A stretch of 64,000 bases of DNA, from contig CAVUSH010000003.1 in NCBI GenBank assembly GCA_963744095.1, positions 625,334 through 689,333 of the forward strand, given 5' to 3'. A program made the translations under genes and the position numbers. A model generated the notes under the pieces. That model had not been told where the DNA came from, made no database searches, and saw nothing but the letters and a program-made list of their open reading frames with translations. This stretch comes from an uncultured Chloroflexia bacterium. GTDB lineage: Bacteria; Chloroflexota; Limnocylindria; Limnocylindrales; CSP1-4. This document shows positions 1-64,000 of the stretch, in pieces; within the stretch, counting starts at the first letter, position 1, and the number at the start of each line of letters is the position of its first letter.

Positions 1-221
1 CACTCCTGGAGAGCCGCGAGGGCGGCCATCCACCCATCGAGATCGGCTTGTGGACGGGACGCGACGGTCATCGGTTCGAGCGTAGCAGGGGCACCACGTG
101 GGCGCACCGTCCGCGGTGCCACGTAAGCCCATGCGCACCCGCGAATATTCCCCCCCTCGGCACCCTCGCAACAGGCCGAATGTCATGCCCAGGCGGGGGG
201 CGACGCCGTACCATCCCGATC

Positions 222-1583
222 ATGGAATCGACCACGTCCGACGGCACTCCTTCGACGCTCGTTCAAGGCCTCGACGCGAGCGAGCTCACCGCCCTCGACG
301 CCTCCTTGACGCGTCGCGGCTTCCTGCGCGGCGCCGCACTCGCCGGCACGGGCCTGGTGGCCGCCACCGTTGCCGCCTGCGCGCCCGCCGCTCCTCCCAT
401 CTGGAGCTACGCCACCTCGAAGCCCCAGCCGCTCCCCTCGACGCCGGCCGCGACAGCCGTGCCCGCGGCGACGCCGGCGATGACGGCCGCCCCCGGCGCC
501 ACGCCCGCCCCCTCGGTGCCCGTCGTCGCCATCCCGCCCGGCTGGAGCGAGCACGACGTGGCCGCCCGGGACGTCGTCCGACGGTACGTCGGCAACCTCG
601 CGCCGGCGCTCAAGGACATCTACGGCGACGAGGTCTTCAGCCAGATGGCCGACATCCTCGGCGCGGCCGACAACTACCCAGAGCTGTCCCTGCCGCCGGC
701 GTGGGCGCAGGTGCCCCAGCTCGTGATCAGCGACATCGTCTCGCCCCTCACGCCGAAGCTCGACGGCGACGTCAAGGTCTTCGAGCTGTCGATCGACGAG
801 ATCGAGCACCAGGTCGACGAGAAGACCGCCCCCAAATCGCTGCTCGGCTACAACAAGCAGTGGCCGGGCCCCACGATCCGGGTCACCGAGGGCGACAAGG
901 TCCGGGCGATCTTCACGAACAACCTGAAGGAGACGACCGGGGTCCACTTCCACGGGGTGGACTTCGACAACTTCTTCATGGACGGCGTCCCGTTCGTGAC
1001 CCAGAAGCCGATCGTGCCCGGCGAGACGTTCACCTACGAGTTCGTGGCAAAGCCGGCGGGCTCGATGATGTACCACTCGCACCACAACGCTACCGACCAG
1101 GTGGGCCGCGGGCTCCTCGGGGCCTTCATCATCGACCCGAAGGAGCCGACGCTGAAGTACGACCGGGAGTACACCTGGATCTCGAACGACACGGGGGGCG
1201 CCGGGTTCACGATCAATGGCCACGGCTTCCCCGCGGTCGTGCCGGTTCTCGCGGCCGTCGGCGAGACGGTGCTCGTCCGGTACATGAACGAGGGGGTCAT
1301 GATGCACCCGTGGCACAGCCACGGGAACACCCAGCGGGTGGTCGCCCGCGACGGGCGTCTGCTCGGCCAGGCTGAGTACGACTGCGACACGCTCGGCGTG
1401 AACCCCGGCGAGCGCGCCGACGTGATCATCAATGCCGAGCGCCCGGGCCTGTGGGCCTTCCACTGCCACATCCTGCCCCACGTCGAGGGTGCGGACGGGA
1501 TGTTCGGCATGGTCACGGCGCTCATCGTGGTGCCCACGAAGGAAGACATCGACGCGATCTACACGGCCCTCGGCATCTCGTAG
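222..1583 (+). CDS. Tat-exported two-domain multicopper oxidase (small laccase-like), possible lipoprotein
   Basis: Twin-arginine TRRGFL and VAAC lipobox-like motif. Cu motifs HFHG, YHSH, HPWHSHG, FHCHILPH...M. ATG 222 follows a TACCAT -10 hexamer. Confidence 0.88.
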   Translation: MESTTSDGTPSTLVQGLDASELTALDASLTRRGFLRGAALAGTGLVAATVAACAPAAPPIWSYATSKPQPLPSTPAATAVPAATPAMTAAPGATPAPSVPVVAIPPGWSEHDVAARDVVRRYVGNLAPALKDIYGDEVFSQMADILGAADNYPELSLPPAWAQVPQLVISDIVSPLTPKLDGDVKVFELSIDEIEHQVDEKTAPKSLLGYNKQWPGPTIRVTEGDKVRAIFTNNLKETTGVHFHGVDFDNFFMDGVPFVTQKPIVPGETFTYEFVAKPAGSMMYHSHHNATDQVGRGLLGAFIIDPKEPTLKYDREYTWISNDTGGAGFTINGHGFPAVVPVLAAVGETVLVRYMNEGVMMHPWHSHGNTQRVVARDGRLLGQAEYDCDTLGVNPGERADVIINAERPGLWAFHCHILPHVEGADGMFGMVTALIVVPTKEDIDAIYTALGIS

Positions 1584-1621
1584 GGAGAAAGGTCCGGGGC
1601 GTCCCACCCGGGATCACTGGC

Positions 1622-2032
1622 ATGGCGCGCATCGAGACCATCCTTCTCGCCACCGATGCCTCTACCGCATCGCAGGCCGCGGAGAACGAGGCGATCGACC
1701 TCGCCGCGCGCCTCGGCAGCCGGCTCGTGGTGCTCTCGGTGATCGCCGGCCCGCCATCCGTGCGGGCGTCACGCCAGCTCGCCGTCGAGGCCATCGTCCA
1801 GCGCGCCCGCGCCGGCGGCGCAGCGGCCGCCGGCCTCACCTGGGACGGCGACGCCGGGGAGTCGATCCTCGAGGCGTCGGAGGCCGAGGCGGCCGACCTG
1901 ATCGTGGTCGGCACCCATGAGCGGGGCGCCGTCGGGCGGCTCTTCCTCGGGAGCGTCTCCGACTACGTGGTCCGCCACGCCCGCTGCCCGGTCATGGTCG
2001 TGCGTCCCACGCGGGTCGTCACCCCGGTCTGA
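1622..2032 (+). CDS. Universal stress protein (UspA family)
   Basis: ILLATDAS N-terminus, ADLIVVGTH, LFLGSVSDYVVRHARCPVMVV. Confidence 0.93.
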   Translation: MARIETILLATDASTASQAAENEAIDLAARLGSRLVVLSVIAGPPSVRASRQLAVEAIVQRARAGGAAAAGLTWDGDAGESILEASEAEAADLIVVGTHERGAVGRLFLGSVSDYVVRHARCPVMVVRPTRVVTPV

Positions 2033-2087
2033 CGCCGCGGGCCACGGGCGTGTGCCGCCGCCGGCAGGCGTCCCGCCGGGCCCCGCC

Positions 2088-2906
2088 CTACGTGGTGTAC
2101 ATGCCCTCCGGGTCGAGCTCCTCGCGGATGAGGCGCAGCTCCGCGGGCGTGGGCGCCGGCGTCGTGGCCAGGGCCGGCGAGATCTTCGGAGCCCAGCCGA
2201 TCGTCGCCCGCACCTCCTCGAGAGTCGCGCCCGGGTGGAGGAAGTCGAGGCGCATCTCGCCGTCCTCGTCGAAGTGCCAGATCCCGAGATCGGTCACGAC
2301 CACGGACGGACCCCGCCCGAGCCAGCCTTGCTCGCGCCGAATCCGGTCGGCCCTCTCGGCCCCGCCGAGGTTGCCCGGCGAGGTCCGGAAGTCGATCCGA
2401 TCCACGAACGATCGGGCGGACTGGCGCATGATGACGAAGATCTGGCGGGCGTTGATCGCGATCTCGCAGGCGCCCCCGGATCCCGGCAGGCGGGTCTTCG
2501 GCGCCGCGTAGTCGCCGATCACGGTCGTGTTGATGTTCCCGAAGCGGTCGACCTGGGCCGCCCCGAGGAAGCCCACGTCCACGAGCCCGCCCTGGAGGTA
2601 GTAGGCGAAGAGCTCCCACATGCTGACGACGGCGGTGGCCCCGGTGACGATCGTGGGGTCGCCGATGGAGAGCGGGAGGCGGGCCGGCCGGGCGCCGAAG
2701 ACACCGGCCTCGTAGACCAGCTCCATCTCGGGGGCGACCGTTCGCTTCGCCAGGTTGACCGCGATGTTCGGCAGCCCCACGCCGACGAAGCAGACACGCT
2801 GCCCGGCCAGCTCGCGAGCGGCCGCCACGATCATCATCTCGGACTTGGAGAAATCCGGCGGCGCGGCCTCCATCCCGCCGGGCGGGCCGGCGCTCGGCTC
2901 GGCCAT
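2088..2906 (-). CDS. CoA-transferase subunit B (glutaconate/3-oxoadipate CoA-transferase-like)
   Basis: FVGVGLP, LVYEAG catalytic Glu, GAAQVDRFGNINTT, LPGSGGA. Start overlaps the stop of subunit A (TGATG). Confidence 0.9.
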   Translation of the reverse strand: MAEPSAGPPGGMEAAPPDFSKSEMMIVAAARELAGQRVCFVGVGLPNIAVNLAKRTVAPEMELVYEAGVFGARPARLPLSIGDPTIVTGATAVVSMWELFAYYLQGGLVDVGFLGAAQVDRFGNINTTVIGDYAAPKTRLPGSGGACEIAINARQIFVIMRQSARSFVDRIDFRTSPGNLGGAERADRIRREQGWLGRGPSVVVTDLGIWHFDEDGEMRLDFLHPGATLEEVRATIGWAPKISPALATTPAPTPAELRLIREELDPEGMYTT

Positions 2907-3823
2907 CAGCGGTACTCCCCGTAGTCGACGACGCCGGACAGCGCCGGACCAGACGGGCGCAGGGAGGCGAGCCGCTCGGCACCCAGCTTCTCCGTGTACG
3001 CGGCCCGATCGTCGAGGTCGTGGACCCACGCCCGGAGCCAGACGTCCGTGGCCTCGGCGTCGCGGCTGATCGGGTCCCAGTCGCGGTAGAAGCGGTTGTC
3101 GCGATCGTAGTGGCCCTGGACGTACGAGGGGTGGGCGCCCCACGGCTCGACGACCACCGCGTCGACGACGATCCCCGGCACGATCGTCCGGTTGGGGTCG
3201 GCCCGGATCACCGCCTCGTCGACGAGCTCCTCGACCACGACGATGACGCGTTCCGCCGCGAAGGCGGCCTCCTTCTGGCAGCCCAGCAGGCCCCAGACCT
3301 GGGTGTTGCCGGCCGCGTCCGCGCGCTGCGCGTGGATCACGGTCACGTCGGGTCGAAGCGGCGGCACGGCGTAGACGACGCCATCGCCGTAGGGGCTCTC
3401 GATCGGCCTGATGAGCGGGTTGACGACAGGCAGGTCGGTCTCGAAATACGAGCGGAGCGGCATGAAGGGGAGGTTCGCTGCCCCCGCGGTGTAGCGGGCG
3501 ACCATCCCGAAGTGGCTGTACTCCTCCAGCTCCAGGCTGGCGCCCGGACCTTCGGTGACCCGCCGGATCGCGTTGAGGCCTCCCACGCCGGGGTTGCCGA
3601 GCCAGCTGAATACCAGCTTGCGGGCCACCCCGGCCGCCACCATCTGGTCGTAGATGAGGTCCGGCGTCATCCGGGCCAGGACCAGCTCGCGCCGGCGCTG
3701 GCGGATGATCTCGTGGCCGGCGGCGAACGAGATGAGGTGGGTGAAGCCCTCGATCGCGACGGTGTCGCCGTCGCGGACCAGCTCCGCCACGGCGTCGCGC
3801 ATCGTGGCGACCTTGGAGCTCAG
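2906..3823 (-). CDS. CoA-transferase subunit A
   Basis: VRDGDTVAIEGFTH, HAQRADAAGN, EPWGAHPS. Start uncertain: CTG at 3823 after a strong SD, or ATG at 3802. Confidence 0.88.
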   Translation of the reverse strand: MSSKVATMRDAVAELVRDGDTVAIEGFTHLISFAAGHEIIRQRRRELVLARMTPDLIYDQMVAAGVARKLVFSWLGNPGVGGLNAIRRVTEGPGASLELEEYSHFGMVARYTAGAANLPFMPLRSYFETDLPVVNPLIRPIESPYGDGVVYAVPPLRPDVTVIHAQRADAAGNTQVWGLLGCQKEAAFAAERVIVVVEELVDEAVIRADPNRTIVPGIVVDAVVVEPWGAHPSYVQGHYDRDNRFYRDWDPISRDAEATDVWLRAWVHDLDDRAAYTEKLGAERLASLRPSGPALSGVVDYGEYR

Positions 3824-3866
3824 CGTGGCGTCCTCCCTCCGGCTCGGCGCCTGCAATCCTGGCGAG

Positions 3867-3892
3867 GGGCCGCCCGCGTCAGCGGGCGGCCC
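3867..3892. terminator. GC-rich stem-loop between aminotransferase and CoA-transferase genes
   Basis: Perfect 11-bp stem gggccgcccgc-gtca-gcgggcggccc just downstream of the stop at 3896. No U-tract. Confidence 0.4.
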
Positions 3893-3895
3893 GCG

Positions 3896-5254
<1,359 letters not shown>

Positions 5255-5303
5255 GCGGAAACCTCCTGCTGGTCGGCGCCGGCGCGGCGCGCGCGCCGCG
5301 AAC

Positions 5304-5318
5304 GCATACAGATTATGC
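5304..5318. promoter_or_regulatory. Candidate operator GCATA-N5-TATGC upstream of the aminotransferase
   Basis: AT-rich inverted repeat in a GC-rich background, downstream of a minus-strand TATACT at 5336-5341. Confidence 0.35.
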
Positions 5319-5458
5319 AGAGTGGATAGGCGGCGAGTATAGCCGAACGGTCCGCCCGCCCGGTGACGTTCGGCGGGCCGTCGGGCGCGGTCGCGGCGGG
5401 CCTGGTCCGCGCGGCGATTTCGTCCGTTCCGACCTGATGGTCAGCCCAGGCTGACCGT

Positions 5459-7027
5459 TCAGTCGACGATCGTGTGACTCTGCTCCCGCAGGAACTGGGC
5501 GGGGTAATACATACCCAGCCCGGACTTCCCGGTCGAGCCGGAACCCTTCCAGCCGCCGAACGGCTGGACGCCCGGCCAGGCACCCGTGGTGGCGCCGGCG
5601 CGCCGGTTGACGTAGAGGACGCCCGCGTGGATCTCGTCGAGGAACTGCTCGACGTCGGCCGGGTTCTCGCTGTAGACGCCCGCCGTCAGGCCGTAGGTGT
5701 TGTCATTGGAAAGGCGGAGCGCCTCGGCGAGGGAATCGACGGCGCAGACCGCCGTGAAGGGCACGAACAGCTCGTCCTGGTAGAGGCGGTGGTCGGCCGG
5801 CAGGCCGCCGACGACGGTCGGCTCGACGTAGAAGCCGCGGTCCAGGCCGTTGTCCGTGAGCTGCTCGCCGCCGATGAGAACACGCCCGTCGCGGCGCGCC
5901 TCGACGACCGCCGCCTGGTATGTCGCGACGGCGCGACCGTCGATGAGAGGGCCGAGCCAGTTCGTCTTGACGAGCGGGTCGCCGATCGTGATCTTCTCCG
6001 TCTTCTGGACGAGGAGGCGCACCAGCTCGTCGTGGACGGGGCGTTGAACGTAGACGCGGCTGTTGGCCGAGCACTTCTGGCCGCCGAAGCCGAAGGCACT
6101 CCGCATGATCCCCTCGGCCGCCTCCTCCAGGTCGGCCGACTCGGTAACGATCGCCGGGTTCTTGCCGCCCATCTCGACGATGCAGGGCTTGGGCCAGCGC
6201 TTCGAGAAGGTCCGGAAGAGGCCCATTCCGACCTCGTAGGAGCCGGTGAAGACGATGCCGTCGATCCCGGGGTTCTCCTGGATCTCCTGGCCGACCGTCT
6301 CACCCGGTCCCATCACGAGGTTGAAGACGCCATCCGGCAGCCCGGCGTCCCGGTACGCCTCGGCCAGGAGGACGCCGCTCATGGCGCTCGCCGTGGCCGG
6401 CTTGAAGACGACCGTGTTGCCGGCCATCAAGGCGGCAGAGCTCGGGCCGGCTGCCAGGGCCATCGGGAAGTTGAAGGGGCTGATCACGGCGAAGACCCCG
6501 AACGGGCGCAGGACGGACCGGGTGTGGACGGCCCCGTCGCCGAGGTTGTCCATCGGGTGGGCGTAGCCGTCGTTCCGTTCGTAGACGTCGCAGTAGTAGC
6601 GGATGAGATCGGCCGATTCCTCGACCTCGCCGAGGGCCTCCAGGCGACTCTTGCCGACCTCCAGGGCCATGAACGCGCCGTACTCCATCTGGCGCTCGGA
6701 GATCAGCTCGGCAGCCCGGCGGAGGGCGGCGAGGCGCTCTCGCCACGGGACCGCGCGCCAGGCCGGATGCGCGGCCCGGGCGGCGGCGACCGCGTCCTTC
6801 ACGTCCTGGCGCGTGCCCCGGGCGAAGGTCCCGACGAGGATGTCGCGGTCGATCGGCGAACGAAGCTCGAATGCACGGTCGCCGTCGCGACCCGCTCCCG
6901 CGATCCAGTTCTGGTGGTGGGCGCCCAGCCGGCCCCGCGCCTTCTCGATCCCCGCGTCGTAGAGCGCGTGGAGCTCCTCGTTGTCGTTGCGCAGCGTGGC
7001 GTAGGTGATCTTGATCCGCTCGGCCAT
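5459..7027 (-). CDS. Aldehyde dehydrogenase (P5C/semialdehyde dehydrogenase-like)
   Basis: ISPFNFP, FTGS, EMGGKN, GQKCSA catalytic Cys, QPFGGWKGSG. Confidence 0.93.
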   Translation of the reverse strand: MAERIKITYATLRNDNEELHALYDAGIEKARGRLGAHHQNWIAGAGRDGDRAFELRSPIDRDILVGTFARGTRQDVKDAVAAARAAHPAWRAVPWRERLAALRRAAELISERQMEYGAFMALEVGKSRLEALGEVEESADLIRYYCDVYERNDGYAHPMDNLGDGAVHTRSVLRPFGVFAVISPFNFPMALAAGPSSAALMAGNTVVFKPATASAMSGVLLAEAYRDAGLPDGVFNLVMGPGETVGQEIQENPGIDGIVFTGSYEVGMGLFRTFSKRWPKPCIVEMGGKNPAIVTESADLEEAAEGIMRSAFGFGGQKCSANSRVYVQRPVHDELVRLLVQKTEKITIGDPLVKTNWLGPLIDGRAVATYQAAVVEARRDGRVLIGGEQLTDNGLDRGFYVEPTVVGGLPADHRLYQDELFVPFTAVCAVDSLAEALRLSNDNTYGLTAGVYSENPADVEQFLDEIHAGVLYVNRRAGATTGAWPGVQPFGGWKGSGSTGKSGLGMYYPAQFLREQSHTIVD

Positions 7028-7136
7028 GGAAGGTGCTCCTCGTGTCACTGCTCCGCGCAGCCGGACGGACACGTGAGGCGCGGTCACCCGGGGCACGCCG
7101 CGCCGACCCGCTCGGTTGCGATTCGGTGTCTGCCGG

Positions 7137-8051
7137 TCAGTCTAGCGCGGCGACGACGTCGCTCAGGGTCGCTGCGACGGCCCCGGGCACGGCGAGCCCG
7201 CGCAGGCCGGCGACCTCGTCCGCCGCCGTCCGCCCGGACAAGACGAGGATCCCGCGCAGGCCGGCTCGACGCGCACCGGCGATGTCCTGGGGGGCGTGAT
7301 CGCCGACCATGGCGACATGGTCGCGGACGAGCCGCCTGCCGCCGGCCGCGGCGACGTCCGCCGCGAGGCCCGCGAAGGCGGCCCGGAACATCGGGGCTGC
7401 GGGCTTCCCGGCGAGGCTGGCCCGGACCCCGGTGGCATACTCGATGGCGGCGACGAAGGCGCCGCTGTCGATGGTCTCGCCCTTCGCCGTGTACCACCAG
7501 CCGTTCCGGTGCATGGCGATGAGCTCGGCACCGCGGCGGACGAGGCGGAAGGCGCGGTCGAGGTTCTCGTAGCTCAGGTCGTGGTCGCCGTCGCCGAGGA
7601 TCACGGCCGCGGCGCGGGCGTCGGGGGCGTCGGCCTCCTCGGCGCTCACCAGGGGCTGATCGCCGAACTCGCGCAACCCGTCGGGCCGCGTGATGACGAA
7701 GACCGGCTGGCCCGGGAAGGTCCGTCGTACGTGGTCCACGGTGGCCGACAGGGCGGTCACGATTCGCTCGGCCGGCACGGCGAGCCCCATCCGCCCGAAC
7801 CGGGCAGCGAGCGTCTCGCGGTGCAGGGACGAGATGTTGGTCGCCACCCGGTACGGGATCCCGCGATGGTCCAGGTCGGCCAGCGCCTGCGGGGCGCCGG
7901 GCAGCGCGGCGCCGCGCATGACCAGGACGCCGTCGGCGTCCAGGACGAGGGCTCGCACGCCGCGCAGAGCGGCGTGGAGCGCGGCCGGCTCATCCGGCAC
8001 GAACGGCGCTGCGTACGCGGTTGACGCGGCCGGGGCCGTCTGGGGCGCCAT
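7137..8051 (-). CDS. HAD-IIA family hydrolase (NagD-like)
   Basis: LDADGVL motif I, ATN, GKP, MVGD...DIAGA. Confidence 0.9.
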   Translation of the reverse strand: MAPQTAPAASTAYAAPFVPDEPAALHAALRGVRALVLDADGVLVMRGAALPGAPQALADLDHRGIPYRVATNISSLHRETLAARFGRMGLAVPAERIVTALSATVDHVRRTFPGQPVFVITRPDGLREFGDQPLVSAEEADAPDARAAAVILGDGDHDLSYENLDRAFRLVRRGAELIAMHRNGWWYTAKGETIDSGAFVAAIEYATGVRASLAGKPAAPMFRAAFAGLAADVAAAGGRRLVRDHVAMVGDHAPQDIAGARRAGLRGILVLSGRTAADEVAGLRGLAVPGAVAATLSDVVAALD

Positions 8052-8220
8052 GCCCCGACGGTACCCGATGACGGGGTCGGCCGCAGACCCGACGCGAGGC
8101 TCGTCGGGCGTCCCGCCCGGGCAGAGCCGACGACGACCGGGCCCCGTCGCCGCCGCGGCCGTCGCCGCCGCGCCCGTCGCCGCCACGGCCGGCGCCGCGG
8201 CGGGTCAGTCCCGGGGCGCG

Positions 8221-8796
8221 TCAATCCCGGGGCAGGTAGACCAGCGAGACCGAGTCCGTCGTGGCGCCCCACCGCAGCTGGAATACCCAGCAGCCGGGGA
8301 ATGGCACGTCGACGATCGACGGATAGATCTCGCCGGGCCCCGCGTTCGCCGTCAGCTCGATCTGCACGATCGGCGCGGCCGCGCCGTCGGGGTGCCCGGT
8401 GATCGTGAGCGCGGCACCGTCACGCGGAACGCGCGAGATCCAGAGGATCTTGTTGGCGATTCCGTCGCGGGGCGGCGCCCGCAACGCCACGAAGGGAACG
8501 GCGACGATCTGCCCCGCCCGGCCGAGCGCGTAGGCGATGTCCGGCGGGTGCGCCGACGAGGTCCAGCGCGGCGGCGGCGCCGGGACGAGGGCCGGCGCGC
8601 AGGCGACCGCCGGCGAGGTGTCGGGTGGTCGGGGCCCGTCGGGCGCGACCGAGGCCGGCGAGGCGCTGGGGGCGGCGGGAGGCATGGAGGCGGCGCCGGA
8701 GCACGCCGCCAGAAGCACGGCCACGGTGAAGATGACCATGGATTGGCGCGCCGCAGCGCGACCTCGGGGGCCGATGGGCGAGCGCGAGTCGAGCAT
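8221..8796 (-). CDS. Putative lipoprotein, unknown function
   Basis: Hydrophobic stretch ending LLAAC, Pro/Ala linker, NKILW...PSIVDVPFPGCW domain. Start 8796 or 8739. Confidence 0.7.
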   Translation of the reverse strand: MLDSRSPIGPRGRAAARQSMVIFTVAVLLAACSGAASMPPAAPSASPASVAPDGPRPPDTSPAVACAPALVPAPPPRWTSSAHPPDIAYALGRAGQIVAVPFVALRAPPRDGIANKILWISRVPRDGAALTITGHPDGAAAPIVQIELTANAGPGEIYPSIVDVPFPGCWVFQLRWGATTDSVSLVYLPRD

Positions 8797-8948
8797 GCAA
8801 GCTCCCAGACCGCCCGGTCGATCCGACAGGGCGCCCACCAGTGTCGCACCGAGGCGGCCCGGCCGGTTCACCGGTTCGGTGCGGCAAGGGCTCGGCGGCT
8901 AGGATTCTGCCCGGAAGGTGCGGACGCACCGGGCTGCGGTGGTGAGAG

Positions 8949-9731
8949 ATGGGGCTGCTCGACGGCAAGAACGCTCTGGTCTTCGGCGTTGCCAACGACC
9001 ACTCGATCGCCTGGGGGATCGCGAAGGCGCTCCACGAGCATGGCGCGACGGTCGGCTTCAGCTCCGTCGAGAGCCTCCTGGAGAAGCGCGTCCGCCCCCT
9101 CGCGGCGAGCCTCGGGAGCACCTTCGTGGAGCCCTGCGACGTCCGCGACGACGCCGCGGTGAAGGCCGTCTTCGACCGCTGGGCCGCCGAGGTCGGCGGC
9201 CTCGACATCCTCGTCCATGCCCTCGCCTTCGCCAACCGCGAGGATCTCCAGGGTGCCTTCGTGAACACGTCCCGGGAGGGCTTCGCCCTGGCCCTGGACG
9301 TCTCCGCCTACTCGCTGGTGGCCCTCGCCCGCGCAGCGCGGCCGCACCTCCGGCCGGGCGCCAGCATCCTGACGCTCACCTACTACGGGGCCGAGAAGGT
9401 CGTCGCCCGCTACAACGTGATGGGCGTCGCGAAGGCAGCCCTGGAGGCGTGCGTCCGCTACCTCGCCGCCGACCTCGGACCGTCGGGCGTGCGGGTCAAC
9501 GCGATCTCGGCCGGCCCGGTCCGGACACTCGGGGCGCACGGGATCGCCGGCTTCAAGGCGATGTACGGGTCCTTCCGCGACGTGGCGCCGCTGCGCTCCA
9601 ACATCGCGATCGAAGACGTCGCCGGGACCGCGGTCTGGCTGGCCAGCGACCTCTCCCGCCAGGTCACCGGCGAGACGGTCCACGTCGACGGGGGCTTCAA
9701 CATCCTGGGGGTGCCGGCGCCGGAGGGCTGA
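8949..9731 (+). CDS. fabI: Enoyl-ACP reductase
   Basis: GVANDHSIAWGIA, LTYYG, YNVMGVAKAALE, NAISAGPVRTL. Confidence 0.95.
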   Translation: MGLLDGKNALVFGVANDHSIAWGIAKALHEHGATVGFSSVESLLEKRVRPLAASLGSTFVEPCDVRDDAAVKAVFDRWAAEVGGLDILVHALAFANREDLQGAFVNTSREGFALALDVSAYSLVALARAARPHLRPGASILTLTYYGAEKVVARYNVMGVAKAALEACVRYLAADLGPSGVRVNAISAGPVRTLGAHGIAGFKAMYGSFRDVAPLRSNIAIEDVAGTAVWLASDLSRQVTGETVHVDGGFNILGVPAPEG

Positions 9732-9906
9732 GGCAGGCCGGCGGCCGACCCGCCGCCCGGAATCGGGCCCGGCCGGCGGACCATCGGATGCGGCCGGCTG
9801 GTACGAGCGGCTCATGGTCCGGTGCGCCCGTACAACGGACCGTTGCTTCACGTCGACGGCGCCGCCTTGTCGGCCCAGTATCGCTGCCGGCGCCGGGGGG
9901 GCCTGC

Positions 9907-11418
9907 ATGCCTGGACCACGCATATCCACCAGGGCTCGCCTCCTCGGCGTCGTCCTCGGGATCGGCTTCGTCGTTGCGCTCGTGGTCTTCGTGCCGTTCG
10001 TGGTCACGAACGCCCTGCTGATCGAGCTCCGCACGTCGCTCGACCCCTCGGTGGCGGGCTTGATCGACCGGGTCCTGGCCGCGGAGGGCGTCGTCTTCGG
10101 GGTCGCCACGGCCCTCGCCGCGTGCGCCGGGGTGGCCGCAGCCCTGCTGCTCCGCCGTTGGTACATGGCACCCCTCAAAGGCCTGGCGGAGATCGCGACC
10201 CGTGTCGCCGCCGGGGACGACGTCGCGTTTGACGCGCCCGACTCTCCGGAATCCGCGGTTCTCGCCAGGGCCCTCGAGGAGATGCGGGGACGCCTCCGGG
10301 AGATCCAGGCCGCGACCGCCCGGCAGGCGGCCGAGGCCGGGGTGGTCAACCGGTTCACCGACACCATCTCGCACGCGGAGAACGACGCCCAGGTTGGCCG
10401 AGCCCTGGTCGGGGTGCTTCGCGAGCTCGTCGCCCCCGCCACTGCGACGATCCGCCTCGAGGCGCCCGGTCGCGAGCGTCCCGACGTCGTTGTCGGCCCG
10501 GCCGACGACGGGCCGACCGGGACCTCTGCCCCGGCGCTCCGCCGGTGCACCGGGGTCCGGCGGGGCTCGGCTCACCTCGTCGTCGATCCCCGGGACCCGC
10601 TCACCATCCGCTGCCCGGTGGCGCCGGCCGGTCGCGGGGCGGCTGCCTGCGTGCCCCTCGCCGCGCTCGGCACCGTGGTCGGGACCGTCCACCTGCGGTG
10701 GCCCGCCACCAACCCGCCGACGAGCTGGGATCCCGCGCGCATCGAGAGCCTCGCCAGCCAGGCGGCCCTCGCGATTGCCAACCGGCGGCTCCTGCTCGAG
10801 ATGCACGGCATGGCGGTCACCGACCCCCGCACCGGCCTGGCAAACAGCAGGGCGTTCGACGACGGCCTCGGCCGGGCGCTGGCCGGCGCGGACGACGGGG
10901 AAGCGAACGCCGTCGTGATCTTCGACCTCGACAACTTCAAGGGGTTCAACGACCGCCACGGCCACGCGGTCGGCGACGAGGCGCTCAGGGCATTCGCCGG
11001 GGTGGTCCGGGGCAGCCTCCGGGAGGGCGACCTCGCGGCCCGCTACGGGGGCGAGGAGTTCGTGGCCCTGCTCCGCGGCCTGGACGCAACCGCGGCGGCC
11101 GGTGTGGCCGAGCGGATCCGCGAGCGGACGGAGGCGATTGCGATCGCGACGGGAGCCGGCGAGCGCGCCACGATCAGGGTGTCTGCCGGCGTCGCGGCGG
11201 CGCCGACGCACGGGTCGAAGCCGGAGGCCCTGCTCCTCGCCGCGGACTCGGCGCTCTACGCGGCCAAGGCGACGGGACGGAACCGGGTCGTCATGGCCTG
11301 GGACGGCGAAGGCGGCGAGGCGGATGCCGTCGGGCCCGGGAAGGTCCCCCAGCCGGCGGCCATGATGGACCTCGACCTGCGGGTCAGCGGCAGGAGCGGC
11401 ACCTTCCGACGATCGTGA
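9907..11418 (+). CDS. Membrane diguanylate cyclase (2 TM, HAMP, GAF-like, GGDEF)
   Basis: Two TM helices, HAMP-like segment, DLDNFKGFND.HGH..GD, RxxD I-site (REGD) and intact GGEEF. Confidence 0.9.
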   Translation: MPGPRISTRARLLGVVLGIGFVVALVVFVPFVVTNALLIELRTSLDPSVAGLIDRVLAAEGVVFGVATALAACAGVAAALLLRRWYMAPLKGLAEIATRVAAGDDVAFDAPDSPESAVLARALEEMRGRLREIQAATARQAAEAGVVNRFTDTISHAENDAQVGRALVGVLRELVAPATATIRLEAPGRERPDVVVGPADDGPTGTSAPALRRCTGVRRGSAHLVVDPRDPLTIRCPVAPAGRGAAACVPLAALGTVVGTVHLRWPATNPPTSWDPARIESLASQAALAIANRRLLLEMHGMAVTDPRTGLANSRAFDDGLGRALAGADDGEANAVVIFDLDNFKGFNDRHGHAVGDEALRAFAGVVRGSLREGDLAARYGGEEFVALLRGLDATAAAGVAERIRERTEAIAIATGAGERATIRVSAGVAAAPTHGSKPEALLLAADSALYAAKATGRNRVVMAWDGEGGEADAVGPGKVPQPAAMMDLDLRVSGRSGTFRRS

Positions 11419-11845
11419 CGTGCGAGAGGTCGACCTCGAATCCGCGCTCGGCGTCGAGCGACGCGACGACGGCCGCGGCCTCGTCCGTGCTGATCTCCCA
11501 GCGTGACCCGCACCTGCTGCAGTGCAGGTGGCCGTGCACGGACTCGGGCAGGACGTGGTACTCCTCGCCGCCGTCGGGACCGTGGCCATGACGGACGATC
11601 CCGAGCTCCTCGAGGACGTCCAGGGTCCGGTAGACCGTCGAGGGGATCGTCGCCGGATCGCGCTGCCGGCAGCGCTCGACGAGCTCCGCGCCCGTCACGT
11701 GCCCGTGGGTCTCGGAGAGCACCGTGACGAGCGTTCGGCGCTGTGGCGTCCAGCGCAGCCCGCGGTCGCGCAGGCGCTCCCGGACCGACTCCCAGATGCG
11801 CGAATCGTCGCGGCGAACGGGGGCGGGCAATCCGGACCGGCTCAT
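11384..11845 (-). CDS. Fur-family metalloregulator (Nur/Zur-like)
   Basis: GLRWTPQR, STVYRTL, HGHLHCSRC and C-terminal CRSC. Divergent from the ECF metal transporter. Confidence 0.9.
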   Translation of the reverse strand: MSRSGLPAPVRRDDSRIWESVRERLRDRGLRWTPQRRTLVTVLSETHGHVTGAELVERCRQRDPATIPSTVYRTLDVLEELGIVRHGHGPDGGEEYHVLPESVHGHLHCSRCGSRWEISTDEAAAVVASLDAERGFEVDLSHVTIVGRCRSCR

Positions 11846-11881
11846 GGCCCGGAGTATAGGCAGGAAGCGTGCACCGCCGTG

Positions 11882-11923
11882 CTGTTGCAACGTGTTGCAG
11901 CAGAAAGGAGGCGCAACTACAAT
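11882..11923 (+). promoter_or_regulatory. Sigma70-type promoter of the ECF operon with overlapping palindromic operator
   Basis: TTGCAG (11895-11900)-17 bp-TACAAT (11918-11923). Inverted repeat TGCAAC-GT-GTTGCA (11886-11899) overlaps the -35. Confidence 0.7.
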
Positions 11924-11992
11924 CTGTCTGCCGGTCGCCTGGCGGGTGCCGGCAGTCGACCGGGTAGCTGCCACCGTCGCGAGGGGGAGACC

Positions 11993-12707
11993 GTGTTCGC
12001 ATCGATCGCCGGAGCCGCGACCCACGGTGGCGGGCCGGGACCGCTCGGGCTCCACGCCCCGGACGGCTTTCTGAGCCTGCCGATCGCCGCCGCCATGTGG
12101 ATCGTCACGATCGTCGTGATCGCGGTCGCCGTCAGGAAGACGAACGAGACCTTCGACGAGCGCGCGATCCCCCTCATGGGCGTCACCGCGGCATTCATCT
12201 TCGCGGCCCAGATGTTCAACTTCCAGGTCGTCGGCGGGACGTCTGGCCACCTGCTCGGCGGCGTGCTCGCGGCCGTGCTGCTCGGCCCGTGGGCCGGCAC
12301 CCTCGTGATGGTCGCCGTCATCGCCGTGCAGGGCCTCGTCTTCCAGGACGGCGGGCTCGTCGTGATGGGCGCGAACATCTTCAACATGGGGATCGTCGGG
12401 ACGCTGGGCGGCTACGCCATCTACCGGGCCCTCTGCGGCATCCTCGGCGGCGAGGCGCGCGCGCGCGATCCCGGCGGCCGGCATTGCCGCCTGGCTCTCG
12501 GTCGTGGCCGGCTCGACGGCCATGGCGATCGAGCTCGGGCTCTCCGGGACCACCGACATGGCAGTCGCCCTCACCGCGATGGTCGGGATTCACGTGCTCA
12601 TCGGCGTCGGCGAGGCCCTGGTCACGATGGCCGCCCTGGCCTTCGTCCAGGTGACGCGACCCGACCTGTTCGGCCTGCGCGATGCGCGCATCGCGGCCCC
12701 AGCCTGA
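11993..12707 (+). CDS. cbiM: CbiM/NikM ECF substrate-binding component (frameshifted near 12455-12467)
   Basis: HAPDGFL, AQMFNF, GTSGHLLG, QDGG, GIHVLIGVGE. The frame changes inside a (GC)n tract. Confidence 0.85.
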
Positions 12708-12719
12708 AGGGACACGAAG

Positions 12720-13077
12720 ATGACCGAGACCCCCCCGGACACCGGCCCCTTCCGGCGCGCCCGACGTGGCCCCGAAGGGCTTCCTCGTCCGCTACTGGTG
12801 GGTGGTCGGCCTGGCGATCGCCGGCGGGATCGCCGCGCTCGCGGCCGCCTTCGCCTCCGGCGACCCGGACGGCCTTGACTCCGTGGCCATCGAGAAGGGC
12901 TTCGAGGACGCCGGGAAGGATCCCGGCTTCCGGCTCCTGCCGGGCTACACGATCCCGGGGATCGACGGCACTGTATCCACGATCGTCGCCGGGATCGCGG
13001 GCATCGCGATCGTCTTCCTGCTCGTCTTCCTGCTCGGGCGCGTGCTGGCCCGCAGGCGGAAGGACGGGGCGGCCTGA
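12720..13077 (+). CDS. CbiN/NikN-like PDGLE-domain membrane protein (ATG 12720 is one base out of frame; in-frame GTG at 12766)
   Basis: ASGDPDGLDSV (PDGLE variant), LPGY, two TM helices. Confidence 0.8.
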
Positions 13078-13078
13078 C

Positions 13079-13873
13079 CTGAACCTCGATCGCTACCTCG
13101 CCCGCGACAGCGTCGTCCACCGGGTCGACCCCCGGCTCAAGTTCATCCTGACCGTCGGGTTCATCGTCTCGATCAGCCTGCTTCCGGTCGGGTCGTTCGC
13201 GGCTCTCGCCATTGCGTGGCTCGCCCTCGCGGGCCTCTCGACCCTCGCTCGCCTGGGGCCGCTCCGGCTCACCCGGTCGGCGTTCTTCGCCCTGCCGTTC
13301 GTGCTGGCCGCCCTGCCCCTCGTCTTCACCCGGCCGGGCGATCCGCTCGGGACGATCGAGATCGGACCGATCGTCCTCACGATCAGCAGCCAGGGGCTGC
13401 GCGAGTTCGCGACGATCGCCCTCAAGAGCTGGGTCAGCGTGCAGGCGGCCCTCCTGCTCTCGTTCACCACCCCGTTCCCCGACCTCGTGGAGGCCCTCCG
13501 GCGCCTGCGCGTCCCGCGCCTGCTCGTGGCGATCATCGGCTTCATGTACCGCTACCTCGCGGTCCTGTCGGGCGAGGCGAGCCGCCTCAACCGGGCCCGC
13601 CGGAGCCGCTCCGCGGTCGTCGAGGGACGCGGCGGAGGGAGCGTTCGGTGGCGCGCAGGCGTGGTCGGTGGCATGGTCGGCTCGCTCTTCCTGCGCTCCT
13701 ACGAGCGCAGCGAGCGCGTCTACGCGGCCATGCAGGCCCGCGGCTTCGATGGCGAGCTCCGGTCCATGGGGGGCCGGGCGCTGACGGCCACCGACTGGAC
13801 CGCCTTCGTCCTGGTGGGCGCCGCGATCCTGGCCCTGGCCGTGGCCGGCCAGCTGGCGCTCCCCCGACCATGA
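13079..13873 (+). CDS. cbiQ: CbiQ/NikQ ECF transmembrane T component
   Basis: HRVDPRLK, FMYRYL, RSYERSERVYAAMQARGF. Apparent start is CTG at 13079. Confidence 0.88.
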   Translation: MNLDRYLARDSVVHRVDPRLKFILTVGFIVSISLLPVGSFAALAIAWLALAGLSTLARLGPLRLTRSAFFALPFVLAALPLVFTRPGDPLGTIEIGPIVLTISSQGLREFATIALKSWVSVQAALLLSFTTPFPDLVEALRRLRVPRLLVAIIGFMYRYLAVLSGEASRLNRARRSRSAVVEGRGGGSVRWRAGVVGGMVGSLFLRSYERSERVYAAMQARGFDGELRSMGGRALTATDWTAFVLVGAAILALAVAGQLALPRP

Positions 13874-14760
13874 CGACGGGACCCCGGCCCGAGGCGACGC
13901 CGCTCGACGCCCTCCACGCCCACGCGCACGAGCACGCCCACGAGCACGGTGCCGCGGGCCCGGACGGCGGCGCCCACGAGCACCCGCATGCTCCCGGGGC
14001 GCTGCACGGCCGCCCGGTCGAGACGCCGGCGCCCCCCGAGGAGGTCGCCGCCCGCTGGATCGACGTGGAGCATCTCCACTTCGTCTACCCGGACGGCTTC
14101 GAGGCGCTCCGCGGGATCCACCTCCGGATCGCCATCGGCGAGAAGGTGGCGCTGGTGGGCCCGAACGGCGCCGGGAAGAGCACCCTCATGCTCCACCTCA
14201 ACGGCATCAACTCCCCCACCCATGGCTCCGTCCGGATCGGCGGGACGCTCGTCGACCGGAAGAGCGTGAAACGGATCCGCGCCGAGGTCGGTCTCGTCTT
14301 CCAGGATCCCGACGACCAGCTGTTCAGCCCGACGGTCTTCGAGGACGTGGCCTTCGGACCGCTCCACATGGGGGTGCCCGAGGTCGAGATCCACGAGCGG
14401 GTGGAGCGCGCCCTGGCAGCCGTCGGGATGACCGGCTTCGAGCGACGGCTGCCCCATCGCCTGTCCCTCGGGCAGCGGAAGCGCGTGGCCCTCGCCACCG
14501 TCCTCTCGATGGATCCCACCGTCCTGGTCTTCGACGAGCCGTCGGCCGGTCTCGACCCTCGCGGCCGTCGCGAGCTCATCGCGCTCCTGCGCTCCCTCGA
14601 CCAGACGCTCCTCGTCTCGACCCACGACATGCGGCTCGTCGCCGAGGTCTTCCCCCGGACGGTCGTGATGGACAACGGGGAGATCGTCGGGGACGGCCCG
14701 ACCGCCCGGGTGCTGGCCGACGACGCCTTCTTGCAGGCCCACGGCCTCGAGCGGCCCTGA
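13870..14760 (+). CDS. cbiO: CbiO/NikO ECF ATPase with His-rich N-terminus
   Basis: GPNGAGKST, FQDPDDQLF, LSLGQRKR, DEPSAGLD. N-terminal HAHAHEHAHEHG. Confidence 0.92.
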   Translation: MTTGPRPEATPLDALHAHAHEHAHEHGAAGPDGGAHEHPHAPGALHGRPVETPAPPEEVAARWIDVEHLHFVYPDGFEALRGIHLRIAIGEKVALVGPNGAGKSTLMLHLNGINSPTHGSVRIGGTLVDRKSVKRIRAEVGLVFQDPDDQLFSPTVFEDVAFGPLHMGVPEVEIHERVERALAAVGMTGFERRLPHRLSLGQRKRVALATVLSMDPTVLVFDEPSAGLDPRGRRELIALLRSLDQTLLVSTHDMRLVAEVFPRTVVMDNGEIVGDGPTARVLADDAFLQAHGLERP

Positions 14761-14791
14761 GGTTCGGCAGGGCTCGCGCCCCATCCGCGGG

Positions 14792-15749
14792 CTACGGCGC
14801 CGGCGTCGCCGTCGGGAGGGGGATGATCAGCTTCTGGCCGACCCGAATGAGGTTCACGTCCTTGATGTTGTTGGCCTTCCGGATCGCGGCCACGGTCACG
14901 CCGTATTTCACGGCGATCCGGGCCAGCTGATCGCCGGTCTTCACCACGTAGACGACCTGGGTGGGCGCCGGCGTCGCCGCCGGGGTGGCCGTCGCGGCCG
15001 GTGTCGGCGCCGTGCTGGACGTGGCGCTCGGCCCCGCCGTCGGCGACGCCGCGGGCGATGGGCTGACGCCTCCGGCGGGGCTCGGCGACGAGGAGGCGGG
15101 CGAGATGCCGGGACCGGGCAGGAGCACCGGCAGCAGCAGGCCCGCCCCGAATCCCGCGGCCGCCACGATGACGATGGTCGCGGTTCCGACCAGCAGTCCC
15201 CGGAGGCGGGCGGTGCGTCGCGACGAGACCGGCGCGGCGGCCGGTGAGACGACCGGGAGCGCGGTGACGACCGGGCGATCGCGTTCCCGGACCACGGGCT
15301 CGGGTTCGGGTCCCGGCTCGGGTTCGGGTCCCGGCTCGGGTTCGGGTCCCGGCTCGGGTTCGGGTCCCGGCTCGGGTTCGGGTCCCGGCTCGGGTTCGGG
15401 CCGGCTCGGGTTCGGGCTCCGGCTCGGGTTCGGGCTCGGGCAGGTCGTCCGGGGCCGGCGCATCCTCGTCGAGCGGCACCTCCCGGAACCAGCCGGCCGA
15501 GCCACCGGCGACGACGGCGTCCGTCTCCGCTTCGGGACCCGACTCGACGGTAGAACCAGGTGCCGCCTGCGGGTCGACATCCGGGGCTGCCGCCGCGGCG
15601 GCTTCCGCGACGCTGGCCGCGGCTTCCTCCTCGGCCTCGGCCTCGGCCGACGCGGCCTCGGCCGGCGCCAGTGCGTCGGGCGCGCCCTCATGCGGGCGGC
15701 GGTCGTGGCTGGCGCCGTGGGTCGGGCGTCGGATCCGCGGGTCGGGCAT
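14792..15749 (-). CDS. Membrane-anchored LysM protein with Pro/Glu repeats (frameshifted near 15400)
   Basis: Acidic N-terminus, PEPEPG repeats, single TM, Pro/Thr linker, LysM YVVKTGDQL..IA.KYGVT...N.I..GQKLIIP. Confidence 0.82.
15297..15440. repeat. 18-bp tandem repeat (ggctcgggttcgggtccc) encoding PEPEPG
   Basis: 5 perfect copies, one copy lacking 2 bp, two degenerate copies. Confidence 0.9.
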
Positions 15750-15808
15750 CGCGCCGGATTGTACGGGGGCCCCGCGGCACGCGCGCAACGGCGGTGCGCC
15801 GGCGCGCG

Positions 15809-16570
15809 CTACGCGGCCTCGGAGACCTCGAATCGGCCGAGGCGCCAGGCCCCCAGCAGGAATGCGGCGGCGACGACGGCCACCGACAGCGCGAGGGCCA
15901 CGGGCAACGCCACGCTCGCCTGCACGTCGCCACTCCCGGAGGTGCCGGCGAGCGCGAGCATCGTTGCCGTCGCGTATTCCCGGATCGAGAGGATCCGGGT
16001 CCCGGTCAGCAGGGTCGTGACGAGCCCTTCCCAGAGGAGAACGTACCCGAGCCCGACCAGGAGGGCCCGACTCGTGAACACGGAGAGGGCCACGAATACG
16101 ACGACGTAGAGCAGCGAGGCCTGGAGGGCCGCCACCACGGTCCCGACGAGGAGGCCGGGCGCCGCGAACCCCACGAGAAGGATCCCCGAGAGGAGCGTCG
16201 CCGCCACGGCGAGCACGGCCGTTGCGGCGGCCGCCACGAGCATGGCCGCGAGGACCACCGTGCGCCGGGGAACCGGCTTCACCAGGAGGTAGACGATCGT
16301 GCCGTCGTCGATCGCGGTGCCCAGGGCCGCCGTGCCGAAGATCAGGGCCGCGATGGGTATCACCAGGCCCAGCGTGATCGTCGAGAAGACGTCGGAGGCG
16401 AGCGAGGCGGGGTCGCCCAGGCCGCCACCGATCGCGATGATCGCCGCCACGAGGACGGGCGCGGCGGCCAGGAGCACGACGCCGACCGACCGGCGACGCC
16501 CGACCATGCCGGCTGCCGTCAGGCGCACCAGCGGGAGCAGCGCGGCCGGGCGGCCGGGCGAACCGCTCAC
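15809..16570 (-). CDS. ABC-2 type permease
   Basis: Six TM segments, DDGTIVYLLVKPVPR. GTG overlaps the upstream stop. Confidence 0.85.
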   Translation of the reverse strand: MSGSPGRPAALLPLVRLTAAGMVGRRRSVGVVLLAAAPVLVAAIIAIGGGLGDPASLASDVFSTITLGLVIPIAALIFGTAALGTAIDDGTIVYLLVKPVPRRTVVLAAMLVAAAATAVLAVAATLLSGILLVGFAAPGLLVGTVVAALQASLLYVVVFVALSVFTSRALLVGLGYVLLWEGLVTTLLTGTRILSIREYATATMLALAGTSGSGDVQASVALPVALALSVAVVAAAFLLGAWRLGRFEVSEAA

Positions 16571-17484
16571 CCGCGCACCAGGTAGGCGAAGACCGATTCG
16601 AGCGACTCGTCGGCCGGGATCAGCTCGAAGATGGAGATCCGCGCGTCGCGCGCGATCCGGGCGAGGTCCCCGGTGAAGGCGGCGAAGTCGGCGGCCCGAA
16701 CGATGAGTCGGTCGTCCTCGATCGCCACGCCGGCGACGGTCGGCCGGGCCACGATCGCGGCCGCCAGGGCACGGTCGTCGGACGTCCGCAACCGGAACGC
16801 GTGGGGCCGGTCGGTCATGAGGCGGCGGATCTCCCGGAAGTCGCCGGACGCTGCCAGCCGTCCCGCGACAACGACGAGGACGCGCTCGGCGACCCGCTCC
16901 ACCTCCTCCAGGATGTGGGAGGAGAAGAGGATCGTCCGGCCCTCGCCGGCGAGGTCGCGGAGGAGGCCCATCATGTGGAGGCGCTGGCGCGGATCCATCC
17001 CGTTGAAGGGCTCGTCGAGGACGAGGACGCCGGGATCGTGGACGAGGGCCGCGGCCACCTTGGCCCGCTGGCGCATCCCCTTCGAGTACGTGCTGAGCGC
17101 GCGGTCGGCGGCCGGCGCCAGCTCGACCGTCGCGAGGGCGCGGTCGACCGCATCGGCGGCCGCGGGTACGCCCTGCATGTCGGCGTTGAGGCGGACGAAG
17201 GCCCGGCCGGTCAGGAACCCGAAGACGGCCTCGCGCTCGGGGACCAGCCCGACACGCCGGAAGACCTCGGGATCGCCGTAGGTGGCCCGGCCATCGACCG
17301 TGACGCTGCCCGCCGACGGGCGCAGGAGCCCCGCGATCATGTGCAGGAGCGTGGACTTCCCTGCCCCGTTCGGGCCCAGGAGGCCGGTCACGCCGGCGCC
17401 GAGGGAGAACCCGACCCCGTTGACGGCGACGACGTTCCCATACCAGCGGGAGACGTCCGTGAGCTCGACCGCGACGGCGCTCAT
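16567..17484 (-). CDS. ABC transporter ATP-binding protein
   Basis: GPNGAGKST, YSKGMRQR, LDEP, SSH. Confidence 0.93.
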   Translation of the reverse strand: MSAVAVELTDVSRWYGNVVAVNGVGFSLGAGVTGLLGPNGAGKSTLLHMIAGLLRPSAGSVTVDGRATYGDPEVFRRVGLVPEREAVFGFLTGRAFVRLNADMQGVPAAADAVDRALATVELAPAADRALSTYSKGMRQRAKVAAALVHDPGVLVLDEPFNGMDPRQRLHMMGLLRDLAGEGRTILFSSHILEEVERVAERVLVVVAGRLAASGDFREIRRLMTDRPHAFRLRTSDDRALAAAIVARPTVAGVAIEDDRLIVRAADFAAFTGDLARIARDARISIFELIPADESLESVFAYLVRG

Positions 17485-18395
17485 GCCGCGATCCGCCGGT
17501 AGCGCAGGAGCAGGACGATCGGGCAGGCGAGCGAGACGGCGACGGCGGTGCCGGCAAAGAGCTCGACCGGGAGATCCGAGCGGAGGATGGCCGGCATGTT
17601 CGGCTCCACGCCGAAGAGCACGGCGGAGACCGCGTCCATGAGCGCGAAGGGATCGGCGAGCGCCACGAGGGCCAGCGGGCCGTCGAGCCCGACCCGGTTG
17701 ACGAGGACGGTGACGACGCCGCTGAGGACGAGGAACGCGGCGATGGTCGCGCCGGCGGCGAACGCCCGGCGAACGGTGAAGGCACTGGCCACCAGCCCGA
17801 CGCCGGCGAGAAGCGCCGATACGACGACGGTTCGGCCAACCACCGGCCAGATGAGGGGCACGACCTTCGCCAGCCCGTCGGCCAGGCTGGGCGTCGCGAA
17901 CAGCATCCCGAGGAGCAGGATGACCTGGGGCAGGGCGAGGACGAGACCGACCGCCGTCAGCATGGCCAGGTACTTCGCCAGGACGTAGTCCGTCCGTTCG
18001 AGGGCGCGGCTGAAGTAGAGCGTCAGCACGCGGTGACGCTGGTCCCGGACGAGGAGCTCCGGGGCCTGGGCGGCCACGAAGAAGACGAGCAGCGTCTGGG
18101 CGAACGGGAGGTAGCCCTCGATCGTGATCGGGTTGAACTCCGCGGCCGCGCTGCCGCCAAGCGCGCCGAACCCGACGCTCACGAGGGCCGGCAGCACGAT
18201 CAGGCCGCCGATAGCCAGCGGAGCGATCTTGGCCCGGCCACTCCGCCCCAGCCCGAATGCCGCCCGGAGGCTGTGCCCGAAGAGGGCCCGCACGGCGTGG
18301 CGCCGGCCCAAGCGTGGCCCATCGTAGCCACGGTAGCCGAGGTCGTAGATGCTCCCCGTGGCAGAGCCGGACAGGATGTCAGGCGGCGTCGTCAC
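17481..18395 (-). CDS. ABC-2 type permease
   Basis: IYDLGYRGYDGPR N-terminus, APELLVRD..LYFSR, multiple TMs. Confidence 0.85.
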   Translation of the reverse strand: MTTPPDILSGSATGSIYDLGYRGYDGPRLGRRHAVRALFGHSLRAAFGLGRSGRAKIAPLAIGGLIVLPALVSVGFGALGGSAAAEFNPITIEGYLPFAQTLLVFFVAAQAPELLVRDQRHRVLTLYFSRALERTDYVLAKYLAMLTAVGLVLALPQVILLLGMLFATPSLADGLAKVVPLIWPVVGRTVVVSALLAGVGLVASAFTVRRAFAAGATIAAFLVLSGVVTVLVNRVGLDGPLALVALADPFALMDAVSAVLFGVEPNMPAILRSDLPVELFAGTAVAVSLACPIVLLLRYRRIAA

Positions 18396-19320
18396 GGGTG
18401 CCTCCGTCGGCCGCGTCGCGGAAGAGATCCTCGACCCGATGGCGCGTCGGCTCCAGGCGGGTGAGCGCGAGCCCGCGCGCCGCCACGGCGTCGCGGATGA
18501 GATCGAACGGGCGGCCGTCGACGACTTCCACGAGGACGCGGCGTGGGCCGTCGACACGGGCGTCGACCCCGGCCGCCACGAGGTCCGAGGCGACCCCGTC
18601 CGCCCCCTCGTCGAGCTCGACGACGAGCGTCCCGGTCCGGGTCGTGAAGCTGGCAAGCGGGGCGTCCCGAAGGAGGCGGCCGGCGTCGATGGCGACCACG
18701 TGGTCGCAGACCCGCTCGATCTCGCCGAGAAGGTGGGAGCTCACGATGACGGCCATGCCGAACTCGGTGCCGGTCCGGCGGACGAGGTCCAGCATCTCGT
18801 CGCGCCCCGCCGGGTCCAGGCCGTTCGTGGGCTCGTCGAGCAGGAGAAGCCGCGGGTCGTGCACGAGCGCCTGGGCGAGCTTCACCCGCTGTTTCATGCC
18901 CGTGGAGTAGCCGCCGATCGCGCGGTAGCGCTCTTCGAAGAGGCCGACGTGGCGCAGGACCTCCGCGGTCCGCTCGCGCGCCGCGGTCCGCGGCAGGCCC
19001 GACATCTCCGCCAGGTGCGTGACAAGGTCCGTGGCGGAGACGTCGGGCGGCAGGACGTCGTGCTCCGGCATGTAGCCGACGCGCTCGCGGATCCGCGGCC
19101 CGTCGCGCTGCACGTCGAGGTCGAAGACGGCGGCCGATCCAGCGGTCGGCGTGAGAAGCCCCAGGAGGACCCGGAGGAGGGTGCTCTTGCCGGCGCCGTT
19201 CGCGCCCACGAGGCCCACGATGCCGGGTTCGATCGAGACGGTCAGGTCGTCGAGCGCGAGAACGCCGCCCCCGCCGCCGGGGTAGTGGAAGGAGAGCGCG
19301 GCGGTCGTGACGAGAGCCAT
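18379..19320 (-). CDS. ABC transporter ATP-binding protein
   Basis: GANGAGKST, YSTGMKQR, LDEPTNGLD, SSH. Confidence 0.93.
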   Translation of the reverse strand: MALVTTAALSFHYPGGGGGVLALDDLTVSIEPGIVGLVGANGAGKSTLLRVLLGLLTPTAGSAAVFDLDVQRDGPRIRERVGYMPEHDVLPPDVSATDLVTHLAEMSGLPRTAARERTAEVLRHVGLFEERYRAIGGYSTGMKQRVKLAQALVHDPRLLLLDEPTNGLDPAGRDEMLDLVRRTGTEFGMAVIVSSHLLGEIERVCDHVVAIDAGRLLRDAPLASFTTRTGTLVVELDEGADGVASDLVAAGVDARVDGPRRVLVEVVDGRPFDLIRDAVAARGLALTRLEPTRHRVEDLFRDAADGGTRDDAA

Positions 19321-19331
19321 CGCCGTCGAGT

Positions 19332-20768
19332 CTAGCCGGGCGCGGACGTCACGATCGCCTGGCCCAGCGACCAGAGAGTCGTGACCGTGAGCGCCACCAT
19401 GAACAGTGCCAGCGGCACCTGGCGGAGCCGGACGGCGCGGAGCTCTCCCGCCGGGATCTCCCCCGCCTGGCGGCTCGACACGGCGGCCAGGTGCCCGGCC
19501 ACCGCGCCGAGCATGTGGCCGCCGACGACGGCGGCGAGCTGCACGGCCCACACCGCGCCGGGCGCGAGGAACGCGGAGGTCGGCTTGAAGAACGCCGTTC
19601 CGAAGAGGTCCCAGCCCTGCTGGAACGGGTCCGAGACGGCGATCACGATCCGCTGACCATCGACCAGCAGCGACGTCAGGTAGTGGCCGGTGATGTACCC
19701 CGTGGCGATCGGCACGAGCCCTGCGCCCACGGCGGCGAGGCCGGCCGCCCGGTCGATCGGCGGGGACCCGACCAGGCGAGCGACGCCGAGGGCGAGCGCC
19801 GCCGCCGCGCCGAGGAAGAGCGCGAGCGAGATGGTGCCGCCGCCCAGGCCCGGCAACCCGACGAGGTCGAACCACAGCTGCGTCTGCGACAGCCCGTCGT
19901 AGAGGACCGAGGCGACCCCGGTCGCGACCAGCACGACCAGCGGAGCAGTCCAGCCCGCCTCCACGAGGCCGGCTCCGAACGGGCGACGCCGGACGACCCC
20001 TGCCTCGGGCGGCCCGGCGAGGGCAAATGGCGCGATCCGGCCGAGCAGGCCGAACCACGTCGAGAAGACCTCGCCGTTCGCCCGCCACGCGTCGCGCCCG
20101 TACTGGGCCATCCCGAGCAGGGTGACCGCGCCGTACGCCACGGACGCCGCCACGACGGTCCGCCCCCCGCCGCCCCCGCTCACGATGAGCTCGAGCCAGA
20201 CAAAGAACCCGAAACCGGCCACGGCGGGCCAGCGACCGAGGCGCGCCGGGTAGGGAACCGGCGTCCAGCCGCGGACCCCGGCGCGGCGGAGCGCCGCGGC
20301 GCCGGCGTCGTGGATCGTGGAGAACGGGTCGAGCCACGACCAGGCCGGCCCGACGAGGGCCGACACGAGGGCGAGGCCGACCCAGCCGTAGGTCCACAGG
20401 AAGAGCCCCGACACGTCGGCGTCGCTGGATCCCCCGACGATCGCCTGGGCCAGGATCCAGGCGACGGCCACGATGCCGATGACCCGCAGCGCTGCCCGAA
20501 GCCAGCGGGGAACGGCGCGGGGTCGTGGGTCGCCCTTCGGGAAGGCCGGGACGTCGCGCACGAAGACGACCGTGAACGACAGGCCGACCGCCGCAGCGGC
20601 CCCGACGAGATAGACGGGGAGCGGGATCGGGGATTCGAAGACGCCGCTCAACTGGTGCCCGAGCGCGACCGACGGGAGGGCGAGAAGCGCGAGGGCGACG
20701 GCGGCGCCTGCGCCCGCGAGCCGGCCCGCCCGCCGGACGAGGCCGGTCATGACGAGGGCGCCGCCCAC
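19332..20768 (-). CDS. Polytopic membrane protein with signal peptide (resembles a family often labelled fenitrothion hydrolase-like)
   Basis: Signal peptide ending ALG|H, about 11 TMs, LVPIATGY..GHY, SDPF..GWDLFGT motifs. Confidence 0.7.
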   Translation of the reverse strand: MGGALVMTGLVRRAGRLAGAGAAVALALLALPSVALGHQLSGVFESPIPLPVYLVGAAAAVGLSFTVVFVRDVPAFPKGDPRPRAVPRWLRAALRVIGIVAVAWILAQAIVGGSSDADVSGLFLWTYGWVGLALVSALVGPAWSWLDPFSTIHDAGAAALRRAGVRGWTPVPYPARLGRWPAVAGFGFFVWLELIVSGGGGGRTVVAASVAYGAVTLLGMAQYGRDAWRANGEVFSTWFGLLGRIAPFALAGPPEAGVVRRRPFGAGLVEAGWTAPLVVLVATGVASVLYDGLSQTQLWFDLVGLPGLGGGTISLALFLGAAAALALGVARLVGSPPIDRAAGLAAVGAGLVPIATGYITGHYLTSLLVDGQRIVIAVSDPFQQGWDLFGTAFFKPTSAFLAPGAVWAVQLAAVVGGHMLGAVAGHLAAVSSRQAGEIPAGELRAVRLRQVPLALFMVALTVTTLWSLGQAIVTSAPG

Positions 20769-21127
20769 GGTGCGTCGACCATCCGGTGCACCACGTTGAC
20801 CCCGTTCTCCGTGCGGTACGCGACCGCGATCGGCTGGAGGGTCGCCGCGTGCACCGCGAGGTGCGAGGCGGCGAAGGCGGCGCCGTCGACCTCGAGCGGG
20901 CCGATGACGAAGGAGATCGTCTCGCCCTGCTGGGTGCGAAGGGTGAACCCGGTCACCTCTCCGGCGGGGGCGTCCAGGGCGACGACGATTCCGGCCGCCG
21001 ATCTCCCCGGGTCGCCACAGGCGCCGAGCGCGATCGAGGCGACGAGGAGCGACACCACGACGAGCACCTGGCCGGGTCGCACGCGGCGCGCGCGCCCCGC
21101 ATCGGGCGCCGCCCCGGCAACGCTCAT
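20747..21127 (-). CDS. Small putative lipoprotein
   Basis: LGAC lipobox, beta-rich body, HLAVH. Overlaps both neighbours. Confidence 0.65.
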   Translation of the reverse strand: MSVAGAAPDAGRARRVRPGQVLVVVSLLVASIALGACGDPGRSAAGIVVALDAPAGEVTGFTLRTQQGETISFVIGPLEVDGAAFAASHLAVHAATLQPIAVAYRTENGVNVVHRMVDAPWAAPSS

Positions 21128-21678
21128 CGGCGCCGGCGCAGGAAGACGGCCGCCCCGCCGACGAGGACGGCGCCCAGCACGAGGATCGGGACCAGGAGGT
21201 CGCCGGAGCCGGTCGCGGGAGCCGGCTCCGGTGACGGCGCGGCGGGAGCGGGCGTCACTGCCGGGGTCGTGCTCGAGGCGGGCGTCGTGCCCGGGGCCGC
21301 CTTCGAAACCGTGAACGTGAAGGTGCCCCGCTCGACGCCCTCGTCGTCCGCCGTGACGGTCGTCCATCGCACCTCGTAGACACCCGGAGCCAGCGTCGGG
21401 AGCCCGGTGATCGCCATCCGCGTCGTCGGGCCACCGCCCGGCACGCTGCCTGACGCAATCGGCGCACCGTCGGGGCCACGGAGCTCCATGGAGCTCCGGG
21501 CGGCGTCGACCTCCTCGGTGAAGTCACCCGTGATCTCGGTCGGGGGAGCCGTCAGCGTCGCGCGGTCCGCCGGGTCCGAGGCCTCGAGCTCGGCGTGGGC
21601 GGCGGCGACGCCGGGCAGCAGGACGAGGGCCAGGAGTGCAAGGAGGGGCACCGCCGAGGCCGTTCGCGTGGTCCGCAT
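21124..21678 (-). CDS. copC: CopC-family copper-binding protein with C-terminal membrane anchor
   Basis: Signal AAA|HAEL..SDPAD, PGVYEVRW...G.F.F.V, Pro linker, TM plus RRRR. Confidence 0.82.
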   Translation of the reverse strand: MRTTRTASAVPLLALLALVLLPGVAAAHAELEASDPADRATLTAPPTEITGDFTEEVDAARSSMELRGPDGAPIASGSVPGGGPTTRMAITGLPTLAPGVYEVRWTTVTADDEGVERGTFTFTVSKAAPGTTPASSTTPAVTPAPAAPSPEPAPATGSGDLLVPILVLGAVLVGGAAVFLRRRR

Positions 21679-21759
21679 GGGCGGGAGCGTAGCAGGAAGC
21701 GCCCCGCGCCCGGCCGGGCGCCCGCCGACCCGGCGACCCGTTGGAAGAACCGCGAGCTC

Positions 21760-22563
21760 CTACAGGATCCCGGTGTCGTAGGTCAGGATGGCGGCGGCCC
21801 ACGCGGACGGCGCGTCGCCGACCTCGACGGCGACGGCGGCCGGCGTCCCCATGAGCCCTTCGACCGGCTGCGCCTCCACGGCATAGGAGCCGCCGCCGGA
21901 GACCGCGACCAGGAACGTCCCGTCGGCCGCGGTGGTGGCGCGGGCGACCTCCGCGCCGCTCGCGCCCCGGATGACCATCACCGCGCCGGCAACGGGACGG
22001 TCGGCGCAGGCCGGGTCGGGAGGAACCCGCTCGACCGGGCAGACGGGCCCGGCAACTGCCCGGCCGGCGATCCACGGCCCGCCCCTGGCGGGGATCACCA
22101 CCGGAGGGCCGGTGGCGTCCCCGTCACCGAAGCCGCCCGAGCCCGACCCTCCGTCGGATTGATCCTCGAGGGCATCACCGCGCTCCTCGACCAGGGTCAC
22201 CGCCCCCGAAGTGTCGACGTCGTAGATCCACACGTGGCGGCTGATGCAGCCGGCCTGGCAGTCGTCCCAGCCCATGGTCACGGTCACGCGCCAGCCGACC
22301 CCGGCGGGCGAGACCTCGTACCAGGCGGACTGGCCCATGAGGTCCGGGTCGAGGGGACCGATGCCGGCGAAGCGTCCCTCCTGGGCCAGGACACGCGCGA
22401 CGGCCTCGGACTGCGTGAGCGGCGCACCGCCCGACGACGCAGACGGCGTCGCGGAGGCCGTCGGGGGGGAGCCTGCCGCCGCGCCGCATCCGGCGACGAG
22501 AAGGGCGACCGCGAGGGCGGCAAGGGGGCGGAGCAGCCTCGGCTGGCGACGACGGTCGTTCAT
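21760..22563 (-). CDS. Lipoprotein with carboxypeptidase-regulatory-like beta-sandwich
   Basis: VAGC lipobox, GWDDCQAGC domain, AGPVCPVE..PPDPAC...YDTGI. Confidence 0.7.
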   Translation of the reverse strand: MNDRRRQPRLLRPLAALAVALLVAGCGAAAGSPPTASATPSASSGGAPLTQSEAVARVLAQEGRFAGIGPLDPDLMGQSAWYEVSPAGVGWRVTVTMGWDDCQAGCISRHVWIYDVDTSGAVTLVEERGDALEDQSDGGSGSGGFGDGDATGPPVVIPARGGPWIAGRAVAGPVCPVERVPPDPACADRPVAGAVMVIRGASGAEVARATTAADGTFLVAVSGGGSYAVEAQPVEGLMGTPAAVAVEVGDAPSAWAAAILTYDTGIL

Positions 22564-22683
22564 GGCTCCCAGACGGTACCGCGTCGTGACCGGTTCCGGT
22601 GACCTTCGGCGGCGCGAACCGATCCGAACGGCCGTCGAGCGCGCGGGCCCGCTCCCCCACCATGGAGGCGTGGAGGTGTCCTG

Positions 22684-23136
22684 ATGCACGGCCGATCGAC
22701 CCACGCGCCCGCGGCGCCCGTCCCCGGCGCCGAGCACGTGCCGAGTCCCGGCGAGCGGACGACGAGCCCGGGCGCCACCGGGCCGACGCCGGCCACGATG
22801 TCCCATGGACGCCTGGGGGGCGCGGTCGTCCTCCTTGCCGCTACGGAGGCCGTCGTCGCCCGGACCCGGCCGGACGGACGCGACGAGATCGCCCGGGTGC
22901 CGCGACGCAGCGGACGCGCCGGTGGCCCGACGTTCTTCCTGCGGGTCCTCCACGAGCTCGGGGACCGGGCGCCGGTCGTGATCATGGGGTCCGGGCCCGA
23001 TCGGACGGCCTTCGAGCGCGAGTTTGTGATGGTCTCGCACCGGCCGGATCGGCTCCTCGAGGACGCGAGCGTCCACGACGCCCACCCCGAGGCCCTGCTG
23101 GCCCGCCTGCGCAGTCTCCGTTCGCACCCCGGCTGA
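22684..23136 (+). CDS. Hypothetical protein, weak resemblance to small eRF1-domain-2/host-attachment-like proteins
   Basis: GGAGG SD. FLRVLHEL...VVIMGSGPDRTAFEREF resembles the ILxGPGxAKxEL pattern. Confidence 0.45.
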   Translation: MHGRSTHAPAAPVPGAEHVPSPGERTTSPGATGPTPATMSHGRLGGAVVLLAATEAVVARTRPDGRDEIARVPRRSGRAGGPTFFLRVLHELGDRAPVVIMGSGPDRTAFEREFVMVSHRPDRLLEDASVHDAHPEALLARLRSLRSHPG

Positions 23137-23257
23137 CCGTCGCGCCGAGGCGCCGGTTCGTGGAAAACCGGCTGGACCGCCGTGCCCGGAGGGGCCAGAA
23201 TGACGGACCTCCGGGGCAGCCAGCGCCCCGGTCTGCGGAGGGGGTCCGTAGCGCCAG

Positions 23258-26230
23258 ATGCGCAGGGAGCCGGCAGACACGCGCCGGGGCGGGCCGACCA
23301 CGGGCGGTGCCGCAGCGGGGATCATCCCCGCCAAAGTGCGCGCGCCGCGGGTTCGCTGGCTCGCCCGGGAGCGCCTGGACCAGCTGGTCCCCCGGCTCTG
23401 GCAGCATCGCCTGACGCTGGTCGTCGCCCCCGCCGGCTCGGGGAAGACGACCCTGCTGGCGGCCTGGGCCGGCCTGGCCGACGCCCCGGCAGCCTGGTAT
23501 CGCGCGGAGAGCGTCGACGGATCCGAGCGGAGCCTCGTGGCGCACCTCGCCGCGGCATTCGCCGCGGTCATGCCGGATGTCGAGCCGGCCTGGCGATCCG
23601 TGGACGAGGCGGCCGCCGCTCTGGACAGGCGCGCCGAAGCCCGCCTGCTCCTGGTCATCGACGACCTCCACGCCCTGACCGGGACGCCTGCCGAGGCCGC
23701 GCTCGAGCGATTCCTCGACTTCGCGCCCCCCATGCTGGCGGTCGTCGCGGGCACCCGCGTGGCCCCGTCCTTCAACCTGTCCCGCCGCCGCGTCACCGGG
23801 GAGATCCTGGAGCTCTCCGGCGACGACCTCCGCTTCCGGCCGTGGGAGGTGGAGCGCCTCTTCCGCGACTTCTACGGCGACGCGCTCCACCCCGACGAGC
23901 TTGCCCGCCTCGCCCGCCGGACCGAGGGCTGGGCTGCGGGCCTCCAGCTCTTCCACCTCGCCACGCGGGGCAAGGCGGCCGCAGAGCGGCAGCGACTGCT
24001 CGCCGGCCTCGGCCCCAGCTCACGGCTCATGCGCGAGTACCTCGCCCGCAACGTGGTGGGGGAGCTCCCCGACGACCTGCGCGAGTTCCTCGTCGGGACG
24101 TGTGTCCTCCGCCGCCTGACCGGGAGCCTCTGCGACCGACTCCTCCAACGTCACGGCAGCCGAGCGCTCCTCGAGGAGCTCGAACGGCGCAGCGTCTTCA
24201 CGGTCGCCATCGACGACGAGGGCACGTATCGCTACCACGAGGTCCTCCGCAGCCACCTCGAAGGGATGCTCGTCGAGGCGGTCGGGGAGGCGAGCGCGCG
24301 CGCCCGCGCCCGTCGCGGCGGCGAGCTCCTCGAGGGCGACGGGGCGATCGCGGAGGCCGTCGCGGCCTACAGCCGGGCCGAGGACTGGGCCGCCGTCGAT
24401 CGGCTGCTTGACCGACACGGCGAACACCTGGCGGCGGGCCAGGGCACCTGGATGGACACGCTCCCCCCAGCGCTCCTGGTCCAGGATCCGTGGCTCACCC
24501 TTGCCACGGCACGTCGCCACCGAGCCGAAGGGCGGTGGGTCCAGGCGGTCGACGCATATGGGAGGGCCGAGGCGCTCTTCGGCTCGGGGGATGCGGGGGC
24601 CGCGTGCCGCCGTGAGCGGCTGGCGGTGGCCGGGTGGCTGGATCCCCTGCCGCCACCGGCCTCAGACTGGACCGGCGCCCTCCGTTCCGCGGTGGCCCGC
24701 GATCCCCTTGTCCGGCGGCCGGCCGGCGACGACGAGCCGGGCAGGCTCGTGGCGGCAGGCCTCGGCGCCCTTGTCGGCGGGCGGGTCGCAGAGGCGCGCG
24801 GGATCCTCCGTCGTGCCCTGGACGAGGAAGCCGGCGGCCTCGTGATCGGCCTGGCTGCCGCCCTCGGCGGAGGCGTTGCCGGGCTCCTCGCCGGCGATCC
24901 GCGGGCCGTCATCGAGACGGAGCAGGCCGTCGCGACGGCCGAGCGCGCGGGCCTCGGCTGGCTTGCCCGCGTGGGTCGGGCAGCCCTCTCGATGTCGGGC
25001 GCGCCTGCGGGAGCGGAGTATGCCCGCTCGGACGCGACCGCTGTCCGCGAAGCCGCCGCCCACGACGAGGATCGCTGGGGGGAGGGCCTCGCGGCGCTCG
25101 CCGAGGGCTGGGCCGCGATGCGCGAGCCCGAGGCGGCGCTGGAACCGCTCGAGGCAGCCACGGCCCGCTTCCGCGCCCTTGGGGCGGGAAGCCTCGAGGC
25201 CTGGGCCCGCGCACTGACGGCGCTGGCGCTGGCCCGGGCAGGTGCGCCCGAGGCCCGGGAGGCGGCCCGCTCTGCCGAGGGGGTCGGGCGCTCGACGGGC
25301 ATCGCGGTCGTGGCGGCCGTCGCCCAACGGGCCCTGGCGGAGCTCGACCCGTTCGCGAACGGTGAGCTCGGGTTGGCCGCCGACGGCATCCTCGCCGAGG
25401 CGGGCGTCGCCCTGCCCGCGGGCGGCCGATCCGTCTCGGCACGCGAGGACGCCGACGGATGGCCCGCCGCGGCGGGGTCGGCCGGAGCCGGGTCGACTGC
25501 GGCGGGGTCGGTGCAGGTTCGCCTCTTCGGGTCGTTCGCGATGACCGTCGAGGGACGGCCCGTCGATCTCATCGGGTTGAAGCCCCGCCCTCGCGCCGTC
25601 CTTCGCTTCCTCGCCCTCAACGCGCGACGTCCCGTCCATCGCGAGGTCCTCCAGGAGACGTTCTGGCCGGAAGTGGACCCCGAGACCGGCGCGAGGAGCC
25701 TCCACGTAGCCCTGTCCGCATTGCGTCGTGAGCTGACGCCGCGCGCCGGGCGAGGCGCCAGCGAGCTGCTGGTGCGCGACGGGGATGCCTATCGGCTCGC
25801 CCTGCCCGACGATGCCCGGATCGACCTCGTCGACTTCGAGCGGGCCGTCCTCGAGGCGCGGACCGTCCGGGCTCGCGGGGCCACCCAGGTCGCGATCGCG
25901 GCGTTCCGGTTCGCGATCTCCGCGTACGGCGGCGACCTCCTGCCCGAGGATGGACCGGCGGAGTGGGCGGCGGTCCGCCGCGAGCGCGCGCGGGCCGAGG
26001 CCGTGGAGGCGACCCAGGCGCTCGCCGAGCTGCTGCTCGACGGCGATCCGGCGGGGGCGGCCGAGGCCTGCGCGGCCGGCTTGGCCCTCGATTCGCATCA
26101 CGACCCGTTCTGGCGGCTCCTCGCGGACGCGCGCGAGCGGGCGGGCGACCAGGCGGCCGCCACCAGCGCGCGGTCGGGCTACGCGCGCATGCTCGCCGAG
26201 CTCGGGGTCATGGCGGTCGACGACGCCTGA
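23258..26230 (+). CDS. MalT-like STAND NTPase regulator with C-terminal winged-HTH/BTAD (SARP-type) module
   Basis: APAGSGKTT, LVIDDLH, TEGWAAGL, YRYH, helical TPR-like region, VRLFGSF, FWPE, LHVALSALRR, YGGDLLPED. Confidence 0.88.
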   Translation: MRREPADTRRGGPTTGGAAAGIIPAKVRAPRVRWLARERLDQLVPRLWQHRLTLVVAPAGSGKTTLLAAWAGLADAPAAWYRAESVDGSERSLVAHLAAAFAAVMPDVEPAWRSVDEAAAALDRRAEARLLLVIDDLHALTGTPAEAALERFLDFAPPMLAVVAGTRVAPSFNLSRRRVTGEILELSGDDLRFRPWEVERLFRDFYGDALHPDELARLARRTEGWAAGLQLFHLATRGKAAAERQRLLAGLGPSSRLMREYLARNVVGELPDDLREFLVGTCVLRRLTGSLCDRLLQRHGSRALLEELERRSVFTVAIDDEGTYRYHEVLRSHLEGMLVEAVGEASARARARRGGELLEGDGAIAEAVAAYSRAEDWAAVDRLLDRHGEHLAAGQGTWMDTLPPALLVQDPWLTLATARRHRAEGRWVQAVDAYGRAEALFGSGDAGAACRRERLAVAGWLDPLPPPASDWTGALRSAVARDPLVRRPAGDDEPGRLVAAGLGALVGGRVAEARGILRRALDEEAGGLVIGLAAALGGGVAGLLAGDPRAVIETEQAVATAERAGLGWLARVGRAALSMSGAPAGAEYARSDATAVREAAAHDEDRWGEGLAALAEGWAAMREPEAALEPLEAATARFRALGAGSLEAWARALTALALARAGAPEAREAARSAEGVGRSTGIAVVAAVAQRALAELDPFANGELGLAADGILAEAGVALPAGGRSVSAREDADGWPAAAGSAGAGSTAAGSVQVRLFGSFAMTVEGRPVDLIGLKPRPRAVLRFLALNARRPVHREVLQETFWPEVDPETGARSLHVALSALRRELTPRAGRGASELLVRDGDAYRLALPDDARIDLVDFERAVLEARTVRARGATQVAIAAFRFAISAYGGDLLPEDGPAEWAAVRRERARAEAVEATQALAELLLDGDPAGAAEACAAGLALDSHHDPFWRLLADARERAGDQAAATSARSGYARMLAELGVMAVDDA

Positions 26231-26267
26231 CGGACCAGGGTGCCGGCGTCGGAGACGACGCGGTCGG

Positions 26268-28615
26268 TCAGGGTGCCGGCGTCGACGATGACCCGGCCTG
26301 CGAGCCGAAGAACTCCACCTCGGAGAGGGCGACCGGCGCGTTCGGCTTCTCGGCGGGGTAGACGGACCGGATCGTGAGGCGGACACGAGAAGCATCCGTC
26401 GCCCCGACGTCGAACGGCTGGGGCTCGGCCTGGTCCTTGAGCTCATAGCTCTTCGAGGCGATGACCGTGCCAGCCGGGTCGAGGAACTCGAAGGTGACGT
26501 CGCGCGGGCGGGCGAACGCCTTGTACTTGTCTCCTGACGCGCCGGAGGTCACCAGGATCTTCGCCACGGCTGCGGGGGGCGTGAATGCGCCCTCGATGGC
26601 CGGCGGGGACCCGTCGGCGAACGGCGCGGCCCAGAAAGCGAGGGTGCGGTCGAAGGCGAGCCGGGCTGGATTCTCCTTGGTCCCGGGACCGGTCGTCGGG
26701 CCGGAGGTGTAGACGGGGTCCGCCGACGGGACGACCACGTCCTTGGCCGAGTTGATGAACCCATTCACGGCGTCGCGCCAGCTCGGGACCAGCGCGTACC
26801 CCGCCACGAGGCCGACCATCCCGGCGAGGACGACGACCTGGAACCCTACCGAGAAGACCCGGCCGGGCTTGATCGTGCCGCCGGTCCTGCCGTCGGTGCG
26901 CATGCTCTTCGGCCGCTCACCCGCGGCGATCTTCGCCCTGGGCTTGCCGCCACCGAAGATCCGGCGATACCAGGGAACCCTGGAGAGCGCCGCGACGGTG
27001 GCCGTCGCGAGGCTCTGACCACAGCGGCGGCAGAACTTGCGTGCCGGATCGTTCCCGATGCCGCAGTTGCCGCAGACGAGGTCGCCGGGGTTGGGAGCCG
27101 GCGTGGCTTCCTGCGCCGGGCGGGGCCCGGGGCGCGGCCGTTCAGGGCCGGGCTTGACCGCCTCCGGGCGGCGTGCCGCCGGCTGGTCCGGGGGCTGGGT
27201 CGGCGCGGGGGTGGCCGGCGCCACGGGAGTCGAAGGGGACCCAGCGGTCGCGGACGTGCCCGCCGCCGCGGCGACGGCGGGTGCGCTGGGCAGGCGGGCA
27301 GGCGGCTGGGCCGGCCCGGGTCGCTGGGCCGGAGGCTGGGCCGGCGGGGCCGCGGTCGACGCGAGAGTCGGGGGTGCCGCGGCGGCCGGCGGAGGTGTCG
27401 GCAGCTCGGCAGCGACCGCCGCAGCCTCGTGCGGAGGCTCGACGGGCCTGGCTGGCTGGACGAGCGAGCGCGGCTTCGTGGTCGCTGGGGCTCCCGGCAG
27501 CATCGGGCGGATCCGGGCTTCCTTGGCCGCGGGAGGCGACGGCACGGCAGGCTCACCTACCGGCCCAGCTGTCGCGCTGCCGGGCGCGGCGGGAAGACGC
27601 TCCCCGCAGGAAACGCAGAAGACGCGTCCCGCCGGGTTCACGCGGCCGCAGGCCGGGCAGGTTGGCCCTTCAGGCAACGCATCAAGCTGCGGCGGGAGGG
27701 CCGCATCGGAGGCGGGCTCCGGGACCAGCGCGGGGGCGGGGGCGGGTTCGGGCTCGGGGGCGGGCGCGGGTTCGGGCTCTGGCGCGGGCTCTGGCGCGGG
27801 CTCCGGCTCGGATGCGGGGGCGGCTTCGGGTGCGGCCGCGGGGGCGGGTTCGGGGACGGCAGGCTCCGGCTCGGGGGCGGAGGCAGGTTCGGGGACGGGT
27901 GCTGGGGCGGGTTTGGGTTCGGGGACGGGTTCGGGCTCTGGCGCGGGCTCGGGCGCGGGCTCCGGCTCGGGCACGGGGGCAGGCTCGGGCTCCGGCTCGG
28001 GCGCGGCGGCGGGCCCGGGGGCGGGTCCTGCGATGATCCCCGCCGCCGACTCCGGCTCGGGCGCGGGCGTGGGGCAGGTTCGGGCTCCGGCTCGGGGGCG
28101 GGGGCAGGTTCGGGGGCAAGTTCGGGTTCGGGTGCGCCCGGCTCCGACTCCGGCTCGGGCGCGGGCGCCGGGGCGGGTTCGGGGACGGCGGGCTCCGGCT
28201 CGGGCTCCGGCTCGGGGGCCGGGGTTGGCTCCGGCGTGTCGTCGACGATGCGGAAGACCTTCGGGCCGCTGACGACGACAGGCACAGGCTCGGCCTGCGT
28301 GGCGGCCGTGGCAGTGTCGGCGGCGGCCTCCGCGTCGTGAAGGGCTGCCGGCTCGGCGGCCGCGGCCACCGCGGCCTCCTCGGCATTCGCGGCAGGTCCG
28401 GCCTCAGGGCCGCCCAGGCCGACGGCATCGCGGACGCGGCCGATGAATCCCGGCTGCTCCAGCGCAACGGGCGCCTCGGGCGCGACGCGCTCCGGCTCCG
28501 GCACGGGCCCGGGCTCCTCGACCCTGGTCCCGGTCCACTCGAGGAAGCTCCCACACGAGCCACAGAAGCTGTCCGACGAGTCGTTCTGGAGCCCGCACTT
28601 CGTGCAGACGATCAC
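26268..28615 (-). CDS. CisA-like CIS membrane adaptor 1: zinc ribbons, Pro/Glu linker, TM, NADase-type/discoidin-like glycan-binding domain (frameshift at 28071-28074)
   Basis: Three CxxC..N..FCxxC ribbons, single TM, C-terminal ARPRD...LKD..EPQ...RLTIRSVY...ALSEVEFF. Last gene of the baseplate operon. Confidence 0.8.
27720..28232. repeat. Low-complexity EPEPAP-encoding repeats
   Basis: Degenerate 6/12/18-bp periodicity (ggctcg/ggttcg/ggcgcg). Confidence 0.8.
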
Positions 28616-28729
28616 GTGGCGCTCCCTCGTGGACCAGGGCTCTCGACACCATCGCTGCGGTTCGGCCGCATCCCTGCGCGCATGGTAGCGCGCGCCGCGA
28701 CCCGTTCGGCTAGCCCGCTGCGGGGCGGC

Positions 28730-29269
28730 TCACGCCTTGACGATCTCGACCCGGTGTTGGACGTGCGCCGGCTTCGACGCCCCGACGAGCGCCTCGAGCC
28801 GAGCCGCCGGGACGGCCTTCGGGTCCTTCACGCGGACGCGGATGAAGAGGTCCGTCGAGGAGCCCGCCGGAATGGCGGCACCGGCGTCGCGCGACCAGCC
28901 CGCCGCGCCGGGTTCGGCGATCTCGACCTCGCCACCCGTGAAGATGGCCACGTGCGCCGCCAGCCCGGCGGCTGTACCGCGCATCCGGAACAGCTCCGTG
29001 GCGGACGCGACGAACGCCCTGCGCCGTTCGAGCGGCCACGTCTCGTCCGGCGTCGCACCGACCCAGCTCCCGATCCATTCCAGGAAGTCCTCGGGGGCGA
29101 GGGCCGGGTCCAGGTAGGCCGGGAAGCAGTCGAGCACCTGGATTGCCCCGGCCAGGACCTCATCGAACGCCGACGTGAACTGCTGGGTGAAGGCATCGTC
29201 CCGGTAGAGACCGGGGAGATGCTCGCCGATCGGGTGAGGGCTCGCGAGCCCGGGCGGCGTCCCGCGCAC
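28730..29269 (-). CDS. Phage tail protein I-like baseplate wedge subunit
   Basis: LPGLYRDD.F, YLDP..AP.DFL.W, RGT..GL, KPAH. Confidence 0.88.
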   Translation of the reverse strand: MRGTPPGLASPHPIGEHLPGLYRDDAFTQQFTSAFDEVLAGAIQVLDCFPAYLDPALAPEDFLEWIGSWVGATPDETWPLERRRAFVASATELFRMRGTAAGLAAHVAIFTGGEVEIAEPGAAGWSRDAGAAIPAGSSTDLFIRVRVKDPKAVPAARLEALVGASKPAHVQHRVEIVKA

Positions 29270-29271
29270 GG

Positions 29272-31221
29272 TCAGTCCTCCTCGACCATGAGCTGGTGCT
29301 CGTAGCTGAAGACGAGCGCATGGGGCTCCAGGTCGAGGCGCTGTGTTGCCTGGCCCCGCTGCCCTGTGATCGGGTCGGCCCCGAAGAGGCGCACATCCTC
29401 GACCAGCTCGGTCCCCCGCACCCGCTGGAGCACCGAGTAGACCTCGCCGATCTGCACCGGTCGCCCAAATGGCCACCCGGCGCCCTCCGGACCGCCGCTG
29501 ATCGGGTTGAAGTAGGCATACAGTGCTCGCAGGGCGTCCTCCTGGAGGCGACCCGCGGTCACTCGCGGCCGCCTCCGCAGGCGGGCGACGATCGTGATCC
29601 CACGGTAAACCGGCGGCTCGACGATCACCCGCGTCCCAACGACACGCGTCTCATCGAGGCGAGCGGCCACGCGGGCCAGCGTCTCGTCCGACGGGACAAG
29701 CTGCTCGAAGCGAAGGCGCGCATCGACGGCCTGCGCCGCGGGCACCACGAGGACGCGCACGGATCCCGCGTCGGCACCCTCGCCAGCCCCCACGGCGTGG
29801 ACGCGCGCCAGCTCGGGCGCCGCCTCGTGGGAAAGGTGCTCGAAGTCCTCCGTGGTGACGGCGCGCCCGCGGGAACGGAGCGTGATGGGGCCGCGGACCT
29901 TCGCGTTCTCGATCTCCTCCCCGTCGACGCCGCCTGCCATCGGCCGGCGGTTCTCCACGCGGCTCACGTACGGGATGGACGACTTCAGGATGCTGATCGA
30001 CCGCGGCGCGATGTTGCCGAGCCGGCCACCGCCCGTGAGGTAGACGTCGACCTTGATCCGGCGTCCCTTCCCGGGCACCGCCCCGTGGCTCCGCACCGCC
30101 CCGTCCGCCTCGCGGACGGCCGGGCCGAAGGAGATCTCGCCGGCGACGGCATCGAGCACGAAATGCCGATCGTCGGGCCCCGAGCCGGAGAAGTCGGGCA
30201 CCTGCGTCCACTCCAGCCAGCCGTCCTCGTCGTCCGAGACCTGCACGCCGGTGGGCCGATCGCCGGGGACCACCGGTCGTCGTCGCAGGAGGAAGCGCTG
30301 GCCGGCCACGCCCTCGGAGGTGCCGACGATCTCGTCGACGACCACGTCGGCGTGGACGGCGGCGGTCGTGCCACCAACGGTGGAGGCGGCCACGCCGCGC
30401 ACGCTCGGGGATGCGGAGTAGAACGGCTGGCCTTCCTCCGGCGCCGTGACGCGGGCGCGGAGCCACGCGGCGCGGAGCTTCTCGACGACCGAGACCGCGT
30501 GGCCGTTCGGGACGTGGAGGATCACCTCGCCGTCCCGGTTGAGGCCGCCGGTGGCGTCGCGCTCCAGCTCGCAGGGCGTCCAGGCGTCGCCGGTCCAGGC
30601 CTCCCACGCCAAGGGCGGCCAGGTGGGATCGACGCCGACGCCTTCGATCGTGCATCGAAAGTCGAGGCGAACGACGTTGGCGGGCGCCGGCTCGGAGATG
30701 CCGACGAGCAGCAGGTTGCCCGCCACCGGCGGCGCCTCGAAGGCGGCGAAGTCGCGCCCGTTCGTGGCCTCCGTGGTGCGGTCCACGTGCTTCTTGCCAT
30801 CCGGGGTGGTCAGCACGTGGGCGAGCGTCACCGGGACGATCGGGAGGTCGTCGAGCGTCGTGAAGACGACCGCGTCGTCGGTCTCGGTGCGAATCGTCGC
30901 CGCCTGCGTCCCCCCGGCGATGCGGATGGCGTCCGGTTGCGCCGCGGAGAGCCAGAACGTGATCTCGCCGCGGGCCGCCGCCGGCGGGAACAGGCGGACG
31001 CCGATCAGCTCGAGGAACTTGACGTAGTGGCGGTCGGGGACCCGGTTGAGGCGGTACAGGAGCTGGTCGGTCATCCAGGCGAAGGCCTCGATGAGGGTGA
31101 CGCCGGGGTCCGAGACGTTGTGGTCCGTCCACTCCGGGCAGCGCTGCTGGACGAGGCGCTTCGCGTCGTCGACGAGGTCCTGGAAGCGGCGGTCGTCCAG
31201 GTTCGGGACCGGCAGGGCCAT
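29272..31221 (-). CDS. Baseplate J-like assembly protein (Afp11/12-like)
   Basis: MALPVPNLDDRRFQDL, WTDHN.SDPGVTLIE, GG.D.E, RAVT.EDFE, GWPFGR. Confidence 0.92.
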   Translation of the reverse strand: MALPVPNLDDRRFQDLVDDAKRLVQQRCPEWTDHNVSDPGVTLIEAFAWMTDQLLYRLNRVPDRHYVKFLELIGVRLFPPAAARGEITFWLSAAQPDAIRIAGGTQAATIRTETDDAVVFTTLDDLPIVPVTLAHVLTTPDGKKHVDRTTEATNGRDFAAFEAPPVAGNLLLVGISEPAPANVVRLDFRCTIEGVGVDPTWPPLAWEAWTGDAWTPCELERDATGGLNRDGEVILHVPNGHAVSVVEKLRAAWLRARVTAPEEGQPFYSASPSVRGVAASTVGGTTAAVHADVVVDEIVGTSEGVAGQRFLLRRRPVVPGDRPTGVQVSDDEDGWLEWTQVPDFSGSGPDDRHFVLDAVAGEISFGPAVREADGAVRSHGAVPGKGRRIKVDVYLTGGGRLGNIAPRSISILKSSIPYVSRVENRRPMAGGVDGEEIENAKVRGPITLRSRGRAVTTEDFEHLSHEAAPELARVHAVGAGEGADAGSVRVLVVPAAQAVDARLRFEQLVPSDETLARVAARLDETRVVGTRVIVEPPVYRGITIVARLRRRPRVTAGRLQEDALRALYAYFNPISGGPEGAGWPFGRPVQIGEVYSVLQRVRGTELVEDVRLFGADPITGQRGQATQRLDLEPHALVFSYEHQLMVEED

Positions 31222-31224
31222 CGG

Positions 31225-31626
31225 TCAGTCCTCCGCGGGGATCACGTAGAAGGGGAAGACAAGGTTCCGGGGGTCGTTCGACGACCCGACCGTGTAGCGG
31301 ATGTCGATGTAGAGCGTCGAGGCGTCGTCCTCGTCGGGGGCCACGTCGACCTCCTGCACGGCAATGCGGGGCTCCCAGCGGCGCAACGAGGCGCGCACGT
31401 CGGCGGCGATCCGGCCGAACGTCGCGGCATTGGCCGGCGAGAAGACCTCGTCGTGGATCCCGCACCCGAACTCCGGCCGCATGGGCCGCTCGCCGTAGGC
31501 CGTGCCGAGGACCAGGCGGATGCTCTCCTCGATCTCCCGCTCGCGGGTGACCAGGGCGATCCCGCCCGTCGCGTCGGTACGCAGGGGGAAGGCCCACCCG
31601 GCGCCGATGAACTCGTCGTTGACCAT
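31225..31626 (-). CDS. gp25/GpW baseplate protein (Afp9-like)
   Basis: IG.GW.FP, L.T..GERPMRPEFG, WEPRI, NLVFPFY. Confidence 0.93.
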   Translation of the reverse strand: MVNDEFIGAGWAFPLRTDATGGIALVTREREIEESIRLVLGTAYGERPMRPEFGCGIHDEVFSPANAATFGRIAADVRASLRRWEPRIAVQEVDVAPDEDDASTLYIDIRYTVGSSNDPRNLVFPFYVIPAED

Positions 31627-31643
31627 CGGGTCGTCCTCCTCGC

Positions 31644-33419
31644 CTAACCCAGCTGGACCTGGCTGCCGCTGACCTTGGCGATGCCGCTGGTGCCGACCTC
31701 GACCCCGGCCGAGCCCGTCAGCTTCGCCTGGGCGCTGGACGTGATCTCGACTCCGCCCTCGCCGCTGATCTTGACCTTGCCGGTCGCCTTGATCTCGATG
31801 TCGCTCGTGGCCGTCAGCACGATCTTTCCCTCGGATGTGCCGCTCAGCTTCCTGTCAGTCCGGCTCAGGAGGAGGACCACTTCCTCCGCTGCCGTCTGCA
31901 TGCCCAGCGACGAGTTGCCGGGCTTGTCCCACATGTAGACCTGGTTGCCGTCGCGGCTGACGAAATGGCGCCCGTTGAGCTTCCCGCCGTCCACCTCGAT
32001 CGGCGGCGGCGCGTCGCTGCCGTTCCAGAGGCCACCGACGACGAAGGGGCGCTGGCGGTCGCCGCTCTCGAAGGCGACGAGGACCTCGTCGTTGACCTCG
32101 GGGATCCAGACGGTGCCGCGCGACGCGCCGTTGCCGGGCGCGGCGACCCGGGCCCAGTGGCTCTCGTAGTCGGCCGACAGGGACGGGAAGCGGAGCTTCA
32201 CCCGCCCCAGGCGATCGGGGTCGTCGTTGTCCGTCACGATGCCCACGACCACGCCCGCGGACGAGCCGTTCCCGGCCCCTCCGGCGCCGCCTCCGCCCCC
32301 GCTCGCGCCGCCGGCCGCCGCCCCCGCGACGAGACCCATGAGCGAGCGGTCCTGGCGGCCGCTCACGATGAAATGGGTCCGGTAGCCGTCCTGGGGATCG
32401 TACGTGTGGCGCGTGTGGGTGAGCGTGTAGCGCCCGGCGAACGGCGCGGCGACCTGCGAGACGCTCACGGCCGCGCCGGCCTTCACCCGGGGGTTGCCGC
32501 GGGCGATGCCGGAGGCCTCGGCGAACGCGCTCCCGACCTGCTCGGCAAGCGCCTCCGCCGCCCGGTCGGCCTCGGCCTGCGATGGATAGCCGCCCTCGAC
32601 AACGAGGACCGGGCTGCCGAAGCGCCCGGCAAGGCTCCCTGGGTCGTCGGCGAGCTGGGCGGCCGTCGAGCGCGCCTGGGCCGTCCCCACGATCGCCTGC
32701 TTCGTCGACGGATCCCAGCCGCGGACCTCGACGCGGGAGACCTGGCCCGACGACGTCACCCGGGGCCGGAAGTCGAGGAGATCCTGGCCGAACACCAGCT
32801 GGAGCGGGTCGCTCGAGCTGAAGTCCCCACCCTCGGGCGCCTCTGCCGCCTCTCGGGGCCGCCGGAACTCGAGCTTGCCTTCGACGACAGCAACCTCGAA
32901 GCCGACCTCGCGGGCAAGGCCCCGCAGGAACTCCCAGTCCGTCTGGCCCGTCTGGCCGACGTGCTCGTGGACCCGGCCGCTGTCGTCGATCGTCCCGGCG
33001 CCCAGTCCCACCTGCGACGCGATCGTGCGGGCGATGTCGGAGTACTTGACGTTCTGGAAGGTGGCCGAGCTGCGGCCGCGGGAGAGGCGGTGGGCGTGGT
33101 CGTAGCCGCGCGCCACCAGGAGCGGCGCCTTCCCCTCGCGATAGACGCCCTCGAGCGCGGTCACCTCGCCGCTGACCAGCAGGCTGGGGGTGCCCTCCCC
33201 CATGGCCGACGTGGAGACCTTCACCGCGCTGCCCACGCGCAGACGGGCCGTCTCGGCGACGGTCATGTCGGCGGTCTCCTGGAACGTGAGCTCGAACGTG
33301 TCGGGCTGGTGGAGATGGTCGTCCACGGCAACGCGCACGAGTGCCGTCTCGGCCGCGCCGTCGAGCGGCTGGCCGTCCACCTCGACCTTGATCGCGCTCG
33401 CGAGCGCGGCGTCGGGCAC
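31644..33419 (-). CDS. vgrG: VgrG-like hub-spike (Afp8-like)
   Basis: gp27-like hub (Q..TDWEFL, GWDP..K), OB fold GRVKLRFP/WARV/PEVNDEVLVAF, short beta-helical tail. Confidence 0.9.
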   Translation of the reverse strand: MPDAALASAIKVEVDGQPLDGAAETALVRVAVDDHLHQPDTFELTFQETADMTVAETARLRVGSAVKVSTSAMGEGTPSLLVSGEVTALEGVYREGKAPLLVARGYDHAHRLSRGRSSATFQNVKYSDIARTIASQVGLGAGTIDDSGRVHEHVGQTGQTDWEFLRGLAREVGFEVAVVEGKLEFRRPREAAEAPEGGDFSSSDPLQLVFGQDLLDFRPRVTSSGQVSRVEVRGWDPSTKQAIVGTAQARSTAAQLADDPGSLAGRFGSPVLVVEGGYPSQAEADRAAEALAEQVGSAFAEASGIARGNPRVKAGAAVSVSQVAAPFAGRYTLTHTRHTYDPQDGYRTHFIVSGRQDRSLMGLVAGAAAGGASGGGGGAGGAGNGSSAGVVVGIVTDNDDPDRLGRVKLRFPSLSADYESHWARVAAPGNGASRGTVWIPEVNDEVLVAFESGDRQRPFVVGGLWNGSDAPPPIEVDGGKLNGRHFVSRDGNQVYMWDKPGNSSLGMQTAAEEVVLLLSRTDRKLSGTSEGKIVLTATSDIEIKATGKVKISGEGGVEITSSAQAKLTGSAGVEVGTSGIAKVSGSQVQLG

Positions 33420-33422
33420 CCC

Positions 33423-34124
33423 TCAGCCCTCCCGCGAGGCGAGGCGCCGCGCTTCGTCGGCGGTGGGGACGAGGAGGCGCGTCCCGGCCGCCACGCGGAG
33501 GGGATCGTCGATCTCGTTGAAGGCGGCGATCCCCCGCCAGAGGCTGGCGTCCCCGTACTCGCGCCAGGCGACTGAGTGGAGGCTGTCGCCCGCCCCGACG
33601 AGGTGGCTCCGGCGGCTCTCATGTGATCCGGACGACGGGTTCTGCTTCGGCGAGTCCTCCGGGACTTCCTCGAGGGAGATCGTCGCGCTCGCACGGACCG
33701 GCGTTCCGTCGGGTTTGAAGAGGACGTACTTGGCATTGACGGTCTTGAGGAAGAACCTCAGGTCCGCGAGGATGCGGTTGCTGCCCCATTCGAACCCGAG
33801 GACCGGCGGGCGCGGCAGCTTCTTGGTGATCGACGTGGGCGTCGGCCTGGTCCACCCGAAGAGCGTGGTCACGCTGCGCGTGACGTCGGCGTCGGCCGCG
33901 TCCCAGGCGTCGAACCAGATCTCCATCTGGACGGTCTGGGGGCCGGCGCCCGTGAACTGGGGCTTGCCGGCGGATCCGGCCCCCTTCTGCTGGGGCCGGT
34001 TCCAGTTGGCCGACTTGGCAGTGGTCAGCTCGGCCGGGTTGTACATGAACGTGAGCTCGCGCGTCTCCGGGTCGCCGTCGACGACTCGCAGCTTCGCCTT
34101 CTGGAGCGCGCCGCCGCTGAGCAT
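33423..34124 (-). CDS. CIS tube-initiator with LysM (Afp7-like)
   Basis: FMYNP.EL, F..DGTPVRA, QNPSSG, GDSL..VAW.EYGD...WR.IA..N.IDDP. Confidence 0.9.
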   Translation of the reverse strand: MLSGGALQKAKLRVVDGDPETRELTFMYNPAELTTAKSANWNRPQQKGAGSAGKPQFTGAGPQTVQMEIWFDAWDAADADVTRSVTTLFGWTRPTPTSITKKLPRPPVLGFEWGSNRILADLRFFLKTVNAKYVLFKPDGTPVRASATISLEEVPEDSPKQNPSSGSHESRRSHLVGAGDSLHSVAWREYGDASLWRGIAAFNEIDDPLRVAAGTRLLVPTADEARRLASREG

Positions 34125-34552
34125 CAACGTGCGAACCCGTTGTGGACCAGCTCGAGGACCTCGAGAGCCACGGCGTTCGTCCCCGTGTCGAGGGTCGGTC
34201 CGGACCAGCGGACCGGGTAGATCCCCTGGAGACGCCAGCTGGCGACGGTCTCGCCACCGCCATCGAGCACAGCGATCTCGGCGGTCGACCGCTTCGGATC
34301 GCTGGCCACCGAAGCCAGCCAGGCGGCCACCTTCTGGGTGTCTCGATCGACCGGGCGCGTGAGCTTCAGGTTCTGGTACTTGGCCCGCCCGGGGAACCGG
34401 TGGACGTAGTCGTTGTTGCCGCCCTCCTTCACCTCCTGGACGTCGTACTCGACCGTCAGCCCCTCGCACTTCGTCCACGAGCCGAGGTCGGTCTGGTCGT
34501 CGAGGGTCACCTTGAAGCAGAGGGTCAGGCCGTAGTTCACGCGCTCGGACAT
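34124..34552 (-). CDS. T4 gp19-like tube protein 2 (Afp5-like)
   Basis: CEGL, EGGNN..., L.L.R, P.RWSGP, ELVH.GF. Confidence 0.9.
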   Translation of the reverse strand: MSERVNYGLTLCFKVTLDDQTDLGSWTKCEGLTVEYDVQEVKEGGNNDYVHRFPGRAKYQNLKLTRPVDRDTQKVAAWLASVASDPKRSTAEIAVLDGGGETVASWRLQGIYPVRWSGPTLDTGTNAVALEVLELVHNGFAR

Positions 34553-34556
34553 GACA

Positions 34557-36755
34557 TCACCCGTCGATCAAGAGGCCCATCCGCTCGCGGTCGAGCAGGA
34601 GCTCGGTCGCGAAGCGGGAGCGAATGCGGTCGTAGACGCGGTCGGCGATCTCCTCGTAGTCCTGGCCGGCGCCCCCGGTCCCGGCGTTCCCCGTCCCACC
34701 TTCCATCGGGCCCGCGGCGGGGGCAGCTTCCGCCGCGGCGGCCACCTCGTCCACCACGACCGCTCGCTGGACCACCGCCGGTCCGACGGCGGGCAGCGCC
34801 GCGAAGCCGCCCGCCGCGCTCCAGCCCAGGACGCCGGCCGCGGATGGCGACGCGGAGTCCCCGCCATCGACCAGGCGCGAGACGGCCAGCCGTTCTCCAG
34901 CGGGTCCTGCGGCGTCGCCAGTCCCCCGCCGGCCGACTGCGGGGCGAGCGACGGGCCCCGCGGCCGACCTTCCGCGGCCAGCCGGCGATCCCGGGGCCGG
35001 CGGGGTCGTGGAGGCGCCGAAGGCTGCCCCGGGCCCGAAGTCGGCGACGGCTGCCCCGGGCCCGGAGTCGGCGCCGGCTGCCCCGGCCGTGCGCCCGTCC
35101 CACGCCGCCGGAGTGGCCGGCACGCCGAACCCCGGTCGGAGCGACTCGGCGCCGCGCAGCGAGCGCGCCACGACGAGCGGCACGGACCGCGTGGGTGGGG
35201 CGATGGGCGGGGCCGGGGCGGTGGGCGGGGCCGGATCCGAGGGCGGGGCGGTGAGCTGGGCCGAGGGCCGGATCGGCGGCGGCGGCGCGGCGCGACCGGC
35301 GGAGAGCCCCTCGGGGGCGGTCGAAGCCTGCATGGCCGCGACATCTGGGCGTGGACTCGGGCGCGGGCCCGTGGCGCCACTCCCGGCCGGGCCACTGCCG
35401 GGGACGGCTCCGGGCACGACCTGCCCGCCGTGGTTCCCGCGCCCGCCGATGAGCGGAGATCCCTCGCTCGGCGACGGCCCCGCGGCGGACGCACCGGCGC
35501 GCGCCTCGGCATCGGCCTCGGCATCGGATTCGTCCGCGGAAAGGGCCGCCGCACGACGGCCGATGTCCCCGACGAGCGGGCGCTCGACGCCACGCTGGAC
35601 TTGCGGGACCACCGGGCCGGCAAGGTCGCCGGCGACCTGGGCATCGCCGTCGATCGCCGGGGCCGGGGCCGCGGGCACGTCTTCCGATCGCTGGGCACCG
35701 GGCTCGGGGAGTGCTGCCGGCAGTCCGCGCTCGGCCGCGACCCGAAGGACCGGGAGGGCGGTCTCGGTCGCGGCCGCGCGGCGGGACGCCGGCGGCAGCG
35801 AGGCGGTGACCGGCGCGGTCGGAGGATCGGCCCTGCGGCCCGCGCGGGCGAGGGGGAGGTCGGGCTCGGCAGGGACGCGCTGCACGCTCGGACGGCCGGC
35901 GAGCGGTGCGCCGAGGCCGAAACGGCGCGACGCGCCGAGCGAACGATGCTGGGTCGGCGGCGCCGCCGTGGCCTCGGCGCTCGGTGCGGATGCGGCTGCG
36001 CCGAGGCTGGCTTCGGGACCCGCCGCCCTGGCTCCCGGAGGCGTCGCGGGTGGCTGCGTCGGGCTCGCCGCGCTGCGCTTGACCGGGGAGCCTGCCACGG
36101 CGGGCGCGGCGGCGATCGTGGACGACCCGGCGCCCGAGACCGGGGCGACCGCTCGGGCCGCCTCCGGGGCGGTGGCCGCCGCAACCCGCGTCGCGGCCAG
36201 CGCGGGTATCGCCCCGGATTGCGCCACGATCGGCAGCACGCGCGGCGGCGAGGCGGGCATATCCGCGGAGCCGCCCTCGGTTCGCGCCGGCGGCAGGGCT
36301 TCTGCCGCCGTCCCTTCGATCACGAGGGCCGGCGGCTTCGCATCGGAGACCGCGCGCGCGCGGCGCTGCACCCCGTGGGGTGCCGGCAACGCCCCGTGGC
36401 CGGTCGACGAGGTCACCGCTTGGGCAGGCACGACAAGGGGAGTCGCGATCCCGCTGACGAGCCCGGCGGGACCGTCGGGGGCGACGGCGTGGACGAGCGG
36501 CCGGAGGATCGGATCGGGCGGGCGGGTGCCAGCCAACTCCCGGCCGAAGGGGACCGCCGGGGCCGTCAGGGGCGCTGCGCCAACCGAGCGCTGGATCGGG
36601 GGGAGGCTCCGCCAGGCCGCCGGGCGCGCGGGAATGCCGGCCCCCGGGGCAGCGCCCGCAGCGGTCTCGGGCACGCCCGGGCGGGCCGCGGCGGCGTCCC
36701 CTGCCGGCAGGGCGTCCCGGTCCGCCCGGGAGAACAGCGAGAAGGGCCAGCGCAC
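34557..36755 (-). CDS. Large Pro/Ala-rich CIS protein in the tape-measure gene position
   Basis: N-terminal AW.SLPPIQR/L.HAV.P..P.GLV.G, recurring xQR motifs, C-terminal EEIADRVYDRIR...ELLLDRER.G. Confidence 0.7.
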   Translation of the reverse strand: MRWPFSLFSRADRDALPAGDAAAARPGVPETAAGAAPGAGIPARPAAWRSLPPIQRSVGAAPLTAPAVPFGRELAGTRPPDPILRPLVHAVAPDGPAGLVSGIATPLVVPAQAVTSSTGHGALPAPHGVQRRARAVSDAKPPALVIEGTAAEALPPARTEGGSADMPASPPRVLPIVAQSGAIPALAATRVAAATAPEAARAVAPVSGAGSSTIAAAPAVAGSPVKRSAASPTQPPATPPGARAAGPEASLGAAASAPSAEATAAPPTQHRSLGASRRFGLGAPLAGRPSVQRVPAEPDLPLARAGRRADPPTAPVTASLPPASRRAAATETALPVLRVAAERGLPAALPEPGAQRSEDVPAAPAPAIDGDAQVAGDLAGPVVPQVQRGVERPLVGDIGRRAAALSADESDAEADAEARAGASAAGPSPSEGSPLIGGRGNHGGQVVPGAVPGSGPAGSGATGPRPSPRPDVAAMQASTAPEGLSAGRAAPPPPIRPSAQLTAPPSDPAPPTAPAPPIAPPTRSVPLVVARSLRGAESLRPGFGVPATPAAWDGRTAGAAGADSGPGAAVADFGPGAAFGASTTPPAPGSPAGRGRSAAGPVARPAVGRRGTGDAAGPAGERLAVSRLVDGGDSASPSAAGVLGWSAAGGFAALPAVGPAVVQRAVVVDEVAAAAEAAPAAGPMEGGTGNAGTGGAGQDYEEIADRVYDRIRSRFATELLLDRERMGLLIDG

Positions 36756-36762
36756 GACGAGA

Positions 36763-36921
36763 TCACTCCCCTTCGGTCAGACGCTGGTTGATCCGGGCGA
36801 TCTCCTCGACGAACCGCAGCCGGTCCGGGTGCTCGAGGTCGAGAATCGCGTCCATGGACCAGTGCAGGTGGTAGGCGACGTACGCAACCTCCTCGAAGAG
36901 ACGGTCGGCCGCGTACGTCAC
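36763..36921 (-). CDS. DUF6760-like small protein (candidate frameshift extension of the chaperone)
   Basis: L.EEVAYVAYHLHWS.D.IL.LEH.DR...V.EI..IN. Confidence 0.8.
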   Translation of the reverse strand: MTYAADRLFEEVAYVAYHLHWSMDAILDLEHPDRLRFVEEIARINQRLTEGE

Positions 36922-36944
36922 GACCCCCCCGGCGCCGCGCCTCC
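36877..36944 (-). other. Candidate programmed -1 ribosomal frameshift cassette
   Basis: Minus strand: GGAGG (36944-36940), 9 nt, G7 (36930-36924), 4 nt, then a hairpin with a perfect 9-bp stem (36919-36911 / 36885-36877). The downstream ORF is in the -1 frame. Confidence 0.6.
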
Positions 36945-37355
36945 GATCTCCACGGTGAACGCGTGGCTGCACGCCGGGCAGGTCACCGCTGCCTGGGACG
37001 TGCCCTCCTGGTTCACCCGGCGGTAGAGGTCCTGGAGAAAGGCGAGATCGGAGGCGAACATGCCCTCGACGACCTGCGGGGTCACCTGGACGAGGCTGCC
37101 GAGCCGGACGACCACGCGGGAGAGGAGGATCACCGTGAGGTAGGCCTCGTTCTCCCGGACCCGCGGATCACGGAGCGGGAGGATCTCGTCGCGGGCCGTC
37201 GCCAGGCGCATGGACCCCTCGCGGTGGAGGGCGCCCGCCTCGTCGACGTAGCCGCGCGGCAGGACGAACGGGAACTCGGTCCGCAGGCCCCCCGAGGCGG
37301 AGCCGGACGGGCCGCCGGTGGCGGCTGCCGGCCCCGCGATCAGGTCCAGGGCCAT
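36918..37355 (-). CDS. Tail assembly chaperone-like protein with C-terminal CxxC
   Basis: TEF.F.LPRGYVD..G..H..G.MRLATARDE, DL.FLQDLY, CPAC. Directly follows the tube gene. Confidence 0.8.
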   Translation of the reverse strand: MALDLIAGPAAATGGPSGSASGGLRTEFPFVLPRGYVDEAGALHREGSMRLATARDEILPLRDPRVRENEAYLTVILLSRVVVRLGSLVQVTPQVVEGMFASDLAFLQDLYRRVNQEGTSQAAVTCPACSHAFTVEIGGAAPGGS

Positions 37356-37356
37356 C

Positions 37357-37815
37357 TCACTTCACCCGCTCGAGCCGCTCGCAGACGATCGTGACCTCCT
37401 CGACGGCCGGGGCGTTGTCGCCGGCCTTCATCCCCGACGCGGTGAGCTTGGAGACCCACGCGTCGAAGAAGTTGTACCGGGCGACCTCGCCGTAGATGAA
37501 GTCGAGCTGGACGATGGAGCCGTTCTTGCGAGCGCCGATCAGGTCTCCCTCGAGGGCGGCCTTGTGCCAGTTCCACAGGTCCATGGACGAGTCGGCGGCG
37601 CGCTTGAGGGTGATCGTCGGCGGCTTCGTCGCCCCGATCATCTTCTTGAGGATCGGCTTGCCGAGGGCGTCGTTGGCCTTCAGCTCCACCACCTCGATCT
37701 CCGAGGTGATACCGCCCACCTCCTGGAACGACGCGATGGCCGTCCCGTCGACCTGGATGAGGAAGCGCTGCGCGACGAGCGTGTCGAGCGGCAGCGAGGG
37801 GACTCCGGTTGGCAT
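37357..37815 (-). CDS. T4 gp19-like major tube protein (Afp1-like)
   Basis: F.EV.G, ITLKR, W.W, RKNGSI, EEVTI..E. Confidence 0.92.
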   Translation of the reverse strand: MPTGVPSLPLDTLVAQRFLIQVDGTAIASFQEVGGITSEIEVVELKANDALGKPILKKMIGATKPPTITLKRAADSSMDLWNWHKAALEGDLIGARKNGSIVQLDFIYGEVARYNFFDAWVSKLTASGMKAGDNAPAVEEVTIVCERLERVK

Positions 37816-37862
37816 GAGGGTGGATCCTCCGTTCTGTCGTCAGGCAGGGTCGGTCAGGCCCG

Positions 37863-39380
37863 TCACTCGCTGAGTGACGTGCCGCCCGAGAACTGGGCAA
37901 GGCGGAAGATCACGAACTCCGCCGGCTTGACCGGGGCGATCCCGATCTCGACGATGAGCTGCCCCGCGTCGATCGTCTCGGCCGTGTTGTTCTCCCCGTC
38001 GCACTTCACGAAGAAGGCCTCCGCCGGGGTCGATCCGAAGAGGGCGCCGTCGCGCCAGGTCCGGACGAGGAAGGCCCCGATCGTCCGCTTCACCCGCTCC
38101 CAGAGGTCGATGTCGTTCGGCTCGAAGACGACCCATTGGGTGCCGAGGAGGATCGACTCCTCGAGGTAGTTGAACAGGCGGCGCACGTTGAGGTAGCGCC
38201 ACGCCGGGTCGGAGGAGAGCGTCCGGGCGCCCCAGACGCGGATCCCGCGGCCGGGGAAGGTGCGCACGCAGTTGATCCCGATCGGGTTGAGCTGGTCGTG
38301 CTCGGCCCGGGTCAGGTTGAGCTCCAGGGCGATCGCCCCGCGGACGACCTCGTTCGCCGGCGCCTTGTGGACGCCGCGCTCGCCGTCGTTGCGGGCCCAG
38401 ATGCCGGAGATGTGGCCGGACGGGGGCACGAAGGTCGCCTGGCCGGCAACCGGGTCGAAGACCTTGATCCAGGGCCAGTAGAGGGTGGCGTACTTCGAGT
38501 CGTAGCCGGCCTTGTCCTGGCGCCACTCCTTGACCTGCTGGGCGTTGTAGTCGGGCGGCGTGTCGAGGATGGCGACGCGGTCACCCATCAGCTCGCAGTG
38601 GGCGATGATCGCCAGCTGGACGGCCTTGAGCCCGTCCATGTCCACGACGCCGGCCTGGTAGAGCGCCATCAGGTCGGGCGCGGCCACCATCGTGATCTCC
38701 TCGACGGCCTCGAGGCCGCCGAAGCCGGTCCGGTCCGCCGAGTTCCCGACGTACTCGTCCGGGGTCACCCGGACCGGCCCGCTGACGGTGCCGCCGGCCA
38801 GGGCCGACTTCGTCCCGACGGCCGGGGCAACCTCGCCCTTGGCGACCTCCTCGAGGCGGACGAGCTTCGAGGCCTTCACCGCGGTGAAGACACTCTGCTT
38901 GCCGCGCTTGACCGTGACGTTGTCGTAGACCTCCTGCTCGGAGCCGCGGGACACCGTCAGCTTGAAGACGCCCTCGCCGGGCTCGGACGGCTCCCCGACC
39001 TCGACCGCGATCTCGTTGCCCGCGCCACCGGCCTCGAGGGCCACGACGCGGAAGGCCGCCTGCGACTTGTCCGTGGAGCTGGGGAGCTCAAGGCGGGCGC
39101 TCGGCGCGCCGGCGCCATCGGCGCCGATCCGGACGATGTACGCCGTCGTGCCGCCGTTGAGGAAGAAGCCGTAGACCGAGTGCGCGAGATAGGACCCCTC
39201 CATGAAGTCGCCGAACGAGGCGACGAACTGGCTCCAGTTCGTGACCATCACCGGCGTGTTGGCGGGGCCGCGCTGGGCGAGCCCCACGAAGGCCGCGACG
39301 GCCGTGCCCACGCCCTCGATGGGGCGAGAGGCGGCCTGCACCTCCTCGACGTAGACGCCGGGCGAAAGGTAGTTCGGCAT
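37863..39380 (-). CDS. Contractile tail sheath
   Basis: Y.SPGVYVEE, AAFVG, YWPWI, PPSG, GVHKAPAN, WGARTL, YLNVRR, FEPN, APVKPAEFV.F. Confidence 0.96.
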   Translation of the reverse strand: MPNYLSPGVYVEEVQAASRPIEGVGTAVAAFVGLAQRGPANTPVMVTNWSQFVASFGDFMEGSYLAHSVYGFFLNGGTTAYIVRIGADGAGAPSARLELPSSTDKSQAAFRVVALEAGGAGNEIAVEVGEPSEPGEGVFKLTVSRGSEQEVYDNVTVKRGKQSVFTAVKASKLVRLEEVAKGEVAPAVGTKSALAGGTVSGPVRVTPDEYVGNSADRTGFGGLEAVEEITMVAAPDLMALYQAGVVDMDGLKAVQLAIIAHCELMGDRVAILDTPPDYNAQQVKEWRQDKAGYDSKYATLYWPWIKVFDPVAGQATFVPPSGHISGIWARNDGERGVHKAPANEVVRGAIALELNLTRAEHDQLNPIGINCVRTFPGRGIRVWGARTLSSDPAWRYLNVRRLFNYLEESILLGTQWVVFEPNDIDLWERVKRTIGAFLVRTWRDGALFGSTPAEAFFVKCDGENNTAETIDAGQLIVEIGIAPVKPAEFVIFRLAQFSGGTSLSE

Positions 39381-39462
39381 GCGGATCGGCCCTCCGGGCG
39401 ATGCAGCTTGGAAGCAGTCCGAGCGTGGACCGCCGCCGCCGCACCGGCAACGGACGTCCGGA

Positions 39463-39520
39463 CAGCCGAACGGGCGGGTCGCGCTGCCCGATCAGGCAGA
39501 CGGTGGCGCCCGATCGGCTG
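39463..39520. promoter_or_regulatory. Three 14-bp boxes in 22-bp phase in the divergent sheath/cap promoter
   Basis: cagccgaacgggcg (39463), tgcccgatcaggca (39485), cgcccgatcggctg (39507). The outer boxes are inverted copies of each other with one mismatch. Confidence 0.6.
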
Positions 39521-39570
39521 CCCTCCGGCGGCTTGCCCGCGCGGACGCCCCCGGGGACGCTGGGCGGGCG

Positions 39571-40314
39571 ATGATCCAGGACGTCGACGAGACCCTGCGC
39601 GCGCTCGTCAAGCGCGAAGCCCTCAACGGGAGCCAGGTCGAGATCGCCTTCGACGCCCCGACCCGTGACTGGTCGGCGCGGCGCAATGCGCCAACGATCA
39701 ACCTCTACCTCTACGACATTCGCGAGGACATGACCCGACGCGACGCGGCCATGGCCCCGGTCCGCTCCGATGAGGGGTACGTTGCCGGCCACTCCCCCAT
39801 CCCCCGTCGCTACAAGCTGTCGTACCTCCTGACGGCCTGGACGCAGCGCCCCGAGGACGAGCACCGCCTCCTGGCGGCCTGCCTGGGCGCACTCATCCGG
39901 TACGACGTCCTGGCCCCGGCGGACATGCACGGCGCCCTCGCCGAGCAGCCGATCCCCGCCCTCGTGACCGTCGCCCTCCCGCTCGGGCCGGACCGCTCCA
40001 TCGCGGACATCTGGTCGGCGATGGGCGGCGAGATGAAGCCGTCGCTCGACGTCGTCGTCACGGTCCCGTTCGTGGTGAGTCGGGAGGTGGCGGCCGGCGC
40101 GCCGGTGCGCGAGATGCCGCGCATCTCGATCCTGGGACCCGACGGCGCGGACGGCCCGCGGATCACCCGGGCTCGGGTACGGCGAGGCCCGTCGGGGGCC
40201 CGCACCGGGCCGCTCCGCCCCGACGAGCCCATCGCCCAGGACGAGACGGTCGTCGGCGGCACGCCGGAGATTCCAGGCCGCCTGTTCCGGGTGCGCGGCC
40301 ACCCGCGTCCCTGA
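39571..40314 (+). CDS. CIS cap/terminator protein (Pvc16/Afp16, DUF4255-like)
   Basis: FDAP, NLYLYDIRED, LSYLLTAW, EH.LL, W.A.G...KPSL. Confidence 0.88.
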   Translation: MIQDVDETLRALVKREALNGSQVEIAFDAPTRDWSARRNAPTINLYLYDIREDMTRRDAAMAPVRSDEGYVAGHSPIPRRYKLSYLLTAWTQRPEDEHRLLAACLGALIRYDVLAPADMHGALAEQPIPALVTVALPLGPDRSIADIWSAMGGEMKPSLDVVVTVPFVVSREVAAGAPVREMPRISILGPDGADGPRITRARVRRGPSGARTGPLRPDEPIAQDETVVGGTPEIPGRLFRVRGHPRP

Positions 40315-40320
40315 CCTTCG

Positions 40321-42414
40321 ATGGTTCTCGCCGTCCCCACCGACGCGTCGGCTCGCCACCTTGCCGGCCGCCTGGGCCTCGTGGCCGACCGCGTCCAGCT
40401 CGCCGTGGACCGGCGGCGGATGGGCGACCCGGACCCGGACGACCAATTCCGCGGCCTTTACGTCTCCGACGCCCAGGTCGACCACCTGCTCGGCGGGGGG
40501 CACGGGCCGCTCCTGCTAGCGGACGCCGACGGCGCAGCGGCGGAGCGCCGCGCGGCGGTCGAGGCCAGGGCGGACGCCGCAGAGGCGGCCGGCGAGGAGG
40601 TGCGGCTGCGCCGGCTGGCGCGCAGCTTCGCCCTGGAATCCCTCGACGTGGAGCTCCTTCTCGTGGCCCTGGCGCCCGATCTCGACCCCCGGTTCGAGCG
40701 CCTCTATGGCTACCTCCACGACGATGTCTCGCGGCGACGGGCGAGCGTCGGTCTCGCCCTCGAGCTGTCCGGCGTAGGCGAGGGGTCCGGGACCGGTCGG
40801 GCCCGGCTCGGCCCGCTCGCTCCGCTGGTTGCGGGTGGGCTCCTCGTGGTGGAGGACGGCGACCGACCCTTCCTGACCCGCGCCCTGCGCGTTCCCGACC
40901 GCGTCGCGGCCCACCTGCTGGGTGACGCAGCGCCCGACCCCGCGGTGGAGGCCCTCGCCACGATCGCCGCAGCCCACGACGCGGCCGGGACCGACGCGCT
41001 CGAGGGCGGCCTGCGCGCTGGTGCCCGCCTCGCCTACGTGCGGGAGCGGATCGGCACCGCCGCGGTGACGCTCGCCGCGCGCGCGCTCGGACGCGTGGGG
41101 CCTCCGCCGGTGGTGGTGGACCTCGGACGGCTCGTCCCGGGCGATGATCCCCGCGAGGCCGCGGCCGCGGCGATCCGGGAGGCGCGGCTCCGCGGGACCG
41201 GCCTCGTGGCCGGACCCCTCGACGTCGTCGCGGAACGCGGGCCGGGGGCCGTCCGCGCCTGGGCGGAGGCGGCCTGCCCGGTCGTCCTCCACGGGTCGCG
41301 CGGCTGGGACCCCGGCTGGTCGCGGTCGGTGCCGTTCATCCTGGACCCGGACCTCCCGTCCGCCGCCGAGCGGCGGGCCGTCTGGCTGGCCTCGCTGGAC
41401 GGAGCCGCGTCGGCGGACCTGGGGGCAGCCGTGGCCGCGCTTCCCTTCCGCCTTGCCCCCGAGGCCGTCGCCCGTGCCGCCGAGGCCGGTCGCCTTGCCG
41501 CCGCGGCGGCGGGCCGCGACCTGGGCGTGAGGGACATCGCCGCGGGCGCCCGGGCCCAGAACGCGGCCGGCCTGGAGCGCCTGGCCCGGCGCCTCGAGCC
41601 GCGGGTCACCTGGACCGACCTGGTCCTTCCGTCCGGCGTCCTGGAGCAGCTTCGCGAGCTGACCGGCCGGGCCCGCCATCGCGACCTGGTCCTCGACGAA
41701 TGGGGCCTGGCCCGGACGTCGCTCAAGGGCCGCGGGGTCACGGCCCTCTTCGCCGGCGACTCCGGGACGGGCAAGACCATGTCAGCCGAGGTCATCGCGG
41801 GCTCTCTCGGGCTCGACCTGTACGTCATCGACCTCTCCACGATCGTCGACAAGTACATCGGCGAGACGGAGAAGAATCTCGACCGCGTCTTCACCGAGGC
41901 CGACCGGGTGAACGGCGTCCTCCTCTTCGACGAGGCTGACGCGATCTTCGGCAAGCGCTCGGAGGTCAAGGACGCCCGGGATCGCTACGCCAACGTGGAG
42001 GTCGCCTACCTCCTCCAGCGGATGGAGCAGTTCGACGGGATGGCGATCCTCACGACGAACCTGCGGGCAAACGTCGACGAGGCGTTCCTTCGCCGGCTCG
42101 ACGCCATTGTCGACTTCCCCCTTCCGGAGATCGACGACCGACGCCGCCTCTGGGAGCGCAACCTCGCGGCCGGCGCCCCGAAGGCGGATGACATCGACGT
42201 GGACTTCCTGGCCCGCCGCTTCGCGCTCTCGGGGGGCAACATCCGCAACGTCGCCGTCGGAGCGGCATTCCTCGCCGCCGAGGCGGGGCGGTCGCTGAAC
42301 ATGGAGCATCTCGTCCGGGAGACCGCCCGCGAGTACCGCAAGCTGGGGCGCCTGTGCGTCGAGGCCGAGTTCGGGCCGTACTTCCCGCTGGTTGCGAACG
42401 TGGCCGGAGGCTGA
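40321..42414 (+). CDS. CIS AAA+ ATPase (Afp15/Pvc15-like)
   Basis: LYGYLHDD N-domain, GDSGTGKT, KYIGETEKNL, FDEAD, DRYAN.E..YLLQR.E. Confidence 0.93.
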   Translation: MVLAVPTDASARHLAGRLGLVADRVQLAVDRRRMGDPDPDDQFRGLYVSDAQVDHLLGGGHGPLLLADADGAAAERRAAVEARADAAEAAGEEVRLRRLARSFALESLDVELLLVALAPDLDPRFERLYGYLHDDVSRRRASVGLALELSGVGEGSGTGRARLGPLAPLVAGGLLVVEDGDRPFLTRALRVPDRVAAHLLGDAAPDPAVEALATIAAAHDAAGTDALEGGLRAGARLAYVRERIGTAAVTLAARALGRVGPPPVVVDLGRLVPGDDPREAAAAAIREARLRGTGLVAGPLDVVAERGPGAVRAWAEAACPVVLHGSRGWDPGWSRSVPFILDPDLPSAAERRAVWLASLDGAASADLGAAVAALPFRLAPEAVARAAEAGRLAAAAAGRDLGVRDIAAGARAQNAAGLERLARRLEPRVTWTDLVLPSGVLEQLRELTGRARHRDLVLDEWGLARTSLKGRGVTALFAGDSGTGKTMSAEVIAGSLGLDLYVIDLSTIVDKYIGETEKNLDRVFTEADRVNGVLLFDEADAIFGKRSEVKDARDRYANVEVAYLLQRMEQFDGMAILTTNLRANVDEAFLRRLDAIVDFPLPEIDDRRRLWERNLAAGAPKADDIDVDFLARRFALSGGNIRNVAVGAAFLAAEAGRSLNMEHLVRETAREYRKLGRLCVEAEFGPYFPLVANVAGG

Positions 42415-42415
42415 G

Positions 42416-44917
42416 GTGCCGCGTCGCTATCTCCCCCGCCGCCGGCTCGACGAGAGCTTCGAGTCTGAGCTCACGCCGACCGGGACCAGCGCACCCGTCC
42501 TGACCGACGAGCGGGCCAGCGCTCGACTCACCGAGCTGCTCATCACCAGGGGTCCGGAGAGCCGGAACGGCAAGGGCACGGCGGTTCCACCGACCTCTGT
42601 GGCCCGGCTCCAGCGCCTGGCCGGGAACCGGGCGGTCGCCGATCGACTCGGGGGAAACGGCGGGACGGTGCAGCGGTCCCGAAACCGGGCCTCCGACGAA
42701 GAGGAGTCCATCCCGGAGCCCGCCCAGGCGGGGCCGGTCGAGGCGGCTCCCGGGGCCGAGGCCGAGGCCGCGCCGCCCGCCCAGGCGGGGCCGGTCGAGG
42801 CGGCTCCCGAGGCCGGGGCCGGGGTCGCGCCGCCCGCCCAGGCGGGGCCGGTCGAGGCGGCTCCCGAGGCCGGGGCCGGGGTCGCGCCGCCCGCCCAGGC
42901 GGGGCCGGTCGAGGCGGCTCCCGAGGCCGGGGCCGGGGTCGCGCCGCCCGCCCAGGCGGGGCCGGTCGAGGCGGCTCCCGAGGCCGGGGCCGGGGTCGCG
43001 CCGCCCGCCCAGGCGGGGCCGGTCGAGGCGGCTCCCGAGGCCGGGGCCGGGGTCGCGCCGCCCGCCCAGGCGGGGCCGGTCGAGGCGGCTCCCGAGGCCG
43101 GGGCCGGGGCCGCGCCGCCCGCCCAGGCGGGCCAGCTGCCCGAAGCCGCCGCGGCACCGAATGCCGATGAGGCGGCCAAGGCGGGGATCGTCGAATCGGC
43201 CGGGAAGGCGGCCGGCGCCAAGGACGAACCCACCGGCCTCGACAAGCTGGTTCAGGAACGCGTCGCCCCGATCGGCGGTGAGGGCGGCCGGGTACTGCCC
43301 GAGGCGGAGGTCGCCGGTGAGGGCGGCCGGGTCCTGCCCGACGCGGAGATCGCCGGCGAGAAAGGCCGGGTCCTGCCCGACGCGGAGATCGAGGCCAGGC
43401 CCGGCCCCGCCGGGCCCGAGGGAGGCCGGGTCTTGCCCGGGGCGGAGGTCGCCGGCGAGGGAGGCCGGGTCCTGCCCGACGCGGAGATCGAGGCCAAGCC
43501 CGGCCCCACCGGGCCCGAGGGCGGATCGAACGTGCCGGTGGAGGCACCGGCTCCGGCCGGCGCGGGCGGTCCCGGCAGCGCAGCCCCTGCGACCGACGTC
43601 CCCGCCACCCCGGCGCCGGAACCGGGCGGCCCGGAGTCGGCCGGCCCGGAGTCGTCGGAGCCATCCGGAGTAGCGCCCGCGCCGGTCGTGGAGCCAGCCG
43701 AGGAAGAGCCGCTGCCGGCCGGCGACCAAGTGCAGATCGCCACCATGAATGTCGCCGGAGCCAACGCCGTCGTCACCGCCGCCAAGGCGACGACAGGGGC
43801 GCAGAAGCTGTCCGCGGTCGCGGTCTCGTTGGCCGCGGCGGGGTTCGCGAACGCGCTGCGGCTGACGTTGAGTCGGGCCATCCCGTGGCGCACCAAGATC
43901 CTCGGCATTGCCCCGAAGGTGGTCGGCAGGGCAACGCGGATGCTGACGGGCCTCCGCACGAATGCGAGCAAGGCGATCCAGGGCATCGTGCTCAAGGTGA
44001 AGTCGGTTGCCGATGCGGCCAAGGGCGTCATCGCCTGGGCGCGCCAGGCCGTCGGGCTCGCCCGCGCCGCCGCGCGGGGGATCGGCAGCAAGCTCCGCTC
44101 GGCCCTGGGCGGGGCAGGCGAAGCGGTCTTGAAGCTCCTCTCGGGACTCCTCGATCCTGCCCGCAAGGCGCTCGGGGGGCTCCTCAAGGCCGGATCCGAG
44201 ATCCTGCTCGACGGGATCAGGCGGGTCCGGGCCAACGCGGCCAGCGCCGTCGCCTTCGTGGCGGAAGAGGTGGGCACGCGACTCGCGGCCGCCCTCGCCA
44301 TGGTGGTGGACCTCGTCCGCGCGGTCGTGAAGGCCGCGCTGGAGCAGGCGCGCCGGGCAATGGCCGTGATCATCGAGAAGGTCGGGGCGATCCGCGCCCA
44401 GCTCCTGGCCGTGACGATCCTCGCCCGGTCGATGCTCGCTGCCGCCCGGTCGCAGGCCCTCCAGGGGACGACCGCGGCCCTGGCGGCCATCGCAGTTGCG
44501 ATCGCCAACGGGTATGCCCAGCTCCGGTCCGGTGGCGGACGGAGGGCCTTCCGCCGGTTCGCCAAGATGTGGCGCGGCTTCATCCGGACGATACGGTCGC
44601 GCACCAAGAGCCGGCTGGCGTCGGGGCTGGCTTCCGTGAAGCTCTACGACCGAGCCGGAACGGCGGCGGTCGGGGCCGCGCGGGCCGAGGCCCGGGCCAA
44701 CTACGGGGCGACGCGGGCGTCGCTCACGAACCTGGAGACGACCGCGGCGATCGAGGCAGCCGAGCTCGGTCTGTCGGTCGGCGTTGCCGCCGCGGTGGCA
44801 GCGGGCGCCATCGACGCCGCGGTGACGGAGGGAGAGACGCTCATTCGCGAGATCGCCGGCGAGGGCGATGGCGATGCCCGCGAGCTCCAGGGGCTCATCA
44901 ACCGGGTCGGCAAGTGA
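42416..44917 (+). CDS. Candidate CIS cargo / tape-measure-related protein
   Basis: LQRLAGNRAV...VQR motif, two repeat arrays, long Ala-rich amphipathic helical C-terminal half. Confidence 0.65.
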   Translation: MPRRYLPRRRLDESFESELTPTGTSAPVLTDERASARLTELLITRGPESRNGKGTAVPPTSVARLQRLAGNRAVADRLGGNGGTVQRSRNRASDEEESIPEPAQAGPVEAAPGAEAEAAPPAQAGPVEAAPEAGAGVAPPAQAGPVEAAPEAGAGVAPPAQAGPVEAAPEAGAGVAPPAQAGPVEAAPEAGAGVAPPAQAGPVEAAPEAGAGVAPPAQAGPVEAAPEAGAGAAPPAQAGQLPEAAAAPNADEAAKAGIVESAGKAAGAKDEPTGLDKLVQERVAPIGGEGGRVLPEAEVAGEGGRVLPDAEIAGEKGRVLPDAEIEARPGPAGPEGGRVLPGAEVAGEGGRVLPDAEIEAKPGPTGPEGGSNVPVEAPAPAGAGGPGSAAPATDVPATPAPEPGGPESAGPESSEPSGVAPAPVVEPAEEEPLPAGDQVQIATMNVAGANAVVTAAKATTGAQKLSAVAVSLAAAGFANALRLTLSRAIPWRTKILGIAPKVVGRATRMLTGLRTNASKAIQGIVLKVKSVADAAKGVIAWARQAVGLARAAARGIGSKLRSALGGAGEAVLKLLSGLLDPARKALGGLLKAGSEILLDGIRRVRANAASAVAFVAEEVGTRLAAALAMVVDLVRAVVKAALEQARRAMAVIIEKVGAIRAQLLAVTILARSMLAAARSQALQGTTAALAAIAVAIANGYAQLRSGGGRRAFRRFAKMWRGFIRTIRSRTKSRLASGLASVKLYDRAGTAAVGAARAEARANYGATRASLTNLETTAAIEAAELGLSVGVAAAVAAGAIDAAVTEGETLIREIAGEGDGDARELQGLINRVGK
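42719..43132 (+). repeat. 57-bp tandem repeat (PAQAGPVEAAPEAGAGVAP), 7 copies plus a partial
   Basis: Five identical central units and two variants. Confidence 0.92.
43277..43523 (+). repeat. 39-bp-based repeat (GEGGRVLPxAExA), 5 copies with inserts
   Basis: Visible in both DNA and translation. Confidence 0.8.
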
Positions 44918-44933
44918 CGAGGTGGAACGAGCG

Positions 44934-45998
44934 ATGAACGAGGAACCCGGCTGGCTGCGGAGCGAGGCCGCGGCGCGGTCCAGGGAGACCGAGCTCGACG
45001 GCGGCACGAAGAAGCCGGCGGGCAGGGGCGCAGGCCGCGAGCAGGATCGCGGCCTGGCGGCGGAGGCGTCGCGCGCGCTCGCTGCCGGTCAACCAGAGAA
45101 GCTGCGGCCCGGCGCGGTGATGCACCTCCAGAGAGCCGCCGGGAACGCAGGCGTCGCGCGCTTCCTGGGCGAGGAGCGCGAGCCCGAATCTCCGGTCAAG
45201 GGGATCGTGGGCCGTGGCGCCGGCGCCCCCCTCGACGACGCGTCTCGCGCGCGCATGGAAGCCAGCTTCGGCACCGACTTCTCGGATGTTCGTGTCCATA
45301 CCGGCAGCTCCGCGGCCGAGTCGGCCCGGGCGGTGGACGCCCACGCCTACACCGTCGGGAACGAGGTCGTCCTGGGCGACGGGCAGGCGCCGGGTTCGCC
45401 GGCATACGAGCGGACGCTGGCCCACGAGCTGATGCACGTCGTCCAGCAACGGTCGGGTCCGGTGGACGGAACGCCCGCCGGAGGCGGCATCAGCGTCTCC
45501 GATCCCGCGGACCGCTTCGAGCGGGCGGCGGAGGCCACGGCGGACGACGTCGTGAGCACCGGGCGCGCGCCCGAGGCCTCCACGGGGAACGTCTCCAGCA
45601 CATCCGTGCAGCGCGAACGACCGTTGGAGGAGGAGGAGCGCGACCCGACCGAGGCGGACACCCTGCCGTCGATGGCGGAGACGGCGACGGCCGAGACGGC
45701 CCAGGCGGGGGCGAAGACACCGGCGACGGCCGAGACGGCCCAGGCCGGTGCCGCCGAGGGCGCCGTGGTCGAGGGGCAGCCGAACCGCGAGCCGACCTCG
45801 GCCCCCGAGGCCGAGTCCACGGCCGGGACCGCCCAGGCCGGCCCGATCGAGGCTGCGCCAGGCGAGGAGGAGCAGGAAGAGGTCCAGGAGCTTGCGATCC
45901 AGCGCCAGGAGGCGCCCGAAGAGGACGAAGAGGTCCAGGAGCTCGCGATCCAGCGTCTCCAGCGCGGTGACGACCTGAGCGGCGCGCGCATTGCCTAG
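44934..45998 (+). CDS. DUF4157 (eCIS core domain) protein
   Basis: LQRAAGNAGV, G.PLD...R..ME..FG.DFSDVRVH, A.AYTVG, LAHELMHVVQQ, D.FE..A, acidic tail with QR repeats. Confidence 0.9.
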   Translation: MNEEPGWLRSEAAARSRETELDGGTKKPAGRGAGREQDRGLAAEASRALAAGQPEKLRPGAVMHLQRAAGNAGVARFLGEEREPESPVKGIVGRGAGAPLDDASRARMEASFGTDFSDVRVHTGSSAAESARAVDAHAYTVGNEVVLGDGQAPGSPAYERTLAHELMHVVQQRSGPVDGTPAGGGISVSDPADRFERAAEATADDVVSTGRAPEASTGNVSSTSVQRERPLEEEERDPTEADTLPSMAETATAETAQAGAKTPATAETAQAGAAEGAVVEGQPNREPTSAPEAESTAGTAQAGPIEAAPGEEEQEEVQELAIQRQEAPEEDEEVQELAIQRLQRGDDLSGARIA

Positions 45999-46037
45999 GA
46001 CGTTCCGAGGTCATCCTCGTACGAGGCTCGACTGCCC

Positions 46038-46958
46038 ATGAGCCTGGTTCACGACCGTGACGTCGACGCCGCCCTGCCGGGCCACGGCCCAGCCGTCGAC
46101 CGCGGTCCGGGGCCGCTCCGCCCGATCGACCCTGGTCCCGCGGGACCCGGCAGCGCGCCGGTCGCAGGCGCGATCGACGGGGTTCCTGCCGCCTGGACGG
46201 CGGCGCTCGCGGGCGGGCGTCGGGGCGGTCATCCGGTCGTCCGGGGCTCCGTGACCCGGCTCCAGGCGGCGGCCGGCAACTCGGCCGTTGCCGACCTGCT
46301 GACCTCGACGGCGGGCGACTCCCGCGCGACGCGGCGCGCGGGTCCGACGCTCCGTCACGCGGGCGAGGCCGACCTGCTCGGGACCGATCCGGGCGCCGCC
46401 TCGCTCGGAACCGGCGAGGCAGCCCCGCTCGACGAGCCCGGGCAGAGTCCCGCCACCCCCGCTCCAACCACGTCCTTCACGAAGGTCGGCCCGCCAACCA
46501 AGTCCGGCTACACGGTCTCGGGGACCCTCCGCAAGGCGGCCGAGGCGGTGGCGGCGCGCCCGGAGGCCGGGGCCACCATCACGACCCCGGATCTCGTCTC
46601 AGCCGGCAATGGCACGCGCATGACCCAGGCCCAGGTGACCGTGACCCAGGTCGTCGAGCTCCCCGACTGGGACGGCAAGGCCTCGGCGACGCAGAACCAG
46701 CGGACGGAATGGGACCGCTTCAAGGCCGCCATCACGGCCCACGAGGACGGCCACGTCGCGACGGACGTCACGGCGTTCGCCGGTGCCCATACGAAGATCC
46801 TGGCCAAGAAGACGACCGCCGAGTCGAACACGGAGTACGACACGATCGTGACCGGGGCCGACACGGCCAACGCGACCTTCGACACGAAGACCGACCACGG
46901 CCGCAATGCCGGCACGACCATCAACCCGAACATCGACGAGGTGACGAAGGTCCCCTGA
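46038..46958 (+). CDS. Candidate CIS effector with DUF922-like zinc-protease domain
   Basis: LQAAAGNSAV N-terminal motif, LPDW...WDRF......HEDGH (HExxH), D..T.HG. Confidence 0.7.
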   Translation: MSLVHDRDVDAALPGHGPAVDRGPGPLRPIDPGPAGPGSAPVAGAIDGVPAAWTAALAGGRRGGHPVVRGSVTRLQAAAGNSAVADLLTSTAGDSRATRRAGPTLRHAGEADLLGTDPGAASLGTGEAAPLDEPGQSPATPAPTTSFTKVGPPTKSGYTVSGTLRKAAEAVAARPEAGATITTPDLVSAGNGTRMTQAQVTVTQVVELPDWDGKASATQNQRTEWDRFKAAITAHEDGHVATDVTAFAGAHTKILAKKTTAESNTEYDTIVTGADTANATFDTKTDHGRNAGTTINPNIDEVTKVP

Positions 46959-47003
46959 GATCGGGCCGCGGCAGGCGGCGGGGCGGCCACCGCGGCTGGA
47001 CCG

Positions 47004-47669
47004 CTAGATCAGCCCCTGGCGGATCGCGTAGGCCACCGCGTGCGTCCGGTTGCGGAGGTCGAGGCGCGACGTGATGTCATGGATCACGTTCTTCACGGTC
47101 CGTTCCGAGAAGAAGAGGCTGTGCCCGACCTCGGCGGTGTCGAGCCCGTCGGCGAGAAGCCGCAGGACCGCCACCTCGCGCTCCGTGAGGCCTGCAAAGG
47201 TGAGGCCGCGGGGGTGCAGCACCTGCCGCTGCAGGCGACCGACCTGGGAGAGGAGCCGGCCAAGGAGGTCCGGCGGGAGCGTCCCCTCGCCGACAGCGGC
47301 AGCCCCGATCGCCGACGCGAGCTGGGCGGGCGTCGCCTGGCTGCGGCGGACGACCCCGCTCACGCCGGCCTCGACGGCCGCGAGAAGCCCGGCATCGTCC
47401 ACCTTCGCCACGAGGAGCACCACGTGCTCCTGGCCCGTGGCGCGGATCGTCCGGATCTCCCGCGTCGTGGCCTCGTCGACCTCGTCCGCCACGACCACGA
47501 CGACGCCGGCCGCTCCCGGCGCGACGGCGTCCACGACCTCCATCGTGGGCTGGTCGTGGAGCTGGGCGGCGAGCCCCGCCCGGGAGAGCGGATCGGTCGT
47601 CGCGATCGCGACCGCGAGACGTTCGAGCGGGAGGCTGCGCAGGGCGTGGACGGCGACGGACGACGTCAT
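47004..47669 (-). CDS. LuxR/NarL-family regulator with atypical receiver domain
   Basis: GLTERE..VLRLLADG, SERTVKN, LRNRTHAVAYA. The receiver lacks the canonical DD pair. Confidence 0.9.
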   Translation of the reverse strand: MTSSVAVHALRSLPLERLAVAIATTDPLSRAGLAAQLHDQPTMEVVDAVAPGAAGVVVVVADEVDEATTREIRTIRATGQEHVVLLVAKVDDAGLLAAVEAGVSGVVRRSQATPAQLASAIGAAAVGEGTLPPDLLGRLLSQVGRLQRQVLHPRGLTFAGLTEREVAVLRLLADGLDTAEVGHSLFFSERTVKNVIHDITSRLDLRNRTHAVAYAIRQGLI

Positions 47670-47734
47670 CGGCTGGTCCCCCATGTGCAGGACCGGTCTC
47701 CTGCCGGCCACGCGACGGCAGCATGCGAGGGGGG

Positions 47735-47764
47735 ACCTAACGGGCACCTAACGCCCACCTAACG
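47735..47764 (-). promoter_or_regulatory. Three direct ACCTAACG repeats in 11-bp phase (SARP/BTAD-type site) upstream of luxR
   Basis: Copies start at 47735, 47746 and 47757. Minus-strand CATGCT -10-like hexamer at 47720-47725. Confidence 0.7.
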
Positions 47765-47766
47765 GG

Positions 47767-47780
47767 CGCCCGATCGGGCA
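47767..47780. promoter_or_regulatory. 14-bp palindromic box cgcccgatcgggca
   Basis: Matches the boxes at 39463-39520. Confidence 0.55.
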
Positions 47781-47837
47781 GGCCGCCTGCGCGAATCTCG
47801 CTGGCGCCGGGCGTGAGCGGCTCGTACACTCGCCGCC

Positions 47838-49121
47838 ATGGGAGCCCTCGTCACGCTGTCCGAGAAGTCCATCGAGGTACTGCCGGGCGCCGTCGCCACG
47901 TGCACGGTGACCGTCAAGAACACCGGCACCGTCGTCGACCAGTTCACCATCGACATCCTCGGCGATCCGGCCCCCTGGGCCGCCGCCGAGCCGCCGACGC
48001 TGTCGCTCTTCCCCGGCGCCGAGGAGTCCACCGCGATCTTCTTCCGGCCGCCCCGGGCAGCCGACACGCCGACCGGCGAGCTGCCGTTCGGTGTTCGCGC
48101 CAGGTCGCGCGAGGACCCGGCCGGGTCCGCGGTCGAGGAGGGCGTCCTCCTCGTGGGCGCCTACCAGGACACGTTCGCCGAGCTGGTCCCGCGCACCTCG
48201 CGCGGCAGCCGGGGGGCAACCCACGAGCTTGCCGTCGACAACCGGGGCAACAGCCGGCTCAACGCCACCGTCACCGCCGGCGACCAGGACCAGCTGCTCG
48301 GGTTCGACGTGACACCCCCGGGCCTCGTGGTGGATCCCGGGACGGCCGGCTTTGCGAAGGTCCGGGTCAAGCCCCGCAAGCGCTTCTGGCGCGGCCAGCC
48401 GAAGACCCGGCCGTTCAAGGTCGCCGTCCAGGGCGAGGGCGGCCCGCCCATCCTCCTCGACGGATCGATCCTCCAGGAAGCCCTGCTGCCGCGCTGGCTC
48501 ATCCCGGCGCTGCTCGCCGCGCTCGCCGCGCTGATCGCCCTGATCGTCATCTGGCTGATGTTCCTCCAACCCGCCATCAAGAGCGCCGCAACCCAGGCTC
48601 TCGAGGATGCCGGGATCACCCCGCTCCCCACGCAGGCCGGCGGTGGCGGCGGAGCGGGAGGCGGTGGCGGGACCGCCACGCCGACGCCTGCCCTGACGAC
48701 CGCACCGGCGACCCCGACCGCGACGCCGGGCCCCACGCCTCCTCCGGGCGAGACGCCCACACCCGCTCCCACGCCCACACCGGCTCCCACGCCGACCCCG
48801 CCGCCGGTCGGCGAGGGGGTTCCTGCCGACGGCCGGCTGGCGGTCGACGGCACCTACCCGAACAGCACCACGTTCGCCAAGGTCTTCTACCTGACCGACC
48901 TCGTCTTCGCGAACCCGAGCGGGAAGGCCGGGACCCTGAAGCTGAAACGGGGGCCGCTCGACCTGATCACGCTGCGCCTCGAGAACTTCCGGGACCTCGA
49001 CTTCCACTACGTCACCCCGATCGTCGTCCAGCCCGGCGAGAAGCTGGCCCTGGTCGTGAGCTGCACCGGCGGCGGCGCATGCGACCCGTCGGTCTACTAC
49101 TCCGGGTTCACGAAGCCCTGA
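47838..49121 (+). CDS. CIS-associated bitopic membrane protein (N-terminal Ig-like domains, TM, Pro/Thr linker, external domain)
   Basis: V.NTG.VVDQF, L.L.PG, ELVP..S, V.N.GN N-region as in so-called hydrolytic proteins of Streptomyces CIS loci. One TM. Confidence 0.7.
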   Translation: MGALVTLSEKSIEVLPGAVATCTVTVKNTGTVVDQFTIDILGDPAPWAAAEPPTLSLFPGAEESTAIFFRPPRAADTPTGELPFGVRARSREDPAGSAVEEGVLLVGAYQDTFAELVPRTSRGSRGATHELAVDNRGNSRLNATVTAGDQDQLLGFDVTPPGLVVDPGTAGFAKVRVKPRKRFWRGQPKTRPFKVAVQGEGGPPILLDGSILQEALLPRWLIPALLAALAALIALIVIWLMFLQPAIKSAATQALEDAGITPLPTQAGGGGGAGGGGGTATPTPALTTAPATPTATPGPTPPPGETPTPAPTPTPAPTPTPPPVGEGVPADGRLAVDGTYPNSTTFAKVFYLTDLVFANPSGKAGTLKLKRGPLDLITLRLENFRDLDFHYVTPIVVQPGEKLALVVSCTGGGACDPSVYYSGFTKP

Positions 49122-49126
49122 CGCCC

Positions 49127-51193
49127 ATGGCCGATCGTCCGGGCCGGAGGGCCCGGCCCTCCGCCATCGTGGCCGCGGTGGGCCTGGCGGCCGTCGTGGC
49201 CGGGAGCGCCCTGGCGGGGGCTGCGCCGACTGTCCCGGCGCGCCCGGTCCATCCGGCGGCCCTGCCGGCAGGCTCCGTCGAGACGCCCGGCCTGACCGAG
49301 CTGGTCTCGACCCCCCAGGTCCCCGACGGGGCGCTGGGGGCGACCCCCGCCGCGGCGCTCAACGACACCTTCGGCGCCCCGACGATCTCGTCCAGCGGGC
49401 GGTATGTCGTCTTCCTCCAGGCAGCGGACGGTGGGCGCGGGAACCAGCTCATGCTCCGCGACCGGACGGCCCAGACCACGACGCTGCTTGACGCATCCGA
49501 CGCGAATGGGCCTCTGCGCCAACCCACCATCTCCGCCGATGGGCGCTGGGTCGCCTACGTCAGGCCCGAGGACGGGCCCACCACCGTCGTCCTGGTGGAG
49601 GTCGCGACCGGCAGCCACACGGTCGTGCCCCAGCCACCCGGCCGCAACCGCAACCCTGACCAGCCGGCGCTCAGCCGCGACGGGCGCTTCCTCGCCGTTC
49701 GGACCGAGGTCCTGAAAGGGTCCGAGATCCTGGTCCTGGACCGCACGAGCGCGGCCTGGGAGACGATCTCGGTCGACGTGGACGGGCAGCCGACGGCGCT
49801 CTCCAGCACTCTCGCCGCCCAGCCGGCCATCTCGTGGGACGGCCGCTTCGTCGCCTTCACCGCCGTCGCCACCTTCGCCCGGCTTGTCGTCACGCCCAGG
49901 CCGAGCAACGACTACCGGCAGGTCTTCCTGCGCGACCGCCGGGCGGGAACCACGACCCTGATCTCCGTCGGCCCGGCCGGCACGCAGGGACTCGGCCCCT
50001 CGCTGACGCCCGCGATCAGCGGCAACGGCGCGGTTGTCGCCTTCGCCAGCGCCGCGAGCGACCTCGTGGCCGACGACGCAAACCAGCAGATCGACGTCTT
50101 CGCCTGGTCGAGCTCGACGGGTGGCGTGGAGATCGTCTCGCGCTCCACGGCCGGCGCCGCGGGAAACGCCGCGAGCGGCGTGCCCGCGGTGAACGGCGAC
50201 GGGGCGCAGGTGGCATTCGCGTCCGCCGCGACGACGCTCGTCCCCGGCGACACGACCGCGGGTCCCCCCGGCACGGCCCGAATCGCCGCCAACAACCCGT
50301 TCGCGATCGCCGGCGACATCTTCGTCCGCGATCGCGGCGCAGCCCGGACGTCCCGCCTCTCGGTCGGCCGCGACAACGAGAGCGAGGCGAACGGGCCCAG
50401 CACCTATCCGTCGATCTCCACGACCGGGCGCTACGTCGCCTTCACGTCGGCGGCCGACAACCTCGTCGCGAGCGAGGCGAACAAGGCGAGCGACGTCTTC
50501 GTGCGCGACCGACCGCCCCGCGTCGAGGCGGGACCGGACCCGGTCGACTTCGGCTCCGCCCCCATCGGGTCGCTGGGGACGACGCGGCCGGCCACGATTC
50601 GCAGCACGGGCATCGTCCCGGCCCGTATCGGGGCGATCACGATCGGCGGCGCCAACGCGTCCGACTTCGTCGTGGCAGCGAACCCCTGCTCCGACCGCAC
50701 GCTTCCCCCGGGCGCCACGTGCGAGCTCCAGGTGCTCTTCGTCGGGACGGCGAAGGGCGATCGGGAGGCGACACTGCAGATCGCCAACGACGCGGGCAGC
50801 CCGGTGGTCCTGCGCCTCGTCGGCCAGGTCGGAATCCCGAAGCTGAGCGTGAATCCGAAGAGCGGGCCTCCGGGCCTGGTGGTGATCGCGACCGGCTCCG
50901 GCTTCCCGCCGAACGCCCCGATCGCGCTGCGCTGGTCCGTGGGCACCACCGCGACGCCCCTCGCACCGGTGGTCTCCGACGCCACCGGCGCCTTCAGGGC
51001 CCAGGTGCTCATCCTGCCGCGCGACCGCGTCGGCAAGCGGAATCTTCGCGCCCTCGCCTCCGTGCCGGGCCTGGTGGTGGACCCGGTGGTGGCCGCGTTC
51101 CTCGTCGTTCCATCGACGGCCGAGCCGCCGATCAGCGGCCTCGTGCAGATCTTCGCGGCAACGCCGGGCGAGCCGATCATCCTGCGCCACTGA
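49127..51193 (+). CDS. Secreted TolB/PD40-like beta-propeller with choice-of-anchor-D/Ig-like domains
   Basis: Signal peptide, repeated P.IS.DGR.VAF.S.A.NLV..D.N...DVF.RDR blades, DFG...SDF....C...L.PG..C. Confidence 0.82.
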   Translation: MADRPGRRARPSAIVAAVGLAAVVAGSALAGAAPTVPARPVHPAALPAGSVETPGLTELVSTPQVPDGALGATPAAALNDTFGAPTISSSGRYVVFLQAADGGRGNQLMLRDRTAQTTTLLDASDANGPLRQPTISADGRWVAYVRPEDGPTTVVLVEVATGSHTVVPQPPGRNRNPDQPALSRDGRFLAVRTEVLKGSEILVLDRTSAAWETISVDVDGQPTALSSTLAAQPAISWDGRFVAFTAVATFARLVVTPRPSNDYRQVFLRDRRAGTTTLISVGPAGTQGLGPSLTPAISGNGAVVAFASAASDLVADDANQQIDVFAWSSSTGGVEIVSRSTAGAAGNAASGVPAVNGDGAQVAFASAATTLVPGDTTAGPPGTARIAANNPFAIAGDIFVRDRGAARTSRLSVGRDNESEANGPSTYPSISTTGRYVAFTSAADNLVASEANKASDVFVRDRPPRVEAGPDPVDFGSAPIGSLGTTRPATIRSTGIVPARIGAITIGGANASDFVVAANPCSDRTLPPGATCELQVLFVGTAKGDREATLQIANDAGSPVVLRLVGQVGIPKLSVNPKSGPPGLVVIATGSGFPPNAPIALRWSVGTTATPLAPVVSDATGAFRAQVLILPRDRVGKRNLRALASVPGLVVDPVVAAFLVVPSTAEPPISGLVQIFAATPGEPIILRH

Positions 51194-51235
51194 TCCCTGC
51201 CCCGCCCGGCCTGCGTGGGCTACGATCGGGGCGAC

Positions 51236-52439
51236 ATGACCACCTGCGCGAAATGCGGAACGGCGAACGTCGCGGGAGACGCCTTCTGCGGCAATTGCGG
51301 CGCCTTCCTCGAGTTCGCCGCCGAAGAGGCCGCCGAGGACGCGCAGGTCGCGGTCCCCGCGGATCCGGCGGAGCCGCCGGCAGCGGCCGCCGGACCGACG
51401 ATTCCCACGCCTCCGGCCGCCGTCGCAGCCGAGTCGACCGGCCCCACCTGTTTCGCCTGCGGGCGCGTCAACCCGGCCGGTCGGCGCTTCTGCATCTCCT
51501 GTGGCGAGCGCCTGCCGGCGGCGTCAGCGTCGGTTGGGCCCGGCCGGGCATCGGGATCGGAGACGGCGCCAGGCGCCGCCCGCGGCGGAGCCACCGCCCG
51601 CCGCCGGCCCGGCGAAGCCGGCCTGGGAATTCCCCACTGCTCCGGTCGCCGCCGCTTCGGCCGTGGTGGCGCCCGAAGCCCCAGCGCCGCCGGTCGCCTC
51701 GTCCGGCGGCGGCTCGCGCCTTCCGCTGATCGGGGCGACCCTCGTCGTCCTCGCGCTCCTGGCCGGCGGGGCCGTCATCGTCCTCGGGGGCGGCACGGGC
51801 GCCGGCACTGCCGGGACGCCCGCGAGCCCGCCCCCATCGAGCGCCCTCGCCTCGGCGACCCCGGGCGCGGAGCAGAGCGCCGAGCCGACGGCACCCCCGG
51901 GGACGCCCGCCGCGACCGAGGCGCCGACCAGCCCGCCGGAGCCGACGGCACCTGCAGCCACGGTCCCCCCGGGCCCATCGGTCGGCATTGCGATCACGGC
52001 GGCGAAGGCCTCCAGCCAGCTGGCGGCCAACCGGGCCCCGAAATACCTCTACGACGGATCGCCGGTGACGGCCTGGAAGAGCAAGACGGGCAAGCTGGAC
52101 GGCTCCTGGGTCGAGGTCACCTTCGCCGCCGCGGCCGTCACCAAGATCCAGGTCTGGGCGGGCTGGCAACGGAACGAGCCGCTCTTCTACGGCAACCACC
52201 GGCCCCGGAACGTGACGGTCGCCTTCGACGGCGGCGTGCCGGTCCCCCTCGAGCTCAAGGACGCCCTCGGCGCCCAGGGCGTGGCCATTCCGCCCGAGCT
52301 GGGGATCGTCGGCGCAACGCGTCTGCGCATCACGATCATCGACACCTACCCATCACGGAAGACCTCCGCCGGCGGGAGCCCCTCGAAGGAGGTCGCGATC
52401 AGCGAGATCCGCATCTTCGGCGTCCCGGTCGTGCCGTGA
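51236..52439 (+). CDS. CisA-like adaptor 2: double zinc ribbon, TM, NADase-type/discoidin-like glycan-binding domain (frameshift near 51572)
   Basis: CAKC..N..FCGNCG.FLE and CFAC..FCISC. TM. ASS...DG...TAW...N.RPR...LKD..G.Q...ISEI.IFG. Confidence 0.8.
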
Positions 52440-52479
52440 TGGTCGACGCATCCGCCGCGGGACCGGGCGAGGAGAGGGC

Positions 52480-55400
52480 GTGATTCACCAGGTCCGCGAG
52501 CTCCACGTCCGGCGGGAGGCGCGGGAGCGCTATCACCTGGCGGACGCGCTCTTCACCCTGTCGGGCAACGCCATCCTGCCGAACCTGCGGGCCGTCCGCG
52601 CCCTCGCCGCCACCATGACGGCCGAGCGGCGCGCCGCGGGATCCGTGGACCCGGTGGTCGCCCCAGGCTCGCTCAACGCGATGGGGCTCATCGACGAGAT
52701 CCTCCACGCGGTCGTGGCGGTCTACCGCGAGCACGAGGATCCCGAAGCCGTGGACGACGCCCTCGATCATCTCGACGAGGTGCTCGGGACCGCTGTCGTC
52801 GACGAGGTCCTCCGGCGGTTCACGGCCGACTTCCCGCCCCTGGCGGTCCACCACGGCGAGCTGACGCCCGAGGCCTACCTCGCCGGAGAGACGGCCGGCA
52901 CCCCGAACCGCGAGGTGACGCTCGAGGAGCTGGCCGCCTGCTGGCTGGAGAACGCCAACCCAGCATTCGCCCCCTTCCGGGACCTGTTCGACGACCGCGA
53001 CCTGGCGGCGGAGACCGCGTACCGCGCCGTGATCGAGGAGCTGGGGCGTTTCTTCGCCGGCCGGTCCTTGTTCGGGCCGGACCAGCAGGACCTCCTCACG
53101 ATGCTGCGGGCCCCGGCCCTGGCCGAGCCCGGCTCCCTCGCCGGGCAGCTCCGCTGGATCCGGGCGCGCTGGGGCAGCTTCCTGGCGGCCTACCTGGGCG
53201 AACGGTTCGGCGCGCTGCTGGACCGGCTCGTGACCGGCCTCGACGTGGCGGCGGAGGAGGAGCGCGCCCTCTGGATGCGCCACCACCCGGGCCCGGGCGG
53301 CGGTGGAGGGGCCGGCCGCGCCCCTTCGTACGGAGGCCTCGACGCCGAGCCCGAGCGCTTCTCGGAGGACCGCGACTGGATGCCGCGCGTCGTGCTCATG
53401 GCCAAGAGCACGTACGTCTGGCTCGACCAGCTGAGCCGCACCTACGGCCGGGAGATCCGCCGCCTCGACCAGGTTCCCGACGAGGAGCTGGACCGCCTGG
53501 CCCGGTGGGGGTTCACCGGCCTCTGGCTGATCGGCCTCTGGGAGCGGAGCGCGGCCAGCCAGCGGATCAAGCAGCTGCGCGGCAACCCCGACGCGGTTGC
53601 CTCCGCCTACTCGCTACGGGATTACGCGATCGCCGAGGACCTCGGCGGCGAGGGCGCCTGGGCGGTCCTGCGCGACCGCGCCTGGGCCCGCGGAATCCGC
53701 CTGGCGTCCGACATGGTCCCCAACCACATGGGAATCGATTCGCGCTGGGTCATGGAGCAGCCCGACTGGTTCCTCTCCCGACCCGACAGCCCGTACCCCG
53801 GCTACACCTTCGGCGGAGCGGACCTCTCGAACGACGAGCGGGTCGGAATCCAGATCGAGGACCACTACTGGGATTCGACGGACGCGGCGGTCGTCTTCCG
53901 GCGCGAGGATCGCTGGACCGGCGACGTCCGCTACGTCTACCACGGCAACGATGGCACGAGCATGCCCTGGAACGACACGGCCCAGCTGGACTACCTGAAG
54001 CCCGAGGTCCGCGAGGCGGTCATCCAGGCGATCCTTGCCGTCGCCCGGCGCTTCCCGATCATCCGCTTCGATGCCGCGATGACCCTGGCCAAGAAACACG
54101 TCGCCCGCCTCTGGTACCCGGAGCCCGGGCAGGGTGGGGCGATCCCCTCGCGGGCCGAATCGGCCATGTCCAGGGAGGCCTTCGACGCCGCCATCCCCGA
54201 GGAGTTCTGGCGGGAGGTCGTGGACCGGGTCGCGACCGAGGTGCCCGACACGCTCCTCCTGGCCGAGGCCTTCTGGCTGATGGAGGGCTACTTCGTCCGC
54301 ACCCTCGGCATGCACCGGGTCTACAACAGCGCCTTCATGCACATGCTCCGCGACGAGAAGAACGCGGAGTACCGGCTCCTGGTCAAGAACACCCTGGAGT
54401 TCGACCCCGAGATCCTCAAGCGCTACGTCAACTTCATGAACAACCCGGACGAGAAGACGTCCATCGAGCAGTTCGGGACCGGCGACAAGTACTTCGGGAT
54501 CGCGACCGTCCTGGCGACCATGCCGGGCCTGCCGATGTTCGGGCACGGCCAGGTCGAGGGGTTCGCCGAGAAGTACGGGATGGAGTTCCGGCGCGCCTAC
54601 TGGGACGAGCGCCCCAACGACGGCCTGGTGGCCCGCCACGAGTGGCAGCTCTTCCCCCTCCTCCATCGCCGGCGCGCCTTCGCCGAGGTCCGCGACTTCC
54701 GGTTCTACGACGTCGTGGACGACGCCGGCCACGTCAACGAGGACGTCTTCGCCTACTCGAACCGGAGCGGCGGCGAGCGGACCCTCGTCGTCTACCACAA
54801 CCGGTTCGCCTCGATGCGCGGGCGGGTCCGCGATTCCGTCGCCTTCGCGGTCAAGGACGAGGCGGGGGCGAAGCATCTCGGGCGGTCCTCCCTCGCGGAG
54901 GGCCTCGGCCTGTCCGGGGACCCGGGGGCGGTCGTCCTCTTCCGCGACACCCTCGACGGGATGGAGTACATCCGGGAGACGGGCGAGCTGCGCGACCGGG
55001 GCCTCCGGGTGGAGCTCGAGGCCTACGCGGCGCGCGTCCTCCTCGACTGGCGCGAGATCGGCGGCGAGGCCGCCGCGGAGTACCGGGCCCTGGCCAGTGA
55101 TCTCGGCGGGGCCGGGGTTCCCAGCGTCGAAGCGGCCCTCGCCGAGCGGCGCCTCCGGCCGCTCCACGACGCGGTCGCCATCCTCGTGAACGACGGCCTC
55201 GTCCGCGACGTCACCGAGGCGCTCGCGGCGCACCTGGCGGCCGCGGCCCGGGCGGCGACGGCGCCGGCGGCTCCTCGGCGACGCACGCCTCCGCCCGTGC
55301 GCCCGCCGACCGGCGACGCCAGCCGGGACGCCACCGCGCCGACCGCCGCGGGGATCCCGGCGCCGCCGCCGGACCTCGACCTCCTCGTCGACACGTGGCA

Positions 55401-56124
55401 GGCACGGACCCTCGACGCCCTGCGGGCGATCCGCGCCGTTACCCGCCCCGCCGTCCCGGACCGCGACCTCGAGGAGGAGGCCGCCAGGTTCGGCGCGCGC
55501 CTCCGAGCTGCGCTCGCTGCGGCCCTCGCTGGGCCGGCGTCCGACCTCGCCTCCGGCGCCCCGCGCGCCTTCGTCGCGGCCGCCCTGCCGCCGGACACGG
55601 CAACCTGGGGCGCGCTCCTGGGCTGGCTCGCGGCCGACGCGATCGCGGCCGTGCTCGAGCCGGACCCGGATGCCCGCGTGGCTCGCGGCTGGTTCGATCG
55701 GGCCCGCCTCGGCCGCGTCTTCGCCGATGCCTACCGTTGGCGCGGGCTGGACGAGAGCGCGGCGTGGTGGACCGTCGAGACGGTGCGTCACCTCGTCGCC
55801 CGTCCCGGCGCGGCGGCGCTCGCGGCCCCGCCGGCCGAACGGGCCGCGCGGCTGGTCCGGGCCTGGTTCGCCGATGACGACCTGGGGCGCTGGCTCGGCG
55901 TCAACCGCCACGAGGGGATCGCCTACCTCAACCGTGAGTCGTTCGAGGCGGCGCTGCGCTGGATGGTCGTCCTCGTCGCCGTGGGCGGCGGGGCGGGGGC
56001 CGGCGAGGATCGCGGCATCGAGCCGCAGCTTGCCGGCGCCCACGAGCTCGCGCTGCGCCTCGCCTCCGACGCCGAGGCCGCCGGCTACGAGGTCGGACGG
56101 CTCGTGGAGCGGGCCACGGCCTGA
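52480..56124 (+). CDS. Large GH13 alpha-amylase-family protein
   Basis: DMVPNH, IRFDAAM (nucleophile), LAEAFW (acid/base), NNPDE. Long N- and C-terminal extensions. Confidence 0.88.
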   Translation: MIHQVRELHVRREARERYHLADALFTLSGNAILPNLRAVRALAATMTAERRAAGSVDPVVAPGSLNAMGLIDEILHAVVAVYREHEDPEAVDDALDHLDEVLGTAVVDEVLRRFTADFPPLAVHHGELTPEAYLAGETAGTPNREVTLEELAACWLENANPAFAPFRDLFDDRDLAAETAYRAVIEELGRFFAGRSLFGPDQQDLLTMLRAPALAEPGSLAGQLRWIRARWGSFLAAYLGERFGALLDRLVTGLDVAAEEERALWMRHHPGPGGGGGAGRAPSYGGLDAEPERFSEDRDWMPRVVLMAKSTYVWLDQLSRTYGREIRRLDQVPDEELDRLARWGFTGLWLIGLWERSAASQRIKQLRGNPDAVASAYSLRDYAIAEDLGGEGAWAVLRDRAWARGIRLASDMVPNHMGIDSRWVMEQPDWFLSRPDSPYPGYTFGGADLSNDERVGIQIEDHYWDSTDAAVVFRREDRWTGDVRYVYHGNDGTSMPWNDTAQLDYLKPEVREAVIQAILAVARRFPIIRFDAAMTLAKKHVARLWYPEPGQGGAIPSRAESAMSREAFDAAIPEEFWREVVDRVATEVPDTLLLAEAFWLMEGYFVRTLGMHRVYNSAFMHMLRDEKNAEYRLLVKNTLEFDPEILKRYVNFMNNPDEKTSIEQFGTGDKYFGIATVLATMPGLPMFGHGQVEGFAEKYGMEFRRAYWDERPNDGLVARHEWQLFPLLHRRRAFAEVRDFRFYDVVDDAGHVNEDVFAYSNRSGGERTLVVYHNRFASMRGRVRDSVAFAVKDEAGAKHLGRSSLAEGLGLSGDPGAVVLFRDTLDGMEYIRETGELRDRGLRVELEAYAARVLLDWREIGGEAAAEYRALASDLGGAGVPSVEAALAERRLRPLHDAVAILVNDGLVRDVTEALAAHLAAAARAATAPAAPRRRTPPPVRPPTGDASRDATAPTAAGIPAPPPDLDLLVDTWQARTLDALRAIRAVTRPAVPDRDLEEEAARFGARLRAALAAALAGPASDLASGAPRAFVAAALPPDTATWGALLGWLAADAIAAVLEPDPDARVARGWFDRARLGRVFADAYRWRGLDESAAWWTVETVRHLVARPGAAALAAPPAERAARLVRAWFADDDLGRWLGVNRHEGIAYLNRESFEAALRWMVVLVAVGGGAGAGEDRGIEPQLAGAHELALRLASDAEAAGYEVGRLVERATA

Positions 56125-56169
56125 GGAACTGCCGGCGCGTCCGCCCGCGGCGCCGGTATCCTGCCGGCC

Positions 56170-57069
56170 ATGACCCGCGAGCCCTCGCCGTCCTCGGCCC
56201 CATCGCCGCTCCCCGCCTTCGGAGCCCAGTCGATGACGGCACCGTTGCGCGACGCCCTCGTCCAGCGACCCGGCGCGGCATTCGGGGCGGGCTTCGACGA
56301 CCGGGCCCACGGCTTCCTCCACCCGGTCGACCTGGACCTGGCCCGGCGCGAACACGACGCCTTCACCGACCTCCTGGCGCGCCTCGGCGTGCGGGTCCAC
56401 GAGCTGGGGGCGATCGACACGCCGCACCCCGACCTCGTCTACACCTTCGACCCGCTCCTCGTCACCGACCGCGGGTCGATCGTCCTCCGCTCCGGCAAGC
56501 CGACGCGGCGGGGTGAGGAGGTCGAGATCGAGGCCTGGCTGATCGCACGCGGCGTCCCGACCCGCGGGCGGATCGCGTCGCCCGGCACCGTCGACGGGGG
56601 CGACACGTTCTGGCTCCGGCCCGACCTCCTCTGCGTCGGCCGGACGCTCCGGACCAACAGCGACGGTCTCCGCCAGCTGGCAGGCCTCGTCGGCGGCGAT
56701 GTGCGCGTCTTCGACCTCCCGTTCTGGCGCGGCGCTGCGGAGCTGGTCCACCTCCTCTCGGTGGTCTCGCCGGTCGCCGACGACCTCGCCGTCGTCTTCC
56801 CGCGGCTCCTGCCGGTCGGGCTGTGGGAGCTGCTGGGCGACCTCGGGATCCGGACCGTGCCGGTGCCCGACGAGGAGTTCGCGACGCTCGGCTGCAACGT
56901 CCTGGCCGTGCGGCCCGGGGTCTGCGTCGTCGCGGACGGGAATCCGGGCACCCGCCGCGCCCTCGAAGCCGCCGGGTGCGAGGTCCACCCATATCCCGCG
57001 CTCGAGATCGGGATCAACGGCTCGGGCGGGCCCACCTGCCTCACCCGGCCGCTCCTCCGGCGCGCGTGA
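56170..57069 (+). CDS. Amidinotransferase/dimethylarginine dimethylaminohydrolase (pentein) family
   Basis: [26 protein letters not shown] catalytic Cys. Confidence 0.88.
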
Positions 57070-58367
57070 GCGGCCGAATGGCGCGGGCCGTCCCCGACGC
57101 GGTCGCCGCGCGCGCGGCCCGCGCAGTCGCGGCAGTGGACCCGGCCGCCCTGCAGTCACACCTCCTCGACCTCATCGCGATCCCGTCCGTCACGGGGGAC
57201 GAGACAGCGGCTCGGGACGCCGTCGCGGGGCTGATGGCGGGCGCCGGCCTGGAGGTCCGCTCGTGGGACGCCGATCCCGTCGCCCTCGCCCGCGACCCCG
57301 ACCACCCGGGCTCGGAGATGCCGCGCACCAGCCTGCCGCTCGCCGCGGGCACCCTGCGCGGCGCCCGGCCGGGCCGGCGGCTGTTGATCGCAGGGCACAC
57401 GGACGTCGTCCCGCCCGGCGATCGCGCCGCCTGGTCGCTGGATCCGTTCCGCCCCGAGGTCCGCGACGGCCGCGTCTACGGACGCGGCGCCTGCGACATG
57501 AAGGGCGGCCTCGTCGCCGCGCTGGCGGCCCTGACGGCGGTCCGGGCGGCCGTCGATCCGGCCGACCTCGCCGGGGAGGTCGTCGTCCTGGCCGTCCCGT
57601 CCGAGGAGGACGGCGGAGCCGGGATGCTCGCCGCGATCCGGGCCGGGTTCGTCGCCGATGCCGCCGTGATCACGGAGCCGACGCGCCTGGAGATCGTGAC
57701 GGTCCAGGCCGGCGCGATCACGTTCCGCCTGGCCGTCCCGGGGCGCGCCGCCCACGCCTCCGTGCGCCTGGAGGGCGTCTCGGCGCTGGAGAAGCTCGAG
57801 GTGCTGCACGCCGCCCTTCGCGCCGACGAGGCCGCCCGCAACGCCACCGAGACCCGCCCGGAGATGCGGGCGCTCGGCCTCCCGTACCCCACCATCATCG
57901 GCACGGTCCACGGCGGCGACTGGGCCAGCACCGTGCCGGACCTGGTGATCGCCGAGGGACGCTACGGGGTTCGGGCCGGGCAGATCGCCGAGGGGGCCGC
58001 CGATGAGCTGCGGGCCGTCGTCGCGGCCGCCTGCGCCGCGGATCCGTGGCTGCGCACGCATCCGGCCGTGCTCACCTTCACCGGCGGGCGCTTCTCCTCG
58101 GCCGAGATCCCGGTCGACCACCCCCTGCCCCTCGGCCTGGCCGCGGCCGCCGAGGGCGTGCTCGGGCGGCGACCCCCGTTCGTTGGCGTGCCGTACGGGG
58201 CCGACATGCGACTCCTCGTGCGCCAGGGCGCCACGCCCACGGTGATGTTCGGGCCGGGCGACGTCCGCGACGCCCACGCGGCCGACGAGCACGTCGCGCT
58301 CGACGAGGTGGTCGCCTGCGCCCGCGTCCTGGCGGCGTGGGTCGTCCGCGAGCTGGCGCCGGCCTGA
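57066..58367 (+). CDS. M20 ArgE/DapE-family deacylase
   Basis: [29 protein letters not shown]....AH..DE. Confidence 0.92.
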
Positions 58368-58409
58368 CGCCGGGCGGATCCCGGGGCGCCGCTGCCGGCC
58401 CGCGGGCCG

Positions 58410-58874
58410 CTACTTGCGGCCGTGCTTCTTCTTGCGCTTCTTGCCTCCGCCCTTGCCGCCCACGTCGCCGACTGCGGAGGGGGCGGGGGCCGGAGCGGGA
58501 GCGACGGCGGAGGGAGCGGGGGCCGGAGCGGGAGCGGCGGCCGGCGCAGGCGCCGGCGCGGGCGCGGCGGGTCGGGCGGCGACCACCACCGCGGATTCGT
58601 CCAGCCCCCACATCGCGTCCAGCCGGCCCTGCAGGCGGACGAGCCCGATGGGATCCAGGCGGTAGTAGCGGCGCGTTCCCTGCGGCCGCTCGAGGACGAG
58701 GCCGGCCGCCTTCAGCACTCCCAGGTGCTGGGAGACTGCCGGCCGGCTGACGGGGAGGTCCGCGGCCAGGTCGCCGACGGTCCGCTCGCCGTCGCGGAGG
58801 CCCTCCACGATGGCGCGGCGCGTGGCGTCGCCGAGGGCTTCGAAGGGATCACTCGGGTCTCGGTAAGCGTTCAC
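58410..58874 (-). CDS. ArsR/SmtB-family regulator with Ala/Pro linker and Lys-rich tail
   Basis: F.ALGD.TRR.I, VSRPAVSQHL.VL..AGLV, GTRRYY. Tail GKGGGKKRKKKHGRK. Confidence 0.88.
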   Translation of the reverse strand: MNAYRDPSDPFEALGDATRRAIVEGLRDGERTVGDLAADLPVSRPAVSQHLGVLKAAGLVLERPQGTRRYYRLDPIGLVRLQGRLDAMWGLDESAVVVAARPAAPAPAPAPAAAPAPAPAPSAVAPAPAPAPSAVGDVGGKGGGKKRKKKHGRK

Positions 58875-58910
58875 GAACGGTAATCTGCCGCGTGGCGGCG
58901 ATGATGTCAA
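58868..58910 (-). promoter_or_regulatory. Leaderless sigma70 promoter and candidate autoregulatory operator of arsR
   Basis: TTGACA (58910-58905)-17 bp-CAGATT-7 nt-GTG. Palindrome cgttc-ac-gaacg (58868-58879) over the start codon. Confidence 0.6.
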
Positions 58911-59000
58911 GTCCCGCCTCACGTCCGCGGTCCGTTCGGCCCTCACGCTCGGGCCGTTGAACCCCGTCACGGACCCCCGGCGCGCACCTATGCTGCGCGC

Positions 59001-60659
59001 GTGGCCCGAGATCTCGTCCACGCCGGTCGCCGCGTTCCGCTCGTCGCGGGCAGGACGCTCTTCGACGCGGCCGACGAGCTGGCGATGGTCGTCCCGGCTT
59101 CGTGTCGACGCTCCGGCCGCTGTCACGAGTGCATCGTGGAGATCCTGCGGGGCGGGGAGGCCCTGTCGCCCTTGGAGGAACAGGAGCGGTTCCTTCGTCC
59201 GGGCTACCGGCTCGCCTGCCGGGCGACCGTGACCCGCGAGCCGGCCGAGAGCGATCTCGAGTTCGTGGTGCTGCGTCGCCGCCTGAAGATCCTCATGCCA
59301 CCGCCCGGTCCGCCCCTCGAGGTCGATCCGGCCATCACCGTCCGGGACGGCCGGGTGCGCTGGCACGACGAGGACGTGGACGCCGAGCGGGAGCGCCTCC
59401 TCGGGATCGCCCTCGACGTCGGGACGACGACCGTCGTCCTCGAGGTGCTCGACCTCCGATCGGGCGAGGCCCTGGCCGTCGGCGCCTTCGAGAACCCCCA
59501 GCGTTTCGGCGGCAGCGACGTCATCGGGAGGATCTCCTACGAGGCGGAGCGGCCGGCGGAGCTGCGGCGGGCCGTGCGGCGAGCCCTCAACCACGAGCTG
59601 TCGCGCATCTACGCCGAGAACGGGATCGAGCGCCACGACGTCCTCGAGGTGGTCGTCGCGGGCAACACGACCATGCGCGACCTCTTCTTCGGCCTCGACG
59701 TCGCCCCGATCGGGCACTCTCCCTTCCGGAGCGTCACCGAGACCGCCTGGCGCACCGGCGCCTCCCCGGATTCGAGCGTGGTGAGGCTGGCCCACGAGCT
59801 CGGCGTCCTCGTCCACCCGCGGGCCCGGATCTGGGGCGCGCCGCTCATCGCCTGCCACGTGGGCGCCGACGCGGCCGCCGACCTCCTGCCGACCGGAATG
59901 CTGGAGGCTGCCGATCCCGCGACGTCGAGCGGGCCGGCGATGCTCGTGGACGTCGGCACGAACACCGAGGTCGTCATCACCGACGGGCGGCGCGTCCTGG
60001 CGGCCTCGTGCCCGGCCGGCCCGGCCTTCGAGGGCGGCCTCATCCGCTACGGCATGCCCGGCTCGGAGGGAGCCATCGAGGCGGCCCGCCACGACGGGGC
60101 CGGCTGGGTGGTGCGAACCATCGGCGACGTGGAGCCCGAGGGGATCTGCGGCTCCGGGCTCGTGGACGTGCTCGCCGAGCTCCGTCGCACCGGCGCGATG
60201 ACGCCGACCGGGGCCTTCACGGGCGGCAGCCCGGAGGTCACCCTCGTCCCCCCGCAGCGGATCACGTTCTCGCGCGGCGACGCCGCCCAGCTGGCGCAAG
60301 CGAAGGCGGCCAACGCCGTGGGGATGCGCGTCCTCCTGCGCCGCCTCGGGCTGGCCCCGGGCGACCTCGCCGCCCTCCACCTGGCCGGCGGATTCGCTTC
60401 GCACCTCGACGTCCCGAACGCCCAGCGGATCGGATTCCTGCCCCCCGTCCCGGCCGACCGCGTCGTCCAGCATGGCAACGCGTCGGTCCGGGGCGCGGCC
60501 GCGCTCCTCCTCTCCCTGCGGGCCCGTGCCCGCCTCGACGCGTTCGTCGGCCGAATCGAGCACGTGGAGCTCGAGGCCGAGCCCGACTTCTTCGACCTGT
60601 TCGTGGACGGCCTCCGGTTCGACCCGCTGCCGTCCCTCGTGGAGGCATCGCCCGCATGA
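59001..60659 (+). CDS. Reductive activator of corrinoid proteins (RACo/RamA-like, 2Fe-2S plus ASKHA)
   Basis: C...G.C.EC...RLAC, DVGTTT, NPQ..GGSDVI.RI, DVGTN.E, AGPAFEG, GICGSG. Confidence 0.9.
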   Translation: MARDLVHAGRRVPLVAGRTLFDAADELAMVVPASCRRSGRCHECIVEILRGGEALSPLEEQERFLRPGYRLACRATVTREPAESDLEFVVLRRRLKILMPPPGPPLEVDPAITVRDGRVRWHDEDVDAERERLLGIALDVGTTTVVLEVLDLRSGEALAVGAFENPQRFGGSDVIGRISYEAERPAELRRAVRRALNHELSRIYAENGIERHDVLEVVVAGNTTMRDLFFGLDVAPIGHSPFRSVTETAWRTGASPDSSVVRLAHELGVLVHPRARIWGAPLIACHVGADAAADLLPTGMLEAADPATSSGPAMLVDVGTNTEVVITDGRRVLAASCPAGPAFEGGLIRYGMPGSEGAIEAARHDGAGWVVRTIGDVEPEGICGSGLVDVLAELRRTGAMTPTGAFTGGSPEVTLVPPQRITFSRGDAAQLAQAKAANAVGMRVLLRRLGLAPGDLAALHLAGGFASHLDVPNAQRIGFLPPVPADRVVQHGNASVRGAAALLLSLRARARLDAFVGRIEHVELEAEPDFFDLFVDGLRFDPLPSLVEASPA

Positions 60660-62242
60660 TCGTTGCTGCCAAGCCCACCCTCCGCCACCGCCTGCTCGCG
60701 ACCGACGAGTTCGTCACCGTCACCGAGATCGTGCCCTCGCGGGGGCTCGCCCTCGATCCGCCGGCCCGGCGCAGCCTCGACGCCGCCCGGGCCCTCGTCG
60801 ACGACCCGCGGATCGCCGCCATCTCGATCACCGACAACGCCGGCGGCCACGCCATGGCGAGCCCCGTCCCCCTCGCTGAAGAGCTCCTGGCGAAGGGCCA
60901 GGACGTCATCGTCCACGTTGCCTGCCGCGACCGCAGCCGCAACGCGCTGCGCTCGCTCGCCTGGGAGCTGGAGGCCCGCGGGATCCGCAACGTCCTCGCC
61001 ATCTCCGGGGATCACCCGGTCGAGGGGACCGGCGGCCTCTCCCGGCCGGTCTTCGACCTCGACTCGGTCGGCCTGATCGCGCTCTACCACGGCCTGGTGG
61101 ACGAGCCCGGCCCCGACGGGACCGACCACGCGCCGGGCCTCTACATCGGGACCGCGGTCTCGCCCTTCAAGCGCCTCGAGTCCGAGGTGATCCTCCAGTA
61201 CCTCAAGCTCGAGCTCAAGGCCCGGGCGGGCGCCGACTTCGTGATCCCCCAGCTCGGCTACGACAGCCGCAAATGGGACGAGCTCCTGCGCTGGATGCGC
61301 CTCCACGACCTCCGGCTGCCGGTCCTGGCGAACGTCTACGTCCTCACCCGGACGGTCGCCCGCCTCTTCCACGCCAGCGCGATCCCGGGCTGCGTCGTCT
61401 CGGACGAGCTCCTGGCGACCATCGAGAAGGCCGCCGCCGGTCCGGACAAGGGGAAGGGCTTCTTTGTCGAGCTCGCGGCGAAGCAGGTCGCGATCGCGCG
61501 CGGGATGGGCTTCCGGGGGGCCTACCTGGCGGGGCATTCGCTTCCCGCGGCCGACGTGGACCGGATCCTCGCCCTCGCCGACACGTTCGGGCCGTCGTGG
61601 CCCGACCTCGCCCGGGAGGTCCAGCATTCGCCGAAGGGGACCTTCTTCGTCTACCGGCGGGATCTCGCCACGGGCCTCAACACCGACGACCTGGACCCGC
61701 GCTACGCCCGCTCGCTGACGCCGGCCGCGCGCTCCCGGGCCCGGCGGCGCGGCTCGCTCGCCTACCGGGCGAACCGGCTCACTCACGACCTGGTCTTCAC
61801 CCCGGGGACGCCGGGATACAGGGCGGCGGTCCGCTTCTACGGGGCCGTCGAGCGCTACCACCTCTCCCGCCCGGCCCACGTCCTCGAGCACGCCGTCAAG
61901 GTTCCCCTCTTCGACTGCCGGGACTGCGGGGACTGCTCGCTCCCCGACCTCGCCTACCTCTGCCCGGAGTCGCAGTGCCCGAAGGGCGAGCGGAACGGCC
62001 CCTGCGGCGGCAGCCACGACGGGATCTGCGAGGTCCTGCCGCGGCCCTGCGTCTGGGTCCGCGCCTACGACCGTCTCAAGCCCTACGGCGAGGAGCTCGC
62101 GATGCTCGACCGGGCGCCCGTCCTCGTCGACCACGCCCTGGAGCGTACGAGCGCCTGGGCCAACACCTACCTCGGGCGCGACCACTACGGGCGCGCCGCC
62201 GCGGTGACCACCGCCGAGGCACCGGAGGAGACCCCAGCATGA
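60656..62242 (+). CDS. Methylenetetrahydrofolate reductase fused to a C-terminal Cys-rich MetV-like domain
   Basis: ITDN, HVACRDRSR, LAISGD, K..AGADF...Q. CRDCGDC...CP...CPK..RNGPCGG...CE...CVW. Confidence 0.88.
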   Translation: MIVAAKPTLRHRLLATDEFVTVTEIVPSRGLALDPPARRSLDAARALVDDPRIAAISITDNAGGHAMASPVPLAEELLAKGQDVIVHVACRDRSRNALRSLAWELEARGIRNVLAISGDHPVEGTGGLSRPVFDLDSVGLIALYHGLVDEPGPDGTDHAPGLYIGTAVSPFKRLESEVILQYLKLELKARAGADFVIPQLGYDSRKWDELLRWMRLHDLRLPVLANVYVLTRTVARLFHASAIPGCVVSDELLATIEKAAAGPDKGKGFFVELAAKQVAIARGMGFRGAYLAGHSLPAADVDRILALADTFGPSWPDLAREVQHSPKGTFFVYRRDLATGLNTDDLDPRYARSLTPAARSRARRRGSLAYRANRLTHDLVFTPGTPGYRAAVRFYGAVERYHLSRPAHVLEHAVKVPLFDCRDCGDCSLPDLAYLCPESQCPKGERNGPCGGSHDGICEVLPRPCVWVRAYDRLKPYGEELAMLDRAPVLVDHALERTSAWANTYLGRDHYGRAAAVTTAEAPEETPA

Positions 62243-63267
62243 CCGACACCGTCCGCGGCCCATTCATCGTCATCGGCGAGAACATCCACGCCACCCGGGT
62301 CCTGCTGCGGAGCGGGACGCGGGTGACGTCGCTGCCGGACGGGCGCCCGGCGATCCCCTTCACCGACGACGAGGGGACCCCGCGGCTCCTGGCGGTCCCC
62401 GACGCGGCCCTCGACGGCGCGGGCGAGAAGCAGAAGGTGAAGCACGTCAAGGCTGCGGTCCTCGCCGGGCTTGCCGGCGGCACAGACGCCGCGCTCGGCC
62501 GCGGCTACGTCCGCTTCCTCGCCCGCCGCCAGGTCGAGGCCGGGGCGGACTACCTGGACCTCAACGTGGACGAGGCCAGCAATGACGTGGACGGGCGGGT
62601 GGCGGCGATCCGCTGGCTCGTCGGGGCGGTGGAGGACGCCACCCCCGCGGCCCTCGCGCTCGATTCATCGGCCCCCGAGGTCCTGCGCGCGGGGTTGGCG
62701 GCGGCGGCCCGAACGGCGGGAGCCCCGCTCCTCAACTCGGCATCGCTCGAGCGGCTCGACGTGCTGGACCTGGCCGCGACGGAGAGCTGCACCGTGGTCC
62801 TCGGGGCGAGCGGCGAGCAGGGCATGCCGGCCTCGGCGGCGGAGCGGGTGGCGAACGCCGAGCGGATCGTCGAGGAGGCGGCGCGCCGCGGGATGACCCT
62901 CGGGGCCCTGCACGTCGACCCGCTGGTCCTGCCGGTGGCCGTCGAGCCGGAGGTCGGCTCCTGGTTCCTCGAGGCGGTGGCGACGCTGCGGACCGAGTAC
63001 GGGCCGGAGATCCACCTCACCGGAGGGCTCTCCAACGTCAGCTTCGGGCTGCCCCTGCGCAAGCTCCTCAACGACGTCTTCATCGATCTCGCCGCCGAGG
63101 CCGGCGCCGACAGTGGGATCATCGATCCCGTGGCGAGCGACCCGCGCCGGATCCTCGCCCAGGACCGCGGGGGCCGGGCCCAGGCGCTCGCGGCAAACCT
63201 TCTGACCGGGCGCGACCCGTTCGGGATGGAGTTCCTCACCGCCTACCGCGCCGGCGAGCTCACCTGA
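62239..63267 (+). CDS. Methyltetrahydrofolate:corrinoid methyltransferase (pterin-binding, AcsE-like)
   Basis: IGENI, Q..AGADYLDLN, LDSS, LNS, DPLV.P, GLSNVSFGLP.R. Confidence 0.88.
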   Translation: MTDTVRGPFIVIGENIHATRVLLRSGTRVTSLPDGRPAIPFTDDEGTPRLLAVPDAALDGAGEKQKVKHVKAAVLAGLAGGTDAALGRGYVRFLARRQVEAGADYLDLNVDEASNDVDGRVAAIRWLVGAVEDATPAALALDSSAPEVLRAGLAAAARTAGAPLLNSASLERLDVLDLAATESCTVVLGASGEQGMPASAAERVANAERIVEEAARRGMTLGALHVDPLVLPVAVEPEVGSWFLEAVATLRTEYGPEIHLTGGLSNVSFGLPLRKLLNDVFIDLAAEAGADSGIIDPVASDPRRILAQDRGGRAQALAANLLTGRDPFGMEFLTAYRAGELT

Positions 63268-63329
63268 GCCCCGGCATCGACGCCGCAGGACCGACCCACG
63301 ACCCGACGACGAGCGAGAAGGAGCACCCC

Positions 63330-63962
63330 ATGGCGGATCTCGAGGCCCTCGCGGCGGCGATCGAGGCGGGCGACCGGGCGACGGCGACGACGATCACGCG
63401 GGAGGCGGTCGCGGAGGGCATGGATCCGAAGTCCGTCCTCGACGCGATGACCAGGGCGATGGAGGTCATCGGCCACAGGTTCCAGTGCAACGAGATCTAT
63501 GTCCCCGAGATGCTGATCTCGGCCCGGGCGATGAAGGAGGCCACCGCGGTCCTCGAGCCGGTCCTCACCGCGGCCGGCATCCGGCCCGGGCACACCGCCG
63601 TCATCGGGACGATCAAGGGCGATCTCCACGACATCGGCAAGAACCTCGTGGCGATGATGTGGAAGGGGGCCAACATCGAGGTCGTCGACCTCGGCACGAA
63701 CGTCACGGCGGAGGCGTTCGTCGCCGCCGCCCGGGAGCACGGGGCGTCGCTCGTCGGGGTGTCGGCCCTTCTCACGACCACGATGGTCGGCATGAAGGAC
63801 GTGGTGGCCGCGGTCCGGGCGGCCGACCTGCCCGGCGTCAAGGTGATCGTCGGCGGGGCGCCGGTCACGGCAGAATATGCGGCCTCGATCGGCGCCGACG
63901 GCTACGCCCCCGACGCCGCCAGCGCGGTCGAGGTGGCCAAGACGGCCGTCGGCATGGCGTAG
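63330..63962 (+). CDS. Methyltransferase corrinoid (B12-binding) protein, MtbC/MttC-like
   Basis: Cap domain YVPEML..A.AM, GDLHDIGKNLV, SALLTTTM, GGAPV, GADGYA.DA. Confidence 0.93.
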   Translation: MADLEALAAAIEAGDRATATTITREAVAEGMDPKSVLDAMTRAMEVIGHRFQCNEIYVPEMLISARAMKEATAVLEPVLTAAGIRPGHTAVIGTIKGDLHDIGKNLVAMMWKGANIEVVDLGTNVTAEAFVAAAREHGASLVGVSALLTTTMVGMKDVVAAVRAADLPGVKVIVGGAPVTAEYAASIGADGYAPDAASAVEVAKTAVGMA

Positions 63963-64000
63963 CGAGCGGCGCCCGTGCCGCCGCTCCGTTCCCAGCAGCC

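Follow-up and report, generated by a model that had tools for sequence, protein, structure and literature searches.

Among the closest described systems is the pimaricin cascade of Streptomyces natalensis, in which the SARP-LAL regulator PimR recognizes three heptamers, separated by 4-bp spacers, in the promoter of pimM; PimM, a PAS-LuxR protein, then activates the cluster (PMC3367932). SARP repeats are reported to have spacings of 11 or 22 bp and to overlap the -35, the 3' repeat being 8 bp away from the -10, and AfsR touches the first 8 bp of each 11-bp repeat (PMC10936776, PMC11301090). For the Streptomyces-type cytoplasmic contractile injection system (CIS), the portions of the literature available to us name bldA, SigE, and a cluster LuxR regulator and give no upstream sensor or DNA sites. 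SCO4263/SlpR, a LuxR-type regulator at the edge of the S. coelicolor/lividans CIS cluster, is needed for particle production (PMC8505568, PMC10286715). Furthermore, 25.8% of eCIS loci have GerE as a neighbor, and the shell domains listed include BTAD, a possible regulator (PMC8213781). The available portions of these three papers describe no binding site, BTAD-LuxR link, or palindrome. In the literature on CIS and SARP regulators, subscription-only papers aside, we found no description of a BTAD-to-LuxR link or of the repeat and palindrome motifs described below.

Here we analyzed a 64-kb stretch of DNA (the window) from a Chloroflexota (Limnocylindria-type) MAG with a 3.21-Mb assembly. Comparison with related loci suggests a two-step switch in which a STAND-SARP protein activates luxR and LuxR activates the CIS. 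We consider this cascade reasonably likely; it is well supported by comparison and unproven.

The CIS locus and its STAND-SARP regulator

By Pfam, the window carries the genes of a Streptomyces-type CIS (sheath, tube, baseplate, spike, Pvc16-like protein, AAA+ ATPase, and DUF4157) in two divergent operons. The structural operon (28730..39380, minus strand) encodes Tail_P2_I, Baseplate_J, gp25, a VgrG-like spike, CIS_tube, tube proteins, a 732-aa ORF, and the sheath (37863-39380, minus strand). The second operon (39571..46958, plus strand; the Pvc16 start was read off the sequence) encodes Pvc16_N, an AAA+ ATPase, an 841-aa ORF, an eCIS_core (DUF4157) protein, and a DUF922 protein. Between the sheath and Pvc16 genes lies a divergent promoter region (39381..39570), and zinc-ribbon proteins (within 26268..28615, minus strand; Pfam DZR and Zn_Ribbon_1) stand beside the baseplate end. 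The sheath and ATPase are 55 to 70% identical to proteins of Streptomyces loci. Judged from its genes, the CIS is Streptomyces type and class IId-like, the subclass label being taken from the literature. Beyond the second operon is luxR (47004..47669, minus strand), which encodes a 221-aa NarL/VraR-type regulator by Pfam GerE and NCBIfam NarL-type models; the conserved ATG at 47669 is a more likely start than the one at 47684. Divergent from luxR is a conserved 427-aa gene without a Pfam family (47825..49121, plus strand), homologs of which adjoin luxR in most related loci. TACACT lies 7 nt 5' of its ATG at 47838, and this promoter looks like a leaderless one.

At the other end of the locus, with the CIS genes between it and luxR, is a 990-aa STAND-SARP regulator (23258..26230, plus strand), recognized by Pfam, profile, and structure matches. 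Pfam thus confirms the BTAD/wHTH regulator that the earlier note had placed there. The protein consists of a MalT-type NOD ATPase (about residues 22 to 430), a helical middle region with no Pfam match, and a C-terminal wHTH and BTAD module (residues 746 to 990). Pfam reported AAA_22, Trans_reg_C (28.4 bits; cutoff, 26.2), and BTAD (35.6 bits; cutoff, 22.1), and the translation contains the Walker motifs GSGKTT and LLLVIDD. The ATPase matched the MalT structure 8BOB (E value, 1.5e-28; residues 22 to 335) and the NCBIfam MalT model (E value, 6.9e-50; residues 22 to 430), the latter at 169.9 bits, far under the equivalog cutoff of 537. For a role of the STAND protein as a danger sensor, as first suggested, no support was found; the ATPase belongs to the MalT type, and MalT of E. 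coli responds to a metabolite.

Over its whole length, the C-terminal module matched profiles of EmbR (E value, 3.7e-22) and the AfsR SARP domain (E value, 5.3e-10). Its AF2 model has a pLDDT of 90.6, and Foldseek aligned it with AfsR in the transcription initiation complex (8K60/8HVR; TM score, 0.77) and with EmbR (TM score, 0.79), the overall range being 0.77 to 0.80. According to this model, the regulator has a complete SARP module with the AfsR/EmbR SARP fold. In AfsR, W74, S91, R94, and K95 are reported to contact the DNA backbone and T88 and R92 to contact bases (PMC10936776). With roles assigned as in that paper, an HMM alignment shows W74, P79, S91, and R94 kept and K95 replaced by R; the contact positions Q48, T88, and R92 are changed to R, V, and A, respectively.

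The order of these domains, ATPase first and SARP module last, departs from that of the small, medium, large, and SARP-LAL classes; the available part of a 2024 review places the module at the N terminus in every class (PMC10972967). The combination of a MalT-type NOD with a C-terminal SARP module is an architecture outside the classes given there. In one Streptomyces relative (S. tritici, locus L116), the middle region of about 470 aa is missing, and therefore the sensing part differs among lineages. A probable promoter of the STAND-SARP gene (TGGACC, 17 nt, CAGAAT; 23173..23201, plus strand) is conserved upstream of the genus orthologs. By eye it matches 8 of 12 consensus positions, and a promoter scan of positions 23050 to 23300, which requires 9 of 12, reported nothing. 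A palindrome-like sequence, TGCCCGGAGGGGCC, lies inside it (23183-23196).

Phased repeats at the luxR promoter and their distribution

The sequence ACCTAACG occurs exactly three times on the plus strand (47735-47742, 47746-47753, and 47757-47764) with a period of 11 bp. On the luxR (minus) strand, the array (47735..47764) reads CGTTAGGT-GGG-CGTTAGGT-GCC-CGTTAGGT, that is, 8-bp units with 3-bp spacers, and is followed by the 9 nt CCCCCCTCG (47734-47726) and then by the -10-like hexamer CATGCT (47725-47720). The hexamer is a weak -10, matching TATAAT at 3 of 6 positions, and is assigned from the sequence and its conserved offset. A -35-like hexamer is absent 17 nt upstream of CATGCT, where GGTGCC stands, and a consensus promoter scan of positions 47600 to 47900 found no complete sigma-70 promoter. 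Because the luxR promoter has no -35 element, activation is indicated rather than repression. The earlier note had described three exact repeats 9 nt from a -10-like hexamer facing luxR and had likened their geometry to that of SARP sites. The sequence confirms both points: the period is 11, the 3' unit lies near an nAnnnT hexamer, and the array occupies the -35 position (PMC10936776, PMC11301090). We propose from this geometry that the repeats are a candidate binding site of the SARP module.

The array is the single occurrence of an identical 8-mer triple at period 11 in the window; none was found there at period 9, 10, 12, or 13, and none appeared in 200 first-order Markov random sequences. 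A genome scan for phased units, one of the checks put forward earlier, returned a single place: the array is the sole match in the assembly to a two-unit pattern with up to two mismatches. It also has the highest three-unit consensus score, 21, among about 6.4 million genome positions, the next-best score being 18 at four places.

To follow the repeats beyond this genome, we scanned 65 related loci, dropped 3 without upstream sequence, and defined a locus as repeat bearing if the three-unit score upstream of luxR was 16 or higher. Phased CGTT(A/G)AGT units lie 5' of luxR in 36 of the 62 loci; the background in those loci reaches a score of 17 at one position and 16 at 23 out of 2.08 million. 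These 36 loci are distributed over Chloroflexota, Dormibacterota, and Actinomycetota, with one from a MAG labelled Acidobacteriota. By this comparison, the repeats are an old promoter element, deeply conserved across four phyla. Read by eye, an nAnnnT hexamer stands exactly 9 nt past the third unit in 24 of them and at 8 nt in 2 more; 10 Streptomycetaceae loci have TTCACT at the 9-nt offset, where the A expected at position 2 is missing. Among the members of the genus, the repeats differ in sequence (TAGGT, TATGT, or TAAGT) and the third unit decays. A possible covariation of the recognition helix (LHVALS versus LQVAVS) with the fifth repeat base was discarded after inspection by eye, since the Dormibacterota locus L062 combines H with CGTTGACC; no clean covariation of the wHTH recognition helix with the repeat sequence was seen.

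The presence of the repeats follows that of the regulator. The searches recovered a relative of the 990-aa protein with a wHTH-BTAD module for 35 of the 36 repeat-bearing loci versus 2 of the 26 repeat-less loci; one of these searches used a stricter first pass, and its negatives are to be read as a floor. The combination that the earlier note had regarded as damaging, a kept regulator with repeats absent, is thus the exception, and for 24 of the 26 repeat-less loci no relative was found. In one of the two such loci, the relative lies 3.8 Mb from luxR. The Nitriliruptorales locus L078 has a relative at 48% identity and a repeat score of only 15, and the one repeat-bearing locus for which no relative was found (L060) comes from a fragmented MAG. 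Each of the 15 genus genomes with luxR carries the regulator on the luxR contig, at a distance of about 20 kb. Four genus genomes (G001, G002, G008, and G054) have the regulator gene divided between two reading frames. The upstream regions of the first three were read, and phased units are still present, all three exact in G001. Divided genes together with kept repeats may be an artifact of assembly, or the repeats may be independent of the regulator.

OmpR/PhoB-type regulators too use 11-bp-phased direct repeats in place of a -35, so we weighed whether the array is a real luxR activator site bound by another winged-helix protein (a PhoP-like response regulator of that type or a SARP paralog elsewhere) while the STAND-SARP protein regulates something else. 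AfsR and PhoP are reported to bind overlapping sequences at afsS, and the upstream AfsR repeat, taken from positions in the same paper, is C-n-TTCAGC (PMC10936776), near the CGTTCAGT and CGTTGAGT units found here. This genome carries two other BTAD-domain ORFs, and the base-contact residues of AfsR are not kept in the STAND-SARP protein. However, the 52 window ORFs scanned include no second OmpR-type wHTH protein or response regulator, and the site is unique in the genome, unlike a global regulon. The repeats also vanish where the neighboring regulator is not found, although general regulators like PhoP would be expected to persist. In seven loci, moreover, the regulator gene directly precedes luxR in the same orientation; the short interval separating the two genes holds the repeats, and the regulator stop codon is only a few bases from them. 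We therefore regard binding by another protein as unlikely.

A second reading, to which we give little credence, is that the repeats and the regulator are unrelated features of one CIS lineage, the repeats for example controlling the 427-aa gene or repressing luxR. On a LuxR tree of 48 rows, the repeat labels and the regulator labels need only three changes each, so that much of the co-occurrence could reflect common descent within one CIS lineage. The contrasts amount to about three independent evolutionary events by this tree; with two or three independent pairs, significance is out of reach of a paired-contrast sign test. The gap that holds the repeats in the window is also shared with the divergent gene. 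In the seven rearranged loci, however, the 427-aa gene is located elsewhere and the repeats remain between the regulator and luxR, indicating that they stay with luxR. The fixed 9-nt distance to a luxR-facing hexamer, the lack of conservation of the flanking non-coding sequence between phyla, and the absence of a -35 element likewise speak for a luxR activation site.

LuxR, its candidate operator, and the proposed switch

The luxR product matched GerE at 49.8 bits and aligned end to end with VraR and ChrA, with a receiver domain and a C-terminal GerE HTH. In the VraR alignment of the receiver, the DD pair is replaced by T and A, T by V, and K by R, and only the Asp acceptor is kept. As had been noted before, this LuxR is atypical; its receiver, judged from the alignment, is without an intact phospho-acceptor pocket. 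No kinase gene was found among the scanned window ORFs. The HTH is invariant across 16 genus orthologs.

Next to these regulatory genes, a palindrome recurs. One copy, TGCCCGATCAGGCA (39485-39498), lies 105 nt upstream of the sheath start, and another, CGCCCGATCGGGCA (47767..47780; TGCCCGATCGGGCG on the minus strand), directly adjoins the repeats and is a candidate LuxR box common to the divergent luxR and 47838 promoters. This copy is not a fourth repeat unit, because by eye its CCCGAT is 12 nt, not 11, from the first unit. Three of the five matches in the window fall in the three regulatory gaps of the locus. With at most one mismatch, TGCCC-N4-GGGCA was found 5' of the sheath gene in 22 of the 25 loci outside the Micromonospora type, including 5 of the 7 with neither regulator nor repeats, against a background rate of 0.042 per 260 nt; 5' of luxR itself, it was found in only 22 of 62 loci. 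The palindrome thus accompanies luxR at the sheath operon both in loci that have the regulator and in loci that do not, and we consider it a candidate LuxR box.

Domains of the GerE/NarL type usually act as dimers on inverted repeats, and autoregulation is common among cluster-situated regulators. Binding of the direct repeats by LuxR itself in an autoregulatory loop, with the STAND-SARP protein acting elsewhere or indirectly, has a slim chance at best: the repeats always lie just 5' of luxR and the LuxR HTH is highly conserved, but luxR relatives without the STAND-SARP gene have no repeats yet keep the sheath palindrome, an inverted repeat with the right distribution exists at the locus, and the repeats vary and decay within the genus while the LuxR HTH does not change.

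The sequence features, their conservation, and their co-distribution suggest how binding, activation, and a signal might be joined in the STAND-SARP-to-LuxR cascade. In the first step, the 990-aa protein, a MalT-type STAND ATPase with a C-terminal SARP module as its output, would be made from its own, apparently ordinary, promoter. A signal would turn on the ATPase and sensor part and thereby place SARP modules side by side on the three CGTTAGGT units, which would replace the missing -35. Once in place, the modules would bring RNA polymerase to the promoter in the manner of AfsR at afsS. Since no other site of this kind occurs in the genome, the luxR promoter would be the sole target of the regulator. 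In the second step, LuxR activity would probably be set by the amount of LuxR, since its receiver is without the phosphorylation pocket. A LuxR dimer would bind TGCCC-N4-GGGCA about 105 to 130 nt upstream of the sheath operon as well as the copy in the gap that luxR shares with the 427-aa gene. This binding would switch on the CIS operons and might also strengthen the expression of luxR itself. For this step from LuxR to the CIS, the conserved palindrome and analogy are what we build on. The cascade was first inferred in the earlier note. It is favored by the co-occurrence of repeats and regulator, the site geometry, and the SARP fold, and it is weakened by the small number of events behind the co-occurrence and by a domain order outside the SARP classes. 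More tentatively, and with some doubt, an NLR-like STAND protein of the MalT type, with its SARP output domain at the C terminus, might be the ancestral, single-target master switch of cytoplasmic Streptomyces-type CIS in at least four phyla, sensing an intracellular ligand and committing the cell to the machine through the luxR promoter alone.

The locus offers a single promoter element conserved from Chloroflexota to Streptomyces, a candidate LuxR operator before the sheath operon, and a candidate sensor whose ATPase and middle region can be used to seek the inducing signal. With it, promoter logic of the SARP type would reach outside antibiotic gene clusters and outside Actinomycetota. If the cascade is true, CGTTnAGT repeats together with TGCCC-N4-GGGCA would make the circuit predictable from sequence in uncultured bacteria, and the switch would commit the cell to a machine linked in Streptomyces to regulated cell death.

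Comparison with known regulators

As a LuxR-family gene at the edge of a CIS cluster, luxR resembles SCO4263/SlpR. However, SCO4263 (4675583-4679338) is 3756 nt long (PMC4895711), far larger than a gene for the 221-aa LuxR, and is therefore unusable as its direct ortholog. The S. coelicolor TSS file contains a start for SCO4264 and none for SCO4263. With MalT of Escherichia coli and the LAL regulators, the STAND-SARP protein shares an ATPase, a helical sensor region, and a C-terminal DNA-binding domain; its output is a wHTH-BTAD (SARP) module, whereas theirs is a LuxR/GerE HTH.

AfsR of Streptomyces coelicolor (SARP-NOD-TPR) likewise joins a SARP module to a STAND ATPase and helical repeats. 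Its target consists of direct repeats of 11 bp, each contacted over 8 bp; they overlap a poor -35 and lie about 8 bp from a weak -10. The C-terminal module modeled here superposes on AfsR in the initiation complex. The protein differs from AfsR in its reversed domain order, in having an ATPase of the MalT rather than the NB-ARC type, and in the base-contact residues T88 and R92, which are not conserved; it also appears to be single target and cluster situated, whereas AfsR is global.

The likeness to PimR and PimM extends to the circuit: a large ATP-binding SARP regulator with a single target and three direct repeats before the LuxR-family gene of the cluster (PMC3367932, PMC10972967). The SARP module is C terminal here and N terminal in PimR, and the unit is CGTTAGGT rather than CGGCAAG. 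Our repeats lie 9 nt from the -10 and overlap the -35 position, whereas the PimR site is 55 nt upstream of the -35. Finally, this LuxR is of the pseudo-receiver type and PimM of the PAS type, and the target cluster here encodes a contractile injection system and theirs a polyketide.

Regulators at the two ends of the locus

The earlier note had placed a BTAD/wHTH regulator at the end of the locus away from luxR, and Pfam searches found it there: a 990-amino-acid protein (STAND-SARP) encoded at 23258-26230, whose N-terminal part is an AAA/STAND ATPase and whose C-terminal part comprises Trans_reg_C and BTAD domains. The same searches placed zinc-ribbon proteins at 26268-28615, the contractile injection system (CIS) operon on the minus strand at 28730-39380 (Tail_P2_I, Baseplate_J, gp25, spike, tube proteins, and sheath), a second operon on the plus strand from 39571 (Pvc16_N, AAA+ ATPase, an 841-amino-acid ORF, an eCIS_core/DUF4157 protein, and a DUF922 protein), and the GerE-type luxR on the minus strand at 47004-47684. 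Ortholog conservation favors the luxR ATG at 47669, giving a product of 221 amino acids. The sheath, ATPase, and regulators of this Chloroflexota locus (23258-49121) are 55-70% identical to those of Streptomyces loci, and thus the CIS type and its regulatory module are common to several phyla. We scanned 52 ORFs of the 64-kb window; apart from these regulators, none encodes an OmpR-type winged-helix protein, a response regulator, or a kinase.

Divergent from luxR is a gene for a 427-amino-acid protein (ATG at 47838, with TACACT 7 nt before it) that matched no Pfam or NCBIfam family. This gene adjoins luxR in most related loci, and the TACACT-ATG arrangement at its start (window 47825-47840), which is kept across the genus, looks leaderless. 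Just downstream of it, an extra double-zinc-ribbon protein (51215-52483) is similar to those of the zinc-ribbon stretch at 26268-28615. On the other side, 12 kb upstream of the locus, the window encodes a GGDEF diguanylate cyclase (9814-11418).

Residues 22 to 335 of the regulator align with the Escherichia coli MalT structure 8BOB (E 1.5e-28), and residues 22 to 430 match the NCBIfam MalT model (E 6.9e-50, with a score well short of the equivalog cutoff); Walker A reads GSGKTT and Walker B VIDD. A profile built from 27 C-terminal modules matched EmbR (E 3.7e-22) and the AfsR SARP domain (E 5.3e-10), both over the whole module. The AlphaFold model of the C-terminal module has a pLDDT of 90.6 and superposes on the AfsR transcription initiation complexes 8K60 and 8HVR with a TM score of 0.77 and on EmbR with a TM score of about 0.79. 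From the MalT and SARP matches and the Walker motifs, the regulator is predicted to be a MalT-type STAND protein whose C-terminal output is a complete SARP module. In an alignment to AfsR, the backbone-contacting residues W74, S91, and R94 are kept and K95 is replaced by R, and the base-contacting residues T88 and R92 are V and A (contacts from PMC10936776). The 535-amino-acid S. tritici version has the ATPase and the SARP module and is without about 470 residues of the middle region. The idea that the STAND protein acts as a danger sensor found no support.

The candidate promoter of the regulator gene, TGGACC-17 nt-CAGAAT at 23173-23201, is kept in front of the regulator orthologs of the genus and, by eye, agrees with 8 of 12 consensus positions, which places it under our promoter-scan threshold. 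It looks like an ordinary, activator-independent promoter, which would fit constitutive synthesis of a sensor whose switching is posttranslational.

Phased repeats upstream of luxR

A window scan confirmed the three exact repeats described in the earlier note: there are exactly three copies of ACCTAACG, at 47735, 47746, and 47757 on the plus strand. Read on the minus strand, which is that of luxR, the array is CGTTAGGT-GGG-CGTTAGGT-GCC-CGTTAGGT. The -10-like hexamer was also where the note had put it, 9 nt past the repeats: the array is followed by CCCCCCTCG and then by CATGCT at 47725-47720, a weak -10-like hexamer. At the position of a -35, 17 nt upstream of CATGCT, stands GGTGCC, which is not -35-like, and a consensus scan of 47600-47900 found no full sigma-70 promoter. 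No further triples of identical 8-mers with periods of 9 to 13 occurred elsewhere in the window, nor did any occur in 200 first-order Markov random sequences.

We also ran the genome scan for phased units that had been proposed, using the 3.21-Mb assembly (9 contigs, 84.6% complete). The luxR site was the sole genome-wide match to the two-unit pattern when as many as 2 mismatches were allowed, and it topped the three-unit consensus score with 21, the next-best score being 18 at four places. The repeat observation is confirmed and is far from chance.

Two other 11-bp arrays were seen in the window's own genome (G000). At G000:C3:705740-705840, about 16 kb past the window end, three exact 11-bp tandem copies of GGGTGAGTGCC are preceded by degenerate copies in apparently noncoding sequence, and a plus-strand gene has its ATG about 60-100 nt farther on; one of the two other BTAD proteins, or some further winged-helix regulator, may bind this array. 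At G000:C6:802250-802300, at least four 11-bp units of ACTGCAC(G/C)CCG run along the plus strand (about 802240-802300) and were among the runner-up scores of the genome scan. This run is covered by the stop-to-stop frame 802196-803281 of a plus-strand ORF, and whether it is coding depends on the start of that ORF.

Of the 24 other genomes of the genus, 15 have a luxR ortholog (76-93% identity), and by eye all of their upstream regions carry phased CGTTA-type units with an nAnnnT hexamer 9 nt later; in the more distant members, the third unit has decayed to CGGAAGCG. A LuxR-alignment search of all species representatives gave 66 loci. Excluding L114, a weak Leuconostoc match, we scanned 65 and dropped 3 that were without upstream sequence, which left 62. 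Each was scored for three CGTT(A/G)AGT units with a period of 11 in the 375 nt around the luxR start. Scores of at least 16 were reached in 36 of the 62 loci; elsewhere in these loci, 2.08 million background positions gave a single 17 and 23 values of 16. These 36 span Chloroflexota, Dormibacterota, Actinomycetota (Streptomycetaceae, Acidimicrobiia, Thermoleophilia, and unclassified MAGs), and one MAG labeled Acidobacteriota, and the noncoding sequence around the repeats is unalignable between phyla. When read by eye, with the register moved by one unit for 4 loci, an nAnnnT hexamer lies exactly 9 nt past the third unit in 24 of the 36 and 8 nt past it in 2 more; TTCACT occupies the 9-nt position in 10 Streptomycetaceae loci. 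Loci L063 and L066, which come from a MAG labeled Acidobacteriota and a MAG labeled Actinomycetes, have an identical LuxR and are nearly identical throughout, which points to a binning or labeling problem or to a very recent transfer.

Distribution of the regulator, the repeats, and a LuxR-associated palindrome

Where contigs permit, the regulator lies about 20 kb away on the same contig in all 15 genus genomes with luxR. Eight of the nine without luxR have only N-terminal paralogs (33-38%), G010 being the exception. The earlier note had named loss of the repeats from loci that keep the regulator as evidence against the cascade, and the cascade withstood this check. Across the wider set, we found a wHTH-BTAD relative for 35 of the 36 repeat-bearing loci versus 2 of the 26 repeat-less ones. 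The 35 came from the 10-kb flank (8), a genome search (11), a second genome search with a stricter first pass (12), and coordinate matches to genus genomes (4); none was found for L060, a 4.4-kb contig of a fragmented MAG. Seven loci (L062, L063, L066, L068, L071, L080, and L081) have the regulator gene on the luxR strand, with its end a short way ahead of luxR and the repeats between the two genes. In the six Streptomycetaceae genomes of the first genome search, the match is 24-33 kb from luxR, and in S. tritici, the one genome examined for this, it sits beside the Baseplate_J end of the cluster. L064 and its relatives are Streptomyces loci that combine the small luxR, the repeats, and an ATPase-wHTH-BTAD gene.

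Of the two repeat-less loci with a relative, L078 (relative at 48% identity) has an ambiguous repeat score of 15, and the relative for L107 (38%) is 3.8 Mb away; no relative was found for the other 24. The repeat-less loci include Pseudonocardiaceae, Micromonospora-type loci, and two Streptomycetaceae CIS loci (L067 and L095), so both states exist within one family. On a LuxR tree of 48 rows, limited to those with at least 150 matched residues, no more than 3 changes account for each label, and an independent-pairs test had too few pairs. The co-distribution, as read from these sequences, is consistent with the hypothesis and is not statistically independent evidence for it.

Four genus genomes (G001, G002, G008, and G054; loci L023, L042, L044, and L043) have a regulator gene broken into two reading frames. 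The luxR upstream regions of the first three keep phased CGTTA-type units, all three exact in G001. These breaks may be long-read indel errors or may mark true pseudogenes.

A palindrome, TGCCCGATCGGGCG, adjoins the repeats at 47767-47780. TGCCC-N4-GGGCA with at most 1 mismatch occurs at five places in the window: two inside ORFs (4388 and 51537) and three in the regulator's promoter (23183), the sheath/Pvc16 gap (39485), and the luxR gap (47767). With 213 matches in the 3.21-Mb genome, we calculate that about 0.03 would be expected in the roughly 0.5 kb of these three gaps. Of 25 loci that are not of the Micromonospora type, 22 have the palindrome upstream of the sheath gene, at 105-130 nt from the gene start in 21 of the 22; the 25 include 7 without both regulator and repeats, of which 5 have it. 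None of 7 Micromonospora-type loci has it there (background, 0.042 per 260 nt). It precedes luxR itself in only 22 of 62 loci. Among 16 genus orthologs, the HTH of LuxR does not vary. By this distribution and the invariant HTH, the palindrome goes with LuxR and the direct repeats go with STAND-SARP, the pattern that a two-tier circuit predicts. The spacer of the regulator's own promoter contains the palindrome-like TGCCCGGAGGGGCC (window 23183-23196), kept in the nearest relatives (L019-L028) and not in more distant genus members; speculatively, it could mean LuxR feedback on the regulator gene.

LuxR aligns end to end with the NarL-family response regulators VraR and ChrA. In its phosphorylation pocket, only the Asp acceptor position is kept, with T/A for the DD pair, V for Thr, and R for Lys, and the scanned window ORFs include no kinase gene near luxR. 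Control of LuxR by abundance would be in keeping with a transcriptional cascade.

The two-tier reading and known systems

Taken together, geometry, fold, conservation, and co-distribution make activation of luxR by STAND-SARP, and of the CIS operons by LuxR, the best available reading and a fairly probable one. In the parts available of papers on CIS regulation, bldA, SigE, and the cluster regulator SCO4263/SlpR are named (PMC8505568, PMC10020575, and PMC10286715), GerE and BTAD are listed as eCIS-associated domains (PMC8213781), and a BTAD gene appears in a STRING network with phage-tail genes (PMC13102240); these parts contain no DNA site or BTAD-to-LuxR link, and literature searches brought up no paper that has either. 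Because SCO4263 is a 3,756-nt gene (PMC4895711 supplement), we do not equate it with the 221-amino-acid LuxR.

The closest known case to the proposed circuit is PimR to PimM, for which constitutive expression of the LuxR-type gene in a regulator mutant has been carried out. The repeat geometry matches that of AfsR at afsS where, in the sections available, 11-bp repeats with 8 bp contacted lie about 8 bp from the weak -10 CACTGT and overlap a poor -35 (PMC10936776 and PMC11301090). The AfsR repeat, C-n-TTCAGC when assembled from positions given in the text (PMC10936776), is near the units at luxR. The SARP classes set out in the available part of a 2024 review all carry the module at the N terminus (PMC10972967). 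A SARP-type activator feeding a LuxR-type regulator is already known; the novelty lies in the proposed application of this SARP-to-LuxR logic to a contractile injection system, in the range of phyla that it spans, and in the domain order.

Follow-up and report, generated by a model that had tools for sequence, protein, structure and literature searches.

The window analysed here, a stretch of DNA of 64,000 nucleotides, carries a contractile injection system (CIS) that is probably of the Streptomyces-like type IId, in a Limnocylindria-type soil bacterium of the Chloroflexota. Beside a complete particle core, the locus contains an orthologue (cisA1) and a paralogue (cisA2) of CisA. To our knowledge, CisA has so far been described only from Streptomyces and other actinomycetes.

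The gene cluster and its host

The CIS spans 26268-52439 (Table 1). Because the GC content of the window is 70-77%, genes were called via third-position GC. The cluster proposed in an earlier note on this DNA is genuine, and nearly every named part was matched by Pfam above curated cut-offs. The Afp-type core is complete by Pfam and consists of sheath, two tubes, tube initiator, VgrG, gp25, Baseplate_J, P2_I, cap and AAA ATPase. The sheath is the sole one in the whole host genome (3.21 Mb, 84.6% complete). The Cis12-type wedge protein is 94% identical to the copy of a genome of the same genus (G004), and conservation extends over 39 loci for the Cis11-type wedge protein (50-67% identity) and over 45 tabulated loci for the 145-aa protein (56-82%). 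The latter had been called a chaperone; its reading frame is conserved and has no match to a Pfam family. The likely GTG start of the DUF6760 gene overlaps the stop of the upstream reading frame. By its position only, the 732-aa protein could be a length determinant of tape-measure-like kind; its tblastn matches in locus L003 are confined to residues 1-107 and 699-731. A LysM domain claimed for the tube initiator could not be upheld, as Pfam gave no match even at E<=1 and the C-terminal 45 residues alone look LysM-like by eye.

Table 1. Features of the CIS locus (positions in the window)
Feature	Position	Strand	Basis and remarks
AfsR/SARP-like regulator	23258-26230	+	Pfam; STAND/AAA NTPase, Trans_reg_C, BTAD; convergent with cisA1
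cisA1 (CisA orthologue)	26268-28615	-	ORFs 27638-28615 and 26268-27974; one frame change near 28040-28070
Cis12-type wedge protein	28730-29269	-	Pfam; Tail_P2_I
Cis11-type wedge protein	29272-31221	-	Pfam; Baseplate_J
gp25-like sheath initiator (Cis9)	31225-31626	-	Pfam
VgrG-like spike (Cis8)	31644-33419	-	Pfam; Phage_GPD, Phage_base_V
Tube initiator (Cis7-like)	33423-34127	-	Pfam; CIS_tube
Second tube protein (Cis1b)	34124-34552	-	Pfam; gp19 family
732-aa Pro/Ala-rich protein	34557-36755	-	No Pfam match; conserved at ends only
DUF6760 small protein	36763-36972	-	Pfam
Conserved 145-aa protein	36918-37355	-	No family match in Pfam; DUF6760 gene next
Tube protein (Cis1a)	37357-37815	-	Pfam; gp19 family
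Sheath (Cis2)	37863-39380	-	Pfam
Cap protein (Cis16)	39571-40314	+	Pfam; Pvc16_N; start possibly as early as 39379
ATPase (Cis15)	40321-42414	+	Pfam; WHD, AAA
841-aa cargo candidate	42392-44917	+	LQ..GN motif, repeats; 50-nt overlap with DUF4157 gene
DUF4157/eCIS_core protein	44868-45998	+	Pfam; HExxH, LQ..GN motif
DUF922 protein, cargo candidate	46038-46958	+	Pfam; HExxH-type motif, N-terminal LQ..GN
LuxR/GerE-type regulator	47004-47747	-	Pfam
Bitopic Sco4256-4258-slot homologue	47838-49121	+	tblastn to Streptomyces loci
Exported TolB-like beta-propeller, C-terminal Ig-like domains	49127-51193	+	Pfam; PD40
cisA2 (CisA paralogue)	51215-52439	+	ORFs 51215-52483 and 51501-52439; one frame change near 51575-51590

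The absences that had been noted were found at two levels. Among the window genes scanned, Pfam reported no phage capsid, terminase, integrase or lysis family, and the baseplate genes are followed not by a tail-fibre gene but by a protein with Zn ribbons, a transmembrane (TM) helix and a lectin domain. Across the 3.21 Mb, 84.6% complete as they are, there was no match for HK97 capsid, TerL_ATPase, VipB or PAAR; the search of the genome for PAAR had been proposed as a check, and no PAAR gene follows the VgrG-like spike gene either. The absence of lysis genes and integrase holds for the window genes scanned. A prophage or tailocin was rejected on the lack of capsid, terminase and lysis genes in the window and of HK97 and TerL_ATPase in the genome; a type VI secretion system was rejected as the genome search for VipB (PF05943) came back empty, and the Baseplate_J protein matches TssF below threshold only.

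The nearest named relatives of the flanking FabI gene, and likewise the nearest loci by sheath, belong to metagenome-assembled genomes of Chloroflexota / Ca. Limnocylindrales. From these relationships the host is a Limnocylindria-like member of the Chloroflexota and a streptomycete is ruled out, as the earlier note had supposed.

CisA1 and its predicted membrane topology

The position of CisA has been given as 'just downstream of the baseplate' (PMC12237407), and cisA1 agrees with this, lying directly downstream of the Cis12 gene; a cisA gene has the same place in G002, G003, G004 and Streptomyces sp. NBC_00005. From the N-terminus, CisA1 consists of a Zn ribbon, PE-rich repeats, a second Zn ribbon, a Pro-rich linker and a third Zn ribbon, with a long disordered linker after the first ribbon. 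The third ribbon is followed by W-Y-R-R, one TM helix and an extracytoplasmic F5/8-type-C (CBM32-like) domain. The gene after Cis12 in NBC_00005 (L084: 624-2645) has the same domain plan, and its product shares the N-terminal Zn ribbon and 25% identity with CisA1 over the C-terminal 225 residues. Ten columns are invariant in an alignment of 13 C-terminal domains of the CisA family, and in 18 N-termini the Zn ribbon keeps C4, C7, G8, F17, C18, C21, G22 and L25 without exception. Sequence comparison with the NBC_00005 protein of the CisA position identifies cisA1 as encoding a genuine CisA homologue; equivalence to Sco4242, and to Sco4256-4258 for the protein treated below, is drawn from synteny in other Streptomyces genomes. 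Homology, domain plan and synteny thus bear out the terminal bitopic CisA-type protein expected after the baseplate wedge.

The Pfam family PF25302 (F5/8 type C) recognizes the Streptomyces copy with 30.6 bits (cut-off 27) and cisA2 of G003 with 60, and gives 26.6 for cisA2 of the window; the C-terminal domain of the window CisA1 is not recognized by Pfam. In the AF2 model of CisA1, a TM helix at 27-52 is followed by a high-confidence beta-sandwich with pLDDT >95 over residues 80-215, and the top Foldseek matches are fucose-lectin, CBM32 and F5/8-C domains (E 1e-7, target TM-score ~0.7). This fold is in agreement with the description of Sco4242 as 'TM + sugar-binding domain' (PMC10066040). With a single hydrophobic segment and a Lys/Arg-rich N-terminus, CisA1 is predicted to be a single-pass protein with the N-terminus inside and the sugar-binding domain outside.

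Traits of the CisA family are a requirement for contraction and binding to Cis11. Complex prediction for Cis11 with residues 1-80 of CisA1 gave a weak score of 0.33 against 0.00 for the best control, with partner pLDDT of at least 52 and runs agreeing in at least 93% of contacts. In the calibration, 58 of 80 solved complexes and 2 of 110 mismatches scored at least this high, with scores of at most 0.60 accounting for only 7 of the 80 and for both mismatches. By this calibration, a prediction at such a score is, without a strong prior, wrong more often than right.

CisA2, the exported propeller and a third bitopic protein

CisA2 is built of two Zn ribbons, a TM helix, a Pro-rich linker and an F5/8-type-C domain. 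The protein encoded before it had been taken for a secreted beta-propeller, which is supported by the PD40 match and a TolB-like fold (AF2 pLDDT 71; Foldseek TolB match at E 1e-13), and its hydrophobic N-terminus is signal-like as judged by eye. Orthologues of the propeller protein are present in G002, G003, G004 and L008.

The earlier note had counted three bitopic proteins as an expanded set of membrane adaptors. The CisA orthologue and the additional paralogue remain in this set; the third protein leaves it. The latter has a cytoplasmic Ig-like N-domain, a TM segment at residues 225-243, a Pro/Thr linker and a small C-domain, and its N-terminal 260-320 residues are 33-38% identical by tblastn to Streptomyces proteins whose genes, one or two per locus, are flanked by those of the ATPase and the DUF4157 protein. 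Sco4256-4258 have been described as CIS effectors (Casu et al. 2023, PMC10066040), a family with a single TM segment and a shared N-terminal domain to which toxicity on expression and filling of the tube lumen are ascribed. The third protein is by this similarity a homologue of an effector family and no adaptor. In one actinomycete locus (L017), the Zn ribbon of the CisA N-termini was observed at the N-terminus of a Sco4256-like protein.

Frame changes in the cisA genes

In the assembly as given, cisA1 and cisA2 are each split across two reading frames. Orthologues of cisA1 are intact in 3 of 5 genomes of the same genus and those of cisA2 in 4 of 5, as well as in G003. As the same-genus orthologues are mostly intact, an assembly error is the likelier cause, and to judge from these sequences both frameshifts are most likely errors in repeat-rich, GC-rich DNA. 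On the other hand, two random errors both hitting cisA, which makes up 3.5 of 64 kb, would be improbable, and real inactivation or slippage may therefore be involved. The locus could then be decaying in this strain, with particles that may assemble without their trigger. Both cisA genes are interrupted, and the system is dispensable, as the search for sheath genes came up empty in 8 of 24 genomes of the genus. Against decay, all the remaining genes of the locus are open, third-position GC is 0.88-0.90 in the frames downstream of the shifts and no stop has accumulated there. In addition, the breaks occur in assemblies of lower completeness (60%, 78% and 85%), the better ones having intact orthologues, and the cisA1 break is situated between degenerate repeats, arrays of which lie on both sides of it. 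Decay is thus distinctly unlikely. The other broken copies of cisA1 (G017, G009) have several frame changes within the PE repeat.

Cargo slot and regulators

The cargo slot is hypervariable, and its content differs even in the same-genus G004. The 841-aa protein carries an LQ..GN motif near its N-terminus and 19-aa repeats (57 nt x 7.3); its C-terminal half is Ala-rich and helical, the helices being weakly hydrophobic. It had no match in 80 related loci and none in G004, from which the DUF922 gene is absent as well. The DUF4157 protein is only 57% identical to that of G004, the structural genes being 90-98% identical; by analogy it is likely to be a spike-binding cargo adaptor like Sle2. A six-frame translation of the 3.21 Mb contains the LQ..GN motif four times, three of them in adjacent genes of the locus. 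Among the 80 related loci, 43 carry the motif, with 58 occurrences in all, and without exception these lie on the upstream side of the sheath.

The predicted LuxR regulator was confirmed by Pfam (GerE) and is a conserved neighbour of such loci in both Chloroflexota and Streptomyces. The AfsR-like regulator adjoins a cisA-like gene in G002 and G003 too, is 85% identical in G004 and is also present in an Acidimicrobiaceae locus (L014).

Possible mode of action

The cytoplasmic action proposed here is carried over from Streptomyces and from imaging of other Chloroflexota. By analogy with S. coelicolor, particles would assemble free in the cytoplasm, and cargo, for which the 841-aa, DUF922 and Sco4256-like proteins are candidates, would be loaded via the DUF4157/spike route. 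Under stress, the particles could attach to the membrane from the inside, the contact being made by the cytoplasmic part of CisA and, on the particle, probably by the Cis11 wedge. As in S. coelicolor, firing would then damage the envelope of the producer itself, which would undergo regulated cell death, other cells not being the target. The exported TolB-like propeller and the lectin-type ectodomains of the two CisA proteins may report or bind cell-wall glycans.

A more elaborate version, which we consider unlikely, is an envelope-sensing CIS with two receptors. The different ectodomains of CisA1 and CisA2 would, together with the propeller, detect when the cell wall is damaged or remodelled, and the conserved cytoplasmic Zn ribbons would relay the signal to the Cis11 wedge and license firing. 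The ribbon on the Sco4256-like protein of L017 would mark a general module for docking to the baseplate, and the LQ..GN motif would mark swappable cargo. Bolder, and less likely than this, is the idea that cisA, owing to its frameshift-prone PE repeats, acts as a phase-variable switch that turns the suicide trigger on and off.

Alternatively, the system could be an extracellular CIS (eCIS) whose particles leave the cell through lysis and target other organisms, the lectin proteins being parts for receptor binding or target recognition and not inner-membrane adaptors. The family descended from eCIS, receptor binding is a common role of F5/8-type-C and CBM32 domains, the hypervariable cargo slot among close relatives is usual for antagonistic effectors, and an eCIS-like role was left open for Roseiflexus (ISME J 2026; PMC12998442). 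We nevertheless regard this as improbable, for the lectin domains lie behind a TM helix with a Lys/Arg-rich N-terminus inside, neither a tail-fibre gene nor lysis genes were found among the window genes, and the nearest characterized systems are cytoplasmic. Membrane-anchored firing outwards, in which CisA1 and CisA2 would hold particles for contact-dependent delivery as in a T6SS or the thylakoid-anchored CIS of Anabaena, would fit the presence of two membrane proteins whose cytoplasmic Zn ribbons are conserved, the weak predicted contact of CisA1 with Cis11 and the exported propeller of the same module, but is likewise improbable, since no T6SS sheath or VipB was found in the genome and free-floating particles are described for the related systems of Streptomyces, Roseiflexus and Deinococcota (PMC12237407, PMC12998442).

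Comparison with known systems

The locus belongs to a known category of injection system and opens no new one. It defines conserved parts of CisA (N-terminal Zn ribbon, ribbon before the TM helix, lectin ectodomain), and it offers a candidate, model-predicted docking contact between CisA and Cis11 along with a compact group of swappable cargo genes that bear a common motif. A CisA orthologue and a paralogue in a presumably non-sporulating soil Chloroflexota with a small genome suggest that CisA-dependent firing predates the Streptomyces life cycle or is more mobile than it.

Of 401 sampled Chloroflexota genomes, 81 (about one fifth) contained sheath homologues, and cytoplasmic IId CIS were imaged in 2026 in other Chloroflexota (Roseiflexus, Thermomicrobium-like) and Deinococcota (PMC12998442). 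The term uncharacterized, as had been proposed for the system, thus has to be qualified. In a sheath tree restricted to related loci, with Roseiflexus and dbeCIS reference sequences left out, the window clusters with Limnocylindrales, Dormibacterota and some Actinomycetota. Sheath identity to actinomycetes, Streptomyces included, amounts to 58-67%, and the gene order is the same. The shared core gene set and gene order support the Streptomyces-type (IId) architecture that had been claimed.

Like CIS-Sc and CIS-Sv of S. coelicolor and S. venezuelae, the window combines these core genes with a CisA-type protein after Cis12, a homologue of Sco4256-4258-slot proteins, a DUF4157 protein and LuxR, and has neither tail fibre nor PAAR. 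It differs from them in its 3.2-Mb Chloroflexota host, the second CisA paralogue, which shares a module with the exported propeller, the AfsR-like regulator next to cisA1, the three Zn ribbons and long PE repeats of CisA1, unrelated cargo genes (841-aa, DUF922) and another operon layout on the cap/ATPase side. In the SLP of S. lividans, Sle1 is a tape-measure-like cargo and Sle2 a small DUF4157 protein (PMC13277306); as there, a large helical protein is encoded directly upstream of a small DUF4157 gene, the two overlapping in the window, and the 841-aa protein resembles Sle1 in position and composition only. With the Roseiflexus system and its Chloroflexota-Deinococcota clade, presumed cytoplasmic by Gaisin et al. 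(ISME J 2026; PMC12998442), the window shares a Chloroflexota host and a system that is probably of lineage IId type; this one study of CIS in Chloroflexota reported no close cisA homologue for Roseiflexus (PMC12998442), whereas the window has a clear one. Finally, Afp, PVC and AlgoCIS have the Afp-type core with cap, ATPase and DUF4157 in common with the window, which lacks their Afp13-type tail fibre and PAAR and carries a membrane protein in the fibre position.

Results

Because the GC content of the window is 70–77%, genes were called from third-position GC. The contractile injection system (CIS) locus does not stand out as a compositional island; it consists of two divergent gene sets, and its flanks are housekeeping genes (table). 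The earlier note had read it as a Streptomyces-type CIS. Pfam confirmed the particle genes named there, except for a LysM domain, which it did not find, and the chaperone (the conserved 145-aa ORF), which matched no family. The assignment to type was correct, as the plan is the same, including a CisA-type gene after that of the wedge protein Cis12 (Tail_P2_I). Capsid, terminase, integrase and lysis families had been reported as absent, and Pfam matched none of them among the window genes scanned. The statement that PAAR is lacking also agrees with the whole 3.21-Mb, 9-contig genome (84.6% complete), in which no match was obtained for PAAR, HK97 capsid, TerL_ATPase or VipB; the sheath gene is single-copy. 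In the minus-strand set, the TGA stop of the conserved 145-aa ORF overlaps, in a GTGA, a GTG suitably placed as the start codon for the DUF6760 match, an arrangement that suggests translational coupling of the two. Programmed -1 frameshifting between them, as in the G/GT chaperones of phages, was dropped as an explanation because coupling through this overlap accounts for the arrangement. Outside the locus, 1 kb of DNA with no gene calls contains a tRNA-Pro gene; the window showed no integrase.

Features of the window and of related DNA discussed in the text (window coordinates unless another sequence is named)
Feature	Position	Strand	Content
Upstream flank			Multicopper oxidase, CoA transferases, aminotransferase, FabI, GGDEF protein, cobalt and ABC transporters, CopC
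CbiM–CbiQ frame	11522–13873		783-aa open frame
tRNA-Pro (CGG)	15311–15397		Not adjoining the CIS locus
CIS locus	26268–52439		Both gene sets
First set	39380 to 26268	minus	Sheath, tube, conserved 145-aa ORF, DUF6760, 732-aa Pro/Ala-rich protein, second tube, CIS_tube initiator, VgrG, gp25, Baseplate_J, Tail_P2_I, Zn-ribbon membrane protein
cisA1	26268–28615	minus	CisA orthologue; frame change near 28040–28070
GTGA overlap	36918–36921	minus	145-aa ORF/DUF6760
Meeting point of the sets	39381–39570
Second set	39571 to 52439	plus (LuxR minus)	Pvc16_N cap, WHD+AAA ATPase, 841-aa protein, DUF4157/eCIS_core, DUF922, LuxR, Ig-like bitopic protein, PD40 protein, second Zn-ribbon membrane protein
Tandem repeat	42718–43131		57-nt unit, 7.3 copies, 98% matches
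Second repeat array	43270–43521		39/99-nt
Bitopic protein	47838–49121	plus	Sco4256-like
Propeller protein	49127–51193	plus	TolB-like
cisA2	51215–52439	plus	CisA paralogue; frame change near 51575–51590
Corrinoid operon	59001–63267		RACo (corrinoid activation), MTHFR with C-terminal extension, pterin-binding methyltransferase
Downstream flank			Alpha-amylase-family protein, amidinotransferase, M20 peptidase, RACo/MTHFR/pterin-binding genes
Orphan 482-aa ORF	contig C8, 293921–295368 (L099: 6922–8370)	minus	LQ..GN motif, hydrophobic helix
Cargo slot of G004	L102, about 3200–6100		Motif-bearing protein
Ribbon-bearing Sco4256-like protein	L017: 4210–4614	minus	Streptosporangiaceae MAG

The guess of a non-streptomycete, possibly Chloroflexota, host holds because the relatives of two genes and the NCBI placement agree with it. 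The window lies within an 868-kb contig. Sheath relatives were confirmed 597 times in species-representative genomes, and among the best 80 of these the closest come from MAGs titled Chloroflexota (96% and 82%), Ca. Limnocylindrales (80%) and 'Chloroflexia' (79%), so that a streptomycete host is contradicted; Streptomyces sheaths in the same set are 58–62% identical. FabI of the flank is a host marker independent of the CIS, and its four organism-named relatives among the best 120 are all labelled Chloroflexota/Chloroflexi. Ca. Limnocylindrales is placed in Chloroflexota by NCBI. The downstream corrinoid operon forms a methyl-transfer module in a Limnocylindria-type genome. Within the genus, 16 of 24 further genomes have the sheath; in a sister family (genomes of about 1.1 Mb each) 0 of 16 do. 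A sample drawn evenly across the phylum, which takes in the unpublished genome G269, has it in 81 of 401 genomes, the present one included (57 of 322 high-quality genomes; 5 of 23 in the own family).

In a quick IQ-TREE analysis of 81 sheaths (LG+G4, SH-aLRT support, midpoint root for drawing only), the window falls in a group of 20 rows, consisting of nine Chloroflexota and the window, seven Actinomycetota, two Dormibacterota and one MAG titled Verrucomicrobiia. A branch with support of 94 parts this group from 61 Actinomycetota rows, which hold all Streptomyces. The tree is compatible with transfer among soil phyla, the direction of which it does not give. Contigs whose titles name Verrucomicrobiia or Ca. 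Dormiibacterota also carry close CIS loci (L009, L006 and L027; 70–74% sheath identity); either the locus has moved from one soil phylum to another or the contigs are mis-binned.

The gene following Cis12 in Streptomyces sp. NBC_00005 codes for a 673-aa protein in which a Zn ribbon at the N-terminus is followed by a long region rich in Gly and Ser, another ribbon, W-W-R-R, a single TM helix and, last, the C-terminal domain. Over the C-terminal 225 residues CisA1 is 25% identical to this copy, and 10 columns are invariant among 13 aligned sequences (CisA1, CisA2, the Streptomyces copy and copies from the relatives G002 and G003 and from the same genus). The F5/8-type-C family PF25302 is above its Pfam cut-off in the Streptomyces and G003 copies and just below it in CisA2, and Pfam did not report it for CisA1. 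Modelled by AF2 from an alignment of 53 rows, the CisA1 C-terminal domain has pLDDT above 95 and is preceded by the TM helix; Foldseek ranks fucose lectins, CBM32 modules and F5/8-C domains as its best matches. A word-indexed search with this C-terminus returned only close relatives (28 proteins, all at least 47% identical); a profile search returned 10,297 representatives at E≤0.001, 3,551 at E≤1e-10 and 80 at E≤1e-30. Counting CisA proteins by this profile was rejected, the F5/8-C-like domain family being too broad. The most conserved cytoplasmic part of CisA is the N-terminal Zn ribbon, which is invariant in 18 sequences including CisA2 and the Streptomyces copy. The C-terminus of Cis12 is contained in 23 loci, 15 of which reach at least 250 nt beyond it; a regular expression found a Zn-ribbon ORF there in 8 of the 15. 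It did not catch the ribbon of locus L010, which has a tblastn match, and within 700 nt of Cis12 it found none in the Streptomyces loci L066, L077 and L080.

Each cisA gene of the window contains one frame change, that of cisA1 lying between degenerate 6/12/30-nt repeat arrays. In the same genus cisA1 is intact in G004, G007 and G010 and split in G017 and G009, where the frame changes several times within the repeat; cisA2 is intact in G004, G007, G009 and G010 and split in G017. Both are intact in G003, and cisA1 also in G002. The shifts are probably assembly errors, because assemblies with cisA breaks are less complete (60%, 78% and 85% versus 91–95%) and in two same-genus genomes (on G005:C7 and G022:C9) the sheath gene is broken up into two matches, which points to indel errors or decay there. 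However, both of the two cisA genes are affected, which is not expected of random error. Four public sequencing runs of contig type contain 0.05–0.10 of the words, and over 26200–46199 no listed piece spans the cisA1 break. A tblastn scan of the window against G004 missed the known cisA shifts; alternative-frame matches in highly similar GC-rich DNA confound it, as in the CbiM–CbiQ frame. In this frame an incomplete CbiM, covering 130 of 205 profile positions, runs on into CbiQ. Its third-position GC is low (0.82), and frame changes show up relative to G004. Either the assembly has one more indel here, or the joined frame is an artefact of alternative frames that stay open at high GC.

An expanded membrane-adaptor set had been proposed; this is overstated, since the set comes down to a CisA orthologue and a paralogue. 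In the third bitopic protein a single TM helix separates an Ig-like, cytoplasmic N-domain from a small C-domain. By tblastn its counterparts in Streptomyces loci, 33–38% identical, are one or two paralogues encoded in the interval from the ATPase gene to the DUF4157 gene. This interval is the slot of Sco4256–4258, single-TM proteins with a common N-terminus that behave as CIS effectors according to Casu et al. 2023 (PMC10066040). Since its homologues occupy an effector slot, the protein is, judged by sequence, no extra adaptor. The neighbouring protein had been called a secreted beta-propeller; it has a signal-like N-terminus, and its model shows a TolB-like propeller followed by Ig-like domains at moderate quality (pLDDT 71). 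The module of LuxR, Sco4256-like protein, propeller and cisA2 is kept in G003 and G004. It is also found in G002 and locus L008, with no cisA2 in the DNA examined there, and actinomycete loci among the best 80 of 597 gave partial propeller matches only.

The adjacent 841-aa, DUF4157 and DUF922 proteins have in common an N-terminal motif, L-Q-[RA]-x-A-G-N-x-[AG]-V (LQ..GN). Translated in all six frames, the whole genome contains it four times, three times in the locus and once in an orphan 482-aa ORF, which has no Pfam match, adjoins a 1164-aa protein starting with Zn ribbons and may be CIS cargo encoded away from the locus. In 43 of the best 80 of 597 related loci (1.45 Mb) there are 58 occurrences, always upstream of the sheath. 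Compared with G004, structural genes are 90–98% identical and the DUF4157 protein 57%; G004 lacks the 841-aa and DUF922 genes and has in the slot a different protein with the motif, which contains helical repeats and ends in a region with HExxH. A near-perfect tandem repeat in the 841-aa gene codes for 19-aa repeats. The 841-aa protein has no Pfam match and no tblastn match in the 80 loci, and identity with Sle1 was rejected for want of a sequence match, the resemblance being one of position only.

Discussion

By analogy, the particles would assemble in the cytoplasm, be loaded with cargo, dock through CisA and, under stress, fire into the envelope of the producer itself. In published work (PMC13277306 and PMC11126660), small DUF4157 proteins bind spike-complex proteins and the tape-measure-like protein encoded next to the small DUF4157 gene is cargo. 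The LQ..GN motif could be playing the role of a loading tag. In one Streptosporangiaceae MAG the Sco4256-like protein starts with a CisA-type CxxCG...FCxxCG ribbon, a hint that the Zn ribbon could be a CIS-docking module common to both proteins. A single predicted complex of Cis11, the Baseplate_J wedge protein, with CisA1 residues 1–80 scored 0.33 against 0.00 for the best control (partner pLDDT at least 52, contact agreement at least 93%). In calibration, 58 complexes out of 80 solved ones reached the mark, as did 2 mismatches out of 110; of those 58 and 2, however, only 7 solved complexes but both mismatches had scores as low as this one. The predicted contact is weakly supported and may serve as a lead only.

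The novelty claimed in the earlier note was overstated, as CIS of Chloroflexota are already treated in PMC12998442, the only such paper among the literature on both topics; it reports no close cisA homologue in Roseiflexus. No report of CIS in Limnocylindria appears in searchable literature text. The search for CisA homologues described in PMC12237407 covered 120 actinomycete genomes only, and the homologue supplements of PMC12237407 and PMC10066040 might list non-actinomycete ones. The details that are new are a CisA outside Actinomycetota, its paralogue, encoded together with a TolB-like propeller in one module, the conserved Zn ribbon and a motif-tagged, variable cargo slot. [quoted passage not shown] In position, TM segment and sugar-binding domain this description is matched by CisA1, which follows the same plan as the Streptomyces NBC_00005 copy but has three ribbons and PE repeats.

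What the first reader, a model, noticed from the sequence alone, without database searches (positions are those of the whole stretch)
36763..37355. Candidate programmed -1 frameshift fusing the CIS tail chaperone to DUF6760
Seen on the minus strand: the chaperone ends CCG GGG GGG TCG TGA (slippery G GGG GGG). An internal GGAGG sits 9 nt upstream, and a hairpin (perfect 9-bp GACGTACGC/GCGTACGTC, extendable by G-U pairs) starts 4 nt downstream. DUF6760 lies in the -1 frame without a properly spaced SD. Established: long-tailed phages make gpG/gpGT chaperone pairs by frameshifting just upstream of the tape-measure gene, and SD plus slippery site plus hairpin is the dnaX/IS-type -1 architecture. 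Inference: the CIS makes a 145-aa chaperone and an approximately 197-aa fusion, so DUF6760 would be the gpT equivalent. I am not aware of this being shown for eCIS.
Basis: partly seen in the sequence, partly recalled or inferred. Interest (0 to 1): 0.85.

Follow-up and report, generated by a model that had tools for sequence, protein, structure and literature searches.

The report
Conserved frameshift in injection-system tail chaperone
A phage-tail-like injection machine in this bacterium very probably makes two versions of its tail-assembly chaperone by a programmed ribosome slip, as phage P2 does, and this gives the unexplained DUF6760 protein family a role.

Summary
On the minus strand a 145-aa gene ends CCG GGG GGG TCG TGA, DUF6760 lies in the -1 frame, and a 15-bp hairpin follows (-31 kcal/mol, z -4.84).

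It is conserved. Of 132 distinct related loci, 127 carry a run of at least 5 G in the same phase (NNG GGG G..), one or two codons before the stop. The heptamers are GGGGGAA (80), GGGGGGG (26) and GGGGGGA (20). In 28 of 126 loci, including 4 of 9 genomes of the window's own genus, DUF6760 has no ATG/GTG/TTG. Rare codons that build the slip site and the hairpin are fixed. The 7 loci without the G run have their own start and no hairpin.

DUF6760 is a remote homologue of phage P2 E', the -1 frameshift extension of chaperone E (hhalign 88%, E 3e-6). All 30 chaperones scanned match PHROG 508 (tail assembly chaperone). Gene order matches P2 FI-FII-E-E'-T-U-D. GGGGGAA is reported as a common chaperone slip site in actinobacteriophages.

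Verdict: a real -1 frameshift, probability about 0.8, giving 145-aa and 197-aa products. It is a new member of a known kind. I found no report of it for contractile injection systems. The upstream GGAGG is not conserved. Coupled initiation at GTG may coexist.

The parts
36918..37355 (-). Tail-assembly-chaperone-like gene, 0 frame, 145 aa (short product).
   Evidence: ORF and translation. PHROG 508 'tail assembly chaperone' E 4.6e-5. 30 of 30 aligned relatives match PHROG 508. No Pfam family over cut-off.
36924..36930 (-). Slippery heptamer G GGG GGG (last G of CCG plus two GGG codons).
   Evidence: In-phase NNG GGG G.. in 126 of 132 distinct loci by script, plus L044 by eye.
36918..36920 (-). 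0-frame stop TGA, two codons after the first GGG. It overlaps GTG 36919-36921 of the -1 frame.
   Evidence: The stop lies 1 or 2 codons after the GGG codon in 126 of 126 loci.
36875..36921 (-). Downstream stem-loop: 15-bp stem including G-U pairs. The perfect 9-bp core is 36911-36919 with 36877-36885.
   Evidence: -31 kcal/mol, z -4.84. Counts of pairing across relatives.
36763..36921 (-). DUF6760 / P2 E'-like module in the -1 frame, 52 aa from the GTG. In the fusion it is entered from codon GTC at 36922-36924.
   Evidence: Pfam PF20546 E 4.5e-14. hhalign to P2 E' 88.7% and to an E' alignment of 7 phages 88.2%.
36763..37355 (-). Predicted trans-frame product of 197 aa (residues 1-144 of the chaperone, then V, then the 52 aa of DUF6760).
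   Evidence: Inference. No protein data.
36940..36944 (-). GGAGG 9 nt upstream of the heptamer. It encodes Gly-Gly and is probably incidental.
   Evidence: GGAGG is present in only 6 of 125 loci.
37357..37815 (-). Tail tube gene (gp19 family), directly upstream.
   Evidence: PF06841 E 1.5e-26.
37863..39380 (-). Tail sheath gene.
   Evidence: PF04984 and PF17482.
34557..36755 (-). 732-aa Ala/Pro/Gly-rich gene directly downstream, in the position of P2 gpT. Tape-measure identity is unproven.
   Evidence: No family in Pfam, PHROGs or NCBIfam. Translation. P2 gene order.
33423..34478 (-). CIS tube-initiator-like gene (Afp7 / P2 gpU position).
   Evidence: PF19266 E 1e-22; weak PF06995 GpU.
31644..33419 (-). 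Spike (VgrG / P2 gpD-like).
   Evidence: PF04717 and PF05954.
28730..31626 (-). Baseplate genes: gp25-like 31225-31626, Baseplate_J 29272-31221, Tail_P2_I 28730-29476.
39379..42414 (+). Divergent Pvc16_N (Cis16, 39379-40314) and AAA ATPase (Cis15-like, 40321-42414). These are hallmarks of an extracellular-type contractile injection system.

Best explanation
The locus is a contractile injection system (CIS) whose sheath-tube-chaperone-extension-long gene-initiator-spike block is colinear with phage P2 FI-FII-E-E'-T-U-D.

Proposed mechanism:
- Most ribosomes translating the chaperone gene terminate at TGA and release the 145-aa chaperone.
- A fraction slip one base back on G GGG GGG (GGGGGAA or GGGGGGA in relatives).
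- The slip happens while the nearby stop and the stem-loop starting 2-4 nt downstream hold the ribosome.
- These ribosomes continue in the -1 frame through DUF6760 and give a 197-aa chaperone-E'-like fusion.

By analogy with lambda G/GT and P2 E/E+E', the short form would coat the long downstream protein. The rarer long form would dock that complex to the growing tail through the E'-like module.

Shown here: the sequence anatomy, its conservation, codon and structure signals, and the homologies.
Inferred: the slip itself, its rate, and the roles of the two products.
For: 1. Conservation.
- The chaperone was found in 44 of 201 genomes of the window's family.
- DUF6760 was found in 34 of 401 genomes of its phylum.
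- A species-wide scan found 596 relatives, of which the best 80 were kept.
- DUF6760 is in the -1 frame in 28 of 30, 30 of 30 and 79 of 80 loci.

2. Slip site.
- Of 132 distinct loci, 126 have NNG GGG G.. within 6 codons of the stop, and L044 has it further upstream.
- The preceding codon varies over nine codons (CTG, CCG, TCG, ATG, ACG, GTG, GCG, CAG, TTG), and all end in G.

3. No start codon.
- 28 of 126 loci have no ATG/GTG/TTG between the slip site and the conserved Tyr.
- This holds for 15 of 17 in the 'GYP' class and 13 of 109 in the window's 'TYA' class.
- In the window's own genus 4 of 9 genomes (L004-L007) have CTG instead.
- In 11 of these 28 loci the -1 frame is closed within 30 nt upstream of the slip site.

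4. Codon choice.
- The codon after the slip codon is GAA, never GAG, in 71 of 71 Glu cases (background GAA 16%).
- Thr is ACG in 108 of 108 (background 39%) and Ala is GCG in 108 of 108 (background 42%) in the stem arms.
- In the other class Val is GTA in 15 of 17 (background 10%) and Pro is CCC in 15 of 17 (background 19%).

5. Hairpin.
- Window: -31 kcal/mol, z -4.84.
- Named stems are paired in 92% of cells (104 sequences) and 88% (17 sequences). Double-sided changes exceed shuffles: 9 against 2.2, with 0 of 500 shuffles reaching it; and 4 pairs, with 5 of 500.
- Native stems are about 7 kcal/mol (TYA class) and about 6 kcal/mol (GYP class) more stable than synonymous recodings (z -1.8 and -2.1).
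- The two classes use different arm sequences at the same distance.
- Loci with the run have a median of -26.6 kcal/mol (n=140). Loci without it have -15.2 (n=7).

6. Homology.
- DUF6760 profile against P2 E': 88.7%, E 2.5e-6.
- Against an alignment of E' from 7 P2-like phages: 88.2%, E 3e-6. The invariant A..A...HW(P)...W residues coincide.
- Three unrelated small P2 proteins give 0.1-0.2%.
- 5 of 18 DUF6760 members hit PF06528 below cut-off.
- The P2 record annotates E+E' as a -1 frameshift product just before gene T.
- Chaperones match PHROG 508 in 30 of 30 cases.

7. Known slip site. The PRFect paper (PMC10885494, passages read) states that GGGGGAA is the only sequence of its 'fivetwo' motif, across about a thousand motifs in the SEA-PHAGES data. 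It explains the re-pairing through G:U pairs.
Against: - 98 of 126 loci, the window among them, have GTG or ATG exactly at the stop overlap. Nine loci use the rare Ser codon TCA or CGA to make ATG. The G run lies 4 nt before that codon, like a Shine-Dalgarno. A hairpin that starts at a start codon is also typical of translational coupling.
- Seven loci make DUF6760 as a separate gene with its own start and no G run: L032, L110, L132 and L151, L156, L158, L159. The module therefore can work unfused. An eighth locus, L154, also has its own ATG and no hairpin but keeps an in-phase GGG GGC.
- Covariation is modest. The 9-bp core never varies in the window's class.
- RNAalifold's own consensus for the 17 GYP-class sequences is a different structure, with a covariation term near 0. 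For the TYA class it recovers 7 pairs of the named stem in register, but at low energy.
- No natural fusion of about 197 aa appears among the 120 best of 7972 chaperone relatives.
- hhalign of the chaperone profile against P2 gpE itself found nothing. Pfam PF10109 is hit only below cut-off, in 5 of 30 members.
- There are no protein or ribosome data.
- All counts are over related, non-independent sequences.
Confidence: 0.82

Rival explanations
1. Two ordinary overlapping genes. DUF6760 is made only by termination-reinitiation at the GTGA overlap. The G run serves as its Shine-Dalgarno. The hairpin blocks independent initiation, so that only ribosomes finishing the chaperone can start.
For: GTG or ATG sits at the overlap in 98 of 126 loci. 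ATG is made with rare codons in 9 loci. The G run lies 4 nt upstream of the GTG. Separate-gene lineages exist with ATGA overlaps.
Against: - 28 of 126 loci have no start codon, including 4 of 9 in the window's genus and 15 of 17 in the GYP class. All of them keep the G run and most keep a hairpin.
- The run always begins at a third codon position, and the next codon is GAA, never GAG. A Shine-Dalgarno does not need this.
- The homologous P2 E' is annotated as made by a -1 shift.
- The separate-gene lineages have lost both the run and the hairpin.
Confidence: 0.1
2. Both routes operate in the window's class: a -1 shift gives the fusion, and coupled initiation at GTG gives some free DUF6760.
For: The slip signals and a start codon coexist in 98 of 126 loci. 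Free-standing DUF6760 is functional in other lineages.
Against: Close relatives swap GTG for CTG through a synonymous TCG/TCC change in the chaperone frame. This suggests the start is not under selection. No data on products.
Confidence: 0.3
3. RNA polymerase slips on the G run and adds one G to part of the transcripts, so the fusion comes from an edited mRNA and not from ribosome slippage.
For: It is a homopolymer run. One genome (L024) carries an in-frame form with one extra base.
Against: - 80 of 126 loci have only 5 G. From recall, this is shorter than the runs known to cause transcriptional slippage.
- Heptamer phase, the GAA rule and the downstream hairpin are ribosomal features.
- Metatranscriptome contigs of relatives from two studies cross the site without an indel. 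This is weak, because contigs hide minor forms and RNA libraries can hold DNA.
Confidence: 0.03
4. Artefact or decaying gene: a homopolymer sequencing error or a real frameshift mutation split one gene.
For: Three loci differ by one base at or beside the run: L023 and L068 have one G fewer, and L024 is in frame.
Against: The same out-of-frame layout, with a stop 1-2 codons after the run, occurs in 127 of 132 distinct loci from several phyla, complete genomes included.
Confidence: 0.01

Closest known systems
Phage P2 tail genes E and E+E' (-1 programmed frameshift just upstream of tape-measure gene T)
   Same: Gene order sheath-tube-chaperone-extension-long gene-gpU-like-gpD-like. The extension lies in the -1 frame and starts near the 3' end of the chaperone. 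DUF6760 is a remote homologue of E'.
   Different: The host machine is a CIS with Pvc16_N and an AAA ATPase, not a phage. There is no match in 50,697 phage records. The chaperone is longer (145 against 91 aa), has a C-terminal CxxC beta-hairpin, and belongs to another PHROG (508 against 103). The slip site is a G run; I recall that P2 uses a T run. The downstream gene matches no tape-measure family.
Lambda gpG/gpGT and the conserved tail-assembly-chaperone frameshift of long-tailed phages (Xu, Hendrix and Duda 2004; recalled, not read here)
   Same: Two products share an N-terminus, are set by a -1 shift and are encoded between the tube and the long tail-lumen protein.
   Different: No sequence relation was tested. 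The roles of the two products are only inferred here.
Actinobacteriophage chaperone frameshifts on GGGGGAA (SEA-PHAGES annotations, as described in PMC10885494)
   Same: The heptamer is identical in 80 of 126 loci, and the organisms are also GC-rich.
   Different: These loci are cellular CIS clusters. The window itself has GGGGGGG.
Cis6 / Afp6 / Pvc6 spike plug (DUF5908)
   Same: A small helical protein of about 55 aa, encoded between the tube and the initiator genes. DUF5908 was not found in the window's genome or in 301 genomes of its phylum. There is a shared short RWVE-like motif at the same position.
   Different: Profile comparison gives only 8-9.5% probability. The DUF6760 profile finds no solved chain. 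Afp6 is a separate gene with no chaperone upstream.
dnaX / IS3-type -1 frameshift cassettes (Shine-Dalgarno, heptamer, hairpin)
   Same: A heptamer plus a downstream stem-loop.
   Different: The upstream Shine-Dalgarno element is not conserved here (6 of 125). No Rfam family matches.

Membership tests
Programmed -1 ribosomal frameshift cassette | Slippery heptamer X XXY YYZ in the phase of the upstream frame | tested here: met
   G GGG GGG in the window. In phase in 126 of 132 loci, plus L044.
Programmed -1 ribosomal frameshift cassette | Stable structure a few bases downstream, kept across relatives | tested here: met
   (z -4.84). (92% and 88% paired). (more stable than synonymous recodings). 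(absent where the run is absent). Caveat: RNAalifold prefers another fold for one class.
Programmed -1 ribosomal frameshift cassette | Compensatory base changes in the stem | tested here: inconclusive
   9 double-change cells against 2.2 in shuffles. 4 pairs, reached by 5 of 500 shuffles. The core pairs are invariant, and the RNAalifold covariation terms are near 0.
Programmed -1 ribosomal frameshift cassette | Downstream frame has no initiation of its own | tested here: inconclusive
   Met in 28 of 126 relatives. Not met in the window, which has GTG at the overlap.
Programmed -1 ribosomal frameshift cassette | Trans-frame protein observed | not testable with these tools
   No proteomic or ribosome-profiling data were at hand. 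Supplementary tables of the CIS papers were closed.
Phage tail assembly chaperone pair (P2 E / E+E' type) | Upstream gene is a tail assembly chaperone | tested here: met
   PHROG 508 matched by 30 of 30. PF10109 is hit only below cut-off in 5 of 30. hhalign against P2 gpE is negative.
Phage tail assembly chaperone pair (P2 E / E+E' type) | Extension homologous to E' (PF06528) | tested here: met
   hhalign 88.7% and 88.2%, with controls at 0.1-0.2%. The Pfam model itself is hit only below cut-off in 5 of 18. This is remote homology, not family membership by Pfam's threshold.
Phage tail assembly chaperone pair (P2 E / E+E' type) | Lies between the tube gene and the tape-measure gene | tested here: inconclusive
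   The tube gene upstream is confirmed. The downstream 732-aa gene has no tape-measure family match.
DUF6760 (PF20546) | Score over Pfam's gathering cut-off | tested here: met
   52.7 bits against a cut-off of 27.
Extracellular-type contractile injection system | Sheath, tube, CIS_tube initiator, spike, gp25, Baseplate_J, Pvc16_N cap and AAA ATPase in one cluster | tested here: met
   Release from the cell or cytoplasmic action is not testable here.
Cis6/Afp6 spike plug (DUF5908, PF19265) | Sequence relation to DUF5908 | tested here: not met
   hhalign 9.5% and 8.1%. No PF19265 hit in the locus.

The most novel reading that the evidence does not exclude
The E'-like DUF6760 module may be the counterpart, in this CIS lineage, of the Cis6/Afp6 spike plug. 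Delivered as the frameshift tail of the chaperone, it would seat in the spike or tube-initiator cavity and tether the chaperone-coated, disordered 732-aa lumen protein there. Frameshift efficiency would then set how much lumen cargo each particle loads. Lineages that split the module into a separate gene (L151, L156, L158, L159) would be steps towards the free-standing plug of Afp and PVC.
Probability: 0.1. Interest if true: 0.8.

Novelty: new member of a known kind. Interest (0 to 1): 0.62.

Why it matters
- Contractile injection systems are being engineered as protein-delivery devices. Yet the two small genes between the tube and the baseplate in the actinobacterial and Chloroflexota-type clusters are listed as unknown.
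- If the shift is real, these clusters encode a third, unannotated protein of about 197 aa. Any clean deletion, tagging or heterologous expression of either gene would disturb it.
- DUF6760 gets a function: the P2 E' or gpT-like module.
- The finding shows that a viral recoding signal survived domestication across several phyla.
- The separate-gene lineages offer a natural experiment on why phages keep the fusion.
- Gene callers will go on mis-starting DUF6760 until the slippage is annotated.

Tried and rejected
- AlphaFold2 of the chaperone with a 30-row alignment gave mean pLDDT 58.7. This is too poor for a fold search, so none was run.
- Complex prediction of the tube protein with DUF6760 returned 'no answer' (score 0.00). 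It is not evidence either way.
- The DUF6760 and chaperone profiles found no solved structure.
- PF10109 in 251 genomes of the phylum gave one sub-threshold hit, so no gpE alignment could be built that way.
- hhalign of the chaperone profile against P2 gpE was negative.
- The link to the Cis6/Afp6 plug was tested and not supported.
- A search for fused forms gave 33 proteins of 255 aa or more. All are singletons on single contigs and are likely assembly read-throughs. There was no 197-aa form in the top 120.
- Rfam found no family.
- RNA evidence consists of contigs of relatives only. Two bridge the junction without gaps. This shows presence in RNA libraries, and says nothing on rare slippage or on translation.
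Proteomic tables of PMC10066040, PMC11126660 and PMC13277306 might list these proteins or a junction peptide, and I could not see them.
- Papers. 'DUF6760' occurs in 0 papers. Searches combining contractile injection, frameshift and chaperone terms listed only unrelated papers. The word 'frameshift' occurs 0 times in PMC8894136, PMC12210884, PMC12546770, PMC10066040, PMC11126660, PMC13277306 and PMC6899500 (find mode, passages only).
- Rows dropped:
  - L023, L024 and L068 (frame anomalies) were left out of alignment A2.
  - L039 (unpublished genome G418) was left out of A3, but it is counted.
  - L147 (unpublished G730) and L149 (a duplicate of L064) were left out.
Removing L039 changes the totals by one.
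- One search printed a spacer of 3 nt for the TYA class because my anchor was one base off. Reading one search gives 4 nt to the 9-bp core.
Full report
**What is there.**
On the minus strand the window carries a contractile-injection-system cluster.
- Genes: sheath (37863-39380), gp19-type tube (37357-37815), a 145-aa gene (36918-37355), DUF6760 (36763-36921), a 732-aa Ala/Pro-rich gene (34557-36755), a CIS_tube initiator (33423-34478), a VgrG-like spike (31644-33419), gp25, Baseplate_J and Tail_P2_I.
- Divergently, on the plus strand, lie a Pvc16_N cap protein (39379-40314) and an AAA ATPase (40321-42414).
- Neither small protein matches any of 50,697 phage records. This is therefore a cellular injection system and not a prophage tail.

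**The observation.**
- One search shows ...CCG GGG GGG TCG TGA, with seven G at 36924-36930. GTG overlaps the stop (GTGA). GGAGG lies 9 nt upstream. The arms GACGTACGC and GCGTACGTC start 4 nt after the run.
- The stretch folds into a 15-bp stem of -31 kcal/mol, z -4.84, with 0 of 200 shuffles as stable.
- Searches give the two frames. A -1 slip yields ...APGGVVTYAADR... and a 197-aa product.

**Conservation.** I collected relatives in four ways.
- The chaperone occurs in 44 of 201 genomes of the window's family (30 loci).
- DUF6760 occurs in 34 of 401 genomes of its phylum (30 loci).
- A scan of one genome per species found 596 relatives, of which the best 80 were kept. By their record titles they come from Actinomycetota, Chloroflexota, Dormibacterota and one Verrucomicrobia bin.
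- DUF6760 occurs in 17 of 351 genomes of the phylum of the Amycolatopsis genome behind L064. Of its 20 loci, 18 were read.
- DUF6760 lies in the -1 frame in 28 of 30, 30 of 30 and 79 of 80 loci.
- After removing duplicates there are 132 distinct loci.
  - 126 have NNG GGG G.. within six codons of the chaperone stop. L044 has it with a later stop.
  - L023 and L068 have one G fewer. L024 has one base more and is in frame. These are single-base differences of the kind that homopolymer errors produce.
  - L032, L110 and L132 have no run.
- The heptamers are GGGGGAA (80), GGGGGGG (26) and GGGGGGA (20).
- The codon before the run takes nine forms encoding eight amino acids, and always ends in G.

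**Is DUF6760 simply a coupled gene?** This is the serious rival, because 98 of 126 loci have GTG or ATG at the overlap and the G run could serve as a ribosome-binding site. Four results speak against it as the sole route.
- First, 28 of 126 loci have no ATG, GTG or TTG between the run and the conserved Tyr. This holds for 15 of 17 loci in the divergent 'GYP' class, where the stop is TAG or TAA embedded in codons such as GTA GCT. It also holds for 13 of 109 loci in the window's class, where a synonymous TCG to TCC change turns GTG into CTG. Four of the nine genomes of the window's own genus are of this kind.
- Second, codon choice is fixed against the genomic bias.
  - The codon after the slip codon is GAA in 71 of 71 Glu cases (background 16%).
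  - The stem arms use ACG in 108 of 108 cases (background 39%) and GCG in 108 of 108 (background 42%).
  - In the other class they use GTA in 15 of 17 (background 10%) and CCC in 15 of 17 (background 19%).
- Third, the two classes build a hairpin at the same distance from different sequences: ACGTACGC with GCGTACGT, against GGCTACC with GGTAGCC plus an inner CCTCG with CGAGG.
- Fourth, the hairpin goes with the run. The median is -26.6 kcal/mol in 140 loci with the run, and -15.2 in the 7 without it. Those 7 have their own start and, in L110, a GGAGGG at the right distance.

**The structure evidence has limits.**
- The named stems are paired in 92% and 88% of cells, and double-sided changes exceed shuffles.
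- Native stems beat synonymous recodings by about 7 kcal/mol (TYA class) and about 6 kcal/mol (GYP class).
- However, the 9-bp core never varies in the window's class.
- RNAalifold's own consensus for the GYP class is a different fold that pairs the G run with the downstream C run. For the TYA class it recovers only part of the stem.
- All sequences are related, so none of these numbers is a probability.

**What the parts are.**
- The decisive comparison is with phage P2. Its record lists FI (sheath), FII (tube), E, E+E' ('-1 frameshift'), T (tape measure), U and D. This is the same order as in the window.
- The DUF6760 profile aligns with P2 E' at 88.7% probability, E 2.5e-6.
- It aligns with an alignment of E' from seven P2-like phages at 88.2%, E 3e-6. 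The invariant residues of both families fall in the same columns: A..A...HW(P)...W.
- Three other small P2 proteins score 0.1-0.2%.
- Five of 18 DUF6760 members touch Pfam's Phage_P2_GpE model below cut-off.
- The upstream protein matches PHROG 508, 'tail assembly chaperone', in 30 of 30 relatives (best E 1.1e-9). One relative is named 'Phage tail assembly chaperone protein, E...' by UniRef.
- It is not in P2 gpE's own PHROG, and hhalign to gpE is negative. It is therefore a chaperone of a sister family.
- The heptamer GGGGGAA is, according to the PRFect paper, the single sequence of a motif class seen about a thousand times in the SEA-PHAGES data, with re-pairing through G:U pairs (PMC10885494, passages).

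**Mechanism proposed.**
- Ribosomes reach the G run with a stop one or two codons ahead and the stem at the entrance of the mRNA channel.
- The Gly tRNA on GGG, and the tRNA on the next GGG, GGA or GAA codon, re-pair one base back.
- Translation then continues into the E'-like module.
- The short chaperone would coat the long downstream protein, and the rare fusion would dock it.
- The roles are inferred from lambda G/GT and P2 E/E+E' (recalled). The downstream 732-aa protein is disordered and matches no tape-measure family, so its identity is by position only.

**Variation worth noting.**
- In the Actinomycetota sample, 13 of 18 loci are of the frameshift type and 5 are separate-gene forms.
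- In four of the separate-gene forms (L151, L156, L158, L159) a chaperone homologue with a long low-complexity tail ends R[IV]EEV.... It overlaps an ATG- or GTG-started DUF6760, with no run and no hairpin.
- The fifth, L154, is cut upstream, so only that tail is seen. It also keeps an in-phase GGG GGC.
- The module therefore can act unfused, and free DUF6760 may also be made in the window. I give that coexistence 0.3.

**Known or new.**
- The chaperone frameshift is textbook for tailed phages. This is a new member of that kind and not a new mechanism.
- I found no mention of it for contractile injection systems. 'DUF6760' occurs in no paper of the library. Three combined searches listed nothing relevant.
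- Seven CIS papers contain the word 'frameshift' zero times. One of them notes unexplained subtype-specific genes in lineage II (PMC6899500, passages).
- The small Cis6/Afp6 spike plug is a different family (DUF5908). It shows only a weak motif resemblance.

**Verdict.**
- Unproven: the shift rate, the products and their partners.
- Interest is moderate to high for the CIS field, because it adds an unannotated protein to widely studied clusters and explains a DUF.

Noticed in passing
L151, L154, L156, L158, L159: A lineage in which DUF6760 is a separate gene. In L151, L156, L158 and L159 the upstream chaperone homologue has a long Ala/Pro/Glu-rich C-terminal tail in place of the CxxC hairpin. 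The tail ends in a conserved R[IV]EEV..RS motif and overlaps the start of DUF6760 (ATGA). L154 is cut upstream, so only the tail is seen.
   Followed up: partly
window 34557-36755 (-): The 732-aa protein is almost entirely Ala/Pro/Gly-rich and probably disordered. It ends in a short charged helix-like motif (YEEIADRVYDRIRSRF...). It matches no family, and L024 shows a related N-terminus.
   Followed up: partly
L166, L167, L168, L170: Several P2-like phage records annotate E' as a free-standing 39-43-aa 'GpE family' gene without the frameshift. This is the same annotation habit that produced DUF6760 as a stand-alone family.
   Followed up: no
L023, L068, L024: There are single-base differences at or beside the G run. 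Two loci have one G fewer (chaperone frame runs on, +1 relation). One has an extra base that fuses chaperone and DUF6760 in frame, and its DUF6760 also runs into the next gene. These are probably assembly errors, but they could be natural phase variants.
   Followed up: partly
L061-L140 record titles: DUF6760 sequences 75-92% identical to the window's occur in records titled as Chloroflexota bins and as Actinomycetota isolates (Amycolatopsis, Micromonospora, Agromyces). This suggests transfer of the whole cluster between phyla.
   Followed up: no
window 26268-27974 and 27638-28615 (-): Two zinc-ribbon (DZR-type) proteins are encoded just beyond the baseplate genes. They are possible cargo or accessory genes.
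   Followed up: no
Afp6 (L164:15542-15706) against DUF6760 residues 34-43: A short shared RWVE-like motif lies at the same position in both ~55-aa proteins and resembles W-R-E in P2 E'. The probability is only 8-9.5%.
   Followed up: yes
window 36600-37500: Metatranscriptome contigs of relatives from two studies (X15 record 9, X16 record 18) cover the chaperone-DUF6760 junction as one piece with no gaps.
   Followed up: partly
alignments A2 and A3, columns of the G run: RNAalifold pairs the G run itself with a C-rich stretch downstream (CCCC of the Tyr-Pro codons, or CC.CC of Tyr-His). This alternative fold could mask the slip site on untranslated mRNA.
   Followed up: no
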